Of a stretch of DNA of 64,000 bases, positions 1 through 64,000 are shown one piece after another. The notes below the pieces were generated by a model. The model had not been told where the DNA came from, searched no databases, and was given only the letters and a program-made list of their open reading frames with translations. A program made the translations under genes and the position numbers. The stretch covers positions 96,001 to 160,000 of the forward strand of contig JBQPWD010000003.1 of the NCBI GenBank assembly GCA_052246995.1, written 5' to 3'. Within the stretch, counting starts at the first letter, position 1. Every line of letters starts with the position of its first letter. The DNA comes from Candidatus Bathyarchaeota archaeon. GTDB taxonomy: Archaea; Thermoproteota; Bathyarchaeia; Hecatellales; Hecatellaceae.

Positions 1-135
1 TATGAGGTTCCGCAGGTTAAGGACTATCTAGACATGCTTAGAGTTCCATCCATTTACATAGAACCCGAGTATGATGTAAAATCATTACCACCCTTAAGAA
101 CAAGGATTGAAGCATTCTTAGAAACAATTTCTTAA
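1..135 (+). CDS. 3' end (partial) of a 2-hydroxyacyl-CoA dehydratase / class I benzoyl-CoA reductase catalytic-module subunit (HgdB/BcrC/BzdN family)
   Basis: Frame 1 reads YEVPQVKDYLDMLRVPSIYIEPEYDVKSLPPLRTRIEAFLETIS* (TAA 133-135). RTRIEAFLE is the typical C-terminus of this family, and it lies directly upstream of two activase genes. Confidence 0.8.
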   Translation, partial: YEVPQVKDYLDMLRVPSIYIEPEYDVKSLPPLRTRIEAFLETIS

Positions 136-177
136 CTCTTAAAAATAATCTTAACTTTTTTATTAAACGGGAGTTTA

Positions 178-1020
178 ATGTATTTTGTAGGAGTTGATAT
201 AGGTTCAACCTTCACCAAGGTTGTAATAGTAGATTCTAACGGTGATATTGCCTCTAAAGTCGAGGTCCCAACAAGGGCTGAACAACGTAAATTAGCCAAC
301 AAGGTTATGGTTGAAGCATTAAACCAGACAAAGCTCTCTCTTGATGAAGTAGCTTACATTGTAGCCACAGGTTATGGCAGGTTTAATGTTCCTTTTGCAG
401 ATCGTCAAGTTACAGAGTTAACATGTCATGCTAAAGGTATATCTACTCTGTTTCCTTCAGTGAAAACCGCTATTGACATTGGTGGACAGGATTCCAAGGG
501 ACTTAAAATTAAGGATGGAAAACTGGTTAATTTTGTTACAAATGATAAATGTGCAGCCGGAACTGGAAGATTTCTTGAAGTTATGGCGGATTTGTTAAAT
601 CTTAAAGTTGAAGATTTGGGAAAAATTTCCTTAAAATCAACAAGAAAAGTTAAAATTAGCAGCATATGTACAGTTTTTGCACGGTATGAGGTTATGGCAA
701 AAATTTCTGAGAATGTTCCCATTGAAGATGTGATTGCAGGTTTACATTCTTCTATAGCTGACAGAATCATCAGAATGGTAAGTAGAATTGGTATTGAACC
801 TGATGTTGCCGTTACAGGAGGAGTTGCAAAGAATGTTGGTGTTGTTAAGGCTATAGAAGAGTTGTTAGGGTATAAGGTTCTTGTTCCAGATGATCCATTA
901 ATCACGGGAGCTTTGGGTGCAGCAATAATAGGAAAAAACATTATTGAGGAAGCGTTAAGGAGAGGAGAGGTTGTTAAAAAAGGACCGCGCCGCCTTGAGG
1001 AGGTTACATTTTACTGGTAG
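178..1020 (+). CDS. ASKHA-type ATPase activase subunit (BcrA/BzdQ/HgdC family)
   Basis: Motifs GVDIGSTFTK, VATGYGR, IDIGGQDSK, NDKCAAGTGRF, SSICTVF, GGVAKN; both [4Fe-4S] Cys present. Confidence 0.88.
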   Translation: MYFVGVDIGSTFTKVVIVDSNGDIASKVEVPTRAEQRKLANKVMVEALNQTKLSLDEVAYIVATGYGRFNVPFADRQVTELTCHAKGISTLFPSVKTAIDIGGQDSKGLKIKDGKLVNFVTNDKCAAGTGRFLEVMADLLNLKVEDLGKISLKSTRKVKISSICTVFARYEVMAKISENVPIEDVIAGLHSSIADRIIRMVSRIGIEPDVAVTGGVAKNVGVVKAIEELLGYKVLVPDDPLITGALGAAIIGKNIIEEALRRGEVVKKGPRRLEEVTFYW

Positions 1021-1035
1021 GAGGAAAGTAACAGT

Positions 1036-1833
1036 ATGAAATCAAGATTTTTTATGGGTATTGATATAGGTGTAGGTACAAGTAAGGGTGTTATAATAAA
1101 TGAAGAAGAGAACATAGTAGCATGCCATATATTACCTTCAGGTTTCAACTATAACTTGGCCGCTCAAAAACTTTTAAATGAACTTCTAGTTAAGGCTGGT
1201 TTAACTATGGAAAACTTATCTTATGTTGTAGCTACTGGTCAAGGTTCACCTAGTGTTGATTTTGCTAATGAGGAAGTTACAGATATTGTTTGTTGTGCAA
1301 GAGGAATAAATAAGTTGTTTCCCTCAGTAAGGACAGTTATCGATTTAGGTGAACAAACTAGTAGAGTTATTCATGTTGATAAAGATGGGTATGTAGCAAA
1401 TTTTATTGTTTCTGAAAAATGTGCTGGAGGTAGTGGATACATTTTACGTGTTGTTGCTAACATTTTACGTGTAAAATTAGAGGATTTAGGGGCTTTATCC
1501 CTTGCATCTAAAAATCCCATTAGCTTTACAACTAGATGTGCAGTTTTTGCTGAAACCGAGATTGTTTCAATGGTTGCTGAAGGCTTCCAGAAGGAGGATA
1601 TTGTCGCAGGAATCCATAAAGCATTAGCCGACAAAATTTTTGAGCTTGTTAACCGTGTAGGCTTAAAGGAGCCATGTGCAATTGCTGGTGGAGGCGGATG
1701 TGATGCTGGATTTATTAAAAGTTTGAAAGAAAGATTAGGAGTAGAAATAGTTATACCCCCTCAACCCCAGATAATCCTAGCTTTAGGCGCGGCAGTAATA
1801 GGTAAGAAAATTTTAAATAAACAAAATTTTTAA
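1036..1833 (+). CDS. Second activase subunit (BcrD/BzdP-like)
   Basis: GIDIG, VATGQG (degenerate TGYGR, as in delta subunits), EKCAGGSG, RCAVFAETE; paralogue of the preceding gene; GGAGG SD upstream. Confidence 0.82.
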   Translation: MKSRFFMGIDIGVGTSKGVIINEEENIVACHILPSGFNYNLAAQKLLNELLVKAGLTMENLSYVVATGQGSPSVDFANEEVTDIVCCARGINKLFPSVRTVIDLGEQTSRVIHVDKDGYVANFIVSEKCAGGSGYILRVVANILRVKLEDLGALSLASKNPISFTTRCAVFAETEIVSMVAEGFQKEDIVAGIHKALADKIFELVNRVGLKEPCAIAGGGGCDAGFIKSLKERLGVEIVIPPQPQIILALGAAVIGKKILNKQNF

Positions 1834-1866
1834 CTATACCTCCTAACTTAAGATTAACGGTTATGG

Positions 1867-3123
1867 GTGGAAAAATTGACAAGAGTTTTTGTTTTAAGTG
1901 CACGTAGAACTCCGTTTGGAAGGTTTGGTGGCTCATTGAGTAATTTAGCACCTGAGGGAAAACTTATAATAGAGCTTACTATGGTGGTGTTTAAAGAACT
2001 GCTGGAAAAGGCGAAAAAATCTTCAGAGGAGGTTGATGAGATATACTGGGGGGTTGGTGACAGCTCTCAGTGTCAGGATGTGTATACGCCGGTAGTTGCA
2101 AGACAAGCTTGGCTTAAATGTGGCTTTAACCCTAAAAAGTTTATTCTTGATATTGACCGAGCTTGTTGTTCTGGAATGGATGCTTTAATGCTTGGGTATA
2201 GAAGTATTTTACTGGGTGAAGCTAAGGTAGCAATAGGTGGAGGAGTTACATGCTTTAGCCAGGAACCATTGATAATTAGAGGTTTAAGGTGGAGAGGTTA
2301 TAGACTTGGTTTAGAGAGTATCATAATAGAGGATCCACTTTACAGGCTTGGGTACAAAGATTTTAACCCTGTTGCTGTTGATACTGGGGAAGTTGCCTTG
2401 GAATATGGTGTCTCCAGGGAAGAACAGGATATTTGGGCTTTACGTAGCCACCAAAGATATGGAAAAGCGTGGCAGGAAGGAAAATTTAAAGATGAAATTA
2501 TATCTTTAGAGATCCCTCTAAGAGATGAAAAAGGGAAAATTGTTGGTAGCAAGGTTTTAGATATAGATGAGCAATATAGGCCTGATGCCAGCTTAGAGAA
2601 GCTTTCAAAGCTTCCAACAATCTATGGAAGCCCAACGGTAACAGCTGGGAATGCCCCTGGCTTAAATGATGGTGCTGCTGGTTGCTTAATTGCAAGCGAG
2701 GAAAAAGTAGGAAATTGTAAGCCTTTGGGTGAAATTGTAGCCATGGCTTATGCGGCGCAGGAGGCTAGATATATAGCTTCAGTTCCAGCTTACGCTATAA
2801 TCAAGGTTTTAGAAAAAGCTAAGCTAAGTTTAGATGACATAAAACTTATAGAGATTAATGAAGCCTTTGCAGCTCAACCATTAGTTTCAACAAAAATCCT
2901 ATGTCAAGAATATTATGTAGGAAATGAGGAAAAGCTTAAAGAGATACGTGAAAAAACAAATGTTAATGGGTCAGCAATAGCTGCGGGTCATCCAAATACT
3001 GCTAGCGGTGCAAGATTGGTGATGCATCTACTCTATGAGCTTAGAAGAAGAGGTGGTGGATATGGTGTTGCGGCAATTTGCGGGGGTTTAGCTCAAGGTT
3101 CAGCATGCATAGTAAAAGTTTAG
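1867..3123 (+). CDS. Thiolase (acetyl-CoA C-acyltransferase)
   Basis: RTPFGRFGG, RACCSG (nucleophile Cys), TAGNAPGLNDGAA, EINEAFA, GHP and ICGG motifs. Confidence 0.92.
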   Translation: MEKLTRVFVLSARRTPFGRFGGSLSNLAPEGKLIIELTMVVFKELLEKAKKSSEEVDEIYWGVGDSSQCQDVYTPVVARQAWLKCGFNPKKFILDIDRACCSGMDALMLGYRSILLGEAKVAIGGGVTCFSQEPLIIRGLRWRGYRLGLESIIIEDPLYRLGYKDFNPVAVDTGEVALEYGVSREEQDIWALRSHQRYGKAWQEGKFKDEIISLEIPLRDEKGKIVGSKVLDIDEQYRPDASLEKLSKLPTIYGSPTVTAGNAPGLNDGAAGCLIASEEKVGNCKPLGEIVAMAYAAQEARYIASVPAYAIIKVLEKAKLSLDDIKLIEINEAFAAQPLVSTKILCQEYYVGNEEKLKEIREKTNVNGSAIAAGHPNTASGARLVMHLLYELRRRGGGYGVAAICGGLAQGSACIVKV

Positions 3124-3201
3124 AAAAAATTTATTTAAAAAAGTAAGTTTTTAAGGTTTAAAATAAAAGGTTTGATTTTAATTCAGGCTTATCTTTCAAA
3201 A

Positions 3202-4104
3202 TTACTTTTTCTTTTGTATTTTAAAGTAATCGTAGAAGCCTCCCCTACTTCCAGGCTTTGTTCTTGGATCTCCAAGGAAGCCTGCTGTAACAAGCTTTCT
3301 TAGTATTAGTGGTGCGGCATATCTTGAATCTTTAGTTCGGTCATAAACATACTCACATACGTGGAGCATGGTGTCTAACCCTATAAGGTCTGAAAGTTCA
3401 AATGGTCCCATTGGAAATCCGAAAGCCATTTTACACATATCATCAATCTCTTTTATTCCTGCAATTCCTAACTCAAAAAGCCTGATGGCTTCACATATCC
3501 AGTTTGTAATAAATCTTGATGTAAAGAAGCCTGGGCCATCACTAGCCTCAATTGGAATTTTATCAAGTTTTTTTGAAAGCTCAACCGTAATGTTGAATGT
3601 TTCATCTGAGGTTAACGTTCCCCTAATAACCTCTATGAGCCTCATAACTGGTGCAGGATTAAACCAATGCATCCCAACAAACCTTTCAGGCCTTTTAACA
3701 GCTGTTGCAAGCTCAGTAATCATTATGCTTGAAGTGTTTGATGCTATGATTGTTTCAGGGGAAACTATCTCGCTAACCTGTTTAAAAACTTTTTTCTTGA
3801 GTTCAGGATCCTCGGGTATAGCTTCAATAACATACTGGGCTTTGTTAAGCATGTTTAAATCTGTTGTAGGCTTAATCCTACTAATAACTTTATCAACATC
3901 TTCAGGCTTAATTTTTCCTTTCTCAACAAGCCTTGTTAAGCCGAAGGGACCACTTCTTATAAGTTCCATCGCTTTCTTTAAAAATTCATCCTTAACATCT
4001 ACAAGAACTATGTCATATCCCGACCTTGCACAAACTTGCGCTATACCGTGACCCATTACACCAGATCCAATTACACCTATAACCTTAATGTCCTCAATCT
4101 TCAA
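3202..4104 (-). CDS. hbd: 3-hydroxyacyl-CoA (3-hydroxybutyryl-CoA) dehydrogenase
   Basis: GVIGSGVMGHGIAQ Rossmann motif, ASNTSSI, GMHWFNPAPVMRLIE, PMGPFELSDLIGLD. Confidence 0.9.
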   Translation of the reverse strand: MKIEDIKVIGVIGSGVMGHGIAQVCARSGYDIVLVDVKDEFLKKAMELIRSGPFGLTRLVEKGKIKPEDVDKVISRIKPTTDLNMLNKAQYVIEAIPEDPELKKKVFKQVSEIVSPETIIASNTSSIMITELATAVKRPERFVGMHWFNPAPVMRLIEVIRGTLTSDETFNITVELSKKLDKIPIEASDGPGFFTSRFITNWICEAIRLFELGIAGIKEIDDMCKMAFGFPMGPFELSDLIGLDTMLHVCEYVYDRTKDSRYAAPLILRKLVTAGFLGDPRTKPGSRGGFYDYFKIQKKK

Positions 4105-4238
4105 CTTTAAACCCCTATTAACATTTTCTTCCTAACTTTATAAAAACTTTCTTATCATTCTTTTTAAAAAAGTGAAGCAAATATATAAATACGCGAACTG
4201 TCCTTCTCTTATAATTATTGTTTTAGGAGGACTAACCA

Positions 4239-6458
4239 ATGGTCTATGAAGAAATAAGAAAGAAAGTTAAAATGTGGAGGGAACCTTCAAAAGAAGAATT
4301 GGAAGAAATAAGAAAAATGGTAAGGGAAGCTTTTCCACGCGAAAGTGAAGAGTTCGTTGAGGAGTTAACATTAAACCTCTCCCAAGTTCAGCCAACCTTA
4401 AGGAAGTTTTACGTATGGAATGAAAAAGATAAAAAGGAAGGGAAAAAGGTTCCTTTAGGTCAAAGGGAGCTTTGGCCTAATCCAGCTCAATATGTTGTTG
4501 AGGCTCTCAAGGAACACAATGTGGAATGTGTTTTCGGTATACAGGGAGGGCACTTCTGGTCTGTAACCGACCTCATAAGCATGTATGGAATAAAAACCTA
4601 CGTGTTTCATCATGAATCTTCTTGTATGTATGCTGCAGAAGCCTATGCAAGAACTAAAAGAAAAGCTGCAGTATGCTATGTAACTGTGGGTCCTGGAACA
4701 ACAAACTTCTTCTCAGGTTTATATCAAGCTAGATTAAGCTGTACTCCTATTGTGTGTATTGTTGCTGGAAACGAGTCTCAAAGTAGAGATATGTACACTA
4801 TACAAGCACATTGGGCTGAAACCAATTTAAGCGGCGCTGCTAAATGGGTTAGACGTATGGAGCACTCAGCAATGATAAAGCGTTATATGACTTGGGGCTT
4901 TAGAATTGCGCAAACTTATCCATGCGGCCCTGTTGTTCTTGAATTCCCCTATCACCTACACTGGGATCCAGAGTGCTTTAAGGGTGAAAATAGACTTGGT
5001 AAACATGTTATTGAAGCTGTATTTGGGCAGCATGCATACTACAGAGAAAAATGGTATGGAGATAGAACTGATGATAACCCTAAAACATGGATGCCTGGCC
5101 CTAAGCCTGAATTAATCAAGGAGGCTGTTGAGGTCTTATGGAAATCTGAGAGACCTGTAATTGCTGTTGGTGACGGTGCATACTGGTCTGCTTGCGAAAA
5201 GGAACTTAAGGAATTTGCGGACTATACTCACATCCCGGTTATGACTAGAAGAGCTGGTAGAGGTATGATTGATGAACTTGGAGAAACTCCATACATGTCA
5301 AGGTTTATTACTCACAAAAGCTTTTCACGTTACCGTGGTCAAATTGATCTCATCCTAAACTTGGGTGTTAAGTTAAGCATGTTTGACTGGTATGGAGCGG
5401 ATTGGCCTGCAACAATTTCAATACTTCCAGCTATGGATCCAAGAGAAGCCTGTGGTCATGTTTGGACTTGGCTTGACACAAAAGTTTTAATAATTAGCGA
5501 CATCCAGACAGCACTTCAAGCCATGCTTGACTATATTAAGCAAAAGGGTCTAAAGCCTAGGAAGGAGTGGATTGAGTTTGGAGATACTGTAATGAAGATG
5601 GAGAAAAAGTGGATGGAGGAGAGGCTTAAGGCTTCAGAAGAATTTAAGCATATGAGTCCTGTTGCTTGGCCCTATCTTCTAGCGGCTATCCATAAAGTCT
5701 TGATGGAAAGATATAACTTTATGAATACAATTGTCCAAGATGGATACACAATATCACAGATGGCGGGAGGGTATGAGAGATTCCGTTATCCAGGGCAGCT
5801 TATAGAGTGCGCTGAACAGGCTGGAGTAGGTCATGGTGTAGGTCAATCTATAGGTGCTGCAATAGCTCAAGGTGAATTTGCTAAGAAGTATCCGATCCTA
5901 GTTTTGCTTGGTGATGCAGGTGCAGGTCTTCACGGTATGGATATAGAAACAGCATTAAAGTATAAACTGCCAATAGTATATCTGATCACAAACAACGATG
6001 GATGGCTTACGGGTGCTAAATGGATTTACTATGGAAAGAATTGGGATGCTTTAGGATACTTAGGACATAACCAAGATAAGGAGTTTGGAACATCAGAGTT
6101 CTTACCAGACATAAGATGGGATAAAATGTTTGAGGTTATTGGTTGTCATGGTGAATGGGTTACTAAGGGTGAGGAAGTTTTACCTGCTCTCAATAGGGCT
6201 TTTGATTCTGCTGAGAAATGTATACCTGCGGTGGTAAACGTAGATATGTGGCCAGGATGGATGAGCCCCGGAGCTCAAACATATGCCTACCAGATAAGCT
6301 GGGGTCACATACCATGGGAAATTTGTCCAAAGAAGGGTAAGGCTTTACGCAGATGGTGGCTTGCCCATGAGTTTGATTGGGAGAAGCTTGGTATACCTGT
6401 ACCTGAAGCTCCACCAGACCCATACTATCCAACTACAGAATGGGAAGCTGAGCCATAA
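4239..6458 (+). CDS. Large ThDP-dependent enzyme, 2-hydroxyacyl-CoA lyase/oxalyl-CoA decarboxylase/AHAS superfamily (paralogue 1)
   Basis: Catalytic Glu in HHE..AAEAYAR, VGPGTTN, ThDP motif GDAGAG..MDIETA..YKLPIVYLITNNDG; about 80-aa N-terminal extension; AGGAGG SD. Confidence 0.85.
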   Translation: MVYEEIRKKVKMWREPSKEELEEIRKMVREAFPRESEEFVEELTLNLSQVQPTLRKFYVWNEKDKKEGKKVPLGQRELWPNPAQYVVEALKEHNVECVFGIQGGHFWSVTDLISMYGIKTYVFHHESSCMYAAEAYARTKRKAAVCYVTVGPGTTNFFSGLYQARLSCTPIVCIVAGNESQSRDMYTIQAHWAETNLSGAAKWVRRMEHSAMIKRYMTWGFRIAQTYPCGPVVLEFPYHLHWDPECFKGENRLGKHVIEAVFGQHAYYREKWYGDRTDDNPKTWMPGPKPELIKEAVEVLWKSERPVIAVGDGAYWSACEKELKEFADYTHIPVMTRRAGRGMIDELGETPYMSRFITHKSFSRYRGQIDLILNLGVKLSMFDWYGADWPATISILPAMDPREACGHVWTWLDTKVLIISDIQTALQAMLDYIKQKGLKPRKEWIEFGDTVMKMEKKWMEERLKASEEFKHMSPVAWPYLLAAIHKVLMERYNFMNTIVQDGYTISQMAGGYERFRYPGQLIECAEQAGVGHGVGQSIGAAIAQGEFAKKYPILVLLGDAGAGLHGMDIETALKYKLPIVYLITNNDGWLTGAKWIYYGKNWDALGYLGHNQDKEFGTSEFLPDIRWDKMFEVIGCHGEWVTKGEEVLPALNRAFDSAEKCIPAVVNVDMWPGWMSPGAQTYAYQISWGHIPWEICPKKGKALRRWWLAHEFDWEKLGIPVPEAPPDPYYPTTEWEAEP

Positions 6459-6552
6459 CAAGATGGCTTACCCAAATACTTTTATTTTTTGATATTTTCC
6501 TTTACGTTAAAAATTTTAGAAATTTTTAGGCCTTATAGGGAGGGGGCTATTT

Positions 6553-7578
6553 TTGCCTCAAATAGATGATGTTAAATTTGGACTTGAAACAACAGTCTTA
6601 CCTAACAAAAGTCCAGAATTTTTTTCAAGTATTGAGAAAAACGGGTTTGATAGTATTTGGGTTAATGACCACTTTCTACCATGGTCTGACAGAGATGGTG
6701 AAAGATTTCCTTTTTCAAATTTTATGCAGTGGGTTTACCTGCCGTTAATTTTAAGTTATACATCTAAAGTTAAGGTTGGAACAGCAGTTACATGCCCATT
6801 ATTCCGATACCATCCAGCAATAGTGGCCCAGTATTTTGCACAATTAGATTGGACTTTTCCTGGAAGAGTTATACTTGGGGTAGGTACAGGTGAAATGATT
6901 AACGAAAGTCCCTTTGGGTTATGGCCAAGTCTTAAAGAGAGACGTGAAAGGCTTGCAGAAGCTGTTAGGCTTATAAGAATGCTTTGGGAAAAGAAAGACT
7001 ACTTTACATTTGAAGGAAAGTATTATCAGCTTAAAAATGCAAAACTTTACGTAAGACCTAAAGAAAAAATACCCATAATAGTTTCTGCAGGAGGACCTAA
7101 AGCTGCAGAACTTGCAGGTGAAATTGGAGACGGCATTATGGCTTTTTCAGGCTCCCCAGCAGAAGTGGAAGATAGGATACTTAAACCTTACCGTGAAAGT
7201 GTAAAAAAAACTGGAAAAAAGTTTGAGGAAATGGAGAGAACTTTATACATTTTTGGTGGTGTTGTTGACCCAAACATTTTAACAAAAATTCTTAGAGGGT
7301 TAAAAAGAACAGTAATATGGACTTTCGAGGAAGCACATAAGAAAGCTGACCCTAGAGAAATTGACCAGCTTGTTGAAGCAGCTCCTGAAAGTATAGTTTT
7401 AGAGAAATCAGCATTTGTAACTTCTGTTGACGAACTAATAGATCGTCTTGAAAAATATGTAAAGGCAGGGATAAACCACTTTATCTTTGCAGATTTTACA
7501 AACAGTATAGCTCGCAAGCCTGATGAAATTTCAGATATTTGGAGTAAAAAAGTCATTCCATACTTCAAGGGGAAGTAG
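6553..7578 (+). CDS. LLM-class oxidoreductase, probably F420-dependent (Fgd/G6PDH-F420-like)
   Basis: GFDSIWVNDHFLPW, GTAVTCP..RYHPAIVAQ, GRVILGVGTGE..NE, AGGPKAAELAG. Confidence 0.85.
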   Translation: MPQIDDVKFGLETTVLPNKSPEFFSSIEKNGFDSIWVNDHFLPWSDRDGERFPFSNFMQWVYLPLILSYTSKVKVGTAVTCPLFRYHPAIVAQYFAQLDWTFPGRVILGVGTGEMINESPFGLWPSLKERRERLAEAVRLIRMLWEKKDYFTFEGKYYQLKNAKLYVRPKEKIPIIVSAGGPKAAELAGEIGDGIMAFSGSPAEVEDRILKPYRESVKKTGKKFEEMERTLYIFGGVVDPNILTKILRGLKRTVIWTFEEAHKKADPREIDQLVEAAPESIVLEKSAFVTSVDELIDRLEKYVKAGINHFIFADFTNSIARKPDEISDIWSKKVIPYFKGK

Positions 7579-7638
7579 GTAGGCCGTTATGCTGCAAATA
7601 TTTAAACTATAAAACCTCCTCTTTTTAAGGTCTTTTTT

Positions 7639-8844
7639 ATGGAAAAAAAGTTTTATGTTGCAAGGAAAAACAGAAGTATCTGCTCAAGATGCGAGTATCA
7701 TCTTTACTGTTTAATGATGTTTCCATGCGGTTCTTCTTGTTCAGGATGTGGTGTATGCTTTTTGGCATGCCCATATGAGGCTGTCGAGCTTGTTGAAAGG
7801 GAAAACATAAAAGAAGTCCCAGTTTATGTTGATGGAGAAAAGCTTTATCTTCCTGAGAATGTTCCGATTAAAAATGCTTTAGAATCCATAGGGTTAAGCA
7901 TATGTAAAGAGGAGGCTGAAGACTGGTTGTGCTGTAGTGGCGGGTGCTGGAATTGCGCGGTTATGGTTGATGGAACCTTAGTTCAAAGTTGCATAACCGG
8001 GGTTAGAAGAAATATGAGGATAGAAACAAAATTTAAACATGAACCAGTAAGGGGTGTTGGAGATTTTATGACTGGAGGTGGAAAAACAATTGTCGAAACA
8101 GATGATGGAATAATCTACGATAATGTTGAAGTTGTATGTCTTACATGTGGTTGCAACCTTCATTGTCCTCAATGTTTTAACTGGATGTTAACATACAACA
8201 GCAATTGTAATCCTTTAACAGCAAAAGAAACAGCAAGGATACTTGTAAGAAAATCTAGGTTTATAAATACAAGAAGAATAGCTGTTAGTGGGGGAGAAAG
8301 TACACTAAATAATCGTTGGCTTTTAAAACTTGTTGAGGAAATCAAAAAATTATGCGTCGAAAATGGAAGAGAAAATTATGTTAAGGTAGACACAAACGGT
8401 TCAACGTTAACACCTGAGTATATTGATAAGCTTGTAGAAACAGGCGTAAAAGAATTTACTATAGATCTGAAAGGGCTGAATGTTCAAACTTTCATGAGAA
8501 TTACAGGGTTAAAAAATGAAGAGCTAGCTGGAAAATATCTCAATAGAGCTTGGAACGCTGCGAAATATATTGTAGACAAGTACAACGGTAAAGTTATGGT
8601 TGAGGTTGGAATACCCTACAATAGTAAGCTGATTTCAATAGAAGAGATGCGGCAAATAGGTAAAAAGCTAAATCTCATTGATAACAATATTTACACTTAT
8701 GTCATAGATTATAAACCCGCATTTAGAAGAAGAGATCTATCTCCCCCATCATACGGGGAAATGGTAGAAATTTATAAACTTTTAAAGGGAGAAGGGTTAA
8801 AGAGGGTTTTTATGAACTTCCCAAAGAATAATTTTAACTGGTAA
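7639..8844 (+). CDS. Radical SAM protein (PflA/activase-like) with N-terminal 4Fe-4S and 2Fe-2S-type domains
   Basis: CSGCGVCFLACP ferredoxin motif, CCSGGCWNC..C, GCNLHCPQC (CxxxCxxC), SGGE, DTNG. Confidence 0.85.
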   Translation: MEKKFYVARKNRSICSRCEYHLYCLMMFPCGSSCSGCGVCFLACPYEAVELVERENIKEVPVYVDGEKLYLPENVPIKNALESIGLSICKEEAEDWLCCSGGCWNCAVMVDGTLVQSCITGVRRNMRIETKFKHEPVRGVGDFMTGGGKTIVETDDGIIYDNVEVVCLTCGCNLHCPQCFNWMLTYNSNCNPLTAKETARILVRKSRFINTRRIAVSGGESTLNNRWLLKLVEEIKKLCVENGRENYVKVDTNGSTLTPEYIDKLVETGVKEFTIDLKGLNVQTFMRITGLKNEELAGKYLNRAWNAAKYIVDKYNGKVMVEVGIPYNSKLISIEEMRQIGKKLNLIDNNIYTYVIDYKPAFRRRDLSPPSYGEMVEIYKLLKGEGLKRVFMNFPKNNFNW

Positions 8845-8878
8845 AGTCAAGAAAGTAAAAGTTGTGAATACCTGTTAT

Positions 8879-9112
8879 CTATGGATTTTTAGGTTTAAAT
8901 TTTTCACAACCAGCTTCTTCTTTACATAATATTAGTTGTTTAAGGATGCAGACGTTAAAAATTCTTCCTGCTTCAGCTACAAAGGGAGCTTGTTCAAAAT
9001 ATTCTGCTATATAGTAATGCTGGTAGACCTCTCCAGTACAAGAATATTTATATCCGAAACAATTCATTTCATGCAGTTTTTTGTAGTAAACGCAATCCTT
9101 GCAACTCAACAT
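8879..9112 (-). CDS. Small Cys-rich hypothetical protein (77 aa), possible Fe-S/Zn binding
   Basis: ATG at 9112 after GGTG; MLSCKDC...NVC...C...GCEKFKPKNP* fills the gap between the radical SAM and amiS-like genes. Confidence 0.5.
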   Translation of the reverse strand: MLSCKDCVYYKKLHEMNCFGYKYSCTGEVYQHYYIAEYFEQAPFVAEAGRIFNVCILKQLILCKEEAGCEKFKPKNP

Positions 9113-9144
9113 AAACACCAAAAAAAGAGGTTGTTTTTTACTAG

Positions 9145-9663
9145 CTATGCAATACCGTATGGTGTTAACCAGCCAAACAAAAATCCAACCCCGCATACAC
9201 CTATTACTGCTGCACCTATAAACAGTGAAACTACTGTAAGCTTTACTATTGGTTTTTTAAGAGCCAGCAATAACCAGAAGAGCCCCCAAAGATAAGCCCA
9301 CAAAACCCATAGGAAGCACATTAAGTACATACCAAACACTCCGGTAACGTAGATGAAAGGTATACATGCAAGAACAACAAACAAACAGTACCAGCCTAAA
9401 CCTGGTTGTTCTGTTGTACCTGTCATGATGTTGAAGAAAAGGTAGAAGTATGTGTAAGCAAAGAGTAGGAATGCTCCAAGGTTTAGAGGGTTCTTTTCAA
9501 CAAAACCATCATATGCACCTATCAGAAAACATATTATCCCTGTCCATAAAGCCATTGCCGCTGTTTCCTTTGCTCCAACCTTGCCCATCAGGAAAAATGC
9601 TACTATGACTAATGCTGCACAAACATAGAGAGCTGCAACCCCAATTAAATCTGGAGAAGCCAT
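9145..9663 (-). CDS. AmiS/UreI family small-solute (amide/urea) channel
   Basis: About 6 hydrophobic segments; LLFAYTY, GLGWYCLFV and LWAYLWGLFW signatures. Confidence 0.85.
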   Translation of the reverse strand: MASPDLIGVAALYVCAALVIVAFFLMGKVGAKETAAMALWTGIICFLIGAYDGFVEKNPLNLGAFLLFAYTYFYLFFNIMTGTTEQPGLGWYCLFVVLACIPFIYVTGVFGMYLMCFLWVLWAYLWGLFWLLLALKKPIVKLTVVSLFIGAAVIGVCGVGFLFGWLTPYGIA

Positions 9664-9939
9664 ACCTACTAATGCAGTGAAGGTGAATATTAGACTTTTG
9701 GTCAGAAAGGAGATAATAACCGAAAAATTATAGAATTAGAAACTGGGCGGCAAAGTAGCGAAAGAGGTAAAGTTACAGTCTCTTATAATCTTATTATGTT
9801 ATTATTGTTTTAATTATTTCAGTGTAAATTCTAGAAACTTTAATAAAAATGTTGCAAAAGATTTAAATCATTTATACATACAAAATATAATATCACAAAA
9901 AAGAGAGCAAAACTAAGTAAAAAATATGGTGGTAGAACT

Positions 9940-11979
9940 ATGAGTCAACCAAGTGGAGAAAGAAAAATTAAGGTTGGAGATAAGGAGTTTACAGTACCTT
10001 TAGGTGAACTTGAGTTTATACCGTGCTCAGGTACGCTTATTGCTGAAGCTTTGGTTGAACATGGGGTTGATGTTGTTTTCGGTGTTCAGGGAGGCCATAT
10101 ATGGCAGTTTACCGATGAGATAGCTAGACATGGAATAAAAATTGTTACAGTACGTCATGAACAAACAGCTGTTTATGCTGCTGAGGCTTATTCTAAGGTT
10201 AAGAGGAGACCTGGAGTTGCATTTGCCACGGTAGGCCCTGGAACAGGAAACATGGTAAGTGCAGTGCAGCAAGCCTATTTAAGCAGAAGCCCAATAATCG
10301 TTCTACTTGGAGGCCATGAAATAGAGCATGACAGGCTTTACACAACCATCCAGGAGGCTTATGCTGAAGACCTTTATGATGGAATTTCTAAATGGACTCA
10401 AAGAATTGTTCATCCATGCCAAATTAAACAGTTTATATGTAGAGCTTTCAAGGATGCTATGAGCTACCCCTATGGTCCAGTGGTTTTAGAATTTTCCATA
10501 TCATGCCTACTCACACTCCTACCGCCAAAACCATTCCCAGTTTACCAAGAGTTATTTGCAGCCCAGACAGCTGTTGACGGCAAAAATACCCTCTACACAC
10601 CTAAATGGTATGGTGAAAACACAGGTAAACCATTCAGCTTTGGTGGAGATCCAGCCCTTATTGAGAAGGCTGTTAAAGCAATCTATGAAGCTAAAAGCCC
10701 AGTTATTATTGCTGCTGACGGAGCCCACTGGGCTGATGCTGGACCCGAAATTCAAGAATTTTGTGAACTTGCACAAGTTCCTGTAAGTGGTAGAAGGCTT
10801 GGTAGGGGTTGTATACCTGAAACCCATCCACTACACTTTAGAAGTAGAGCTGCACATGCATTTATCAGGGATGCTGACCTTGTTGTTCTTGTTGGTATGA
10901 AGGTTGGATTTTTTGATGGCTATGGTGCTGAATGGAGGAGAGTAATTCAAATAACCGAATCTCCGGAGCAAGTTTGGACATGGCTTCCAACAGAAGTTGT
11001 TGTTATAGGTAATCCTAAAGTTGTTTTTCGGCAGATGGTTGACTATGTTAAGTCTCATAATCTTAAACCTCCACCTGAAAGAAAAGAATGGGTTGAAAAG
11101 GTTCGGCAGTCTGAGAAGGAGCAGTATGAGAGGCTTATTGCTAAGGCTGAGAAGTATAAGGATCATAAGCCTCTACATCACGCATGGATTATGAAGGTTT
11201 TATGGGATATTGTTGAGGAAAGGTATGGTGGAGAAAACTACATAATCCAAGACGGCTTCACAATGTCAGACTATTCTCCACCGTTCATCAAAGCTAGAAT
11301 ATCTGGGCAATGTATGGATGCTTCTGAACAGGCAGGTGTAGGCCACAGCGTAGGAATGAGCATAGGAATATGCTTCGCAAACCCAGAATTCACAAGAAAA
11401 AAACCAGTAATAGCCCTACTAGGAGATGCAGGTGTAGGAAATAGCGGTATGGATATAGAAACAGCACAAAGATTCAACCTACCAATAGTATACATAATAA
11501 CAAACAACGACGGATGGTTAACAAGCTGTAAAGCAACCCACTACTCAACTTCTAGAGGTAAACAATGGGATGGTTTAGGCCCTGACCCAGATAACCTTAG
11601 AATAGGCCACAGCGAATTCCTAAAAGATATTAGGTATGATAAGATGTTTGAGGTTCTCGGTTGCCACACCGATTGGGTTACAGAACCAGCCCAACTCAAA
11701 GACACATTAAACAAAGCATTCGACGCAGCAGAAAAAGGAAAAGTAGCAGTAGTAAACATAGATGTAGACCCAACAATTGCTAATAAAGCAACATATACCC
11801 CGGTCTATACGCTGGTTTGGGCTCATATACCATGGGATAAAACACCTAAGAGAAACAAGGCTTTAAGAAGAACCTTCTTAGCCGTGTTGTTTGGAGAAGC
11901 GTTTAAGAAGTATGGTATACCTGAAATGCCTCTTCCAGATCCATGGGAACCTGTTAAAGATGAAGAAATGGAGCCATAA
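9940..11979 (+). CDS. Large ThDP-dependent enzyme, 2-hydroxyacyl-CoA lyase-like (paralogue 2)
   Basis: VRHEQTAVYAAEAY, VGPGTGN, SEQAGVGH, GDAGVG..MDIETA..NLPIVYIITNNDGW; collinear with 4239..6458. Confidence 0.85.
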   Translation: MSQPSGERKIKVGDKEFTVPLGELEFIPCSGTLIAEALVEHGVDVVFGVQGGHIWQFTDEIARHGIKIVTVRHEQTAVYAAEAYSKVKRRPGVAFATVGPGTGNMVSAVQQAYLSRSPIIVLLGGHEIEHDRLYTTIQEAYAEDLYDGISKWTQRIVHPCQIKQFICRAFKDAMSYPYGPVVLEFSISCLLTLLPPKPFPVYQELFAAQTAVDGKNTLYTPKWYGENTGKPFSFGGDPALIEKAVKAIYEAKSPVIIAADGAHWADAGPEIQEFCELAQVPVSGRRLGRGCIPETHPLHFRSRAAHAFIRDADLVVLVGMKVGFFDGYGAEWRRVIQITESPEQVWTWLPTEVVVIGNPKVVFRQMVDYVKSHNLKPPPERKEWVEKVRQSEKEQYERLIAKAEKYKDHKPLHHAWIMKVLWDIVEERYGGENYIIQDGFTMSDYSPPFIKARISGQCMDASEQAGVGHSVGMSIGICFANPEFTRKKPVIALLGDAGVGNSGMDIETAQRFNLPIVYIITNNDGWLTSCKATHYSTSRGKQWDGLGPDPDNLRIGHSEFLKDIRYDKMFEVLGCHTDWVTEPAQLKDTLNKAFDAAEKGKVAVVNIDVDPTIANKATYTPVYTLVWAHIPWDKTPKRNKALRRTFLAVLFGEAFKKYGIPEMPLPDPWEPVKDEEMEP

Positions 11980-12014
11980 ATAAAAATATTCTTTTAACAT
12001 TCCACTAACTTTTT

Positions 12015-12779
12015 TTAGGTTAATTCTGGGTAGACGCATAGTACTTCTTCTTTAATTTGTACTTCATTGTGAACCCACCAGACATTTCTTAAGTATCTTC
12101 TTGAAACGTTTACAGCTTCAACAACTTCATCTACTGATGCACTTCTCCATGGTGCAGATGGCACCGCAACATAACCAATTACTGTAAACATTATTCCCTC
12201 ATCTACTGATGAAACAAATCCTGCAATATTTTCAACTTCACCCTTGTCAATTAACCCTGGAATTAGTACTGTTGTAGCTCTTGGTACAAGTTCACTACCC
12301 CATAAAAGCCTAAAATTTTTAAGAACATCTTTGTTTGACTTTCCAGTATAATACTTGTGAAGCTTGTCATTGTATGCCTTTATGCTAACTCTAACCTCAT
12401 CTAAACCTGCAACCTCCAGACTTCTAATCTTATTCTCATCTAAGCAATACGCATTTGTTTCAAGAATAATTCCTAAACCATGGTGACTAAGCATTTCAAC
12501 AATTTTGGGTAGATTTGGGTCTAAGGTTGGCTCCTGACCGCTAAGTAAGACTATCTTTACATCCGAAAATTGAGGTAAGATTTGCTTAAGTCTCTCTAAG
12601 CTTAAAGTTTTTAACGGTTGAGGTTTAAGCTTTTCCTGAACATTTTTTGGTAGTGAAGGAGACCAGGGTGAAAGCTTATTTATACAGCCTAAACAGTTAA
12701 AATTACAGTTTTTAAAAAGTAAGCCCAGTACACGACGCTTAGTAAAAAAAATTATATGGTAAATGTTTGTTTCATCCAT
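12015..12779 (-). CDS. Radical SAM protein (PflA/activase-like)
   Basis: CNFNCLGC (CxxxCxxC), SGQEPTL, ETNA, SIKA, TVLIPG. Confidence 0.82.
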   Translation of the reverse strand: MDETNIYHIIFFTKRRVLGLLFKNCNFNCLGCINKLSPWSPSLPKNVQEKLKPQPLKTLSLERLKQILPQFSDVKIVLLSGQEPTLDPNLPKIVEMLSHHGLGIILETNAYCLDENKIRSLEVAGLDEVRVSIKAYNDKLHKYYTGKSNKDVLKNFRLLWGSELVPRATTVLIPGLIDKGEVENIAGFVSSVDEGIMFTVIGYVAVPSAPWRSASVDEVVEAVNVSRRYLRNVWWVHNEVQIKEEVLCVYPELT

Positions 12780-12788
12780 TACTTAAAC

Positions 12789-13931
12789 CTAATCTCTAGG
12801 CCAACACCACCACTGTTGCCTGTATGGAGGAATATGTTCCCAGCTTATAAACGGAAACTGGTCTGGAGATGTTTGAAGAGCCCATTTTAAAGGTTTCTTT
12901 AAAACTCTTCCACTTTTTGTTGTATAGGGTCTTAAATCTCTCTCTAAAACCCACTCTAAAAGTCTTCCAAGCCCTAAAACTTTATCAATGTTTACACCAG
13001 TGTCGATACCCATTTCATCAAACATAACAAGAGTATCTTCAGTTGAACAGTTTCCAGTTAAATCTGAAAAAGTGTAAAGTGTTCCTGTGCCTGCAGGTAC
13101 AATATCCCCAGCAAAAAATGTTGGCTGTCCACCTAACCCTCCAAGGGAGGCCTCTACAATTTTTACCCCTCCAAGTATTGCTGCTAACGTGTTGGCTAAA
13201 CCCATACCTCTACTATCGTGGAAGTGTGCTAAATGACATTCTGCATCTGGAAATCTATCATGAAGCTCACAGTAAAACTCGTAAACCTCTTTTGGGTTAG
13301 CTTCCCCAGTTGTATCACAGGGTGTAAACTTTTTAATACCCATTTCTAAACCTCTCTCAATAAGCCACATAGCCTTTTTAGTTGTTTTTTCCCAAGGCAT
13401 GTTACCAGTAATTGGACAGCCAAAAACCGAGGCTATAGCCATATCTATGGTTATACCTGCACCTTGACAAAGTTCAACAAACGTTGGGATTTCCTTTAAA
13501 AATTGTTCAACCGTCCTGTTAGCGTTTCTTAAGCAATGTTCATCTGTTGTTGAAATGGTAAAAGCACATAAATCTACTGATAAACCTTCATCTTTGGCTT
13601 TAACAGCCCTTTCAAAAGCCTTCGTAGTCATGGCATAACACTTATACTTTACACCAGGTTTCCTTTTAATCCTTCTAAGAACATCCTCAGCATCCTTAAA
13701 TTGAGGCATCCACCTTGGATGAGCAAAATTGGTAACCTCAACAGTATCAAACCCACAATCAGAAAATTGGTCTATAAAGAAAACCTTAGTTTCTGTTGGC
13801 AGTATCTTTCTTTCATGTTGAATACCATCCCTAGCAAAAAGTTCAACCATTTTAACATGTTTAGGTAGCTGGCTATCAAAAAGCTCCTTAACAAATTTTC
13901 TGTTTTCTTCTTGGGTTTTTACATGAGTCAA
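12789..13931 (-). CDS. Hydroxymethylglutaryl-CoA lyase family (DRE-TIM) protein
   Basis: ARDGIQHE, FGCP, CDTTG, HFHDSRGMGLAN, SLGGLGG, GNCSTED. Confidence 0.88.
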   Translation of the reverse strand: MTHVKTQEENRKFVKELFDSQLPKHVKMVELFARDGIQHERKILPTETKVFFIDQFSDCGFDTVEVTNFAHPRWMPQFKDAEDVLRRIKRKPGVKYKCYAMTTKAFERAVKAKDEGLSVDLCAFTISTTDEHCLRNANRTVEQFLKEIPTFVELCQGAGITIDMAIASVFGCPITGNMPWEKTTKKAMWLIERGLEMGIKKFTPCDTTGEANPKEVYEFYCELHDRFPDAECHLAHFHDSRGMGLANTLAAILGGVKIVEASLGGLGGQPTFFAGDIVPAGTGTLYTFSDLTGNCSTEDTLVMFDEMGIDTGVNIDKVLGLGRLLEWVLERDLRPYTTKSGRVLKKPLKWALQTSPDQFPFISWEHIPPYRQQWWCWPRD

Positions 13932-13949
13932 TTTGTCTAACCCCTCCTT

Positions 13950-15536
13950 CTATTCAGAAGAAATAAGAAGTGTTTTGTACTGTTCCCTTAAAATTCTCTT
14001 TAAAATTTTTCCTGTTAACGTTCTTGGAAAATCATCCACAAACACAATTTTCTTTGGAGCCTTAAACCTTGCAATTCTTTCTTTACACCACTGAATAAGC
14101 TCCTCCTCAGAGGCTTTTCTACCTTCCCTAAGCTTAACAAAAGCTGTAACAGCCTGCCCCCATTTCTCATGTGGTAAACCTGCAACTGCACACTCGTAAA
14201 CTGCTGGATGTTCCATTAAAACATTTTCAACCTCGGTTGATGCTACATGCTCACCCCCAGTTACAATAACATCATCAGACCTTTCAGCTAAATGTAAGTA
14301 TCCCTCTTCATCAAACCATCCTAAATCTCCAGCCGTAACCCATTCACCCTTAATAGCTTTTGCGGTTTTTTCAGGATCTTTGTAGTAGCCTGAGAATGCC
14401 ATGGGGGTTTTAACCCATATCTGTCCTACAACACCTGGAGGGCATTCTTTACCGTTCTCATCAAGTATTTTAACTTCTACCTCAGGTAAAACTTGACCAA
14501 CAGTATCCAGCTTTCTACCTTGAAGGATATCTTTATGTCTTAATGTTGTAACTGGACCTGTTTCTGTTGAACCATAACTGTTACTTAACCTAATGTTTTT
14601 AAAAAATTCTACAACCTTTTTAATGGTTGATGGGTAAAGCATTGCTGAACCACTACCGATCGAATCTATACTGCTTACATCATACCTTTTTTTAACCTCA
14701 TCTGGAAGTTCAAGTATTGAAAGAAGCATTGCAGGTACAACAGACGTTGTTGTAACCTTATATTTATCTATAAGTTTGAGAACTTCTTCAGCATCAAACT
14801 TTCCACCAGGAGCCCTGTAAACCACGTTTGTTCCACCATACCAGAACGTTATGGATGTACTCCAAATGGAGTTTGAATGAACTAGAGGCATGAGGACAAG
14901 TAGAACTCTTTTTTCAGGATTAACTCCCTCTCTAGACCATCCTCTCATAACAGCATTCTGCATATTTTCAAGTAAAGCCTTATGGGAAACCATAACACCT
15001 TTAGGTAAACCTGTTGTTCCCGACGTATATCCAATGTAACATAGGTCTAAAGGTTTAATATGTACATCAGGGTCTTCTGGAGAACCGCTGGAAACAAGGT
15101 CTTCATAGCTCAACATGTTTGATGGTACTTCCTCACCTATTACTATGTAATGCTTAATTTTCTTAAGGTCCTCCATTATAGGAGCTATTACTCCTAAAAG
15201 TTCATCTTCAATTATCATTACCTCAGCATCGCAGTGGTTTATTATGTACCTCATGTTTTCCAATGTTAACCTATAATTTATTGGCACAAGAACAATTCCA
15301 GCTCTAATTAAGGCTTGAATTATTTCAACAGCCTCTAAGCAGTTGTAGGTTAAGTAGGCAACTTTGTCACCCTTTTTTACACCAAAGTTTATTAATGCGT
15401 TTGCCAACCTGTTAACTCTTTCATCAAGCTCCTTATAGGTTAAACTTTTAACTATTTCCCCATGCTCGAAGATTACAGCCTTTTTTTCAGGATATTTCCA
15501 TGAACTGATTTTTAATCCTACACTAACATCTATCAT
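13950..15536 (-). CDS. AMP-forming acyl/aryl-CoA ligase
   Basis: YTSGTTGLPKG, YGSTE, AGDLG, PRTLTGKI. Confidence 0.92.
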   Translation of the reverse strand: MIDVSVGLKISSWKYPEKKAVIFEHGEIVKSLTYKELDERVNRLANALINFGVKKGDKVAYLTYNCLEAVEIIQALIRAGIVLVPINYRLTLENMRYIINHCDAEVMIIEDELLGVIAPIMEDLKKIKHYIVIGEEVPSNMLSYEDLVSSGSPEDPDVHIKPLDLCYIGYTSGTTGLPKGVMVSHKALLENMQNAVMRGWSREGVNPEKRVLLVLMPLVHSNSIWSTSITFWYGGTNVVYRAPGGKFDAEEVLKLIDKYKVTTTSVVPAMLLSILELPDEVKKRYDVSSIDSIGSGSAMLYPSTIKKVVEFFKNIRLSNSYGSTETGPVTTLRHKDILQGRKLDTVGQVLPEVEVKILDENGKECPPGVVGQIWVKTPMAFSGYYKDPEKTAKAIKGEWVTAGDLGWFDEEGYLHLAERSDDVIVTGGEHVASTEVENVLMEHPAVYECAVAGLPHEKWGQAVTAFVKLREGRKASEEELIQWCKERIARFKAPKKIVFVDDFPRTLTGKILKRILREQYKTLLISSE

Positions 15537-15719
15537 TTTTCGTTACCTACCTACTATTTAAATGAGGATAAACAGGTATAAACTTGTATATTTTTTAGAT
15601 ATTATGCTGTATTTTGAGAACCGTTATAAAATTTACCTATAAATTCTACATAGTCTACATGGAAACCTCTAAAACCTGCACCAAATTTAAAAAATAATTG
15701 TTGTGAAATCCTGCTTTAT

Positions 15720-16517
15720 TTAGGCGGTTAGAAGGAAGATGAGAAAAACAGCCATAACACCTGTAAGGTAGATTCCGTCAAAAGTCCCAGCCCCACCTAT
15801 GCTAATCATCCCAGACCTAAAATTTGGAAATTTTTTGATGTTGAGAAGGTCAGCACCAATTAACGTTCCAAGTGAACCTGAAACATATCCAATAATGTAA
15901 GGGTTTGCCTGTGTGAAAATAGGGAAAATTATGATTGTCAGGATAGCTGTTAAAAGTGGTGGGATAAACCCTGGAACCATGATACCTACACCTGGAACAA
16001 TCCTAGAAAATTTGTTAACAACTAATGCAATCATGAAAGTTAAAATTGAAATTTTTATGTATGTTAACGGAGGATTAGGGTCTAAGGAGGGTATAGTATA
16101 CAGGAGAAGATAGGCTGAAACAAAGATAGGAATTATTGCTCCACCAAGATTTATAGCAACAACCATCTTCTGCTCTCTTAAGACAACCTCAGGGATTACC
16201 CATCTAAAACCAAAAAACGATACTTCCCGGGAAACAAGTACTGGTTGATTTACTTTAAACTCCTTTAATGGAAAATTTACCACACCCCCAACCAACGAAA
16301 CCCACACTATAACAAAAACTAGAGGTAAAGGTAGGCCAAGTCCATACCTAAAAACAACACCGTAAAATATTAAAAAAAACGGTAGGAAAACTAGTGTTAA
16401 CAAAAATATTAGGAAAAATTGAGGTAAAACTATTGGCTGAAGAACTATCTTCCTTCTTCTCTTTCTCCTAGAAAAATTTTCATCCAGCATTATATTCAAA
16501 CCATGCCCTCTAGACAA
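15720..16517 (-). CDS. DUF1614 family membrane protein
   Basis: AINLGGAIIP, GSLGTLIGADLLN, SIGGAGTFDGI; start uncertain. Confidence 0.85.
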   Translation of the reverse strand: MSRGHGLNIMLDENFSRRKRRRKIVLQPIVLPQFFLIFLLTLVFLPFFLIFYGVVFRYGLGLPLPLVFVIVWVSLVGGVVNFPLKEFKVNQPVLVSREVSFFGFRWVIPEVVLREQKMVVAINLGGAIIPIFVSAYLLLYTIPSLDPNPPLTYIKISILTFMIALVVNKFSRIVPGVGIMVPGFIPPLLTAILTIIIFPIFTQANPYIIGYVSGSLGTLIGADLLNIKKFPNFRSGMISIGGAGTFDGIYLTGVMAVFLIFLLTA

Positions 16518-16551
16518 TAAATGCTTATTAATCTTGAAAAATATAGGTTTT

Positions 16552-16610
16552 CTTGGATGATGAGTGGCGACGACAATGAATAGATGATTTTATTTTACAC
16601 TCTGACTAAG
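16552..16610 (+). ncRNA. Box C/D methylation-guide sRNA
   Basis: C box ATGATGA 16557-63, 12-nt guide, D' ATGA 16576-79, C' ATGATTT 16584-90, 11-nt guide, D box CTGA 16602-05; terminal stem CTTGG/CTAAG; intergenic. Confidence 0.8.
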
Positions 16611-16612
16611 GA

Positions 16613-17047
16613 TTAGATATCAAAAAGAACTTTAACAACAATTAACTCATTTTCTTTTCCTATTTCCATTGAATGGTAAGTTACAGCTTTAACTTCAACT
16701 TTTGATGGATGTTTTTCAGGGTTATATTGTTCCCCCCAAGCTTCACCCTTAAGCTTAAAACCACTAGCAAATCTTTTAACTTCATAAATCTTAAATTTTG
16801 AAAAAAGCATACTCTCCGCACCAAACTTTATAAGCAAACTCTCCAGCCAACTATAGAGTAAAGCTTTTTCATCCTCACCTTCAGCGTAAACTTCAACCTT
16901 AATTTTAGGTTCAACAAGGTTTGTATCTGTCATTGACTGAAACATTGCCAAAGCTGCGTTTTCGAAAGCTTCTTCCAAGGTTTTACCGTAGGCTGCAACG
17001 TAAACATCACTTACATGTTCCAGAAATTTAAACTTAGGCATATTCAA
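16613..17047 (-). CDS. Archease
   Basis: FLEHVSDV..AYGKTLEEAFENAA, EVKAVTYH, C-terminal FDI. Confidence 0.93.
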   Translation of the reverse strand: MNMPKFKFLEHVSDVYVAAYGKTLEEAFENAALAMFQSMTDTNLVEPKIKVEVYAEGEDEKALLYSWLESLLIKFGAESMLFSKFKIYEVKRFASGFKLKGEAWGEQYNPEKHPSKVEVKAVTYHSMEIGKENELIVVKVLFDI

Positions 17048-17078
17048 CCTCCAAACCTCAAAGTAGGTTAATTAAATG

Positions 17079-18026
17079 TTATGTTAAAATGTTGTTTTTG
17101 AATCTAATCATCCTCCAATTTTTAATGTAATCCTCTACTTGGGGAAGAGTTATAGGCGTAAAATGGGATTGTAATGCAAGCTCTTTTAAAGCATCAAACC
17201 CTAAAACTAAGCCGATAAACTCAGATATGTGGAGAACAGGAAGACTGAGTTTTTTAAATTCTTCATATTTTACAAACTCATCAAAAGTATAAAGACAGGT
17301 TGGACAGGTAACAACAACAAGGTTTGCACCAGTTTCTTTCATAGATTTAAGTTTAGCTTTAGTTATACTAACAGATAAGCTAGGGTTTTTAAGCGATGAA
17401 ACATTAAGCCTTACACCACAGCAAAGATGTTTTTCACCATATTCCACAACCTCTCCACCAAGTGTAGTTATAAGTTCTTCAAGAAAACCTGGATCTTCAG
17501 GATTACCTAAAACTTTTTCAGGAGAGGATTTTACATAATGGCATCCATAATGAACTGCTGCTTTAACTCCTTTAAGATTAATTTTTTGCTTTTCTAGTAT
17601 CCTGTTTTTGGCTTTGTAAAATACTTCGGATACATGAAAGATGTTAACATTCCAATCAGGTTTAACATTAAGTTCAAACAAAACTTTTTCAACTTCACGT
17701 ATAGATGAATTTTCTTTTATGTTTTTTAGTACCCGCAAAAATGTTCCATAGCATGTATCACAAATTGTTACCAGGTTTTTTGAGAATTTTTCTGCAACCC
17801 AAATATTCCACCCTGTAAGTGCTGTAAGAATTTTAAAATCTGCAAATCCTGAAAAATTTGCGAAACTTCCACAGCAAACCTCCTCATAGGAGGTGTAAGG
17901 TGTATAACCTAGATTTTTAAGAGCTTTAAGAGTTGAATACTCAATACCCGGATATCTATTTTTTGTTTGACATCCAAGAAAAATAAAAATGGGTCCCTTA
18001 TCAGGAATTTCCTCGACGCTTTTCAT
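17079..18026 (-). CDS. hdrB: Heterodisulfide reductase subunit B-like
   Basis: Two CCG domains: FLGC..CCG..CDTC and HYGCH..CCG..CPTC. Confidence 0.85.
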   Translation of the reverse strand: MKSVEEIPDKGPIFIFLGCQTKNRYPGIEYSTLKALKNLGYTPYTSYEEVCCGSFANFSGFADFKILTALTGWNIWVAEKFSKNLVTICDTCYGTFLRVLKNIKENSSIREVEKVLFELNVKPDWNVNIFHVSEVFYKAKNRILEKQKINLKGVKAAVHYGCHYVKSSPEKVLGNPEDPGFLEELITTLGGEVVEYGEKHLCCGVRLNVSSLKNPSLSVSITKAKLKSMKETGANLVVVTCPTCLYTFDEFVKYEEFKKLSLPVLHISEFIGLVLGFDALKELALQSHFTPITLPQVEDYIKNWRMIRFKNNILT

Positions 18027-18556
18027 TTGATACCACTCTTATAGTTTAGGCTTAGCTTTGAAAGAAACTCTTCAAATCCAAGTTGTCTTAACATATTCCT
18101 AATTTTTTCTAAAGACTCCTTGGATATTTCTGGTGAAGGGTTGAGCCCGAGAAACCTTCTAATATTTATTCTTCCAAATGGCAGGATTGATCCTGTATTT
18201 AGTAGGTTTTTTGCAACCTCCTCCACTAACTTATAAACATCATTAGCAAAACCCTCTGCCAGCAAGTTTATCCTTAGCTTGATAACAATTTCCGGTAAAG
18301 GTATACTATGGGGACAAAGTTTACTGCAATCAAAACATAAAAAACACTTCCAAGCTACTTCTAAACCATCTTTAGAAGAAGCTAAGTTTTCTTTTCTAAG
18401 CATTTTTAATGAGAGAAGCCTTACATTAAAATCTTTTTGTAAAAATCTTGTTGAAGGACAGACGGAAGAACATAAACCACATTGAAGACAAGTTTTTACA
18501 AGACTGAAAAGTTCTACGCTTTCTCCATTTTTGATAAACTTTTCTTTTGGGGCCAA
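18023..18556 (-). CDS. hdrC: Heterodisulfide reductase subunit C-like
   Basis: CLQCGLCSSVCP and WKCFLCFDCSKLCP; overlaps hdrB by 4 nt. Confidence 0.85.
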   Translation of the reverse strand: MAPKEKFIKNGESVELFSLVKTCLQCGLCSSVCPSTRFLQKDFNVRLLSLKMLRKENLASSKDGLEVAWKCFLCFDCSKLCPHSIPLPEIVIKLRINLLAEGFANDVYKLVEEVAKNLLNTGSILPFGRINIRRFLGLNPSPEISKESLEKIRNMLRQLGFEEFLSKLSLNYKSGIK

Positions 18557-18638
18557 TATTTACCTATGCTACCTCCAAAAAATTAATTATAGAATCTCCT
18601 AATATGACTTGCTTTAGCTTTAAAGTAAGAAAAAACTG

Positions 18639-19301
18639 CTACTTGAAAAAGTTTAAAACCGACCCCTTCATTCTAAGATACTCTTCACCAATTTCTTCAA
18701 TAATTTTATCAAGATTTTCAGCAGCTTCTTTTGAAACTTTGGGGCCTATCCTTACTGCAAGAAACTCATCACCAAATGGATTTTTATCTAAAATTTTGAA
18801 ACCTGCTCTTCTTACTAAAGAAATAAGCATCCTCTTATATGGCTCTCTTTCCTCTGGTTTGCTGATATCCCAATTTTCAACGGTTCCTCTAGCCAAGACA
18901 ATCTTATCATCAAAAAAACTATCTTTTGATGCAAAATCTACTAACCTTTTTGCTACACCATTTTCTCTCCATTTTTTGCTAACTTCTATTGCAGCATCAT
19001 AAACATAGGAGTAGGTAAAAACTCTTCTACCAATAGAAATTTTAAACTCTTCAACAACGATAAAGCCAACTATAACATTTTCACTTGTATATGCAACTGC
19101 AACGTAGCTTCCATCTTCAACTCTTTTTATAAGCTCTTCCTTCTCCTTTTCGGGGGAATTAAAGTATGTTGTAATACCTTCATCAATCTTCATAGATTTA
19201 AGCCAGTTTGCAGAGGCGCATCTTCCTATGAAGATTTGCGGTTGAGAAGCTTTACTGTATACAGCGGGTTCTGTTGTTAAAGCCTCTCTTACCGCTTCCA
19301 A
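18639..19301 (-). CDS. GNAT-family acetyltransferase (AcuA-like)
   Basis: AIEVSKKWRENGVAKRL (motif A), ENWD, YKRML..AGF, VRIG, as in AcuA-type proteins. Confidence 0.7.
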   Translation of the reverse strand: MEAVREALTTEPAVYSKASQPQIFIGRCASANWLKSMKIDEGITTYFNSPEKEKEELIKRVEDGSYVAVAYTSENVIVGFIVVEEFKISIGRRVFTYSYVYDAAIEVSKKWRENGVAKRLVDFASKDSFFDDKIVLARGTVENWDISKPEEREPYKRMLISLVRRAGFKILDKNPFGDEFLAVRIGPKVSKEAAENLDKIIEEIGEEYLRMKGSVLNFFK

Positions 19302-19394
19302 TGTCCCCCTAGGAAATTGTGAAGAACATACGATATATACTTTGTCTTTAAAGATATAGGAGTAAAATAAACAAATATATAAAATTTATAGCTT

Positions 19395-20756
19395 TTAACT
19401 TTCCGATGAAACTTTACTTAAAATTTTATCCAACCTTCCAACCTCAAAAGAGATTTTTAAAGCTGGATTCTTCAAAACTTCAAAAAGAAGGTTGATTTTC
19501 TTTTCAACCTTAACTTTTAAATCCTCAGGAAGATTCCACTCCTCCCTACTAACCCTTGTTGAAGGTTTATAGAGCTCAAGCTCAACCTTAACGATTCGAG
19601 GATAGGTTAATGTGGGAATTGGAGGCTTAACCTCCCTGCCAACAAGTTTTTCAAAAAAACGTATCCTAGCTTTTTCCCAAGGTTTTTCTAAGCTTAAATT
19701 TTTAATGCTATATTCTTCCCTTGAAACTTTAATAACAAGTTCTGGACATGCTTTTTCACATGCACCACAAAAAATGCAGAAATCTTCAACAACATCGATC
19801 TTCTTACCTGTCTTAGGAATGTAGATAACATTTAGGGGGCAAATGTTAAAACAATTTTTACAGCCAACAGGGTCGCATTTTTCAATGTTAACAAAGTTAA
19901 CCTTACCTTTAAATGGTTTTTTAACGTTTATAGCTTCGACAGGGCAAACAGATGCACATAAACCACATTTAACACATTTTTCATCATCCACACTTATTTC
20001 TCCCTCAATTTTTGGTTCAACAATTTTTCTTGGTGAAGAATATTCACATTCAACCCTCAAAGCCTCAGAAGGACAAATTTTTTCACACAAGCCACAATAA
20101 TCACATTTATCTTCATCAATTTTTAAACCTACAGCAGGTTTAAAGTTGGGTGGTTTGGCTTCAACCCAAAAAATCTTTATAGCATCACAAAGCATTTCAC
20201 ATAAGCCACAATAGCAGCATTTATCTTCGTAAAAAGTTATTTTACCTTTAGCTTCAACATTACTTGTTTCATACTTTACAAGTATATCCTTTTTTGGAAC
20301 TTTAACATTAACATCTATAGCCTTTCTTTGGCAAACCTTACTACAAAGGAGACACGGGAGACACTTTTCCTTGTTAAGATTATATTCACCATCAATTTTA
20401 GAGTATTCATCTTCAACCTTTAACCCATTAATACTCATCTTAAAAGAGTTAAAAATGCAAACAGAAACACATAAACCGCAAAAAGTACATTTTTCTCCTT
20501 CAACATTTACTAACGGTGCTTCTTCCAACCTTCCAGCAGCAACTTCAACAACAGGTCCAAGAGTTATAGCATCCCAAGGACAAATTAAACATAAACTGCA
20601 ACCAGTACATTTTCCAACTTCATAATCTAAAACTTTTTTTAGTAAACTGGTTTTCCAGCTATATCTTAAGGTTGAATTTATAATGCTAAACTCTACTATA
20701 GGTTTTTCTTTAAGTTTTTCACTCAAATTGTATATACCCTCCATTAAATCTTGCAA
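19395..20756 (-). CDS. Polyferredoxin (FwdF/MvhB-like)
   Basis: About 8 CxxCxxCxxxCP-type motifs; true start uncertain. Confidence 0.85.
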   Translation of the reverse strand: MQDLMEGIYNLSEKLKEKPIVEFSIINSTLRYSWKTSLLKKVLDYEVGKCTGCSLCLICPWDAITLGPVVEVAAGRLEEAPLVNVEGEKCTFCGLCVSVCIFNSFKMSINGLKVEDEYSKIDGEYNLNKEKCLPCLLCSKVCQRKAIDVNVKVPKKDILVKYETSNVEAKGKITFYEDKCCYCGLCEMLCDAIKIFWVEAKPPNFKPAVGLKIDEDKCDYCGLCEKICPSEALRVECEYSSPRKIVEPKIEGEISVDDEKCVKCGLCASVCPVEAINVKKPFKGKVNFVNIEKCDPVGCKNCFNICPLNVIYIPKTGKKIDVVEDFCIFCGACEKACPELVIKVSREEYSIKNLSLEKPWEKARIRFFEKLVGREVKPPIPTLTYPRIVKVELELYKPSTRVSREEWNLPEDLKVKVEKKINLLFEVLKNPALKISFEVGRLDKILSKVSSES

Positions 20757-23124
20757 CCTCTAAAAGTTCAGCACCAGTAGGCCCCATCTTTTCAACCCTC
20801 TCAACAAAGCCTGTTATTATTTTAGCTAGCTTTTCACCTTCACCTGCAGACGCACTTGCAATTTGAAGTCTTTCAGGGTTTAAACCTGATGCTTTTAAGA
20901 CTTCCCTAAGCTTTTTAACTCTTTCAGCAGCTTTTTTAAAACCTGTTCTGTAGTGGCAATCGTTTTCATAACAACCAATAATTAAAACACCATCTGCACC
21001 AAGCCTAAATGCCTCTAAAATGTGAAAGATGCTTACTCTAGCTGTACATGGAACTTGAATTATTCTAATGTTTGTTGGATAAGGAATTCGGCTTATTCCA
21101 GCCATGTCTGCAGCAGCATAACCACACCATTTGCAGAGAAAACCAACTATAACAGGTTTTTCTCTTTTATGCTTTAATAAAGCTTCAATCATATTGTGTA
21201 TTTGCTTATCAGTTACAGGTGGGAGGGTTATAGCCTCAACAGGGCAAACAGATGCACATGCACCACAACCCATACATGCAACTTCATTAACAATAATTTT
21301 CTTATCAACCCTGCTTAAGGCGGCATAGTCGCAAGTTTTAACGCAAAGTCCACAACCAGTACATTTCTCAGCGTCTACTATTGGAGATTCAACTTCAAAC
21401 TCTAACTCCTTGGATGAGAGGAGGGAAATGGCTCTTAAGGCTGACAAACCTGCATGAGCAACAGACTGGGTTATATCCTTTGGGCCTTGGACTGTTCCAG
21501 CAATAAAAATTCCCCTTGTAAATGTGTCAGCAGGTCTAAGTTTTGGATGTTCCTCCAAGAAAAATCCATTTTCGTCTAGTGGTATTCTTAAAACCCTTGA
21601 AAGCTCGTAGTTGTCGTTGTTTGCATCGATTCCAACACTTAAAACCACCAAGTCATAATCTTCAAATTTTGCTTCACACGTTAAAGTATCCTCAAAAAAA
21701 ACTCTAAGCTTATCTTTAACCTTAACAACCCTGCCAACCCTACCTCTAATAAACCTTACGCCTGCACTTTGAGTTTTAAGATATGCCTCCTCATGACCTT
21801 TGCCTGAAGCTCTAACATCCGTGTAAAAAACTGTTACATCAATTTCCGGGTGAAGAATTTTAATCTCCATAGCTTGCTTCATAGCATACATACAGCAAAC
21901 ATTACTACAATATATTTTTCCAAGTTTTTGGGACCTGCTTCCAACGCATTGAATAAAGCATATTTTTTTAGGTTTACTACCATCTGATGGACGTAAAAGT
22001 CGACCTTTAGTTGGACCTGTAGGGTTAACAAGTCTTTCAATTTCAGCACCAGTTACTACATCAAGATATCTACCGTAACCATATTGTTCAACTTTTTTAG
22101 GGTCTATGAGCTGAAAACCTGTTGCAACAATTATTGCGCCAACTTTTTCTTCAATCACGTTGTCTTTATCTTCAAAGTTTATTGCTTCTTTATCGCAAAC
22201 TCCGTTACATGCTCTACATCCAACACAATTTTCAACATCAATGTATGGCGCTACTGGAACAGCTTCAGGAAAAGGTTTAACTATGGCTTTCCTTTTTCCC
22301 AGTCCATACTCATACTCGTTTACAACCTCAACCGGACAAACTTCTAAACACTTATCACAACCACTACACTTAGACTCGTCAACGTATCTTGCTTTCCTTA
22401 AAAGTTTAACTTGATAGCTTCCAGCAGCACCTTTAACATCTAAAAGGCTGCATAACGTGTAAACTTTAACGTTTGGATGGTTGTATACCTCAGACATTAA
22501 AGGTCCAAGGATACAGATACTGCAATCCAACGTTGGAAAAACCTTATCCCACTTAGCCATATGCCCACCAAGAAAACCTGTTTTCTCGGCGAGAATAACC
22601 TTTAAACCTGAGTTTGCAAGGTTTAAAGCTGCAGTTATCCCCGCAACACCGCCACCCAAAACTAAAACTTTACGTTCAACAGGAACCTTAATTTTTTTAA
22701 CCTCAACAGCGTTTTTAACGGAAAATATTGCCATTTCAATAAGATCTAAAGCTTTAGTTGTAGCTTTCTCAACATCCTGCCAGTGAACCCAGCTGCACTG
22801 TTCCCTTATGTTTGCAATTTGCAGAAAACCTCTGTTTATACCCGCCTCCTCAACAACTTTTTTAAAAAGTTCCCCATGAAGCCTTGGCGTACATGTTGCT
22901 ACAACAACTCTATTTAATTTTTCGTTTTTAATTACATCCTTAATTTTTTGAAGTCCTGTATCGCTGCATAGATGTATTTCCTCAACCGCTACAACACCTT
23001 CAACATTTGAAAAGTAGTCTATAAGCTTTTTAACATCAACAAATCCTGCAATGTTTGTTCCACAATGACAAATAAAAACACCTATTCTTTTTTCGTCACT
23101 GCTTTTAAGGTTTCTCTCTCTCAC
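20719..23124 (-). CDS. hdrA: Heterodisulfide reductase subunit A fused to a C-terminal MvhD domain
   Basis: RIGVFICHCGTNIAG, NIREQCSWVH, GGGVAG, FIQCVGSR, CSNVCC, GPKDI; C-terminal FLCKWCGYAAAD..VPCTAR..GADGV..DCHY (MvhD). Confidence 0.93.
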   Translation of the reverse strand: MRERNLKSSDEKRIGVFICHCGTNIAGFVDVKKLIDYFSNVEGVVAVEEIHLCSDTGLQKIKDVIKNEKLNRVVVATCTPRLHGELFKKVVEEAGINRGFLQIANIREQCSWVHWQDVEKATTKALDLIEMAIFSVKNAVEVKKIKVPVERKVLVLGGGVAGITAALNLANSGLKVILAEKTGFLGGHMAKWDKVFPTLDCSICILGPLMSEVYNHPNVKVYTLCSLLDVKGAAGSYQVKLLRKARYVDESKCSGCDKCLEVCPVEVVNEYEYGLGKRKAIVKPFPEAVPVAPYIDVENCVGCRACNGVCDKEAINFEDKDNVIEEKVGAIIVATGFQLIDPKKVEQYGYGRYLDVVTGAEIERLVNPTGPTKGRLLRPSDGSKPKKICFIQCVGSRSQKLGKIYCSNVCCMYAMKQAMEIKILHPEIDVTVFYTDVRASGKGHEEAYLKTQSAGVRFIRGRVGRVVKVKDKLRVFFEDTLTCEAKFEDYDLVVLSVGIDANNDNYELSRVLRIPLDENGFFLEEHPKLRPADTFTRGIFIAGTVQGPKDITQSVAHAGLSALRAISLLSSKELEFEVESPIVDAEKCTGCGLCVKTCDYAALSRVDKKIIVNEVACMGCGACASVCPVEAITLPPVTDKQIHNMIEALLKHKREKPVIVGFLCKWCGYAAADMAGISRIPYPTNIRIIQVPCTARVSIFHILEAFRLGADGVLIIGCYENDCHYRTGFKKAAERVKKLREVLKASGLNPERLQIASASAGEGEKLAKIITGFVERVEKMGPTGAELLEVARFNGGYIQFE

Positions 23125-23214
23125 GAAGTTCTCTCCACCAGTTTTTCATGTTTCAGCTTTAAATTTTAATTGAGATACTTGAATATATTTAAGTAGTTTT
23201 AAAAGTAAGAAAAG

Positions 23215-23706
23215 TTGGGAAGCGTGTCAAGGGAAATGGGTGAAGTTAGAAAAATTACACCTCTTATGGTTTACAGATATCTTCCAGGTGTAAACTGTAA
23301 AAAGTGTGGTTACTCTACATGCATGATGTTTGCATCAAAACTTTTATTAAAGGAGGCAAAAATTGAGGATTGCCCTATACTTTTTGACCAGAAGTATAAG
23401 GAAAAGCTTGAAGGTTTAAGGAATCTTTTAAAACCTTTACTTGAAACTTATGAAACAGGGTTAAAGCTTGATGAAGAAAAATGTACTGGATGTGGTAATT
23501 GTGTTGTTGTATGTCCAGTTAACATCATGATAGACCCTCAAATTGCTAAAGGTTTTGGAACTATGAGCAATGAGGTTATTATGAGGGTTGAAAATGGTAA
23601 ACTCAAAATAATAAACCTTAAAAAATGTAGAAGATTTCCACCAAGCAGGCTTGATTGTAGAGTTTGTGAAGAATTTTGTTATACTGAAGCTATCAAAGTT
23701 TACTAG
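23215..23706 (+). CDS. Fe-S protein: putative Fe-S domain fused to an FwdG-like ferredoxin
   Basis: LPGVNCKKCGYSTC..CP, then CTGCGNCVVVCPVN..DP..G.G...VIMRVENG, resembling FwdG. Confidence 0.7.
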   Translation: MGSVSREMGEVRKITPLMVYRYLPGVNCKKCGYSTCMMFASKLLLKEAKIEDCPILFDQKYKEKLEGLRNLLKPLLETYETGLKLDEEKCTGCGNCVVVCPVNIMIDPQIAKGFGTMSNEVIMRVENGKLKIINLKKCRRFPPSRLDCRVCEEFCYTEAIKVY

Positions 23707-23956
23707 TTAATCGTGATAAATATTTTTTATATCGTAAATACTAAAATAATAACATAAATACTAGGAATTGTTTTCGTGTTTGTTTCCGCAATTCAAGAAG
23801 TTTGGAAGCCCAAGTCAATCCTTTTAGAAAGGACAACAGCGGATATCTCCCTGATAGACAGTTAAAGATTTTTTACACACTTTTTCCTCTATCCAGAGGA
23901 CGTGAGAAACCTCAAACTCCAATGTTACGTCAGACTTTTTTCTTCTAAGCATCTCT

Positions 23957-24601
23957 CTACTTTAAGGTTGTTTTTTGCCCTGTTGCAATGTAGATTATAG
24001 ATTTGCAGATGTAGGTTGCGTGGTCAGCTATTCTTTCAAGGTAGTTCATTATTAAAACACTGGAAATTACACACTTGGTTGTGGTGTCCGCTTTTTCAAC
24101 CAGTTTACCGAAGAAGTTGAAATATAATTTATCTACTTCTTTTTCTTTCTCAACTATTCTTTCAGCAAGATGCGGGTCGTAGATTTTAAGGGAGTCTATG
24201 CTTAGCTTAATCATGCTTAAGGCTTTATCTCCAACCTCTTTTATATGTGAGGTTATCCATTGGTTACAGTCTCTTATTCCTCCTACTCGTTTGTTTGTAT
24301 ACGATATGTTTAGGGCATATCTTCCGAAGCGGGCAAAATCATAAGCAATCTTCATGTAAGACTTTATTGTTCTAAGGTCTGAGGCTACTGGTTGAAATCT
24401 TGCAATAAGCTCAAAAGCTTTATCTTCTACGTTGTCTGCCATTGAAATTAGAGTATTTGACATTTCTCGAACTTGGTTGTAGATGTTTCTGCTTTCAAAG
24501 CATTCTAGCATGGTTGTTAAAACAGTTTGGTATGCTAATTCTCCCATTTTCTGGAGGATTGTTGAAAGTTCTTTAAGGCCAGAATCTATCATTCTCCCCA
24601 T
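23957..24601 (-). CDS. phoU: Phosphate uptake regulator PhoU
   Basis: IARFQPVASDLR, EKEVD, LERIADHATYI; follows pstB. Confidence 0.9.
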   Translation of the reverse strand: MGRMIDSGLKELSTILQKMGELAYQTVLTTMLECFESRNIYNQVREMSNTLISMADNVEDKAFELIARFQPVASDLRTIKSYMKIAYDFARFGRYALNISYTNKRVGGIRDCNQWITSHIKEVGDKALSMIKLSIDSLKIYDPHLAERIVEKEKEVDKLYFNFFGKLVEKADTTTKCVISSVLIMNYLERIADHATYICKSIIYIATGQKTTLK

Positions 24602-24615
24602 GACTTCCTCACCTT

Positions 24616-25374
24616 TTAACCAAACTCTCCGGTTATATATCTTTCTGTCAACTTGTGTTTGGGATTTTCAAAAACCTGTTTTGTTGGGCCATATTCCACT
24701 AGTTCACCAAGATAAATAAATGCTGTATAATCTGAAACTCTCGCTGCTTGTTGCATGTTATGGGTTACAATTACAATAGTGTAGTTTTCAGCCAGTTTTC
24801 TGATAAGAACTTCTATTTTCGCTGTTGCCATGGGATCAAGGGCTGAACATGGTTCATCCATCAATAGGACCTCCGGATTGACAGCTAGAGCGCGTGCTAT
24901 ACAAAGCCTTTGTTGCTGTCCACCAGAGAGGCTAGCTCCGGATTTATTTAAGTCATCTTTAACTTCATCCCAAAGGTTGGCGAGTTCTAAACTTCGCTTG
25001 ACTACTGCATTAATGGTTTTTTTGTCGCGGACTCCATTCAATTTTAAACCTGCTGCTACATTCTCATAGATGGACATCATTGGAAATGGATTTGGTTTTT
25101 GAAAAACCATACCAATTTTTTTCCTTATCGTAACAGGGTCAACACCGTTGCCGTAAATGTTTACACCATTAAATACCACTTTTCCAGAAACGCGGGCATC
25201 AGGGTTTGTTTCATGCATTCGATTAAGACAGCGGATAAGAGTTGTTTTGCCGCATCCGGAAGGTCCTATAACAGCTGTTACGGCATTTTCCTCAATTTTC
25301 ATGTTAATGTTTTTTAATACATGCTTTACACCAAACCACGCGTTTAAATCTTCTATAATAAACTTGGATGCCAT
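24616..25374 (-). CDS. pstB: Phosphate ABC transporter ATPase
   Basis: [38 protein letters not shown]; likely start ATG 25374 overlapping the pstA stop. Confidence 0.95.
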
Positions 25375-26213
25375 TAATACTTCTCCCTCGTAAATATTCT
25401 CACAACTATGCTTATTCCTAAAACGATGACTATAAGCACAAATGCAGACCCCCATGCAAGAGCTATCCAGTTTTCGAAGGGCGACGTGGCAAAAACAAAA
25501 ATGTTTAAGGCAAGGTTAGCAGCTGGCCTGTCTAATCCTGCAAACCACCATCTCCAATATCCCATTGTAACTAACACTGGAGCAGATTCTCCAGCTATCC
25601 GTGCAATGGAAAGAAGTATACCTGTAACTATTGCTTTTTTGGCACTGTTAACCACGATTGTGAGGATTGTTTTCCATCTTGGAATTCCAAGGGCAAGAGC
25701 TGCCTCACGGATGCTTAGAGGCACAATTTTTAACGCTTCCTCGGTTGCTCTAGTGACTATTGGAATCATTATGATAGCTAGTGCAAAGGCTGCAGCAATT
25801 ACTGAAAACCCAATCAAACAAACGATTAATGTATAGACAAAAACTCCAATGACTATGGATGGGATACCATTCAAAACGTCATCGAGGAACCTTACAATAG
25901 TAGACAGCTTATGCTCATTATATTCGCTTAAGAAGATGCCTGACATTAATCCTACTGGAATACCTATAAGAGAAGCCAAGCCAACAGTTATCAAAGTACC
26001 CTGTATTGCATTTGCTACACCACCATTCTCTTCACCAACTGTTGGAGTTGGTTTTGTAAAGAAATCGATACTGATTACTAGGCACCCTCTTAAAACTACT
26101 TCATATAGTATGCTAAATAATGGAATTAAAGCTATGATCAGGGCTAGATAAACAAAAAAACGCGCCATGTTGTCTTTGAATACTCTAAACTTATAGTAGT
26201 TTAATTTCTTCAT
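25374..26213 (-). CDS. pstA: Phosphate ABC transporter permease
   Basis: [25 protein letters not shown]. Confidence 0.93.
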
Positions 26214-27202
26214 TCTTTTGCTATACCTCTAACTAGTTTAAGGGTTCGCCAAACAATTAGCCGCGCAAAAACATTAACTGCCAAGGTTACTAGTAACAAG
26301 ACTAACGCAACATTTATCAACGCGCTAACATGAAGGTCGTACACGGCTTCCAAAAGCTCGTTTGCAATTATTGCCGACATAGTATACCATGCATCAAAAA
26401 GCGAGGACGGCCAAACGTGAAACTTGTTTCCAATAACCATTGTTATTGCCATAGTTTCTCCAATAGCACGCCCCAGTCCCAGAATTACCGCGCCGATAAT
26501 CCCTGAGCGGGCATAGCTAATTACTATTCTAGTGGTTTCCCATTTTGTGGCGCCAAGGGCTATCATTGCCTCTCGTTGAGCGTTTGGTACTGCTGAAAAA
26601 AGGTCTCGCATTACAGCGGAAACTGTTGGAGTAATCATTATCGCTAAAACCATTCCGCCTGTAAGAAAACCACCCCCATAAATAGGTCCAGAAAACATTG
26701 GAATGAACCCGAAAAGTGTTTGTATATGTGAATAAACGTTTTCGCGTAAAAACGGTATCAGAACAAATATTCCCCAAAGCCCGTAGATAACGCTTGGGAC
26801 GGCGGCTAAAAGCTCCACTAGAAAAGAAACCACGAATCCGAATTTTCTAGGCATATACTCGGAAAGGGCTAAGCTTACTCCAAGGCTTATAGGTACACCT
26901 ATAAGAAGCGCTAAGGCTGAGGTAACAATCGTACCCAATATTAATGGTAACGTCCCAAAAACTTGGAATACAGGATCCCACTTAATGCCCAAAAGAAAGC
27001 TTATTCCAAAAGTTTGTATGGAAAGCCATGATCCTTTAACAAGCTCATAAACAATCATACTTAAAAGCACAAGGATGCTGGAGGCGAATAAGGCGCATAT
27101 AAGCTTAAAGAATTGGTCGCCTTTGAAATGGTTGTTTGAAATTGAAAACGATTTAAGCTTTAGATTGTGAAAAAAAGTATTTTTTAAAGAATGTTTCTTC
27201 AT
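26210..27202 (-). CDS. pstC: Phosphate ABC transporter permease
   Basis: VELLAAVPSVIYGLWG, LGLGRAIGETMA; start uncertain (27202 or 27229). Confidence 0.93.
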   Translation of the reverse strand: MKKHSLKNTFFHNLKLKSFSISNNHFKGDQFFKLICALFASSILVLLSMIVYELVKGSWLSIQTFGISFLLGIKWDPVFQVFGTLPLILGTIVTSALALLIGVPISLGVSLALSEYMPRKFGFVVSFLVELLAAVPSVIYGLWGIFVLIPFLRENVYSHIQTLFGFIPMFSGPIYGGGFLTGGMVLAIMITPTVSAVMRDLFSAVPNAQREAMIALGATKWETTRIVISYARSGIIGAVILGLGRAIGETMAITMVIGNKFHVWPSSLFDAWYTMSAIIANELLEAVYDLHVSALINVALVLLLVTLAVNVFARLIVWRTLKLVRGIAKE

Positions 27203-27206
27203 TTTA

Positions 27207-28325
27207 TCACTTGTGCAGTTGCTGTCCATTGTAGGTCATCAAGCGGATTGTTGCCTCATTATGTGTAATGATGCTTGACGGTAGTGGAACATAATATAAG
27301 TCGGGTGCATACTTTTGTCCATCATGTGTAGCCCACCATAGAAATTCTACTAGAGCCTTTGCAGTAGTCTCATCCATATTAGGCAGAACGTTTAACTCTT
27401 TGTATACTAGGATGTAAGAGAAACTCGTTATTGGGTAGGCGCCAATGGCCTTCGTGTTTTTGGATAAACTATCAACTATTGAAACTCTTGACCAGTCTGC
27501 ATCCCCCTTTGGTAGAGTGATTGCGGCATAATCTGCGGCTTTGGCAAATGAGGTAATGTTTGGTTCAACAAACTCGCCTGCAGCGTTTTGAACATACCCA
27601 TAGGTAAGGTTGTTCTTTTTTGCATAAGTAAACTCTACATATCCTATTGAGTACGGAGTTTGTTGGACGAGGGCGGCAACCCCGTCATTTCCCTTTGCTC
27701 CTAGACCCACAGGCCAGTTTACGGATGTACCTTTCCCAACGGTTACAGCCCACTCAGGGCTGATATTCGATAAGTAGCTAGTCCAGATAAATGTTGTTCC
27801 GCTTCCATCAGACCTGCGTATCACGATTATTTTCTGGTCTGGAAGGCTGATATCAGGATTTATTGCAACAATTTTCGGATCACTCCATTTTGTGATTTTT
27901 CCCAGATATATTTCTGCCAAAATTTCTCCCGTAAATTTTAGCCCTTTTGGTATGTCTGGGATGTTGTAGATTGGAACAACGCCGCCTATAGTAATCGGAA
28001 TGTGTAGAGTGTTTGGAGCTTTCGTAGCCTGAACTTCTGTGAGTGGTACATCACTGACTGCAAAATGCACAGTCTTCTCAATATGTTGCTGAATTCCGCC
28101 ACCGCTTCCTATTCCCTGGTAGTTAATTTGAATGTTAGGCTTAATTTTATGATACTCCGCAGCCCATTTATCAATTAGCGGAAATGGAAACGTCGCACCT
28201 ACACCATTCAACGTTAGTGTTTGCGTTGTTGATGTAAATTGGTAGACAAACGTGCAGGCTACAACTATTACAACCACCACTATCGGAATGGCAATTTTAT
28301 AGAGAGCTCTCATGGGGCTCACCAT
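27207..28325 (-). CDS. pstS: Phosphate ABC transporter substrate-binding protein
   Basis: N-terminal anchor, GATFP, GSGGG, RSDGSGTT, GAKGNDGV, AYPI. Confidence 0.95.
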   Translation of the reverse strand: MVSPMRALYKIAIPIVVVVIVVACTFVYQFTSTTQTLTLNGVGATFPFPLIDKWAAEYHKIKPNIQINYQGIGSGGGIQQHIEKTVHFAVSDVPLTEVQATKAPNTLHIPITIGGVVPIYNIPDIPKGLKFTGEILAEIYLGKITKWSDPKIVAINPDISLPDQKIIVIRRSDGSGTTFIWTSYLSNISPEWAVTVGKGTSVNWPVGLGAKGNDGVAALVQQTPYSIGYVEFTYAKKNNLTYGYVQNAAGEFVEPNITSFAKAADYAAITLPKGDADWSRVSIVDSLSKNTKAIGAYPITSFSYILVYKELNVLPNMDETTAKALVEFLWWATHDGQKYAPDLYYVPLPSSIITHNEATIRLMTYNGQQLHK

Positions 28326-28768
28326 TTCTTAATTTTAGAATATGGGAAAAAATTCTATATACCTTTTCCAAATAGAATATATATTTGAAAATTGACTATA
28401 TAGTTAACAAAGAAAACAATAAAGATTCAACCCCGAAAATCATTTACATTTTTTCTCACCAAAACTGGGGCTTTAAGAGGAATTATAATATGTCCTTTTT
28501 AAAGTGTACGAAGAAAAATTCAGTTTTCGGTTATAAGCGGAAGAAGGTTAACAACTTAATGTTTTAGTTAACAAGGGTTTAAATCAGTTTAAAACTAAGT
28601 TGAATTTTTCATGTTTTTGATGGCTTGTGATGGCTTATAACGACTTTAAGCTTAGTTTCCTCTGTAGTGGTTTATATGCTATTATTATCTTTTAGATAGA
28701 TGAGCACGTAAGAGTTTGGTAGTTATGAGTGTAGCCAACTATTAAAAAGTTTAAAAATATTTTAGATA

Positions 28769-30070
28769 ATGGAGGATGGACAAGTGAATTTGGTAAAATT
28801 AACATGTACAGGATGCTCGCTTCTATGTGAGGATGTGAATGTTGTTTTTGATGGTAAAGGTAATGTGAAGAATGTTTTTGGTATGTGTAAGGTTGGGTTT
28901 GAGAGGTTTAAACATACCAGCTTGAATAGTAGGTTGACAAGTTCAGCTATCAGGGAGGAGGATAAATCTGTAAATATCTCGGTTGATGAGGCAGTTGAAA
29001 AGGTTGCTGAAATGCTTAAAGCCTCAAAAAAACCTTTACTTTATGGTTGGGGTTATTGTTCCTGTGAAACTGTAAAGCTTGGTATAGATATTGCAAGAAA
29101 GCTTAATGGTGTTTTTGATTCTCAAGCAAGCAAGGGATACTGGTATGCATATATGCAAGCTAAAAACTATGAAAGCGTTGACAATGTTCTTGAAAAAACT
29201 CTTGATTATGCCAACCATGTGGTGTTTTTGGGTTTTAATCCAGCTGAAACCCATCCTAGGCATGCTAGTAGATACTCTATTTTTCCTAGAGGGGCTGGAG
29301 TTGAGAAGGGGGTTGAGGGTAGAAGTATAACTGTCGTTGATAGTGAAACTACAAAAACCTCTAGGATAGCCCATAACAGGTTTATACTTGAAGCTGAGGA
29401 CCAGTTAAAACTTATTAAAGCTGTTGGTGGTAGGCTTAAAGGAGAAAAGCCCATAATAAACGTTCCAAACGTATCTGAGGTAAAACTTTTAGAGCTTGTT
29501 AAAGACTTTAAAAGCTCAAACTACGTTTCAATCTTTTATGGTTCAAGTTTTTTCGAGGGTGGAGATTACAGGTTAAAGGTTGATACAATCTACCAGCTTG
29601 TTGAAAAAATAAGGGATGTTAACGTTAAATGTACAGCTTTACCCATGCCAAAACCATACAACATGGTTGGTGCTGTTAAAACAACCTTAACGGAAACAGG
29701 TTATCCATGTGCGGTGGATTTTTCGGGTGATGGTGAAAAGTTTAACGTTGAAAAAAACTCTGTTTTAAACATGGTTGTTAATGGTGAGGTTGATTTAGCT
29801 TTAATTGTAGGCTCAAACATCTTTACAGAACTTTCAAGGCTTGCACGTAAAAGCTTTATGAAGATACCTCTTATCGTTCTAGATTTTGTTGAAAGTTTAA
29901 CCGTTAAAAACTCTGGAATTTACATAGCTCCAGCCATAACAGGTTTTGAAGCGGGTGGAACAGTTTACAGGGTTGATGAAAAAAGAATTCAACTTGCTCC
30001 CCCATTTAAACCACCAGAAAACATTTTATCCGATGAAGACTTTTTATCGCGGCTCTACAAAAAAATTTGA
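28769..30070 (+). CDS. Formylmethanofuran dehydrogenase subunit B-like protein, catalytic residues absent
   Basis: CTGCSLLCED..C, PLLYGW, NP..THPRHASRYS.FPRG and G.EAGGTVYRVD match FwdB; SVCH is replaced by SKGY and MRGHYN by MPKPYN. Confidence 0.85.
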   Translation: MEDGQVNLVKLTCTGCSLLCEDVNVVFDGKGNVKNVFGMCKVGFERFKHTSLNSRLTSSAIREEDKSVNISVDEAVEKVAEMLKASKKPLLYGWGYCSCETVKLGIDIARKLNGVFDSQASKGYWYAYMQAKNYESVDNVLEKTLDYANHVVFLGFNPAETHPRHASRYSIFPRGAGVEKGVEGRSITVVDSETTKTSRIAHNRFILEAEDQLKLIKAVGGRLKGEKPIINVPNVSEVKLLELVKDFKSSNYVSIFYGSSFFEGGDYRLKVDTIYQLVEKIRDVNVKCTALPMPKPYNMVGAVKTTLTETGYPCAVDFSGDGEKFNVEKNSVLNMVVNGEVDLALIVGSNIFTELSRLARKSFMKIPLIVLDFVESLTVKNSGIYIAPAITGFEAGGTVYRVDEKRIQLAPPFKPPENILSDEDFLSRLYKKI

Positions 30071-30089
30071 AATTTACAGTCTTCTTTTT

Positions 30090-31073
30090 TCAAACCAACT
30101 TTACCCCTGAATACGGGTTGTTTATTTTTAGTTGCGGGTTTGCAGGTATTGCGCAGCATGCACCATAAAAGTTGACTTTATACCCTTCTTTTCTAGCATG
30201 GTTGTAAATATTTTTTGACGGTATGGCTATACCCGACACTCCAGCGTTAAAAGTTAAAACCTCAACTTTTTCCTTTATTATGCCCTTACCCTTGGCGCAT
30301 CCAAGAATTGTTGGAACCTCGGGTAACATTAACCTTGCAGCTGCAACTATCCTTGCAACATCTAAAGGATTAATCATAACATTTTGCATAAATGTTCCAG
30401 GTATTGGTGTTAAAGCTGTTACAACAACTATTGTAGGCTTAATTTTTGAAATCATTTTTAAGGCTTTAGCTTCACCTTTAATTTGACCAAAGTCTAAGCC
30501 TACACAAACATGTGGGGATATAATTTTAAATCCAGCCTCCTCGGCAGCTTTAAGGGTTTCTAGGTATTTGTTTGTGTCAACCTTAAAACCATAAACCCTT
30601 TTAACAGTTTCAGCTGAACCTACAACATCCAAAGCTACGCCATCAATTCCACAATCTACCAAGTACATAGCTTTTTCCAAGGTTAGGAAGCCCGTATGGG
30701 CTAAAATTGTTAAACCTGTTTCTTCCTTGATTTTTTTAATAGCTTTACCATACCTTTCAATAGGAACCGTAAAGTTTGGTAGGCAGCCTCCGCTAACCAG
30801 AAATCCTTTAACATTTTCATGCTTAAATTTTAAACATATTTTTAGAAGTTTTTCAGGTGTTTCAGCGTGAAGCATCATACTTAAAAGTTTACGTTGGCAA
30901 TGTAAACAGTTTAAAGAGCAGAAGTTTCCAGTTATTGATATTGCTGGGAAAAAACTTGATGTAATGTAGAAGTTTATCTTTTTACCAAAAAGCATATTCG
31001 CATCTTTCCTGATTTTAGAAAAAATGTTTTGAAGAGAGTCATCCTCACTACTAAAAACTTTTTCCAGCTGCAA
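30090..31073 (-). CDS. Radical SAM protein, archaeal lipoyl synthase LipS1-like
   Basis: SITGNFCSLNCLHC, LVSGG, PHVCVGL, LGCAK and C-terminal ACC; cotranscribed with a lipoate-protein ligase. Confidence 0.72.
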   Translation of the reverse strand: MQLEKVFSSEDDSLQNIFSKIRKDANMLFGKKINFYITSSFFPAISITGNFCSLNCLHCQRKLLSMMLHAETPEKLLKICLKFKHENVKGFLVSGGCLPNFTVPIERYGKAIKKIKEETGLTILAHTGFLTLEKAMYLVDCGIDGVALDVVGSAETVKRVYGFKVDTNKYLETLKAAEEAGFKIISPHVCVGLDFGQIKGEAKALKMISKIKPTIVVVTALTPIPGTFMQNVMINPLDVARIVAAARLMLPEVPTILGCAKGKGIIKEKVEVLTFNAGVSGIAIPSKNIYNHARKEGYKVNFYGACCAIPANPQLKINNPYSGVKLV

Positions 31074-31075
31074 CT

Positions 31076-31888
31076 TTAACTCTCCAACAAAAAGTTTTTA
31101 CTGATTTTTCCATGCTTTAAATCAAATTTATAAAGCCAAGTTTTTGACTGGTATTTTTGGTTAAGCTTTAAAGCTAAATTAAGCTCTTCAACTTTAAGAG
31201 TATCTTCAAAAAGTTGAATGTTTAATGTTTCTTCAAAACATGTTCGCAAAATTTTTTTAGCCTCCTCATACTCAACAGACCTCTTCAATTCTCTTTTAAT
31301 GCTGGTTAAACCATGCTCAGGATTTTTAGGATTTCCTGGAAGATTTTTTAAAGGATTTTTTAAAACCTTACACATGGTTTCATAGTCAAAATCAAGTAGA
31401 ATATCCCCGTTAACCATTATGAGATTTCCATTTTGAAATCCTGCATTACCTGAAATCTTTTTTCCGTTAGCTATTATTGCGTTAAGTTTTTCATCGTAGA
31501 ATGTATCTGTTAAACCTAACTTTTTAAGTGTTAAAACAATACTTTTAAGTAAAACTTTGTAGGCTTTTTCCATGGAAAACGGTATGTTTGAATGTTTAAC
31601 ATTAACTATAATTGAGTAGAGAAGCTGATTTAAATCGCAGTAAACAGTCCCTCCCCCAAGAATTCTTCTAACAATGCTAATTCCCCTACTTTTACATTCA
31701 TCAACATCAACCTCATCCAAAACATTTTGATGATATCCAACATATACACATGGAGGGTTAACTCTCCAAAAAAGTATAGTGTTTGGTACTTTACCATGTG
31801 AACAGAAAAAGCCTACTGCTTCAAAAATGGATGCGCTGGTAAAGCCGTCGATGGTTTTAAGGTCTATAAGACGCCACATACAACTCAT
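31076..31888 (-). CDS. Lipoate-protein ligase A family (catalytic domain)
   Basis: VRRILGGGTVYCD, NGKKISGNA. Confidence 0.88.
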   Translation of the reverse strand: MSCMWRLIDLKTIDGFTSASIFEAVGFFCSHGKVPNTILFWRVNPPCVYVGYHQNVLDEVDVDECKSRGISIVRRILGGGTVYCDLNQLLYSIIVNVKHSNIPFSMEKAYKVLLKSIVLTLKKLGLTDTFYDEKLNAIIANGKKISGNAGFQNGNLIMVNGDILLDFDYETMCKVLKNPLKNLPGNPKNPEHGLTSIKRELKRSVEYEEAKKILRTCFEETLNIQLFEDTLKVEELNLALKLNQKYQSKTWLYKFDLKHGKISKNFLLES

Positions 31889-32067
31889 AACATTGTTTTA
31901 GTTAATAATTTCTTGCAAATATTTAAAATTGTTAAAAGTTTTCTCCAAAAAGACTTGAAAAGTTTATCGATAGGCTAAAATGTTTGATATGTAAGCTTTG
32001 GAGGTATTTTAACGATAAACCATTAATGTTTGTTAGGCTAGGTTAATATGTTGATGGTGTAAAGGTT

Positions 32068-32754
32068 TTGGTTTGTTTAAGGGAGAAAAATAGGGTTATT
32101 CACGCATTAGATGTTGAGGATAGGGATAAAGCTTTAAAGATTGTTAAAGCTGTTAAGGATTTCGTTGATGCGGTAAAGCTTTCCTACCCATTAATCCTTA
32201 TGAAAAGTTTAAAAATTGTTGGTGAAATTAAAGAACACTCAGACAATTTACCGTTAATCTTAGATTTTAAAGTTGCAGATATACCTTCAATCTGTGAAAA
32301 AATTGTGAATGTTTGCGGTAAAGCTGAGGCTAATGGAATTATCGTTCACGGCTTTATGGGTAGTGATTCCGTGAAAACATGTGTAGATGCTGCAAAAAAG
32401 TGGAACTTGGATGTTTATGTTGTTGTTGAAATGTCTCATCCAGGTGCGGTTGAATTTTTACAACCTGTAGGTGAAAAAATAGCTGAAATGGCTAAAAATT
32501 TGGGTGCTACTGGCATTGTTGCACCTGCAACAAGACCTGAAAGAATTAAAAGGTATAGGTCTATCGTAGGGGAAGAAATGATAATAATGTCTCCAGGTGT
32601 AGGTGTACAAGGTGGAAGAGTAGGAGATGCTATTCTTTATGGAGCAAACTTTGAAATTGTAGGCCGCTTAATATATGAATCACCAAACCCGAAAAAAACA
32701 GCCCAAGAAATAAACCAAAAGATTATGGAAGCTTACATGAAATTTAAACATTAA
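32068..32754 (+). CDS. pyrF: Orotidine-5'-phosphate decarboxylase
   Basis: DFKVADIP, EMSHPG, PATRPER, SPGVGVQGG, IVGR. Confidence 0.95.
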   Translation: MVCLREKNRVIHALDVEDRDKALKIVKAVKDFVDAVKLSYPLILMKSLKIVGEIKEHSDNLPLILDFKVADIPSICEKIVNVCGKAEANGIIVHGFMGSDSVKTCVDAAKKWNLDVYVVVEMSHPGAVEFLQPVGEKIAEMAKNLGATGIVAPATRPERIKRYRSIVGEEMIIMSPGVGVQGGRVGDAILYGANFEIVGRLIYESPNPKKTAQEINQKIMEAYMKFKH

Positions 32755-32850
32755 CGAAAGAATCAAAAACTTTAAGTTTGCAACTTAAATAAGCTTTCAC
32801 CATTCTAAGACTGCAAGCCTTATGCCTTAAAGTATAAACCATGTGCTTGT

Positions 32851-33507
32851 TTAAGCACTTACAGGCTGCTTTTCTAAAGCTTTTCTTATCTTTTTTAACT
32901 CCTCTAAAATCTCCAATCCTACATCCCGTGTTTCAAATGCTCCGAAAAGTGGTCTACCCCCTCACTATGTTAATTATCAAGTCTCTTATCTCAGTAAAGT
33001 TTGAGATTCCCCAAATTGTTGCTTCTGCACTTCTAGTCATTGGCCCGGCAGACCCGCCAGCTCGTCCAGTATATCCGGCTGTGTACACGTAAACTGATCC
33101 TAAACCAAACATCCTTGAAATAGGCCCCTGAATTATGTCTACGGACATGATACGTGAGTATGGAACAACATGTCTCATTTTCCACCATACCCCTCTCTCT
33201 CAACAACTACTTCACCCTTTTCAAGGGTAAAATAGATAGAATCGTAATACTTTGGAATCCAGTAAGCTATAAAACCGAAAATTGCAAACACTACGGCTAG
33301 TGGTATAAAGGTAAAAGGCCAAACCATGCTCCAAATTTGGGGTTCAAAAGTGAACACAACCAAAACTGGTAAAACTGTAGCAATAACTACTGGAATAGTT
33401 ACAAGCAAAAGATAAACACCATAAACCTTCTTCAAGTTTGGATGTGGCTTAAACTTCTCACCAACCTTCAACCTAACACCAAACAAACAAAATAATTCAG
33501 TTACCAT
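32851..33507 (-). pseudogene. Membrane-flanked bacterial PH-domain (YdbS-like) protein broken by two frameshifts
   Basis: Removing one GA from the (GA)n run near 33193-33201 gives VVVERGVWWKMRHVVPYSRI. Removing one G from the G5 run at 32957-32961 extends the frame to ..RGRPLFG..ILEELKKIRKALEKQPVSA*. Confidence 0.72.
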
Positions 33508-33623
33508 AATAAAGTTTATTCAAAAAGCTTTCAGCTTCAGTAAGCCACATTCCGTTGTTGCTGTTAACGGAAATTAATAAAAAAGCATTGTGGCAAACAG
33601 CCTAGAAACGTTTTTTTACTATT

Positions 33624-34838
33624 TTGAACATACTATCCCTAATGATCTTGGAGTTACCTAGGCGTGCGGAGCATTTTGGTGCAGTTCGATTTTATGACGT
33701 GCAGAGAGTTTACGAGCTAGATTCTGGTATGAAAAGATTTCCCACCAAGGCTAGGGAGGCAGTGGCAACTATATCAAGTGAGGATATAGGAAAAATTAAT
33801 CAGAAGATGGCGATAGTGGTTCCTATCAAAGACGAAAGGCTTAAACTTTTTGAGGGTGTTCTAAGCGGAATTCCTCACGATTGCCATGTAATTGTGGTTT
33901 CGAATAGTAGAAGGTCTCCTGTTGATAGGTTTATGATGGAAGTGCAACTACTGAAGCGATTTAATCACTTTGTGGGCGATGAGATTCTCGTAATACACCA
34001 ACAGGATCCGGGACTCTCGGAAGCTTTAAGAAACGCTGGTTTTGATTCCATCCTTGATGAAACGGGGTCTGTTAGAAGCGGTAAGGCTGAAGCCATGGTG
34101 ATAGGTATATTTCTGGCGAAGATGCTTGGTAAGGAATATGTTGGTTTCATAGATGCTGACAATTATTTGCCAGGCGCTGTCCACGAGTACGTTGAAATTT
34201 ATGCGGCTGGTTTCACTCAAGCCGAAAGCCCGTTTTCCATGGTTAGAGTTTCATGGGTTTACAAGCCCAAAATTAGAGAGGACGGGCTATTCTTCGTCAA
34301 ATTTGGAAGGGTTTCGGCGGTTTCTAATGATTGCCTTAATTTGTTGTTGTCAAGTTATACTGGTTTCGGGACAGATGTTATAAAGACCGCCAACTCAGGA
34401 GAGCATGCCATGAGCATGCAGTTAGCTGAGCTCCTGTATTACGCATCTGGGTTTGCTGCTGAAACATATGAGGTAGTTAACCTTATGGAGCAGTTCGGAG
34501 GAGTAATCCCAACTCCTTCTCAAGTTGCCTCTCAAGCTACATCATTAGGGGTTGATGTCTTTCAAGTAGAGAGTCGAAATCCTCACCTGCATGAAGAAAA
34601 GGGAGAAAGCCACATAAAAGAAATGCTTCTTTCATCTATAGGCGCAATATATCATTCCCAAATCTGCCCACCACCGTTGAAGGATAATATCGTCTCCATC
34701 TGCGCAAGACACGGCTTCAAAGTTGGGGAAGAAGAAATTCCGTGCCCAGTAAAGATTAGGCCTCCATGCGAGTTAGATATGAATAAATTTGCTGTTGAAG
34801 TACAGAAAAATTCCCAAACGTTAATGGAGTTAAAATAG
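33624..34838 (+). CDS. mpgS: Mannosyl-3-phosphoglycerate synthase
   Basis: EGVLSGIPHDC, RSGKAEAM, GFIDADNYLPGAVHEY, MVRVSW.YKPK, TANSGEHAM, RNPHLHEEKG. Confidence 0.93.
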   Translation: MNILSLMILELPRRAEHFGAVRFYDVQRVYELDSGMKRFPTKAREAVATISSEDIGKINQKMAIVVPIKDERLKLFEGVLSGIPHDCHVIVVSNSRRSPVDRFMMEVQLLKRFNHFVGDEILVIHQQDPGLSEALRNAGFDSILDETGSVRSGKAEAMVIGIFLAKMLGKEYVGFIDADNYLPGAVHEYVEIYAAGFTQAESPFSMVRVSWVYKPKIREDGLFFVKFGRVSAVSNDCLNLLLSSYTGFGTDVIKTANSGEHAMSMQLAELLYYASGFAAETYEVVNLMEQFGGVIPTPSQVASQATSLGVDVFQVESRNPHLHEEKGESHIKEMLLSSIGAIYHSQICPPPLKDNIVSICARHGFKVGEEEIPCPVKIRPPCELDMNKFAVEVQKNSQTLMELK

Positions 34839-34859
34839 CGACTGGAGGTTTAGAAAGCC

Positions 34860-35528
34860 ATATCAAGACTTGTAGCTTTTGACATGGATGGAACCCTCCT
34901 CAATGGAAGGGTCATTTATACCATAGGCCGCAAGCTTGGTTTCACATCTGAAATCGAAAAAATCGCCAAGTCCTCAAAGATTCCCTACGAGAGATCGCGA
35001 AAGATTGCAAAGCTTCTTAGAGGTTTAACCGTTTACGAGTTTACTGAAATAGTTAAAGCAATACCTCTTATGAAGGGTGCAGCGGAAACCGTTAAACTGT
35101 TGAGGGACAAAAACTACAAGGTTGGGATAATAAGCGATAGCTATACACTGGCAACGGAGATTGTTGCTCGTAGGCTAAAGATGGATTTTCACGTAGCAAA
35201 TATGCTAGAAGTGAAGAGCGGTGTTATAACAGGCTTTTTAAAAATGCCCATGGGTTGGGAAAAAATAGACTGTTATTGTAAGCAATCGGTTTGTAAACGT
35301 TACCACCTAATCAGTCTCGCAAAGGAGTACAACTTGAACCTATCTAAAACCGTTGCGATAGGCGATTCCATCGCTGACCTTTGCATGTTAGAAAGCGCCG
35401 GAATCGGAATACTATTCAACCCCAAAGACAATAATATCCCAAAGAATGTAGTAAGTTATGTAATACAGGGCAAAGACCTCCAGGCGATATTAGACTATTT
35501 AAACACCCACATGAACCCGCAACCTTAA
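34860..35528 (+). CDS. HAD-superfamily (SerB-like) phosphatase, candidate mannosyl-3-phosphoglycerate phosphatase
   Basis: LVAFDMDGTLL motif I begins upstream of the annotated ATG 34884; IISDS, IGDSIADL; GGAGG at 34844-48 precedes ATA 34860. Confidence 0.78.
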   Translation: MSRLVAFDMDGTLLNGRVIYTIGRKLGFTSEIEKIAKSSKIPYERSRKIAKLLRGLTVYEFTEIVKAIPLMKGAAETVKLLRDKNYKVGIISDSYTLATEIVARRLKMDFHVANMLEVKSGVITGFLKMPMGWEKIDCYCKQSVCKRYHLISLAKEYNLNLSKTVAIGDSIADLCMLESAGIGILFNPKDNNIPKNVVSYVIQGKDLQAILDYLNTHMNPQP

Positions 35529-35561
35529 GCAAAGCTTTAAAGATTCGCTTAAAAAATTAAG

Positions 35562-35635
35562 TGGACCGGGCGGGATTTGAACCCGCGACCTTCGGATTGC
35601 AAATCCGACGCGCATTCCAGCTGCGCCACCGGCCC
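35562..35635 (-). tRNA. tRNA-Ala (UGC), intronless, CCA not encoded
   Basis: Reverse complement GGGCCGG..TCGGA-TTTGCAA-TCCGA..GCGGG-TTCAAAT-CCCGC-CCGGTCC-A; G3:U70 pair and A73. Confidence 0.95.
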
Positions 35636-35763
35636 TACCTTAATTTTTTCATGGTATTTTAAATTAACTTTTTCCAGTTAAGAGGCTACCTTTATTTTTT
35701 GTTGGTTTACAAGTATAACATTAGTTTAATGTTTTCCTGCTTTACTTTATGTTAATGTTTCTT

Positions 35764-36192
35764 TCAACCCTCGTTTAAAAGTTTTTCAATTACTTGTTTA
35801 ACTTCGCTTTCAGGTAAAGCACCTATTATTCTTTCAACCTCAACACCATTTTTAAGGAATACTAGTGTTGGGATTGCTGTAATGTTGTACATTGAGGCTG
35901 TTTTCGGGTTTTGGTCAACGTCAACCTTTGCAAACACAACTTTTCCAGCGTATTGTTTTGCCAACTTATCTATGATTGGGGCAATAATCCTACATGGTGG
36001 ACACCATGTTGCCCAAAAGTCCACAACAACAAGCTTATGTGTGTCAACAAAAAGCTGAAAATTTTCATCATAAACATTAACAGGTTTACCTGAAGTGTTT
36101 TCACGACTTAATTGCTCAGATTTTTTAAATCTTTCCACAATCTCTTCAAGCTTTTTTCTTTTAATTTCTTCAAGCTCTCTATCTTCACTCAT
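35764..36192 (-). CDS. trxA: Thioredoxin
   Basis: VDFWATWCPPC, IPTL; archaeal N-terminal DRELEEIKRKKL helix; likely start at 36192. Confidence 0.92.
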   Translation of the reverse strand: MSEDRELEEIKRKKLEEIVERFKKSEQLSRENTSGKPVNVYDENFQLFVDTHKLVVVDFWATWCPPCRIIAPIIDKLAKQYAGKVVFAKVDVDQNPKTASMYNITAIPTLVFLKNGVEVERIIGALPESEVKQVIEKLLNEG

Positions 36193-36398
36193 TACCGCAT
36201 CAGCCCTACAAGTTTGAGAATTCTCAGTATAAAACAAGTTAAAGCTTAAGATTTAAACTTATTATATACCAGTTATCCTTTTAAATATTAGCAAAAAGCC
36301 TTTTCCGTGGTGGAAAAGGTTAATGGGCAGGAAAGACGTTAAAAAGGATGAGCCATTTTATTGAATATTGCTTCAAAGCCACCCATGAGGGGGGATAA

Positions 36399-36827
36399 TT
36401 GGTTACAGTTTACGATGTACCTGCAAACAGTTTAATAGAAAAAATTGCAGAATATTTACTGGAAAATGTTGAGGAAGTTAAACCTCCAAGCTGGGCTAGA
36501 TTTGTTAAGACTGGTTCCCATAGGCAACGTCCACCTGACAGGGATGATTGGTGGTACATTAGGTGTGCATCACTTCTAAGAAAATTGTACGTTAAAGGTC
36601 CTATTGGTCTTTCAAGGCTTAGAAGGATGTATGGTGGCAGAAAAACAGGTAAAATAAGGCCTGAACATCCTAGAAAAGCTGGTGGAGCTATAATCAGGAA
36701 AGCTCTTCAACAACTTGAAAAAGCAGGATTGGTTAAAGCTATATCGGGAAAAGGTAGAGTATTAACAGATGAGGGAAAAAGTCTTCTTGATAGGCTTGCA
36801 TTTGAAGTAAAAAGTAAGATGGGGTGA
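36399..36827 (+). CDS. rps19e: 30S ribosomal protein S19e
   Basis: [34 protein letters not shown]. Confidence 0.96.
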
Positions 36828-36831
36828 AAAC

Positions 36832-37155
36832 TTGGCTGAGGAGGATGTTGAGCTTCAAAAATTAAAACAGCAAAGATTAGTAGAACTTCAAAGAAGAGCT
36901 GCGGAGGAAGAGGCTAAAGCCAAAATTGAAATGGAAAAGCAAGCAGCTTTAAGAGTAATACTTACACCTGAAGCAAGACAAAGACTTGCAAACATAAAAA
37001 TTGTTAGACCTGAATTTGCTGAAAAACTTGAGCTTCAACTTATTCAACTCGCCCAAACAGGTAGAATAAACCTGCCTATAACCGATGAACAGTTAAAAGA
37101 AATTTTAAGAAGAGTATCAGAGAAAAAAAGAGATTTTACAATTAGAAGAATTTAA
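36832..37155 (+). CDS. PDCD5/TFAR19-related DNA-binding protein
   Basis: [29 protein letters not shown]; conserved position after rps19e. Confidence 0.93.
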
Positions 37156-37167
37156 AGGGTGTAATTT

Positions 37168-37323
37168 TTGGCTAGAGTTAAAACTTTACCCAAAAAGCTT
37201 AGACTTGCAAAAGCCTACAAGCAGGCTAGACCTGTTCCGGCATGGGTTGTAGCTAAAACTATGAGAAAAGTTAGAAGAACTCCAACACAAAGACATTGGC
37301 GTAGAACTAAGATTAAGGTTTAA
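37168..37323 (+). CDS. rpl39e: 50S ribosomal protein L39e (51 aa, not in ORF track)
   Basis: TTG start: [51 protein letters not shown]. Confidence 0.95.
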
Positions 37324-37337
37324 AGGAGGTTTAATAA

Positions 37338-37643
37338 ATGTCTGCCAAAGAAAAAAGTGGCAGTGAAGAAAGATTTTACACAATACCTCTTAGAAGGGCA
37401 TGGGTTGCACCATTTCCTGAAAGAACACCTAAAGCAATAAGGACTCTAAAAAACTTTTTAAGAAGAAATTTGAAAACTGATAACTTTAAAATTGATGAAA
37501 GCTTAAACAAGATTATTTGGAGGAGAGGTATAGAAAAACCTCCAAGAAATGTAAGAGTAAAAATTGTTAAAAAGGATGATGTTTACGTTGTTTATCCATT
37601 AGAAGCTAAGGTTGAAGGAGAAGGTGAAGGTGGCGAAAGTTAG
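37338..37643 (+). CDS. rpl31e: 50S ribosomal protein L31e
   Basis: ERFYTIPLR, LNKIIWRRGIEKPP. Confidence 0.95.
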   Translation: MSAKEKSGSEERFYTIPLRRAWVAPFPERTPKAIRTLKNFLRRNLKTDNFKIDESLNKIIWRRGIEKPPRNVRVKIVKKDDVYVVYPLEAKVEGEGEGGES

Positions 37644-37645
37644 TT

Positions 37646-38542
37646 TTACTCTTTTAAACTTTTATTAAGGAAGTTAAGCTCAAAGTTTAAAACATCCTTT
37701 ATTCCTTCTTTCAGGCTAATTTTTGGTTTATAACCTTCAAGTTTAATTTTTTCTATGTTTAATACATTTCTCTCGATTTCCCCTTCCTCCTTCGGAAGAT
37801 ACTCGACTTTAAAGCTTATTTTAAACTCATTCCTTAAAATTTTCACAACATCGTTTATGCTGTGCTCCACACCGGTTCCAACATTGTACGTGCCTGTTAA
37901 ACCTTTGTCAATGATAAGCTCAATAGCTGAAACAACATCTGAAACATGAGTAAAATCTCTTGTCTGATTTCCATCTCCAGTGATGTGGCAAACACCATTT
38001 CTTAAAACATCATAAATTATTCTGTTAACAGGGCCATGACGTTTACCTGGTTGAGGACCATAAACAGAAGATAAACGTATAATTGTTGACTTTTGAGGAT
38101 AAAGCATTTGAATATATTTTTCGCATGTAAGCTTAGATAGACCGTAAGGGCTGATAGGGTTTGTTGGATGATTTTCAGGTATGGGGACTGTTGAAGGCTT
38201 ACCGTATACCGCCGCTGAAGATGAAAAAATTAGGTCTGAACCGTAGCTTAAAGCTAACCTTAAAACGTTTAATGTTCCAATAATGTTTTTTGTTGCATCT
38301 TCAACAGGATCGTCAAAACTTTTCGGGATGTAAGCTTGAGCTGCGGTATGGATGATTATTGACGGTTTTAGATTTTCTACAGTCTTTTTAAGACTATCAT
38401 AATCTCTTATGTCACATACAAGAGTATCCTCATCCTTAACCACATCGATACCTAAAACCACGTTAATCTCAGGTTTTTCTCTTAATCTTTCCACAATCTT
38501 TTTACCAATAAACCCTGCACTTCCAGTAACAAGAACATTCAT
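37646..38542 (-). CDS. NAD-dependent epimerase/dehydratase (GalE-like extended SDR)
   Basis: TGSAGFIG, SSSAAVYG, YGLSK, GDGNQTRDF. Confidence 0.9.
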   Translation of the reverse strand: MNVLVTGSAGFIGKKIVERLREKPEINVVLGIDVVKDEDTLVCDIRDYDSLKKTVENLKPSIIIHTAAQAYIPKSFDDPVEDATKNIIGTLNVLRLALSYGSDLIFSSSAAVYGKPSTVPIPENHPTNPISPYGLSKLTCEKYIQMLYPQKSTIIRLSSVYGPQPGKRHGPVNRIIYDVLRNGVCHITGDGNQTRDFTHVSDVVSAIELIIDKGLTGTYNVGTGVEHSINDVVKILRNEFKISFKVEYLPKEEGEIERNVLNIEKIKLEGYKPKISLKEGIKDVLNFELNFLNKSLKE

Positions 38543-38789
38543 AATGTTTCCCTTCTCAAGGTAATAACAATAAATAGCTTTAAAAAGTTTTTAGTTTTGC
38601 ATATTTTTACAAACTGGCCCGTTTTAAAAGTTTTAAGATTTTATGTTCTAAACATGGTTTTCAAATTTTTAGCTTTCCAGTAGCTTACACGTTTTCCATT
38701 TTTACTAATTTACAACTTGTCATTTTGCATTATTCCGCCGTGTTTATCTCTAAGATTTTTTACGTTTTTTAGCTTTGCTGGTTTTCCAT

Positions 38790-38984
38790 TTAACCTAAGT
38801 TTCTTATTAACCCCTTTTCTTTTAACCATTCAACTATTATACGTCTAACCAAAGCTGACCTTGAAGGTTCATGGAAAGCTTTTTTAAGCCTTTCTAGGAT
38901 ACACCATAAGCTTTCCGGTAAACTGATGGTTTTCTGCGAAATATGTTCTTTAGGGTTTTCAGGTATGCTTATAGGTCTAACCAT
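38790..38984 (-). CDS. Ribbon-helix-helix (CopG-like) DNA-binding protein
   Basis: KTISLPESLW..LERL...SRSALVRRII pattern; GGAGG SD upstream. Confidence 0.7.
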   Translation of the reverse strand: MVRPISIPENPKEHISQKTISLPESLWCILERLKKAFHEPSRSALVRRIIVEWLKEKGLIRNLG

Positions 38985-39272
38985 AAATTTTAACCTCCCA
39001 GATTGTTAAATCTTTAATTTAATCTAGTTATTCTGTGAAAGTTTCATGACCATCAAAAAACTATTCATCCTTGAGGTTTTTGAAGATTTTTGCTTTAATT
39101 TTTTAAAGAAAACGCTCTTTGCTTTTATCTTAGCTAGCTAAAAATTCTAATGGAAAATGCGATACAATTTACTATATTTTTATGTTATACATTTTTTTGT
39201 AAAAGTTTATGATAAAGTTCAAAGTTTAGCCTACTAGGATTTTAGCTAGCTACCATATTTTTTCTTTGAAGG

Positions 39273-39479
39273 CTAGTTCATGTTAACTTCGATTATAATT
39301 TTATTTTCTATCCTGTAAGCTTTAGCAGTTTTACCTATAAAATCTTCAATTTCACTCTTCATCTTAGATGAAATGTTTATAACGAGTTTTGGATACTTTC
39401 TCCATCTTCTACCTTTAAGCTTACTAAAACTACTCCAAAAACTAATTTTGCATGGATAATACTTGAAGTTTTCTTTCAT
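39273..39479 (-). CDS. Small basic hypothetical protein (possibly AbrB-like)
   Basis: 68-aa ORF with KYPKLVINI..IGKTAKAYRIENKIIIE; no firm family match. Confidence 0.4.
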   Translation of the reverse strand: MKENFKYYPCKISFWSSFSKLKGRRWRKYPKLVINISSKMKSEIEDFIGKTAKAYRIENKIIIEVNMN

Positions 39480-39605
39480 AAAAACTGCTAATAAAAATTT
39501 TGGGTATAAGCATAAGAGATTAGTGAAAGTAAATTTAAGAATGGAATGATGAGAAAAAGAGAAATTTATTGTTTTTAATTAGAATTTTATTCTAGGTGAA
39601 CGGCA

Positions 39606-41456
39606 TTACTTCCAAAGTTCTTTAGCTTGTTTCTCTAAACTCAGGCTTAAAAGCTTATTTTTTGATGGTTTACCTGTATTCCAGTCTATCTCCCTAATTT
39701 TATAATACTTTTTGAGCATCTCATCGATGTTTGGGGAATATTCTAAGGTTGCACCATCTTTAAGTGGTTTAGTTAAACGGCTTGGCAGTTTTTCATCCCC
39801 TCTTCTCATTCCAAGCTTGATGTTTATGCATCTTTTAAGGTTGTATATTCTCTCACCAGTCATGTTTAACTCTAAAGGAGTTAACTGTAAACCTGTAACA
39901 GCGTTATAAAGATTTGTAATTGTTGTTAAAGAAAATGGTGAAAATTTACACAAAATTAGTGAATCAAAAACTTCTCTAACATTCTGAAACCTAATCATCA
40001 TACCAATTTTTCTTTCAGATTCATCAAATCTATCAGATGGAAATATCTCTAACTCTGGTAGACTTGTTGTAGTGACGTCAATAAGGAAATAATCTGGTCT
40101 TAAATGGCATCCACCCCTACTTCCAGTAACATAAGATAAAGCTTGCATTGAGAAGGCTCTAGGTTCATGCATTGGAACTTCAAGCCCCTTAACATGACAT
40201 AACTCCTCTTGACTTACACCAAGCTTTAAACCGACATTCTTGACTCCCTCAGCTAAAAGACTACCTACACCAATTCTTTTAGCAATTTTCTCAACTAAAC
40301 TTATAATCTTCCCAGAATCGCCGTAATCAATTCCCCCATTAAGCTCGTTACTTGTTAAAAAACCCTCCTTGTAAAGGTAGATTGAAAACGCCAAGACAAC
40401 ACCAGTTGATATTATATCAAGCCCGTAAACATTACATAGATGATAATTTTTAATAATGTCATCTAGGTTAAAAATTCCACAAAGAGGTCCAAGGGAAATT
40501 AACGCTTCATACCCTACAGTATCAACGTAATCTATCCCATTCTTGCCATAAAGAATTTTTTTACCACATCTTATAGGACAACCTATGCAAGGTTCATCCT
40601 TAACATAATAATTTAACTTTAAAGTTCTACCAGAAACCTTAACCATAGGAAAAACTGTTGAACTAAAGTAGTAGGCAGGAGTATCCCCAAAACCGTAACC
40701 AACAGAAACATATCCTGCAGGACTATACTCCTTAATTATGTGAATAAACGGGTTTAACCTAACTTCATTTAAAGCTAAATCTACAACTTCTCTTAAATTA
40801 TCAATTTTAGCTACTTCTGGTCTTTTATTACCATAAACAGCAACAGCTTTAAGTTTTTTAGAACCCATAACAGCACCTAAACCACATCTACCAGCAGCCC
40901 TACCACTATCATTTAACACACAAGCATACTTTACAAGGTTTTCACCTGCAGGGCCAATACATGCAACATAAACTTTTCTTCCCGTCTCCTTTTTGATTAC
41001 ATTCATAGTTTCATATGTTGAAATACCCCAAAGGTGAGAAGCATCTCTAAACTCAACTCCATCCTCTCCAACCAAAAGATAACAAGGTCTCTCTGATGAA
41101 CCAGTAATTAAAATACCATCATAACCCGTCTGTTTTAAGAAGACAGGAAAGTATCCTCCAGAAGTTGATTCACCCCATAAACTTGTTAAGGGAGACTTTC
41201 CTGCTAATGCGTATCTGCTTGAGAGAGGAACAATTGTACCTGTAAACGGGCCTGTTATAAAAAGTAGAGGGGCTTCCGGGGATAGAGGGTTTAAGTCTAA
41301 AGTTAGGTAATCATAAAGTATTGAGGTTGCAAGTCCCGTCCCACCAACAAAACTTTTAACTTCACCATCTTTAACCTCAACTTCAGAGAAACTCTTCCTT
41401 GATAAGTTAACCTGTAAAATTTTTCCATGAAAACCTCCAACAACCATCACTACCAC
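39606..41456 (-). CDS. aor: Tungsten-dependent aldehyde:ferredoxin oxidoreductase family
   Basis: KSPLT, CIGPAGENLV, AAGRCGLGAVMGSKKLKA, CIGCPIRC, GLD, RGGCH. Confidence 0.92.
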   Translation of the reverse strand: MVVMVVGGFHGKILQVNLSRKSFSEVEVKDGEVKSFVGGTGLATSILYDYLTLDLNPLSPEAPLLFITGPFTGTIVPLSSRYALAGKSPLTSLWGESTSGGYFPVFLKQTGYDGILITGSSERPCYLLVGEDGVEFRDASHLWGISTYETMNVIKKETGRKVYVACIGPAGENLVKYACVLNDSGRAAGRCGLGAVMGSKKLKAVAVYGNKRPEVAKIDNLREVVDLALNEVRLNPFIHIIKEYSPAGYVSVGYGFGDTPAYYFSSTVFPMVKVSGRTLKLNYYVKDEPCIGCPIRCGKKILYGKNGIDYVDTVGYEALISLGPLCGIFNLDDIIKNYHLCNVYGLDIISTGVVLAFSIYLYKEGFLTSNELNGGIDYGDSGKIISLVEKIAKRIGVGSLLAEGVKNVGLKLGVSQEELCHVKGLEVPMHEPRAFSMQALSYVTGSRGGCHLRPDYFLIDVTTTSLPELEIFPSDRFDESERKIGMMIRFQNVREVFDSLILCKFSPFSLTTITNLYNAVTGLQLTPLELNMTGERIYNLKRCINIKLGMRRGDEKLPSRLTKPLKDGATLEYSPNIDEMLKKYYKIREIDWNTGKPSKNKLLSLSLEKQAKELWK

Positions 41457-42709
41457 CTTACCCTCCTGCCATGGTAAGCATCTAAGAAAAGTTTTTTAGC
41501 GTCATCAATGCTTAGAGGTCTTGGAGAAAAAACAGTTGTAACGTCTTCTACAGCATATCTTGATAAAACCTCAAGTTTGTTTAAAAATTCTTTTTCATCG
41601 ACCTTTAAATCTGAAAGTTTGGTTGGAGCATCAATTTTCCTATAAAAATCTAGAAAAAGGTTTTCAAGTTTAACTAAAAAATCTTCATCATTTAAAGCCT
41701 CAATGTTAAGCTCCCTTGCAAGCTCAACACATCTGTCAGTAGTTTTAGAGTAGTACCCTACCATGTATGGAATAAATACCCCAACAGAGAAGCCGTGATG
41801 AATACCAAAAATTTTTCCAAAAGGATGTCCTAAAGCATGAGTTAAACTTGCACCTCCATTACTAAAAGCAATTCCAGCTATGGTTGCAGCCTTATGAACT
41901 TTAAATCTGGCCTCCTTATTATCAGGGTGTTCTAAAACTTTAGGTAACCATTCAAAAACAAGTTTAATGGCCTTAACCGCAAAAACTTCAGTAAACTCTG
42001 ATGCTGCTGGAGATATATATGAGTCAAAAGCATGGGCAAGAGCATCCAAGGCTGTGCCAATAGTTAGATTTCTAGGTAAATTTATAACCATATCCGGGTC
42101 TAAAACAGAAAAATCTGGTACCACCTCCGGATGCACAACTTCAGCTTTAAGCGGAGGCTTAAAACTGTTATCCGTAATAACAATTGCTGCTGTTGAATCT
42201 GAGCCTGTACCACTTGTGGTTGGGATAGCTAAAAGTAAAGCTTTTCTTCTCAGTAAAAGTGGAATAAATGGATTTACTTCTTTTAAGTTTATTTCAGGCC
42301 TCTCATAAAGTATCCACGCGGCTTTGGCAGTATCAATATGAGAACCACCTCCAACTGCAACTATAAGATCCGGTTGGAAATTTAACATTTCTTTAGCACA
42401 TTCAAAAATTTTTTCAAGAGGGTTTTCAAGCTCAACTTTATCCCAAACGTAAACCTGAAAACCATTAAGCTTTAAGATAGATTCAACTTTAAAGGTAAGA
42501 TGTTTAATGGTTTTATCTGTAACAATAAAAGCTTTTTTTCTTTCAAACATAGCTGAAGTTACTGTAATTAGAAAGTTTAAGCCAAAGGACCCCGTAAAAA
42601 TCCTTGGACAAATAAAAAGGCTTACAACTCCGGCAGCATCATAAGAAAAAGCTGCTTGGAAAAAGTATCTACCTTCAGGTTTATATAAACTCCATTTATC
42701 GGTTGACAT
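41450..42709 (-). CDS. Iron-containing alcohol dehydrogenase
   Basis: GGGSHID.AK, PTTSGTGS, DALAH, HALGH..HHG. Confidence 0.9.
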   Translation of the reverse strand: MSTDKWSLYKPEGRYFFQAAFSYDAAGVVSLFICPRIFTGSFGLNFLITVTSAMFERKKAFIVTDKTIKHLTFKVESILKLNGFQVYVWDKVELENPLEKIFECAKEMLNFQPDLIVAVGGGSHIDTAKAAWILYERPEINLKEVNPFIPLLLRRKALLLAIPTTSGTGSDSTAAIVITDNSFKPPLKAEVVHPEVVPDFSVLDPDMVINLPRNLTIGTALDALAHAFDSYISPAASEFTEVFAVKAIKLVFEWLPKVLEHPDNKEARFKVHKAATIAGIAFSNGGASLTHALGHPFGKIFGIHHGFSVGVFIPYMVGYYSKTTDRCVELARELNIEALNDEDFLVKLENLFLDFYRKIDAPTKLSDLKVDEKEFLNKLEVLSRYAVEDVTTVFSPRPLSIDDAKKLFLDAYHGRRVRW

Positions 42710-42908
42710 TGTTATCTCAGGTTTACCTTGAAAACTTTAAGTTTAAAAACTTTACCTAAGAGATTTTATAAAAACTTTAAAACTGCGGGTAGATAAACAC
42801 CTTCTTTTTAAACGCTTTAACAATTAAACCTAATTTTAAGGTAAAGGTGAATGTAGATTGTTTAAACGCCAATTTTATCTGTTTTTCACGTAAATTTAAT
42901 TTAGGAGG

Positions 42909-44018
42909 TTAAAAAAGTGCAGAAATTTCTTTTCCTCTATCCGCTAGTAATTCTTTAATATATGTTTTATGGTCTGGGACTTCAGGAGTTTTATCCCTTT
43001 TTACAAGTTTAATAGCTTCCATTGGACATGTGGGCACACAAACACCACAACCAAGGCATCTCTCAACATTAACGTTTGCTGGCGTTTTATTAACTTTAAC
43101 TTTTACCGCCTTCATTGGACAACGAAGCATACAGATTCCGCATGCTATACATTTTGAAGTGTCAACTTCTGCATAATAACTTGAATAAGCTATTGCGTTA
43201 GGATAGCCTGTCTCATAAATTGCCCTAAAAAAGGCACAGCAATCATTACAACAGTTGCATATTGTGCTTATTGGCCCCCTACTTCTCTCAGTTGTATGAA
43301 CAAGCCCCTCCCTGTTGGCTTTTTTAAGAATTTCAACCGCTTCATCAGCACTTATCTTTCTTGCGTATCCATGTTCAACCATATATTCTGCTAGGGAGCC
43401 AAAGTGGAGACAGTTTTCAAGAGAGTGGCGACATCCTTCTCCAGTCATTTTTGCCATTATTCTACAAGGACAGTAGCCAACCGCATGGTAATCTCTTTCT
43501 TTTACAAGTTTCACAGCATCCTCATACGGTAAAACCTCAGATTTTTCAGATATTGTACCTCTTTCAGGTAATGCTCTAAGAATCGCCTTCTTTCTATTTC
43601 CTAATTCATCAAGAAAACCCTCTTTCCTATACCTTTGCCATAGTGGCGCTAACTTTTTTTGTCTTGGATCTTTTTCAGGTCCAGGCAAAAAAGGCATTTC
43701 CGCAAAACCTACAATCACAGGGAAGAGGTGATAGTAGATTTCACCATTTTTCTTTCCCTTCCACACTGTTCCCTTTTTTGCCATTTCATCAAGAACTTTT
43801 TTTACATAGTCAAGTTTTTTCCCAGTTTTTTCAGCTAACATTTCAGCTGTAAACCTAACAAATGGCATGTGAATTGCTATTTTTGCCTCCTCTTCATCAA
43901 ACAAAACTTTTAATATTTCCCTTTCAACTCCACTTACGGTTTTAGGAAATCCTACAGGAGCTTTGTTAAGTTTTTCTCTTAACTTCTCGTAAACCTCTAA
44001 ATGATGTGAGGTATGCAT
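42909..44018 (-). CDS. Multi-cluster Fe-S protein with a C-terminal 2[4Fe-4S] ferredoxin domain
   Basis: CPCR..C..C, ICNCCNDCC, CIACGICMLRCP, CLGCGVCVPTCP. Confidence 0.82.
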   Translation of the reverse strand: MHTSHHLEVYEKLREKLNKAPVGFPKTVSGVEREILKVLFDEEEAKIAIHMPFVRFTAEMLAEKTGKKLDYVKKVLDEMAKKGTVWKGKKNGEIYYHLFPVIVGFAEMPFLPGPEKDPRQKKLAPLWQRYRKEGFLDELGNRKKAILRALPERGTISEKSEVLPYEDAVKLVKERDYHAVGYCPCRIMAKMTGEGCRHSLENCLHFGSLAEYMVEHGYARKISADEAVEILKKANREGLVHTTERSRGPISTICNCCNDCCAFFRAIYETGYPNAIAYSSYYAEVDTSKCIACGICMLRCPMKAVKVKVNKTPANVNVERCLGCGVCVPTCPMEAIKLVKRDKTPEVPDHKTYIKELLADRGKEISALF

Positions 44019-44110
44019 TCTTTACACCTTCTTTTACTTTAAATACTATGTTTTTTATTTAAAAATACAATACAGAGTAAGTTACTTACCCCTTAAAAAG
44101 GTTAGTTAAG

Positions 44111-44971
44111 TTATTTTTTTCCTAAAATTTTTTCAACTTCATTTACTATTTTCGGTAAAATTTCGCCACATCTACCTTCAATAATGTAATCCGACACTAC
44201 CCCTGTTAACGGTGTAGGTTCAGCATTAATCTCAATAACTTTTGCTCCACGCTCAAAATCGCCTCTCCTAATTATCTCACTAAGACTAAAAAACATAGAA
44301 GGCCATACAGAAAAGTTTAAGCGGGTTTTTGCAATTAAAGGTAATCCTGCTGCAGGGTAAACTACAGCTGATGTTCCCGCAACAATCATCAAATCACAAG
44401 TTTTAGCCTCCTCCTCAGCTTTAATAAGAGCATCAACAGGTATTGGTTCCTCAAAAAATACACAGTCAGGTTTAAGTATAGAATTACATAATTGGCATCT
44501 TGGTGGGATTTCTCCACCTCTAACCTTTTTTTCAACCTCCGCTAAAGGATATTTTACATTACACCCAATACATTTAGCCCATTTAAGGTTTCCATGAAAC
44601 TCTATAACATTTTTACTGCCAGCTTCCTGGTGTAACCCGTCAACATTTTGAGTTATAACACATCTCAATAAACCTAGTTCTTCAAGCTTAGCTAGAGCAT
44701 AATGAGCAGGATTAGGCTTAGGTATAAAGTTAAATATTTCACTATTAAGCCTAACCATTACCTCCCAAACTTCGTCAGGATTTCTAAGAAACCTGCTGTA
44801 AGTAAAAAGGCTTGGATCATATTTTTTCCAGATACCGTGAGGTCCTCTAAAATCTGGAATACCGCTTTCAGTTGAAATTCCCGCACCTGTCAATGCAACA
44901 CTTTTCCTAGAGGAAACAATATCTTCCGCAGCTTTTTTAATCAAATCTTCCTTACTCATATATAATTTCAC
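44111..44971 (-). CDS. cobB: NAD-dependent protein deacylase (Sir2/CobB)
   Basis: GAGISTESGIPDFRG, TQNVDGLH, HG, Zn CxxC pairs, GTS..VYPAA. Confidence 0.93.
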   Translation of the reverse strand: MKLYMSKEDLIKKAAEDIVSSRKSVALTGAGISTESGIPDFRGPHGIWKKYDPSLFTYSRFLRNPDEVWEVMVRLNSEIFNFIPKPNPAHYALAKLEELGLLRCVITQNVDGLHQEAGSKNVIEFHGNLKWAKCIGCNVKYPLAEVEKKVRGGEIPPRCQLCNSILKPDCVFFEEPIPVDALIKAEEEAKTCDLMIVAGTSAVVYPAAGLPLIAKTRLNFSVWPSMFFSLSEIIRRGDFERGAKVIEINAEPTPLTGVVSDYIIEGRCGEILPKIVNEVEKILGKK

Positions 44972-45031
44972 TAAAGATGGGCTATTTTTATATGAATCAA
45001 TAAATTATTATGCATCCATAAGATTTAAATT

Positions 45032-45568
45032 TTAAAACTCGTAACCCAAAGCACTAATCACGTCTTTATGAAGATTTTTTAACCTTCCAATCGCAGGATG
45101 ATTTTTTCCTAACTTTCTTTCAAATTCTTTAACACAATCATTAAACTCCACAACTCTACCATTTTTAACTCTTTTGTCAGCATAGGCGACAATCTTCTCT
45201 TCAATAGTTTCCAGCAGAAAACTTTTCCTAGGTAAACCATACTTTACAGTTTCCTCTTCAGGTATACCCGCACCCACATGCCTCTCTATAATGTTTACTA
45301 GGGAGCTAGGAAGGTTAAGTTTCCTAGCAATTTCTCCTCCAGCATAACCGTGCAAAATTGAACGTGTTTTAATTTTTCCAATATCGTGTAAGAGTGCTCC
45401 AACTTCAACAAGCTTTACATCAACATTGATTAAACCTCTTTCCACAATCTTTTTGGCTATTTCTACGGCTAAATCTGCAACAAGCTTTGAATGTTTTACA
45501 AGATTTTCTGGACAACCCATATTTTTAAGAATCTTTTCAGCTTCAACCCTAGATGGTAGATCATTCAT
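45032..45568 (-). CDS. HD-domain (HDIG) phosphohydrolase
   Basis: LLHDIGK, ERHVGAGI, EEKIVAYADK. Confidence 0.9.
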   Translation of the reverse strand: MNDLPSRVEAEKILKNMGCPENLVKHSKLVADLAVEIAKKIVERGLINVDVKLVEVGALLHDIGKIKTRSILHGYAGGEIARKLNLPSSLVNIIERHVGAGIPEEETVKYGLPRKSFLLETIEEKIVAYADKRVKNGRVVEFNDCVKEFERKLGKNHPAIGRLKNLHKDVISALGYEF

Positions 45569-46070
45569 GCTCTAATTCTTCCTCTAACTCTCTAACCTTT
45601 TTTTCTAAAGCTTCTACAATCTTTAAATTATCAAAATGTTTTAGGGAAGTTGAACAGGTTGGACATTTAAAAATGTTTTCCATAGCTTCTTCAAAAGTAA
45701 ACCTTCCATGGCCACTTTCACAGTAAAAGAAATCATGAGTTTTTTCAATTTCAAGTCTAGCTTTAAGTTTTTCAAGTGTTCTTTTCTTTTGAGTTCTTAT
45801 TAAACTTTTAAGCTGATCTTTTTGAAGAACCCAGTAAAACGTCATCCACCCGGTGTTCTTATCTTGAACTGTTTCTGATGAAACTATGGAAAAATTATGG
45901 AGTTTGAAAAGGATTTTTCTTACTTCTGTTAACTTAACTCCTGTGGATTTTACAAGCTCCTCCTCAGTAATTTTTTCCCTTTTTTTAAGTTCATTAACAA
46001 TTTTTACCGCAGCCTCGCCACCAATTTTCTCAACAACCTTGTCAAGCAGCACAGTCTCTTTTTTATCCAA
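45561..46070 (-). CDS. tfe: Transcription factor E (alpha)
   Basis: Winged helix EVRKILFKL, GW..FYW, Zn ribbon C..H..FTFEEAME..FKCPTC. Confidence 0.92.
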   Translation of the reverse strand: MDKKETVLLDKVVEKIGGEAAVKIVNELKKREKITEEELVKSTGVKLTEVRKILFKLHNFSIVSSETVQDKNTGWMTFYWVLQKDQLKSLIRTQKKRTLEKLKARLEIEKTHDFFYCESGHGRFTFEEAMENIFKCPTCSTSLKHFDNLKIVEALEKKVRELEEELEHE

Positions 46071-46241
46071 TGTTCATCAGCCTTAGATTTTTTAGGCTTC
46101 TTCTGTAATAATCAATAATGATTTATTTATTGGGTGATTTAAAGTTTAAAAGTTTTTATTCAAAAAGCTAATTTGTTAACCTTTGAAGCTACTAAGAAAG
46201 GTTTAAGGGTCAGCTTTACCCTTTCTTTTTTGTGCTGAAAA

Positions 46242-46580
46242 ATGGAGAAGCATAAAACCGATTACATAACTATTGAGGAATTTAATAGGGTAGACTTAAG
46301 AGTTGGTAAAGTTATAAAAGCTTCAAAGATTAAAGATTCAACAAAGCTAATTTTACTTGAGGTTGACATTGGTGGTGAAGTTAGACAACTTGTTGCAGGC
46401 TTGGCAGAATACTACCCTCCAGAATATTTTCTTGGTAAAAATGTTGTTGTGGTTGTAAATCTTGCACCAAAAAAGATTCGTGGAATTGAATCCCGAGGGA
46501 TGATATTAGCAGCAGTAAACGACAAACCTTATCTTGTAACGGTTGAGGAAGGCGCTCCTCCAGGCTTAAAGATAACTTAA
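46242..46580 (+). CDS. Stand-alone tRNA-binding domain (Trbp111/MetRS C-terminal-like)
   Basis: VDLRVGKV, RQLVAGL, NLAPKKIRGIESRGMIL. Confidence 0.9.
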   Translation: MEKHKTDYITIEEFNRVDLRVGKVIKASKIKDSTKLILLEVDIGGEVRQLVAGLAEYYPPEYFLGKNVVVVVNLAPKKIRGIESRGMILAAVNDKPYLVTVEEGAPPGLKIT

Positions 46581-46856
46581 AAACTAATTTTTATTTCGCT
46601 TTTACCTTACCTAAATTATTTTTACAATCAAATTTGATAAGAAAGCCTAGGTTTTAACCCTTGGAACGGGTGGTTGGTAAGTTTAAATGTTAAAGGCTGT
46701 TTTCCTTTTGAGCCTATCATTCATTGGCATGCTTACATGGATTGTGGGTTGTACGCTCATGGCAGGGGTTAACCTGACACAGCCAAAAACTTGGTATAAT
46801 GAAACCATAATAATTAAAATGTGAATTCCCAGCTTTAGTCATGGAGAGCGTCAAGT

Positions 46857-47399
46857 ATGAGGGTTGTAGTTTTACGCTGGGGTCATAGGCTTGAAAGGGA
46901 TAAAAGGTTAACTTCACATGTAGCTTTAGTTGCACGTGCACTTGGTGCTGATGGTATGATTTTGTCTGACGTTAAGGATGAATCCATTAAAAGAACTGTT
47001 GAAAAAGTTGTAAAATTCTGGGGCGGCCCCTTCTTTTTTGAAATGGGAACACCTTGGAGGGAAGTTGTTAAAAAATGGAGAAGTGAAGGGGGGGTTGTTG
47101 TGCATCTTACTGCTTATGGAGAAAACATTGGTTGTAGTGACGTTATGGAGAGAATTAAAACTACAGGTAAAGATATTTTAGTAATTGTTGGAAGCCAAAA
47201 AGTTCCAAGAGAATTTTTTTCTGAAGATGTTTCTGATTTTAATGTTGCTGTCGGTAACCAACCTCACTCTGAATGTGCAAGTTTAGCTGTTTTTCTTGAT
47301 AGACTTTTTGAAGGTAAAGAATTGGTAAAAGAGTTTAAAAACGCAAAACTTAAGATTAAACCAACACCTCGTGGTAAACAGATTATTAAACTTTTATAA
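46857..47399 (+). CDS. trm56: tRNA (cytidine56-2'-O)-methyltransferase
   Basis: [34 protein letters not shown]. Confidence 0.93.
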
Positions 47400-48687
47400 C
47401 TTCAATTACACGTCCACCAAGACTTTCAACCCTACCTAAAATTTTATCTGCAAAGTGTTCTGTAGATTTAACGTCAACAAGTATTAAGTTTTCATGAAAA
47501 TCTTGACTAATCACTGTAGAAAACTTCCTTATTTTTGAGAGAAGCGAAAGAGATTCAGAGTTTAATGGTAGTTGTAGGGATAATTGAATAAAGTTTTTTA
47601 GGTTGTTAGCAACAGCTTCTTTTAAACTTTCAATGTTAACTTTTTTAAGTGCACTTATTGGAACAATGTTTGAAGCCATACCAGCCATGCTTTCCATAAC
47701 CCTCCTAACTTTTGCCTCGCTAATAAGGTCTATCTTATTTAAGGCAGTTACAATTGGTATTCCAACAGCTCCAATTTCACTTAAAACATTTAAGCAACAT
47801 GTAGTTTTTCTTTGAACTTCTTCAACGTCCTCGCTACAATCAACAACTAGTATAATAAGGTTTGAACAAATTGTTTCTTCAAGAGTTGATTTAAACGCCT
47901 CAATCAACGTTAAAGGTAAGCCGTCAATAAACCCTACAGTATCTATAAGTAACGCCTTTTTACCATCAAAGTCTGTAGCCGAAATCTTTGTTGAAAGTGT
48001 TGTAAAAATGCTGTTTGAAACTTTAACTTTTTCACCCGTAAGAGTGTTAAAAAGTGTACTTTTTCCAGCAGCAGTGTAGCCGCAAAGTGAAACCAACGGA
48101 AAACCTAAATTAACTCTTAAGGTACGCTTAATCTTCCTTTCAACTCTAATTTTTTGAAGTTCATTTTCAATACTTGAAATTCTTCTTCTTATAGCTTCAT
48201 AGTAAACATCGGCTTCATACTTTCCAAGTCCATGAAATCCTGGTTGCTCACCAAGTTTTGCAAGTCTAACTTTTTCCTTTGCTCTTGTAAGTTCATATTT
48301 AAGTTTTGCAAGCTCTATTTGAAGTTTTGCCTCTTTTGTTGATGCATGTTTGTTAAAAACTTCAAGAATAAGCTGAAACTTGTCTATAACCTCAACACCA
48401 GTTTTTTTAGCAAGGTTGTAAGCTTGAATAGGTTTAAGCTCATTTTCAAATATCACCTTTTCAGCAGATGTTTCCTTAACAATTTTTGCAAGTTCCTCAA
48501 CCTTACCACTACCAATCTGGTACTTTGAGCTTGGATACCTAACTTGACTTAAGCATCCAACAACTTCATACCCGACTGTTTCAGCTAAAATTTTAAGTTC
48601 ATGTAAAAGACTTTTTTCCTCTGGAAGCCTACGTTCCACCAGAACTGCTTTCAGTCTTCCCACCTTTTCTGCCCTTACCCTCTCCAA
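47386..48687 (-). CDS. hflX: GTPase HflX
   Basis: [38 protein letters not shown]; start may be GTG about 48663. Confidence 0.93.
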
Positions 48688-49174
48688 GGCTTATTGAAAC
48701 TACATCGCCTATTGTTAACCTTTCATCCAATTTAGGCTTAAACTCCTCTATTTTTAAAGGTTGAGGAGCTTTGGTTGTAAGCTTAATTTTAAGTACATGC
48801 TCCAACCTTTTGATTGTAGCTAAATCTGGAACAACTCTACCAGTTTCAATTTTACTTACAAATGATGCTTTTTCATTCATTTTTGACGCTAAATCCTCCT
48901 GAGACCAGCCAAGTTTTTCCCTCGCATTTTTAATTCTTAAACCATAATCCTCAACTAAAACAAGGTCCTCATCAAGGCCTGTTTGAGCTTCACTGATTCT
49001 TTTAGCAGTTGGAGGTTTGACCTCAGATTTTTTAACGGTTTTTTCCAATGTTGCTGGTGAACCGTATCCTGAACATTCTTCGCATGTTATAAGTTTTGCA
49101 CCTTCAATTATTATATTATGTATTTTTCCCTGAATTGGTTTTCCACAAACTTCACAACGCATAAAGCATACCAT
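48629..49174 (-). CDS. Archaeal multiprotein bridging factor aMBF1
   Basis: CEVCG..CEEC Zn ribbon plus HTH (IKNAREKLGWSQEDLA), LTIGDV. Confidence 0.9.
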   Translation of the reverse strand: MVCFMRCEVCGKPIQGKIHNIIIEGAKLITCEECSGYGSPATLEKTVKKSEVKPPTAKRISEAQTGLDEDLVLVEDYGLRIKNAREKLGWSQEDLASKMNEKASFVSKIETGRVVPDLATIKRLEHVLKIKLTTKAPQPLKIEEFKPKLDERLTIGDVVSISLGEGKGRKGGKTESSSGGT

Positions 49175-49250
49175 TAAATCCTTATTCTTCCCTGTTATAT
49201 TTTAAATTGGGTAACATTAAATTTAAGGTTTAACCTTATAGAGTGTTTTT

Positions 49251-50390
49251 ATGAATTTTGACTTCATGGTTACAACTATTAATGGTTTTGAAGATGTTGC
49301 CGCGAAAGAGGTTCAGGATATTTTAGGTGTTGAAGTTAAACTTGATGTTGGAAAAATCTTCTTCAACTCAAATGTTAATGCTATTTACATGTTAAACCTT
49401 GATGGTAGGTGTATTCACAAAGTTTTCATTGTTTTAGGTGTTTTAAAGTTTAAAAATCTAGATGAGATTTACCGTGAGACTAGAAGGATAGATTATGGGT
49501 GGATTATAGGTTCAAACCAGTCTTTTGCTGTTAGAGCTGAAAGACATGGCTACCACAACTTTACAAGTCTTGATGTTGCAGCTGTTGTAGGTAAAGCAAT
49601 TATAGAAAGTTTTCTAGAGGCGTATAATGTAAGGTTAAAAGTTAACCTTAAAAATCCAGATGTAGAATTTTATGCTTTTGTTAAGAACTCAACTCTCATT
49701 TTAAGTGTAAATACTACAGGAGAATCTTTACATAAACGTGGCTACAGAGTTTATAACCATCCGGCAGCATTAAAAACCAGCTTAGCATGCTGTCTTGTAA
49801 GGTATAGTGGTTGGAGATTTAATCAAACCCTTTTAGACCCTATGTGCGGTGGCGGGACAATACCTATAGAAGCTGTTTTAATGGCTAAGCGGAAACCGTT
49901 AAACAGCTTTAGACATGAGTTTGCATTTTTTAAGCTAAAATTTTTTAACAAAGAAGAATACGAAAAAATTTGTGAAAAGTTTAGTGAAAAAAGGGTTGAA
50001 AAGTTAAAAGTTTACGGTATTGATGTTTCCAGTAAACACTTAAATGGTGCAATAATGAATGCTAGGTCTGCTGGTGTTTATGATGATGTAGTTTTTATTC
50101 TTGGTGATGCTAGAAAACTGGGAAGATATGTTAATTTTAAACCTGAATACATTATAGTCAACCCTCCGTATGGTATAAGAAGCTTAAGAAAAGAGGCTGT
50201 AAAAAAACTTTACAGGGATCTTCTTCTCTCCATAAAAGAAATCTCAGAAAACACAATATTAACCCTGATTACTGGTGCATGGAATGAATTTAAAGCTGTC
50301 TTAAAAGAGCTTAACATTCAGGATGTTGAAGAAAAAATTGTTATGCATGGAAATCTTCTAACAAAAGTTTTTAAATGTAGAATTTCTTAA
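49251..50390 (+). CDS. THUMP-domain tRNA (guanine-N2)-methyltransferase, Trm14-like
   Basis: THUMP domain, SLHKRGYR..HPAALK, DPMCGGGTI, NPPYG. Confidence 0.88.
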   Translation: MNFDFMVTTINGFEDVAAKEVQDILGVEVKLDVGKIFFNSNVNAIYMLNLDGRCIHKVFIVLGVLKFKNLDEIYRETRRIDYGWIIGSNQSFAVRAERHGYHNFTSLDVAAVVGKAIIESFLEAYNVRLKVNLKNPDVEFYAFVKNSTLILSVNTTGESLHKRGYRVYNHPAALKTSLACCLVRYSGWRFNQTLLDPMCGGGTIPIEAVLMAKRKPLNSFRHEFAFFKLKFFNKEEYEKICEKFSEKRVEKLKVYGIDVSSKHLNGAIMNARSAGVYDDVVFILGDARKLGRYVNFKPEYIIVNPPYGIRSLRKEAVKKLYRDLLLSIKEISENTILTLITGAWNEFKAVLKELNIQDVEEKIVMHGNLLTKVFKCRIS

Positions 50391-50438
50391 ATTCAAGTTT
50401 TTATTAGTATTGTTAGAATTAGAGAGACGAGGTACTAA

Positions 50439-51260
50439 ATGAATCTTAAAAAATTGATAAATAACCTTACCGAGGAAATCAGGAAAAAGGAAAGCGTTAT
50501 TGTAGCTTTCTCTGGTGGTGTTGATTCTTCCGTTGCTGCTGCACTATCCTATAGAGCGTTAAAAAATAAGGCTTTAGCTGTAACCATTAACTCTCCACTT
50601 CTTTCACGTGGAGAACTTGCAAACGCAAAAAAAGTTGCAAAGGAGATAGGTATAAACCATTTAGTGGTTACGTTAAACGAACTTAAACTAAAAAATTTCG
50701 TTAAAAATCCGCCAAACCGCTGTTACATCTGTAAAAGGTTTCGTTTAAAGTTTCTTAAGAAGATAGCAGCAAAAAAAGGTTTTAACGTTGTTATAGATGG
50801 AACAAATTTTAATGATACTGGTGAGTACAGACCTGGGCTTCTGGCTTTGAAGGAGGAAAACGTTTATACTCCATTTTTGGAGTATGGTTTAGGAAAAATG
50901 TTAATTAGAAAAATCGCGAAAAATCTTAACTTATCAGTTTACAATAAACCTCCAAGCGCATGTCTAGCTTCAAGATTTCCCTACGGAGTTAGGTTAAGCT
51001 TAGATGGGTTAAAACGTGTTGATGAAGCTGAATCATACATTAAAGCTAAATTAGGATTAAATGTTGTTAGAGTTAGGGATCATGGCGAGCTTGCTCGGGT
51101 AGAGATTGAAAGAAAAGATTACAAGGTAGTTTTATGTAACAAAAACTTAGATAACATCATCAGAAAGTTAAGAAAACTTGGCTTTAAATTTGTAACCCTA
51201 GACTTGGAAGGTTATAGGTCAGGAAGTTTTGACTACCAACTTAAAGATAAAAAAACCTAA
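50439..51260 (+). CDS. larE: LarE-family ATP-dependent sulfur transferase
   Basis: PP-loop AFSGGVDS, NRCYICK, DGTN..D..YRPG, ACLASRFPYG, VRVRDHG. Confidence 0.88.
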   Translation: MNLKKLINNLTEEIRKKESVIVAFSGGVDSSVAAALSYRALKNKALAVTINSPLLSRGELANAKKVAKEIGINHLVVTLNELKLKNFVKNPPNRCYICKRFRLKFLKKIAAKKGFNVVIDGTNFNDTGEYRPGLLALKEENVYTPFLEYGLGKMLIRKIAKNLNLSVYNKPPSACLASRFPYGVRLSLDGLKRVDEAESYIKAKLGLNVVRVRDHGELARVEIERKDYKVVLCNKNLDNIIRKLRKLGFKFVTLDLEGYRSGSFDYQLKDKKT

Positions 51261-51355
51261 AAAGCAGATCTTATATTTACCTTTTAGGTTTCAATTCTTT
51301 AATGTTTTTAACACGGTGAAATTTTTTACTTATTAATTCTCATCAACATTTAGGG

Positions 51356-52291
51356 ATGTTTTGGATGGTTAAATGTTACGGATGTTTGAATGTGGAGGCT
51401 TCCGTGCAGATTCCCTATGCAAAACTTTACTATTGTAAAGTTTGTTTTAACGAGTTTCTTCTGAAAAGGGTAAAGGAAACCGTTAAAAAATATAATATGT
51501 TTAGCTTTGATGACAAAATTGGGGTAGCTATTTCAGGTGGAAAGGATAGTGCTGTTTTGCTTCACATCTTAAAAAAGGCTTTTCCGGATGCTAAGCTTAT
51601 TCCTTTCCACATAAATCTTAGAATAGAAAATTATTCTGAAGATTGCTTGGAAAAGGCTAATGAACTGACTAAAAGTCTTGGGTTAGACCTTTTTGTTTAC
51701 GATTTAAGGGCGGAAAAAGGTTTTAGTATAGACGATTACAGGAAGACCAAGTACAGGAGGAAGTTATGCTCAGTTTGTGGGGTAATAAAAAGGCATGTGT
51801 TTAATGAAGTAGCGGAAAGACTTAATGTAGATGTTTTGGCAACAGGCCATAACTTGGATGATTTAGTCGAAATTATGTTTTCAAACTTTTTAGCTGGAGA
51901 TTTTAAACAGCTTATTAAGTTAAAACCAGTTATTTTACCCTTTCACCCAAAGCTTGTAAAAAAGGTTAAACCTCTTTTTAGAACACCAGAAAATGAGACA
52001 GCCTTATATGCTTACTTTAACAACCTTCCAGTTAGGAAAGCAAACTGTCCATATACTGTTGGTTCAAGACTTTTGGAGAGAAAAAAACTTCTAGAAGTTT
52101 TTTCAAAAGAAAATCCAAGTTTTAAATATCAACTCCTCTCGGTTTTTCTAAAAAAGCTAATTCCAATTTTAGAGGAGAAAGAAAAAGAAAAGGTTTCCGG
52201 TACATGTGAAGTTTGTGGTTTTCCAGCCTCTACCAAAATTTGTGGAAGTTGTAGAAGAATTATAGAGATAAAATCTATCTTAAAAAAGTAG
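51356..52291 (+). CDS. tRNA 2-thiolation protein TtuA/NcsA family
   Basis: N- and C-terminal Zn fingers, SGGKDS, CSVCG..KR, TGHNLDD, CP. Confidence 0.88.
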   Translation: MFWMVKCYGCLNVEASVQIPYAKLYYCKVCFNEFLLKRVKETVKKYNMFSFDDKIGVAISGGKDSAVLLHILKKAFPDAKLIPFHINLRIENYSEDCLEKANELTKSLGLDLFVYDLRAEKGFSIDDYRKTKYRRKLCSVCGVIKRHVFNEVAERLNVDVLATGHNLDDLVEIMFSNFLAGDFKQLIKLKPVILPFHPKLVKKVKPLFRTPENETALYAYFNNLPVRKANCPYTVGSRLLERKKLLEVFSKENPSFKYQLLSVFLKKLIPILEEKEKEKVSGTCEVCGFPASTKICGSCRRIIEIKSILKK

Positions 52292-52557
52292 AAGCCCAGG
52301 CTACACCTTTAGTTTCCTTTAATACTTTTGGACACATTTAACTAGAATTTTTCCATCTTTCATAGTAAGCTCCTTGCCTTCATCAGTTTTTAATCTGTTT
52401 CTATTGTTTATCATGTCTAAGTAAAGCAACAATGCTCTTCTCTAGATTCATGTATCATCTTGACACTTTTTAACCTACCTCATAATTTTTATGTTTAAAC
52501 ACAAAACACTCTAAGCTTAGTTTCTTGTAGCTTTAGAACTATCCAAACATTTGGCTA

Positions 52558-53766
52558 TCACTCGAGTGAACGAGAAATTTCCTCAATGATTGATAAAAAT
52601 TTTTCTACCTCCTCAACAGTGTTATAAAGGTATGTTGATACACGCACAGTTCCCTGAGGCTTACCAAGTATAAACTTAACTAGTGGGTGTGCACAGTGTA
52701 ACCCCGACCTTACAGCAATAGCTTTAGAATCAAGTATTAATGCTAAATCATGAGGGTTTAAGTTTTTAACGTTAAAGGAGGTTACTCCTATCTTAAACTC
52801 AGGTTTTGGTCCGTATACTTCCACGCCTGATATTCTTACCAACCCATCATAAATCTTTCTAGATAACATTTTTTCATGTTGCTCTATATTTTCAAGTCCT
52901 ACGCTTTTTAAATATTCAGCAGCAGCCTTTAACCCTATTACTTCACCTATAGCTGGTGTTCCTGCCTCAAATTTTGACGGGCCTTTAAGAAGCCTATAGT
53001 CATCAATATTAACAGCCTCCACAGTTCCTCCACCAACATAGATTGGTGTTAAACTTTCCATCAACTCTTCACGCATATAAAGGACGCCTGATCCTGTTGG
53101 CCCACACATTTTGTGACCTGAAAAAGTAAAAAAATCGCAATCTACTTTGTTTACATTTATTTTTATGTGAGGTGTTGATTGTGCCCCATCTACAAGTACC
53201 CTCGCACCGTGTTTGTGAGCTATTTCCACTATTTCCTTGACTGGTGATAAGACTCCTAGAACATTTGAAGCATGGGTTACAGCTACAATCTTTGTTCGGT
53301 CATCTATAGCTTTTTCAAAATCTGAGAGTTTTAGGAAGCCCTCTGTTGTTGGTTTAATATACTCGACTTTAACCCCGTAAAGCTCACTGCAACGTATCCA
53401 TGGTAAAAGGTTTGAGTGATGCTCTAAAAGAGTTGTAACAACTTTATCGTTTTTCTTAAAATTTATACTATGGGCAACTATGTTTACTCCTTCAGTAGCG
53501 TTTTTAACAAAAATAATTTCCTCTTTTGATTTTGCACCTATAAAGTTGGCAATTACCTTTCTAGCATCTTCGTACTCTTTACTAGCTCTTTGTGAAGAAC
53601 TGTACAACCCTCTTTCAATGTTTGCACGGTATTCAATGTAATACTCTAACATTTTATCTATAACTGGTTTTGGTGTTAAGCTGCTGGCCGCGTTATCAAG
53701 GTATATAATTCCAGATTTTAGCTGTGGAAAATCTTTTCTTATCTTTTTAACGTTTAACATCTTCAA
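52558..53766 (-). CDS. sufS: Cysteine desulfurase, SufS-type
   Basis: YLDNAAS, FSGHKM.GP.G.G, FEAGTP, RSGLHCA. Confidence 0.92.
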   Translation of the reverse strand: MKMLNVKKIRKDFPQLKSGIIYLDNAASSLTPKPVIDKMLEYYIEYRANIERGLYSSSQRASKEYEDARKVIANFIGAKSKEEIIFVKNATEGVNIVAHSINFKKNDKVVTTLLEHHSNLLPWIRCSELYGVKVEYIKPTTEGFLKLSDFEKAIDDRTKIVAVTHASNVLGVLSPVKEIVEIAHKHGARVLVDGAQSTPHIKINVNKVDCDFFTFSGHKMCGPTGSGVLYMREELMESLTPIYVGGGTVEAVNIDDYRLLKGPSKFEAGTPAIGEVIGLKAAAEYLKSVGLENIEQHEKMLSRKIYDGLVRISGVEVYGPKPEFKIGVTSFNVKNLNPHDLALILDSKAIAVRSGLHCAHPLVKFILGKPQGTVRVSTYLYNTVEEVEKFLSIIEEISRSLE

Positions 53767-53935
53767 TCTCCAGTTGTCACTCCTTGAAGTAAGTTAAGAA
53801 TAGAATTTTTAATTTTTTGCTAATTATGTTAAGATTTGAAACATGTTTAATTTTTTATCTTTATTTTTATAAATTTTAGAGCAGAGTTCTTAAATCTAGG
53901 GTTAAAGTCTATATTTTCACAGTAGCCGAACTCTT

Positions 53936-53957
53936 ACACCTCCCAAAAGGGAGGTGT
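53936..53957 (+). promoter_or_regulatory. 9-bp hairpin sequestering the Shine-Dalgarno of the downstream 88-aa ORF
   Basis: ACACCTCCC-AAAA-GGGAGGTGT; the 3' arm contains GGAGGTG, 5 nt before ATG 53962. Confidence 0.6.
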
Positions 53958-53961
53958 TTTC

Positions 53962-54228
53962 ATGTTTCCCCCAACCATTAGGCTTGTTAGAGGTTACATT
54001 ATAGACTACTTAGTGGACAGTCTAGAGGGAAGCGTTAACCCTGAAAAAGTTTTTAGCAATATAAGAGGAATCATATTATCAAAACAGTTAACATTAGATG
54101 AAGTTTTAAACACAATTGACAACATTGAACATGACCCACTTTGCCTGCCTTATCTTCCAAAAATAGAAAAAATAAGAAGACTTAGAAGGCTTAGAAAACT
54201 GTTATCAGAATTATCTAGTATTGAGTAA
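53962..54228 (+). CDS. Hypothetical protein (88 aa)
   Basis: Strong SD, ATG start, host-like codon usage; no family recognised. Confidence 0.7.
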   Translation: MFPPTIRLVRGYIIDYLVDSLEGSVNPEKVFSNIRGIILSKQLTLDEVLNTIDNIEHDPLCLPYLPKIEKIRRLRRLRKLLSELSSIE

Positions 54229-54247
54229 ACAGCTTAAACTAAATATT

Positions 54248-54342
54248 TTTTTACTGGCAATTGCTGCATATCATGCAGTTAACAGAAAGTTTAAGTTTGA
54301 GCTAGAGTTTTGCAGGAGTAAGCATAATTTTGCCAGTAAAAA
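54248..54342. repeat. 95-bp element bounded by perfect 13-bp inverted repeats
   Basis: TTTTTACTGGCAA (54248-60) / TTGCCAGTAAAAA (54330-42); internal hairpin CTGCAT-ATC-ATGCAG. Confidence 0.65.
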
Positions 54343-54414
54343 GGACTATTCCGATAAAAACTTATAGATAAGGTTTTATAATTTGTTTAAGCTTAATTTA
54401 ATGGGTATGGAGTA

Positions 54415-55020
54415 ATGTATCGTGAACACCTAATTCCTGGAGCAACAACTGTCGGTGTTACATGTAAAGACGGAGTTATCCTGGCTGCTGAAAAAAGAGT
54501 TGCTTATGGCTATCTTCTTCTAAGCAAAACTGGGAAAAAAATTTTCAAATTGAGTGACAGGATTGGGGCAGCATGTGCAGGTCTTATTGGTGATATGCAA
54601 ATACTTGCTAGAGAAGCATCAGCTTACGCAACCATCTACGCTTTAGAAAGGAGGAGGCCTATTAGTGTTGGAGCTATGGCTAAACTTATTGCAAACTTAC
54701 TTTTTGAAAGAAGACTCTTCCCACTAATAACTCAAACAATAATTGGTGGGGTTGATGATGAAGGGTCGCATGTTTACGTACTTGATCCCTTAGGATCTGT
54801 TATACCCGATAAATATGCTAGTGTAGGTTCTGGTGCTGAAATTGCCACAGGTATTTTGGAGGCTGAATATAAGGACGGCCTAACCGTTGAACAAGGTAAA
54901 AATCTTGCTTTTAGAAGTATTAAGGCTGCGGTTTCACGTGATGTTCAAAGTGGGGATGGTGTAGATTTTCTAATTATAACTGCTGACGGTTCAAGGGAAG
55001 AAAGTATAGACTTTAAATAG
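54415..55020 (+). CDS. psmB: 20S proteasome beta subunit
   Basis: GATTVG..CKDGVILAAEKR, AGLIGD, GSGA, RDVQSG. Confidence 0.93.
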   Translation: MYREHLIPGATTVGVTCKDGVILAAEKRVAYGYLLLSKTGKKIFKLSDRIGAACAGLIGDMQILAREASAYATIYALERRRPISVGAMAKLIANLLFERRLFPLITQTIIGGVDDEGSHVYVLDPLGSVIPDKYASVGSGAEIATGILEAEYKDGLTVEQGKNLAFRSIKAAVSRDVQSGDGVDFLIITADGSREESIDFK

Positions 55021-55119
55021 ATAATTTTTAAGTTTTTTGTTCTTTATCTCCTGTTTTGCCTAACACCACATCCTTCCTGATCCTATTATAGACTATATTA
55101 ACTCTTAGGTTGAAGATAA

Positions 55120-56265
55120 TTGGATAAATTTAAGCTTGTTAATGTTAATGAAGTTAATAAAATGTTAAAGAAGCTTATTTCAATTCCAAGTGTAAGTGGA
55201 AGTGAGCACGAAATCACAGATTATGTTGAGGAAAAACTTTTAGCTTACGGTTTTAACGTTGAAAGAATACTTGTTAAAGGTTGCGGACCTACTCTTTTTG
55301 CTTACTATAAAACTAACCCTAAAGGTTTAAACCTACTTTTTTATGGTCATCTTGACACCGTTAAACCTGTTGAAGGTTGGGCTTTCCCTCCATTTAAACC
55401 TAAAATAATTGATGGTAAAATGTACGGACTTGGCTCATGTGACATGAAAGGAGGTTTGGCTGCTATCCTTGAGGCTTTAAAGAGGCTTACAAACCTTAAA
55501 AAACTTTATGGGAATATCTTTGTTGCTTTAGTAAGTGATGAGGAACTTTACTCTAGAGGTTGTGATAGCCTTATAAAGCTTGGAAAACTTAAAGGGATTG
55601 ATGCCGCTATTTCAGCTGAGTCTACAAGTGTTTCGAGAATGGAAATTGGACGTTTTGGTCGTGCAGTCTATGATATAATTGTGAAGGGTAGAAGCTCTCA
55701 CGTTACAAATTTTAAAAAAAGGGTTGATGCCGTTGTTGAAGCCTCAAAGATTGTTTTATCCCTTAAAAAGCTGGGAGGTGAGGGAAGTTTTACTGTTTTA
55801 GCTATAAATGGTGGAACAGAGTTTTTATCAACTCCCGATACATGTAGGATTGTTATTGATAAACAGCTTAGTCTAAAAGAATCTAAAGAAGCTTTTTTAA
55901 GAAAGATTAAAAATTTAACCAAGAAACTTAACTTAAAATCTAGTGTTACAGTTAAAGTTTTTAAAAGGCCAACTCCGTACATGAAACCTTATGTATTGGG
56001 TAGTAGGGGTAACAGAATAATTGAGGCTGTTGAAAAGGCTTGCAAAGTAGTTAAAGGTAGATTTCCAAAAAAAGTTGTTGGAAAATGTGTTGGAGATGAA
56101 AACTACCTCGTTGTTAGGGCGCAAATACCAACAGTAACCATTGGACCTAAAGGTGGAAATGAGCATTCGGCAAATGAGTACGTATACCTTAATTCTGTTG
56201 CTGATGCAGCTAACATTTATCTATATTCAACATTATTCTTTTTTGGCGAGTTAAGGGGGTTTTGA
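55120..56265 (+). CDS. M20 metallopeptidase/deacylase (ArgE/DapE-like)
   Basis: GHLDTV, GSCDMKGG, DEE, HSANE. Confidence 0.88.
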   Translation: MDKFKLVNVNEVNKMLKKLISIPSVSGSEHEITDYVEEKLLAYGFNVERILVKGCGPTLFAYYKTNPKGLNLLFYGHLDTVKPVEGWAFPPFKPKIIDGKMYGLGSCDMKGGLAAILEALKRLTNLKKLYGNIFVALVSDEELYSRGCDSLIKLGKLKGIDAAISAESTSVSRMEIGRFGRAVYDIIVKGRSSHVTNFKKRVDAVVEASKIVLSLKKLGGEGSFTVLAINGGTEFLSTPDTCRIVIDKQLSLKESKEAFLRKIKNLTKKLNLKSSVTVKVFKRPTPYMKPYVLGSRGNRIIEAVEKACKVVKGRFPKKVVGKCVGDENYLVVRAQIPTVTIGPKGGNEHSANEYVYLNSVADAANIYLYSTLFFFGELRGF

Positions 56266-59030
56266 TGAGTTTAACATCAATCTACGAAGTCTCTCTCTTT
56301 AAGGAAAAAGGTTACATTAGGAAAAAATGTATCTCCTGTGGAAGAAACTTTTGGACACTTAATCCTGATGCTAGCTACTGCGGTGACCAGCCATGTGTAA
56401 CCTACACCTTTATCGATAAACCTCCCACAAGTGTAAAGCTTAGCATTGATGAGGCTAGGGAAAATTTTTTATCATTTTTTGAGAGGAATAATCACAAAAG
56501 AATAAAGAAGTATCCTGTTGTAGCTAGGTGGAGAGACGACGTCTACCTAGTTGGGGCTTCAATCTACGACTTCCAACCTTGGGTTACAGATGGAATAATT
56601 CCTCCTCCATCAAATCCCTTAACAATTTCCCAGCCATGTATAAGGTTTACTGACATAGACCTTGTAGGTAAGTCTGGTAGGCATTTAACAGAGTTTGAGA
56701 TGATGGCTCATCATGCTTTCAACTATCCGGATAAAAGGGTTTACTGGAACGATGAAACAGTAGAGTATTGCTTTAGGTTTTTTACCGAAGAGATTAAAGT
56801 CCAACCTGAAAAAATAAACTTTGTTGAGGATATGTGGAGTGGTGGAGGAAATGCTGGAGAAGACTTTGAGGTAGTTATTGGCGGGATTGAGGTTGCAACA
56901 TTGGTATTTATGCATTATAAGCAGGTTGATGATAAGCTTATACCGTTAAAGATCCAAACTGTTGATACTGGTTATGGGCTTGAGAGAATTGTTTGGCTTA
57001 CAAACCAAACACCAACAGTTTACGATGCCGTTTTTTCACCATTTCTAAGAAAGTTTTATAGCTTAGCTGGAATTGAACCTCCAGAAAAAAAGATTTTTGC
57101 TGAAATATCCAAGCTTGCAGGCTCTTTTAGTCTTAAAGGTAAATCCAGTCTTAAAGAGTTTAGGTTAAACATTTCAAAGAAGCTTGGTTTAAGTGTTGAG
57201 GAACTTGAAAAAATAGTTCTACCTGTAGAAACAGCTTATGCTATTGCCGATTTCTCCAGAACCCTTGTATTTATGCTTGGAGATGGTGTTGTGCCGTCAA
57301 ATATGGGTGCAGGTTATCTTGCAAGACTTCTTATAAGAAAAATTTTAAGAAACATGCACTATTTAGGCTTAAATTATCCTGTTACAGAGCTTATAGACTT
57401 CCAGATTAGGGAGGTTTCCAGAAATTTTCCTGAATATCTTGATAAAAGTGAGGTTATTCTTGATATGGTTGATGTTGAAGAAAGGAGGTTTAAGGAAACA
57501 ATGCAGAAGGGTAAAACCATTATTAAAAAGTTGGTTGAAGAGGAAAAAGGTAGAATTTCTACAAAAAACCTTCTTATGCTTTACGATTCTCATGGATTAA
57601 CTCCAGATTATGTTTCACAAGTTGCTGGAGAGCTTGGGGTTAATGTAGAGATTCCTGAAGATTTTTACACTCAGGTTGTGCAAATGCATGAGAAACTTCA
57701 AAAACCTGAGGTTTTTGAAGATGAAGTTCTTCTAAGATTTGAAGGAGAGGTTGAGGAGCTTCCTCCAACAAGACTACTATACTATGAAGATACATCCTTA
57801 AAGGAGTTTAAAGCTGAAGTTTTAAAGGTTTTCAAAGAAGGCTACGTGATTTTAGACCAAACATGCTTTTACGCTGAAGGTGGCGGTCAACCATCTGATA
57901 CTGGATTTTTAAAATGGAATGGTGAGGAAGCCAAAGTTACTGATGTACGGAAAGTAAAAAACGTTATTCTTCATAAGGTTGAAGGAAAACTGCCAACTAC
58001 AGGTTGTCATGTTGTAGGAGTTGTAGATTGGGAGAGAAGAAAAAGCTTAATGAGAAGTCACACCGCAACCCACATTCTAATTGGAGCTGCACGTAGAGTC
58101 TTAGGTGAACATGTTTGGCAGTCGGGAGCCTTAAAGGGTGTTGAAAGGTCGAGGCTTGATATATCCCACTATCTAAGGTTAACCGATGAACAGGTTAAAA
58201 AAATTGAGAGGCTTTCAAATGATATTGTAACTAAAAATGTTCAGGTAAAAACATTCTGGGCTCCGAGAGAGGTTGCTGAAGAAAAGTACGGTTTTAAGCT
58301 TTATCAAGGGGGGGTAGTTCCAGGTCGAGAGATAAGAGTTGTTGAGATTGAAAACTGGGATGTTGAGGCATGTGGTGGGACTCATTGCAAATTTACTGGT
58401 GAAATTGGCTTGATAAAGATCGTTAAAACAGAGAGAATTCAGGATGGTGTTGAAAGAATACATTTTGCTGTTGGGCCTCAAGCGGTTGAGTATGTTCAAC
58501 AGGTTGATTCTAGATTTAAAGGTTTAAGCAGAGTTTTAGGTTGTTCTGTTGATGATGTTGAAAAATTTGTTGAAGGACTTATTAACGAAATTAAAGATTT
58601 AAGAAAAAATGCTGAAAAACTAAGAGAAAACATTGCCAAACAGCTTGCTGAAACGTTGTCAACAAGTATTAAAGAGTTTAAAGAAGTAAAGCTTCTTAAA
58701 TATGCCTCAAAACTGGTTGATGTTGAAGTAGCAATAAAAACATTGGCTGAACTTACAAACGCAAAGCCAAACCTAGTTTCGGTATTTGTGGTCTTAGGTG
58801 AAAAACACGCTAGGGTTATTGTTATGATTGGAAAAGAAGCGTTAAAACTTGGTTTACATGCAGGTAAACTTGCTTTAAAAATTTCTAAGCTGGCTGGTGG
58901 AAGTGGAGGTGGAAAACAAGATTTTGGTCAAGGTGGAATTCAACATACAGAAAAAGCTTTAGAAGCTTTAGAAAATGTTGAAAACATTTTACTTGAAGAA
59001 CTAGGAGGGTTTAAAAGTGGAGAAAGTTGA
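56262..59030 (+). CDS. alaS: Alanine--tRNA ligase (archaeal type)
   Basis: YPVVARWRDD, ASIYDFQP, DTGYGLER, HTATH, ACGGTH, GGGK. Confidence 0.97.
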   Translation: MMSLTSIYEVSLFKEKGYIRKKCISCGRNFWTLNPDASYCGDQPCVTYTFIDKPPTSVKLSIDEARENFLSFFERNNHKRIKKYPVVARWRDDVYLVGASIYDFQPWVTDGIIPPPSNPLTISQPCIRFTDIDLVGKSGRHLTEFEMMAHHAFNYPDKRVYWNDETVEYCFRFFTEEIKVQPEKINFVEDMWSGGGNAGEDFEVVIGGIEVATLVFMHYKQVDDKLIPLKIQTVDTGYGLERIVWLTNQTPTVYDAVFSPFLRKFYSLAGIEPPEKKIFAEISKLAGSFSLKGKSSLKEFRLNISKKLGLSVEELEKIVLPVETAYAIADFSRTLVFMLGDGVVPSNMGAGYLARLLIRKILRNMHYLGLNYPVTELIDFQIREVSRNFPEYLDKSEVILDMVDVEERRFKETMQKGKTIIKKLVEEEKGRISTKNLLMLYDSHGLTPDYVSQVAGELGVNVEIPEDFYTQVVQMHEKLQKPEVFEDEVLLRFEGEVEELPPTRLLYYEDTSLKEFKAEVLKVFKEGYVILDQTCFYAEGGGQPSDTGFLKWNGEEAKVTDVRKVKNVILHKVEGKLPTTGCHVVGVVDWERRKSLMRSHTATHILIGAARRVLGEHVWQSGALKGVERSRLDISHYLRLTDEQVKKIERLSNDIVTKNVQVKTFWAPREVAEEKYGFKLYQGGVVPGREIRVVEIENWDVEACGGTHCKFTGEIGLIKIVKTERIQDGVERIHFAVGPQAVEYVQQVDSRFKGLSRVLGCSVDDVEKFVEGLINEIKDLRKNAEKLRENIAKQLAETLSTSIKEFKEVKLLKYASKLVDVEVAIKTLAELTNAKPNLVSVFVVLGEKHARVIVMIGKEALKLGLHAGKLALKISKLAGGSGGGKQDFGQGGIQHTEKALEALENVENILLEELGGFKSGES

Positions 59031-61908
59031 TTTTAAAGCTATCGAAGAAAAGTGGCAGAAGAAGTGGTCTGAAGCAAAAATTTTTGAAGCTGATCCTGAT
59101 TGGGTTAAGCCTAAATGCTTTGTAACCTTCCCATTCCCTTACATGAGCGGACCTCTTCATGTCGGACATGCGTATTCAGCCGCAAGGGTTGATGTTTATG
59201 CTAAATATAAACGAATGTGCGGTTTTAATGTTCTTTTTCCATGGGCATGGCATTGGACTGGGGAAACTGTTGCAGGGGCTTCTGAGAGAATAAAGCTTGG
59301 AGATGAAAAGTTTATTCAAGCTTTAAGAGAAATTGACGGCGTTCCTGAGGATGAGCTTAAAAAGTTTGTTAACCCAGTTTACATGGCTGAATACTATACT
59401 CGATACAATAGGGAGGCTGTTAAAAAACTTGGTTTATCAGTAGATTGGAGAAGAGAATTTCACACATCATCCATATGTCCAACTTTTACCAAGTTTGTTG
59501 AATGGCAATATCTAAAGCTTAAAGAAAAAGGATATGTTATTAAGGGAACCCATCCTGTTGTTTGGTGTCCTAAATGTGAAAGCCCGACAGGCGAAGCTGA
59601 TAGGCTTGAAGGTTCAGGAATTTATCCTGAGGAGTATACTCTGGTAAAGTTTAAGCTTGATGATTTTTACCTTCCAGCTGCAACATTAAGACCTGAAACC
59701 ATCTTCGGTGTTACAAATTTATGGATAAATCCTGATGCTATCTATGTTAAAGCTTTGGTTGATGGAGAAAAGTGGATAATAAGTAGAGAAGCTGCCGAAA
59801 AACTTAAAGAACAGTTAAAAAAAGTCGAGGTTTTGGATAAAGTTAAAGGTTTAAACCTCTTAGGTAAAACTTGTACGGAGCCTGTTAATGGACGGTTTCT
59901 CCTTATCTTACCAGGCTGGTTTGTAAAACCTGATAACGCCACAGGCATTGTTTACAGTGTTCCAGCTCATGCACCTTACGATTGGCTTGCTTTAAAAGAC
60001 CTACAAGAAAGCCCTGAGGTACTTAAAAAATTTAACATTAATGTTGAGGATGTTAAAAAAATTAAACCAATATCAATAGTTAAAGTTGAGGGTTTTGGAG
60101 ATTTTCCAGCTGTTGAAATTGTTAACAAAATGAATATTAAGGATCAAAATGACCCTAAAGCTGAGGAAGCAACAAAAATTATCTATAAGAAAGAGTTCCA
60201 TACTGGAGTTTTAAAGGAAAATTGTGGAGACTACGCGGGTTGGCCTATTTCAACAGTTAAGCAGCAATTAATTGAAGATTTTAGATGTAAGGGCCTTTTT
60301 GACGTTATGTACGAGTTACCTGGAAAAGTTGTTTGTAGATGTACAACAAGCTGTATAGTAAAAGTTCTTCAAGACCAGTGGTTTCTAAATTATTCTAATC
60401 CTGAATGGAAAAAGAAGGCTCGGGAGCTTTTATCAAAAATGAGGATTTATCCTGAGGAAGCTAGAAAATGGTTTGAAGACGTTATAGATTGGCTTCATGA
60501 TTGGGCATGTACAAGAAAAACAGGGCTTGGATCCCCTTTACCTTGGGCAAAAGACTGGATTGTTGAAACACTCAGTGACTCAACAATCTACCCAGCCTTT
60601 TACACCATAAATAAGCATATTAAAATGCATAGATTAAAAGCTGAACAGTTAACTGAAAGCTTTTTTGACTATGTTTTTTACGGTCTAGGGGATGTTGAAA
60701 AAGTATCAACGGAAACAGGAATACCTTCTAACATCCTTAATGATGTTCGCAAGGAATTCTTATACTGGTATCCAGTAGACTTAAGAAATTCGGGAAAAGA
60801 CCTTGTACCAAACCACCTGACATTTTACATCTTTCATCATGCAGCACTCTTTCCCCCCGAGCATTGGCCTAAAATAATAGGTGTAAATGGCTTTATGAGG
60901 GTTGAAGGGGAGGAGATGCATAAATCAAAGGGAAACTTTATCCCCTTAAGGCGAGCTCTTGATAACGTAGGTGCTGACATAACAAGATGTACTGTTCTAC
61001 TTGCAGCTGAAGGTATGGATGACCCAAACTGGAAAAATACAAGCCTTATAGAGGTTAGAGATAACTTAAACGCGTTATACAACTTTCTTCTAGAAATTAG
61101 AGAGATTAAGGATACTCGTGAAAATGAAATACACATGGATAGATGGCTTTTAACATCTATTTATCATCATGTAGAAAAGGTTTCTGAGAATATTGAAGTT
61201 TTAAAAACAAGAACAGCTTTAGAAACAGCCCTTTACGAAGTTTGGAGAAGCTTTAGATGGTATTTTAGAAGAGTTGAAAAACCAAATCGGGAAACCATTT
61301 TAAAAGCCACAAGCATATGGATTAGACTTTTAGCACCCTTCATACCTCACCTAGCAGAGGAGCTTTGGGAAAAATTTGGCGAGAAAGGTTTTATTCTAAC
61401 CGTCAAATGGCCTAAAGGCGAAGTTGAACCTAGCCTTAAAGATGAAGTTTTAGAGGAGCTTATTCAAAATCTTTTTGAGGATACAAAGGATATTGTTAAA
61501 GTAATAAAATCTAAACCTAAAAAAATATTCTACTATACTGCATCAGGCTGGAAGTGGGAGGTTTACCTTAAAGTTTTAAGCAAGCGTTTTGAAGAAAATC
61601 TTGAAAAAAGAATGATTAAAGCCCTTATGTCCTCCTCTGAGGTGAGAGAGAAGGGTGCTTCAGCTGCTAAGTATGTTAAAAAAATTGTTGAAGACATTCT
61701 AAAAATGCCTGAAGATATTGCCAGTAAAAGGTTAAAACTTGGTTTTGTAGACGAATATGAACTCTTAATGGGTGCTAAAAAATTTTTTGAAAAAGAATTC
61801 AACACATCAGTTTATGTTTTTAGGGAGGATGACGAAGCCAAAATAGACCCAAAAGGCAAATCTCAAGTTGCAGAACCATACCGTCCAGCAATATTTATTG
61901 AAGAATAA
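59017..61908 (+). CDS. leuS: Leucine--tRNA ligase (archaeal type)
   Basis: FPFPYMSG.LHVGH, ATLRPET, LSDSTIY, GKDLVPNHL; KMSKS appears as EMHKS. Confidence 0.96.
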   Translation: MEKVDFKAIEEKWQKKWSEAKIFEADPDWVKPKCFVTFPFPYMSGPLHVGHAYSAARVDVYAKYKRMCGFNVLFPWAWHWTGETVAGASERIKLGDEKFIQALREIDGVPEDELKKFVNPVYMAEYYTRYNREAVKKLGLSVDWRREFHTSSICPTFTKFVEWQYLKLKEKGYVIKGTHPVVWCPKCESPTGEADRLEGSGIYPEEYTLVKFKLDDFYLPAATLRPETIFGVTNLWINPDAIYVKALVDGEKWIISREAAEKLKEQLKKVEVLDKVKGLNLLGKTCTEPVNGRFLLILPGWFVKPDNATGIVYSVPAHAPYDWLALKDLQESPEVLKKFNINVEDVKKIKPISIVKVEGFGDFPAVEIVNKMNIKDQNDPKAEEATKIIYKKEFHTGVLKENCGDYAGWPISTVKQQLIEDFRCKGLFDVMYELPGKVVCRCTTSCIVKVLQDQWFLNYSNPEWKKKARELLSKMRIYPEEARKWFEDVIDWLHDWACTRKTGLGSPLPWAKDWIVETLSDSTIYPAFYTINKHIKMHRLKAEQLTESFFDYVFYGLGDVEKVSTETGIPSNILNDVRKEFLYWYPVDLRNSGKDLVPNHLTFYIFHHAALFPPEHWPKIIGVNGFMRVEGEEMHKSKGNFIPLRRALDNVGADITRCTVLLAAEGMDDPNWKNTSLIEVRDNLNALYNFLLEIREIKDTRENEIHMDRWLLTSIYHHVEKVSENIEVLKTRTALETALYEVWRSFRWYFRRVEKPNRETILKATSIWIRLLAPFIPHLAEELWEKFGEKGFILTVKWPKGEVEPSLKDEVLEELIQNLFEDTKDIVKVIKSKPKKIFYYTASGWKWEVYLKVLSKRFEENLEKRMIKALMSSSEVREKGASAAKYVKKIVEDILKMPEDIASKRLKLGFVDEYELLMGAKKFFEKEFNTSVYVFREDDEAKIDPKGKSQVAEPYRPAIFIEE

Positions 61909-61944
61909 ACACAGGAAATTTTTTCTTTATTTATTGTAAGGTTT

Positions 61945-62667
61945 TTGATGATGGTTGTCTCTGGTAAGCTTAACGATTTTTTAAGGTTTAAAATGGCTAT
62001 TGAAGATTTTAGATACCTTCTAGATAGAGAGTATGATAGGGAAAGCGCATTAAAATTTATAGGTGACCATTATCAGCTTAACAAGCAGCTTAGACTCGTA
62101 CTTTACCGTTGTGTTTACGGTTTCAAAAAAGCCTTAGAACATAAAGAAAAAAAAGTTTGCAAACAAGATATTCATGAAAGAAGAATCGGTATTGATGGTT
62201 ATAACGTACTTATTACTGTTGAATCTCTTATTCAAGGTAAGCTGGTAATCTTTTGTGATGATTACTTCGTTAGAGATGTTTCAGCAGTACATGGAAAACA
62301 TAGGATAACTCCTGTAACTCTGGAAGCCTTAAAACTGATTGCTAAAACTCTTAAAAACCTTAAACCTGAAGATGCAGGATTGTTTTTTGATTCTCAGGTA
62401 AGCTATAGCGGAAGGCTTGCCTTGCTTGCGAGAAAAATATTTCTGGATGAAGGTTTAAAAGGAGAGTTTTTGGCTGTAAAACAGGCTGACAATCAAGTTC
62501 TGAATTATGGAGGTATAGCTGTTAGCAGTGATACTGTTATAATTGACAAAGCTGAAAAAATTTTTGATTTAAGTGAAGAGGTTGTAAGAATGTGGAAGCT
62601 TACTAAACTACTAAATTTAAAAAAGGCCTCGCATATTAGGGAAATTTATAAAATTTTGCATGTTTAA
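61945..62667 (+). CDS. DUF434 family protein (PIN-like fold)
   Basis: D.RYLLDR.Y...AL.FIGDHYQL, IDGYNVLIT, SSD.VI. Confidence 0.82.
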   Translation: MMMVVSGKLNDFLRFKMAIEDFRYLLDREYDRESALKFIGDHYQLNKQLRLVLYRCVYGFKKALEHKEKKVCKQDIHERRIGIDGYNVLITVESLIQGKLVIFCDDYFVRDVSAVHGKHRITPVTLEALKLIAKTLKNLKPEDAGLFFDSQVSYSGRLALLARKIFLDEGLKGEFLAVKQADNQVLNYGGIAVSSDTVIIDKAEKIFDLSEEVVRMWKLTKLLNLKKASHIREIYKILHV

Positions 62668-63074
62668 ATATAGCTTGTAAGAGTTTTTGTCACAATTGTC
62701 TCCAAATCTTTACCTTCAGATAAAAGCTGGTTAAATGTTAACCTGTAATATTTACCAGTATTTTCAAGTTTTTCAGGTTCTATTAAACGCCATCCAATAC
62801 CCTTTTTCTTGAATTTCGCGGCAATAAAAGGTTTTGCGCCAAACTTTTCAGAGAATCTTACAAGCTGTTTAACAGATTCGATGGTAATGTAGATTACATT
62901 TTTTCTTGTAGATTTAACTTCAATAGCCAAGTATAGTCCTTTTCTACCCGCCACTATATCTGGCCTATCAAGTTTTGTTCCTGAACCTGAAGATGGTGCA
63001 CGTAAGACAGCAAAACCTAGTTTATCAAGTTTATGTACAAGTTCCCTTTCCTCGTTTACTCCTCTCCTTAACAT
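62664..63074 (-). CDS. hjc: Holliday junction resolvase
   Basis: ERELV, GFAVLRAPSSG, PDIVAG, IEVKS. Confidence 0.93.
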   Translation of the reverse strand: MLRRGVNEERELVHKLDKLGFAVLRAPSSGSGTKLDRPDIVAGRKGLYLAIEVKSTRKNVIYITIESVKQLVRFSEKFGAKPFIAAKFKKKGIGWRLIEPEKLENTGKYYRLTFNQLLSEGKDLETIVTKTLTSYI

Positions 63075-63085
63075 CTAATAACCAC

Positions 63086-63745
63086 TCAAAGTATAGAAGA
63101 AATTATCATTAGCTCTGGACCTGTTGTTAGGGAGCCAACTAAGGCTCCATAGCTGTTTATAACTATTCCGCTAGCAATAAAAGGCACACCATTATTTACT
63201 GTGCCTAAAACTACGGGTAAATCAAAAAATTTTGAGACAATTTCCTCCTCCTTTTTAGATGTTTTTGGGTGAAGAATAATGCCCTTGTTGGTTACTCTCG
63301 CAACAGAGCCAACATAAGGTGAACCTGCAATCACTCCAAAACAAGCTTCAACGTCAAGTACATCCTCAACAATCTTTAGTTCCTTCTTGGTTAGGATAGG
63401 TGAAACTATAGCTTTTTTATCATTAGCTAAAACAAGATTTCCAAACGAGGTTTTTGTGCTTAAAACCTTTTCAACATTAACTTTAAGTTTTCTTTTTAAA
63501 AGAGAAACTTCATCGTCATCCACATAATGGGGCAAAATTATTCCATTAGAGTTTGCTGAGGCTAAAGCACCAATAAGCTTAGAATAAGCTAAATCCATGA
63601 CAATGGATGGAGCGTTTAAAGTTTTCTCAATTTTAATAACTTTTCTTTCAGGTAAACCATTAGGTAAAATTATGAATTTATCAGTTGCAAGAGAGAAAAC
63701 TCCTATGTTTGGGCTACCGAGCATATTGAAACGTAGGATTGTCAA
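63086..63745 (-). CDS. eif6: Translation initiation factor 6 (aIF6)
   Basis: GSPNIGVF, GNLVLAND, GTVN.G, TTGPEL. Confidence 0.93.
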   Translation of the reverse strand: MTILRFNMLGSPNIGVFSLATDKFIILPNGLPERKVIKIEKTLNAPSIVMDLAYSKLIGALASANSNGIILPHYVDDDEVSLLKRKLKVNVEKVLSTKTSFGNLVLANDKKAIVSPILTKKELKIVEDVLDVEACFGVIAGSPYVGSVARVTNKGIILHPKTSKKEEEIVSKFFDLPVVLGTVNNGVPFIASGIVINSYGALVGSLTTGPELMIISSIL

Positions 63746-63894
63746 ACTAACTTTTTCACCATGCTTCCCTTAAACTTATCAACCTTAAACATTTTTCCAT
63801 GTTTTCCATATTCCTGCATGTTATATAAGTGTTTACGTAAGGTTGAAAAAACTTAACATTAACTTTTAACCTCAAAAATTTAGGTGGGTTAAAG

Positions 63895-64000
63895 TTGAAT
63901 GAGAACTATTATGACCTGATAATCGTAGGAACAGGTCCAGCAGGTTTATCAGCTGCAATCTACTCAGCAAGAATGGGTTTAAAAACCCTTGTTCTAGGAG
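63895..64000 (+). CDS. 5' end (partial) of a thioredoxin reductase-like FAD oxidoreductase
   Basis: TTG start: [35 protein letters not shown]. Confidence 0.8.

Follow-up and report, generated by a model that had tools for sequence, protein, structure and literature searches.

A Bathyarchaeia gene island as a possible archaeal counterpart of the ketone-activation cluster of sulfate-reducing bacteria

With modest confidence, we read a CoA-metabolism island of an uncultured hot-spring archaeon (Bathyarchaeia) as the archaeal counterpart of the ketone-activation cluster that sulfate reducers induce on acetone, butanone and isopropanol. Homology and the conserved neighbourhood of its ThDP, HMG-CoA-lyase-like (HMGL-like), ligase, Bcr/Hgd-like, radical SAM, thiolase and Hbd genes, both visible in the sequences, argue for this reading.

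Gene content of the island

The window is the whole 64,000-nt stretch of contig JBQPWD010000003.1 that was analysed; its ORFs were scanned for island genes over 1-20756. Profile searches of these ORFs recovered all the genes named in a preliminary description, at the expected place (Table 1). They also agreed with it in finding no member of the ilvN, ilvC or ilvD families among the ORFs of 1-20756. The Bcr/Hgd-type complex that it placed in the window has four subunits (two HGD-D and two BcrAD-type ATPases). Only the ATPases lie whole in the window; both HGD-D subunits start upstream, the second at G000:C3:94951 in a 394-aa frame whose stop is at window position 135.

Table 1. Genes of the island located in the window
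Feature	Position	Strand	Evidence
Second HGD-D (BcrC/BzdN/HadC-like) subunit, 3' end	1..135	+	PF06050, 234 bits
BcrAD/BadFG-type ATPase subunit 1	178..1020	+	PF01869, 221 bits; TIGR00241, 271 bits
BcrAD/BadFG-type ATPase subunit 2	1036..1833	+	PF01869, 160 bits; TIGR00241, 206 bits
Thiolase (acetyl-CoA C-acyltransferase)	1867..3123	+	PF00108, PF02803; TIGR01930, 338 bits (above cut-off 240)
3-Hydroxyacyl-CoA dehydrogenase (Hbd)	3202..4104	-	PF02737, PF00725; NF004699, 459 bits (below cut-off 500)
ThDP1, divergent member of the long OXC/HACL-like ThDP family, 739 aa	4239..6458	+	Three TPP domains
Luciferase-like (LLM) F420-type oxidoreductase	6553..7578	+	PF00296
Radical SAM with N-terminal Fer4/Fer2_4 Cys-rich region (rSAM401)	7639..8844	+	PF04055, PF13510, PF00037
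AmiS/UreI-family channel	9145..9663	-	PF02293, 79 bits
ThDP2, member of the long OXC/HACL-like ThDP family, 679 aa	9940..11979	+	Domain, fold and tree evidence
Small radical SAM protein (rSAM254)	12015..12779	-	PF04055, 74 bits
HMG-CoA-lyase-like DRE-TIM protein, GGQP subtype	12789..13931	-	PF00682; NF004283, 207 bits (below cut-off 246)
AMP-forming acyl-CoA synthetase	13950..15536	-	PF00501, PF13193; NF004837, 492 bits (above cut-off 476)

The island reaches about 15 kb beyond the window start, from roughly G000:C3:81000. This upstream part encodes three ADP-forming acyl-CoA synthetase alpha-like proteins, an MFS transporter, an enoyl-CoA hydratase, an SCP2 protein, UbiX, a second LLM and a family III CoA-transferase. 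RNA-library contigs span 9895-12096 (ThDP2) and cover parts of the Hbd, ThDP1, HMGL-like and ligase genes; such contigs alone are not proof of transcription.

The LLM encoded in the window has as its closest solved relative the F420-dependent alcohol dehydrogenase Adf (PDB 1rhc, 198 bits), by a small margin over F420-dependent G6PDH (181 bits), and falls under all NCBIfam cut-offs; it is a putative alcohol dehydrogenase. Enzymes of this type interconvert isopropanol and acetone, and acetone is formed from isopropanol in methanogens (PMC6544822).

A distinct family of long ThDP enzymes

ThDP1 and ThDP2 are paralogues (42% identity over 695 columns) that both contain the GDAG...MDIETA...LPIVY..NNDG segment, as first described. 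The true start of ThDP1 is uncertain because it has about 55 N-terminal residues more than ThDP2. A third, frameshifted copy lies 100 kb from the island. Among 7,999 scored candidates, 310 are relatives of ThDP2 at E<=1e-20; the best 120 of these 310 share 45-92% identity with it and are mostly 633-689 aa long. Both proteins belong to a distinct family of enzymes of about 650 aa found in anaerobes.

This family branches with oxalyl-CoA decarboxylase (OXC) and 2-hydroxyacyl-CoA lyase (HACL), not with acetolactate synthase (AHAS), which bears out the affinity proposed earlier. OXC and HACL are its nearest group in PDB sequence scores, in a fold search with the predicted ThDP2 structure (pLDDT 82; top structural matches HACL/HACS and OXC) and in the tree, where E. 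coli Oxc joins it (SH-aLRT 99) and AHAS and Gcl stand apart. Moreover, an AU test rejected a clade uniting the family with AHAS (p 2.6e-5). The family forms its own clade separate from E. coli Oxc (support 100), with ThDP1 in its core on a long branch. The tree does not resolve the order in which its archaeal, Firmicute and Chloroflexota/Desulfobacterota groups split, and clear orthology between ThDP2 and the acetone-induced enzymes is not seen.

With the ThDP- and CoA-dependent HACL/OXC reference structures (PDB 8vzk, 8vza, 7pt1, 2q27 and 2c31), the family shares the three-domain ThDP fold, the cofactor-activating Glu, the GDxG...NN motif and active-site GGH, T and Q residues. For instance, Q128 of actinobacterial HACL, the active-site Gln holding the 2-HIB carbonyl, is matched by Q138, a residue that does not vary within the family. 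In the 25%-identity pairwise alignment, the catalytic E493 of HACL lies opposite Ser and R417, one CoA-binding Arg, opposite Pro. However, the family is only 23-27% identical to HACL/OXC and far under equivalog cut-offs. Its members exceed them in length by 80-180 residues and have an insertion near residues 190-235 and a conserved tail, rich in Trp and Pro, of about 60 residues. This C-terminal extension recalls the actinobacterial HACL lid that limits substrates to short ketone-derived ones (PMC8760513).

Relationship to the acetone-induced cluster of sulfate reducers

According to PMC7888143 and PMC8084838, a cluster is induced by acetone, butanone or isopropanol in the sulfate reducers Desulfococcus biacutus, Desulfosarcina cetonica, Desulfotomaculum arcticum and D. 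geothermicum. The acetone-induced genes that PMC8084838 reports for Desulfotruncus arcticus, 04027 to 04013, are homologues of the ligase, Hbd, thiolase, radical SAM, ThDP, HMGL-like and Bcr/Hgd genes of the window. In D. arcticus, the homologues of window genes all lie within one 17-kb stretch, in the order HgdB1-HgdB2-BcrA1-BcrA2-ECH...HMGL-ThDP-rSAM-(106-aa ORF)-thiolase-Hbd-ligase. This order (locus L041; 33-60% identity to the window proteins) agrees with that of the induced genes in PMC8084838.

The archaeal island and the sulfate-reducer cluster have in common the long ThDP family (46% and 45% identity to the two Desulfotomaculum enzymes, the 46% being that of ThDP2 to the acetone-induced enzyme and only family member of D. 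arcticus); the 77.6-kDa enzyme of D. cetonica is also of the long type (PMC7888143). They also share the HMGL-like protein (60%), the AMP ligase (48%), two HGD-D subunits (48% and 42%), two BcrAD ATPases, a radical SAM gene adjoining the ThDP gene, thiolase, Hbd and enoyl-CoA hydratase. Besides its host, the archaeal version differs by its two complete ThDP paralogues, two F420-type alcohol-dehydrogenase-like LLMs, AmiS/UreI channel, second small radical SAM, ADP-forming acyl-CoA synthetases and family III CoA-transferase, the last being shared with the Chloroflexota version. It lacks the small 106-110-aa protein of Firmicute clusters. Furthermore, unlike the sulfate-reducer cluster, it has no B12 mutase/MeaB genes, and no carboxyltransferase or Na+-decarboxylase subunits (induced in the bacteria) were found among the island ORFs scanned. 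The two mutases of the genome are encoded elsewhere, and their TIGR00641 scores (823 and 729 bits, compared with 514 bits for the acetone mutase of D. arcticus) suggest methylmalonyl-CoA mutases of the ordinary kind.

Of 72 family ThDP loci, 29 have 6 kb or more of flanking sequence on either side, and in 28 of these the ThDP gene co-occurs with CoA-metabolism genes. These 29 loci include HMGL-like genes in 13, ligase in 14, HgdB1 in 16, radical SAM in eight and CoA-transferase in seven; HMGL-like and Hgd genes occur together in nine loci from nine genomes and three bacterial phyla. The core (ThDP, HMGL-like, AMP-ligase and Bcr/Hgd-like) is found again in Chloroflexota, Desulfobacterota and Firmicutes. 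Since the same neighbours adjoin family members in three bacterial phyla, the gene arrangement is not due to chance. In the archaeon's own class, the family was found in two of 201 genomes, and an AmiS/UreI channel gene beside a family member was seen only in a same-genus MAG (locus L068).

The HMGL-like protein shares the DRE-TIM barrel and the RDG and HxH metal/catalytic motifs with HMG-CoA lyase (PDB 1ydo and 2cw6), but the Cys of its GGCP loop is replaced by Gln, an insertion of about 15 residues comes next, and the C-terminus carries a tail. All three features are found in its 17 homologues (17/17) beside family ThDP genes, to which it is 44-60% identical. The ligase is 45-58% identical to neighbours in other phyla, and ATPase subunit 1 shares 63% identity with a neighbour in Dehalococcoidia and 53% with that in D. 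arcticus. Homologues of rSAM401 (CNLHCPQC motif at residue 172) adjoin ThDP genes in 14 of the 72 loci; its position corresponds to that of D. arcticum 04017, which carries the annotation 'PFL-activating enzyme'. No homologue of rSAM254 (CNFNCLGC motif) was found in any of the 72 loci.

Proposed pathway and alternative readings

In the pathway that we propose, the two LLMs would oxidise secondary alcohols to ketones, and small carbonyl compounds may cross the membrane via the AmiS/UreI-type channel, acetone being isosteric with urea and acetamide. ThDP1 and ThDP2 would put an activated C1 unit onto the ketone carbonyl to give a 2-hydroxy-2-methylacyl-CoA; the donor would be formyl-CoA, which could come from the family III CoA-transferase or the ligase. 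A B12 mutase encoded outside the island would rearrange the product, or the Bcr/Hgd-like enzyme would dehydrate it. Acetyl-CoA would then arise through Hbd and thiolase, and ATP through the ADP-forming acyl-CoA synthetases. Such a condensation, one of two options in the preliminary description, is the published hypothesis for the bacterial homologues, with formyl-CoA named as donor. The core ThDP reaction is unproven even in bacteria because cell extracts given acetone and formyl-CoA, oxalyl-CoA, CO, CO2, formate or formaldehyde never formed 2-hydroxyisobutyryl-CoA (PMC7888143).

The ThDP enzymes may instead work as lyases, which we consider improbable. The AMP ligase would activate a 2-hydroxy-2-methyl acid such as 2-hydroxyisobutyrate, the ThDP enzymes would cleave it into a ketone and formyl-CoA, the CoA-transferase would recover the thioester, and F420H2-dependent LLMs would reduce the ketone to a secondary alcohol, an electron sink leaving through the AmiS-type channel. 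All these genes fit, as does the lack of a mutase in the island; the nearest solved relatives of the ThDP enzymes are reversible lyase/synthases, and Actinobacteria break down 2-hydroxyisobutyrate in this way (PMC7176365, PMC8760513). However, the induction data have the bacterial homologues responding to ketones as growth substrates, that is, in the direction of consumption, and thiolase, Hbd and the Bcr/Hgd-like enzyme would be left without a role. Furthermore, we know of no natural hot-spring source of tertiary 2-hydroxy acids. Quite improbable, in our view, is a conserved core acting on something other than short ketones, with acetone induction as one special case: for instance, a branched acyl-CoA (leucine, isoprenoid or other tertiary-carbon compound) could be the substrate of a Claisen/aldol step by the GGQP protein, and the ThDP and Bcr/Hgd-like enzymes could handle a 2-hydroxy or 2-oxo intermediate. 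The failed formyl-CoA assays (PMC7888143), the abundance of the family in Dehalococcoidia and other taxa not known as acetone users, and the strong conservation across domains of an HMGL-like protein without the GGCP Cys and with an insertion are consistent with it. So are the three to five ThDP paralogues per genome, whose differing neighbours, with an HMGL-like gene in fewer than half of the well-flanked loci, imply that substrates probably differ. Nevertheless, the only experimental data on any family member are ketone-specific inductions in four species, and no tool result points to another substrate.

An aromatic-compound island, in which mandelate or other aromatic 2-hydroxy acids would lose C1 before ring reduction by a class I benzoyl-CoA reductase (BCR), the other option of the preliminary description, has become very unlikely. 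The four subunits with two different ATPase genes do resemble class I BCR, and a UbiX gene lies upstream. However, within the Bcr/Hgd superfamily (class I BCR, 2-hydroxyacyl-CoA dehydratases and double-cubane cluster reductases), the complex is under every equivalog cut-off, including those of BCR (85 versus 449, 146 versus 454 and 185 versus 380), and equidistant from dehydratases and reductases (81 versus 70 bits). HgdB1 is as near 2-hydroxyisocaproyl-CoA dehydratase as BzdO/MbdO, and HgdB2 best matches a double-cubane reductase model (208 bits, cut-off 350). In addition, the D. arcticus orthologues of these subunits are acetone-induced, the island showed no set of ring hydrolases, and the only UbiD gene of the genome is on another contig. 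Ordinary enzymes, either AHAS for branched-chain amino acids or OXC with formyl-CoA transferase for oxalate breakdown, are the least credible explanation. AHAS and OXC models are among the best NCBIfam matches of the ThDP proteins, and formyl-CoA transferase models give the CoA-transferase its highest scores. Yet the ThDP scores are far under the cut-offs (AHAS TIGR00118, 185 versus 538; OXC, 194 versus 557), the CoA-transferase lies at the same distance from E. coli Frc (31%) as from YfdE (29%), and the genome already has a separate 569-aa AHAS-type protein grouping with E. coli IlvI. The AU test and the clade separate from Oxc also argue against them.

Significance

The preliminary description saw an undescribed archaeal pathway and drew a parallel with the ThDP step of D. 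biacutus. That parallel holds, but the match of the whole gene set was missed: the set is described in four sulfate reducers (PMC7888143, PMC8084838), which makes the label 'undescribed' too strong. A literature search found no published description of the cluster in archaea. In this hot-spring archaeon, the island likely serves ketone or secondary-alcohol catabolism via a 2-hydroxy-2-methylacyl-CoA.

Gene content and extent of the island

The genes that the preliminary description had listed around two paralogous ThDP enzymes are present in this region, and the island extends upstream beyond the window start. The host genome (1.53 Mb, 17 contigs, completeness rating of 100%) contains the window at G000:C3:96001-160000. 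ThDP1 and ThDP2 are 42% identical over 695 columns and have in common the GDAG...MDIETA...LPIVY..NNDG stretch. The right end of the CoA island is placed at the AMP-forming ligase because DUF1614, archease, Hdr-type and phosphate transporter genes come after it. No ilvN, ilvC or ilvD family was found among the island ORFs scanned, and the ORFs scanned between about C3:78700 and window position 20756 include no carboxyltransferase or Na+-decarboxylase Pfam family. An ORF at 8936-9295, between the genes of the radical SAM protein rSAM401 and ThDP2, was rejected as a gene: it has no Pfam hit, overlaps the AmiS gene on the opposite strand and is unlike a 106-110-aa protein of Firmicute clusters.

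The Hdr-type genes adjoining the island could be a candidate electron-transfer module serving it. Farther along, the window encodes an aldehyde:ferredoxin oxidoreductase and, for compatible-solute synthesis, a mannosyl-3-phosphoglycerate synthase. Two ORFs, one in the window and one in locus L006, have no Pfam match at E<=1e-5.

Genes of the island, of its surroundings and of related loci (window positions unless a contig or locus is named)
Feature	Position	Strand
UbiX and SCP2 protein, enoyl-CoA hydratase (ECH), two more ADP-forming synthetase-alpha-like genes and MFS transporter	farther upstream of window start
Family III CoA-transferase, then ADP-forming acetate-CoA-ligase-alpha-like protein, then second luciferase-like F420-type oxidoreductase (LLM)	next upstream of window start
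Two HGD-D subunits (HgdB1, HgdB2)	first upstream of window start; end of second at base 135
Two BcrAD/BadFG ATPases (BcrA1, BcrA2)	178-1020, 1036-1833
ThDP1, 739 aa	4239-6458
Luciferase-like F420-type oxidoreductase (LLM)	6553-7578
Radical SAM, 401 aa, Cys-rich Fer4/Fer2_4 N-terminus (rSAM401)	7639-8844
AmiS/UreI protein	9145-9663	minus
ThDP2, 679 aa	9940-11979
Radical SAM, 254 aa (rSAM254)	12015-12779	minus
HMGL-like protein	12789-13931	minus
AMP-forming acyl-CoA synthetase	13950-15536	minus
DUF1614, archease, HdrD-like and ferredoxin genes, HdrA/MvhD-like fusion, phosphate transporter	right of 15536
HdrD-like CCG protein, ferredoxins, 453-aa polyferredoxin, 801-aa HdrA/MvhD-like fusion	17079-23124	minus
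ORF without Pfam match, 433 aa	28769-30070	plus
ORF without Pfam match, 382 aa	L006 4494-5642	plus
Mannosyl-3-phosphoglycerate synthase	33624-34838
Aldehyde:ferredoxin oxidoreductase	39606-41456
Third long-family paralogue	G000:C3:424-2455 (L007 412-2455)
Reverse gyrase (zf_Rg and helicase domains)	G000:C3:10216 onward (L007)
106-110-aa protein of Firmicute clusters	L041 13437-13757; L043 13333-13656; L072 13322-13654; L045 4335-4658

Correspondence with the ketone-induced cluster of sulfate reducers

Judging from protein comparisons, the island is very probably homologous, gene by gene, to a cluster induced by ketones in sulfate reducers. In Desulfosarcina cetonica, the proteins listed as induced by acetone, butanone and isopropanol include a 77.6-kDa ThDP enzyme annotated as acetolactate synthase, a B12 mutase, a dehydrogenase, a hydroxymethylglutaryl-CoA lyase, an acetyl-CoA C-acetyltransferase, and carboxyltransferase and Na+-decarboxylase subunits (Frey et al., PMC7888143). 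The companion study on Desulfotomaculum arcticum and D. geothermicum lists induced genes by locus tag: 04013 (AMP-forming acyl-CoA synthetase), 04014 (3-hydroxyacyl-CoA dehydrogenase), 04015 (acetyl-CoA acetyltransferase), 04016 (hypothetical, detected on acetone and butanone only), 04017 (PFL-activating enzyme), 04018 (ThDP enzyme), 04019 (HMGL-like), 04023 (enoyl-CoA hydratase) and 04026 and 04027 (BCR/HGD subunits) (PMC8084838).

Genomes were scanned with an alignment of the OXC/HACL-like ThDP enzymes that include both ThDP1 and ThDP2 (about 650-700 aa, ~77 kDa; hereafter the long family). Of 173 pattern matches, 94 were confirmed and 80 kept, giving 72 loci. These include Desulfotruncus arcticus DSM 17038 (L041) and Desulfoscipio geothermicus DSM 3669 (L043), whose DSM numbers are those of the two published strains. 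By tblastn, L041 carries successively homologues of HgdB1 (48% identity to the archaeal protein), HgdB2 (42%), BcrA1 (53%), BcrA2 (40%) and ECH (38%) and, after a gap, of the HMGL-like protein (60%), ThDP (46%, to ThDP2) and rSAM401 (33%), a 106-aa ORF, then thiolase (34%), Hbd (33%) and ligase (48%). This order is the published one in reverse, and we infer from it the individual locus tags of the L041 genes; the HgdB1 and HgdB2 homologues are thus positioned as 04027 and 04026, respectively. The D. arcticus genome has a single long-family member, located at the published position; it is therefore the acetone-induced enzyme. ThDP2 lies in the same clade (support 100). The HMGL-like and AMP-ligase genes, which neighbour ThDP2 in the archaeon, are both induced in the sulfate reducers (PMC7888143, PMC8084838). 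The D. biacutus and D. cetonica loci are not among the 72, and the family membership of their enzymes rests on the published identities of 55.8% and 87.7%.

The radical SAM gene that adjoins the ThDP gene in the published cluster has an archaeal equivalent: rSAM401, which is 33-36% identical to the Firmicute radical SAM neighbours and 45% identical to that of the same-genus MAG, is beside ThDP1, one gene away. The two versions also differ. The sulfate-reducer cluster has a B12 mutase and carboxyltransferase and Na+-decarboxylase subunits; the archaeal island lacks a mutase, and neither kind of subunit occurs among the archaeal ORFs scanned. Conversely, the archaeal version has its own F420-type LLMs, AmiS channel, CoA-transferase, extra radical SAM and two full ThDP paralogues. 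In Firmicute clusters, a conserved 106-110-aa protein, which corresponds by position to D. arcticum 04016, is encoded between the radical SAM and thiolase genes; it has no counterpart in the window.

Hence, the preliminary description went too far in proposing an undescribed pathway: this kind of system is already known from four sulfate reducers, as the published reports on them describe (PMC7888143, PMC8084838). Its differing gene content sets the archaeal version apart from that known system. Literature searches gave no paper on the cluster in archaea or on its distribution over several phyla.

Neighbourhood across genomes

Neighbours were counted (E<=1e-10, at least 50% coverage) in those 29 of the 72 loci whose ThDP gene is flanked by 6 kb or more on either side. 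The most frequent were HgdB1 (16/29), the AMP ligase (14/29), the HMGL-like protein (13/29) and HgdB2 (12/29), followed by BcrA1 (9/29), rSAM401 and ECH (8/29 each), the CoA-transferase (7/29), thiolase (6/29) and Hbd (5/29). These counts are not independent since several loci share MAGs. The expected co-occurrence of ThDP homologues with CoA-metabolism genes holds, at least one such neighbour being found in 28 of the 29 loci (the exception is L024). HMGL-like and Hgd genes occur together in nine loci from nine genomes of Dehalococcoidia/Chloroflexota, Desulfobacterales and Peptococcaceae/Desulfotomaculia. Among the 72 loci, homologues of the LLM and AmiS were found only in L068, from the same-genus MAG, and homologues of rSAM254, UbiX, SCP2 and the MFS transporter in none.

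The layout around ThDP2 is nearest to the Dehalococcoidia type, in which BcrA2-BcrA1-HgdB1-HgdB2...CoA-transferase and ThDP are followed by HMGL-ligase on the opposite strand (identities of 63% for BcrA1, 58% for the ligase and 55% for ThDP). The radical SAM gene of the ThDP1 region characterises the Firmicute type. In about nine of the 72 loci, none of them of the Dehalococcoidia type, the fetched flanks encode a B12 mutase.

The long family of ThDP enzymes

No curated NCBIfam model was passed by either ThDP protein. ThDP2 obtained 264 bits on NF004516 (cut-off 587), 194 and 181 bits on the OXC models NF006721 (cut-off 557) and TIGR03254 (cut-off 739), and 187.5 bits on the actinobacterial HACL model NF058623 (cut-off 600); ThDP1 scored lower on the OXC/HACL models. 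Long-family members of five other genomes reached 120-198 bits on the OXC/HACL equivalog models, none passing. Among solved structures, the best sequence matches of ThDP2 are HACL/HACS/OXC entries (8vzk, 174 bits; 8vzj, 151; 7pt1, 148), ahead of benzaldehyde lyase (about 110 bits) and AHAS (about 70-90). An AlphaFold model of ThDP2 based on a 19-sequence alignment (mean pLDDT 82.4, pTM 0.84) gave HACS/HACL/OXC chains for all of the top 35 or so Foldseek hits (TM-score of 0.84-0.88 of the target); BAL and AHAS followed closely. The Pfam N, M and C ThDP domains are present, and E74, G495-D496 and N523 are invariant in this alignment.

A tree of 64 rows was inferred with IQ-TREE (quick search, LG+G4), SH-aLRT being the sole support measure. 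Its rows are long-family members from the fetched loci, shorter ThDP proteins of five of the same genomes, the host's own 569-aa AHAS-type protein, and E. coli Oxc, IlvI, Gcl and PoxB. Oxc is thus the one named OXC/HACL reference, named HACL, BAL, CDH and IolD sequences being absent. Before the search, 25 of 89 candidate rows were excluded, being truncated, nearly duplicate or from short contigs (L014, L016, L018, L019, L025, L027, L038, L039, L040, L042, L044, L046, L047, L050, L051, L053, L057, L058, L059, L060, L068, L069, L070 and both L077 copies). AHAS and Gcl form one clade (SH-aLRT 97), while E. coli Oxc, two Oxc-like proteins of 543-555 aa and the long family form another (SH-aLRT 99). 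Within the latter, the long family is a clade of 51 rows (SH-aLRT 100) with a core of 42 rows (SH-aLRT 99). An AU test rejected the tree uniting the long family with AHAS/Gcl (delta lnL 35.4, p 2.6e-5); this is the grouping that the preliminary description had named as contrary to its claim, its rows being fixed after inspection of the tree.

Since scores, fold, tree and AU test agree, the ThDP proteins are closer to HACL/OXC than to AHAS, as had been proposed. Also against an acetohydroxyacid synthase function are the scores on the large-subunit model TIGR00118 (185 and 153 bits for the two proteins, cut-off 538) and the lack of ilvN/C/D among the island ORFs scanned. In comparison with OXC/HACS, the long family has only 23-27% identity, its own insertion around residues 190-235, modelled with low confidence, and its own conserved Trp/Pro-rich C-terminal tail of about 60 residues. 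By their sequences, ThDP1 and ThDP2 belong to a separate family of their own.

Among 7,999 candidates scored in a protein search, 310 relatives of ThDP2 were found at E<=1e-20. The best 120 of these 310 are 45-92% identical, mostly 633-689 aa long, and come from Dehalococcoidia, Chloroflexota, Deltaproteobacteria/Desulfobacterales and Bacillota; the named ones are annotated merely as thiamine pyrophosphate-binding or AHAS-like. The same 120 include seven Deltaproteobacterial fusions of about 1090 aa between DUF362 (PF04015) and ThDP domains (P0076, P0088, P0090, P0091, P0093, P0095 and P0099). These domain fusions hint at a redox partner of the ThDP enzyme; fusion loci are L027 and L029.

The third long-family paralogue of the host, outside the window, is 57-60% identical to ThDP2 and is broken into two frames by one frameshift close to T6/G5/A6 homopolymers (C3:1369-1402), which reflects either a pseudogene or an error of assembly. 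Its neighbours encode an acyl-CoA dehydrogenase, three AMP ligases and two MaoC dehydratases. In L076 and L077, from Dehalococcoidia/Chloroflexi MAGs, a 648-aa member of a more distant branch of the family (33% identical) and an Oxc-like protein of 561-565 aa flank one Bcr/Hgd-like operon, with three CoA-transferase genes close by, as a further variant of the module.

The active site was mapped from the actinobacterial HACL (AcHACL; residues from PMC8760513) through a phmmer pairwise alignment at 25% identity. AcHACL E65, H44, T88 and Q128 align with E74, H53, T97 and Q138 of ThDP2. AcHACL Q128 is described as the Gln holding the 2-hydroxyisobutyryl carbonyl (PMC8760513), and both E74 and Q138 are invariant in the 19-sequence alignment. 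The catalytic E493 aligns to a Ser, with an invariant Lys two residues on, and the CoA-binding R417 to a Pro; Q255 aligns to an invariant Arg, and the placement of R273, R362, D561 and K564 is ambiguous. Loop alignments at this identity are unreliable, so the mapping of the CoA site is tentative. An enlarged C-terminal lid is reported to limit actinobacterial HACL to acetone- and butanone-derived substrates (PMC8760513); by analogy, the tail of the long family may act like this lid.

Partner proteins

In HMG-CoA lyase, the Cys of the GGCP motif is catalytic. The HMGL-like protein of the island keeps RDG and HxH, but it reads GGQP where the B. subtilis and human enzymes read GGCP, and it has an insertion of about 15 residues after this motif and an additional Trp/Pro-rich C-terminal tail. 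All three features are common to 17/17 HMGL-like homologues adjoining long-family ThDP genes (L010, L013-L015, L018, L019, L021, L030, L035, L037, L041, L043, L055, L063, L067, L072 and L074). With GGQP, the insertion and 207 bits on NF004283 (cut-off 246), the protein was rejected as an ordinary HMG-CoA lyase; these shared features mark the GGQP proteins as a distinct uncharacterised subfamily.

Among solved structures, the LLM is closest to the F420-dependent alcohol dehydrogenase 1rhc (198 bits, compared with 181 bits for F420-G6PDH). Dehydrogenases of the former type are reported to make acetone from isopropanol in methanogens (PMC6544822). CofD was uninformative as a test for F420 synthesis since its family also matches E. 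coli and other non-F420 organisms. The radical SAM proteins have only marginal matches to solved structures (E above 1e-4), and a role as activases of a classical glycyl-radical enzyme was ruled out in the host. The CoA-transferase scores best on formyl-CoA transferase models, below cut-off (240 vs 442 bits), and is equidistant from E. coli Frc and YfdE; formyl-CoA transferase identity is therefore not established. Other contigs of the genome encode two MCM-like mutases, both of which share 41% identity with the acetone mutase of D. arcticus. Their NCBIfam hits include no model dedicated to 2-hydroxyisobutyryl-CoA mutase, and neither was assigned as the ketone-pathway mutase since both are MCM-like and about equally far from the D. 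arcticus enzyme.

Host, distribution and expression

The closest records come from a MAG of uncultured Bathyarchaeia, whose locus L068 shares 84-92% protein identity; this MAG is apparently the same-genus genome G016 because match coordinates agree. At E<=1e-100, the long family was found in two of 201 sampled genomes of the class, the host and G016, and in none of 12 other genomes of the same taxonomic family, several of them >95% complete. Since the neighbours have bacterial affinities, the simplest reading is that the island was acquired from bacteria. Composition gives no signal of a recent transfer: the GC content of the island (0.373) is not unusual for the genome (0.365), 14% of 28-kb windows being equally high or higher, so any transfer was not recent.

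The reverse gyrase gene on the host contig is consistent with a thermophile. Furthermore, the stretch from ThDP2 to the HMGL-like gene is held almost completely by hot-spring metagenome runs of one study (share of 0.81-0.99). RNA-library contigs from two runs of one study fully cover ThDP2 (9895-12096, 0-3 differences) and partially cover Hbd, ThDP1, the HMGL-like gene and the ligase; uncovered parts, such as 6649-8864 in the X5 RNA-library contigs, do not mean silent genes. This cover hints at expression in this uncultured archaeon, short of proof, and does not show induction.

Proposed role and alternatives

We give about even chances to a role of the island in ketone or secondary-alcohol catabolism. 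Ketones would enter directly, perhaps via the AmiS-type channel, or would arise from secondary alcohols by the F420-type LLMs. The ThDP enzymes would add an activated C1 unit to the ketone. An unlinked mutase would then isomerise the resulting 2-hydroxy-2-methylacyl-CoA, or the Bcr/Hgd-like enzyme would dehydrate it, and acetate and ATP would follow by way of Hbd, thiolase and the ADP-forming synthetases. Older enrichment work reportedly found the fermentation of acetone and CO2 to acetate to be exergonic.

Rivals of this role are the lyase direction, other substrates, plain AHAS or OXC activity, and aromatic ring reduction. Several points weigh against a ketone role: genes for a mutase, a carboxyltransferase and a decarboxylase are missing from the island; the in-vitro assays made with the bacteria are reported to have failed repeatedly (PMC7888143); in the tree, ThDP2 does not come out as a clear orthologue of the induced enzymes; and many ThDP paralogues have other neighbours. 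The ThDP proteins score below the OXC cut-offs, and tree and AU test are contrary to AHAS. Ring reduction would fit the two distinct ATPase genes, which are the pattern of class I BCR, but the four-gene Bcr/Hgd-like complex is very unlikely to be a class I benzoyl-CoA reductase since it misses all Bcr/Bzd equivalog models (BzdQ 185 bits, cut-off 380; a further score of 150, cut-off 380; BzdO 85, cut-off 449; BzdN 146, cut-off 454). Its subunits are equidistant from 2-hydroxyisocaproyl-CoA dehydratase and BzdO/MbdO, and one scores best on the double-cubane reductase model.

A bolder version of the ketone role, which we hold to be rather unlikely, is that the conserved core (long ThDP enzyme, ferredoxin-domain radical SAM, ATP-driven Bcr/Hgd/double-cubane-like low-potential enzyme, GGQP HMGL-like protein and AMP ligase) would be a carbonyl-activating machine of an undescribed kind. 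The C1 unit would be built on the enzyme rather than supplied as free formyl-CoA, for instance in a radical step or by reducing CO2, CO or formate in an ATP-coupled reaction; in the archaeon, the machine would serve an F420-linked fermentation of ketones or secondary alcohols and CO2 to acetate. Such an on-enzyme C1 unit would account for the failed in-vitro assays with free C1 donors and for the DUF362 Fe-S fusions in some members.

Implications

How anaerobes activate acetone without acetone carboxylase has stood as an open question in enzymology since D. biacutus was studied. The ThDP step has never been reconstituted, according to the D. cetonica report (PMC7888143). The module is far wider than four sulfate reducers, extending to Chloroflexota, Desulfobacterota, Firmicutes and one archaeal genus, and its conserved core, including the non-canonical HMG-CoA-lyase-like protein, is a constraint on any mechanism. 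The archaeal version is thermophilic and compact, and its proteins may express and crystallise more easily. One-carbon bioconversion already exploits HACL/OXC, and working long-family enzymes would be of interest to that field. Should ketones or secondary alcohols indeed serve the archaeon as substrates, they would be a new substrate class for the known physiology of Bathyarchaeia.
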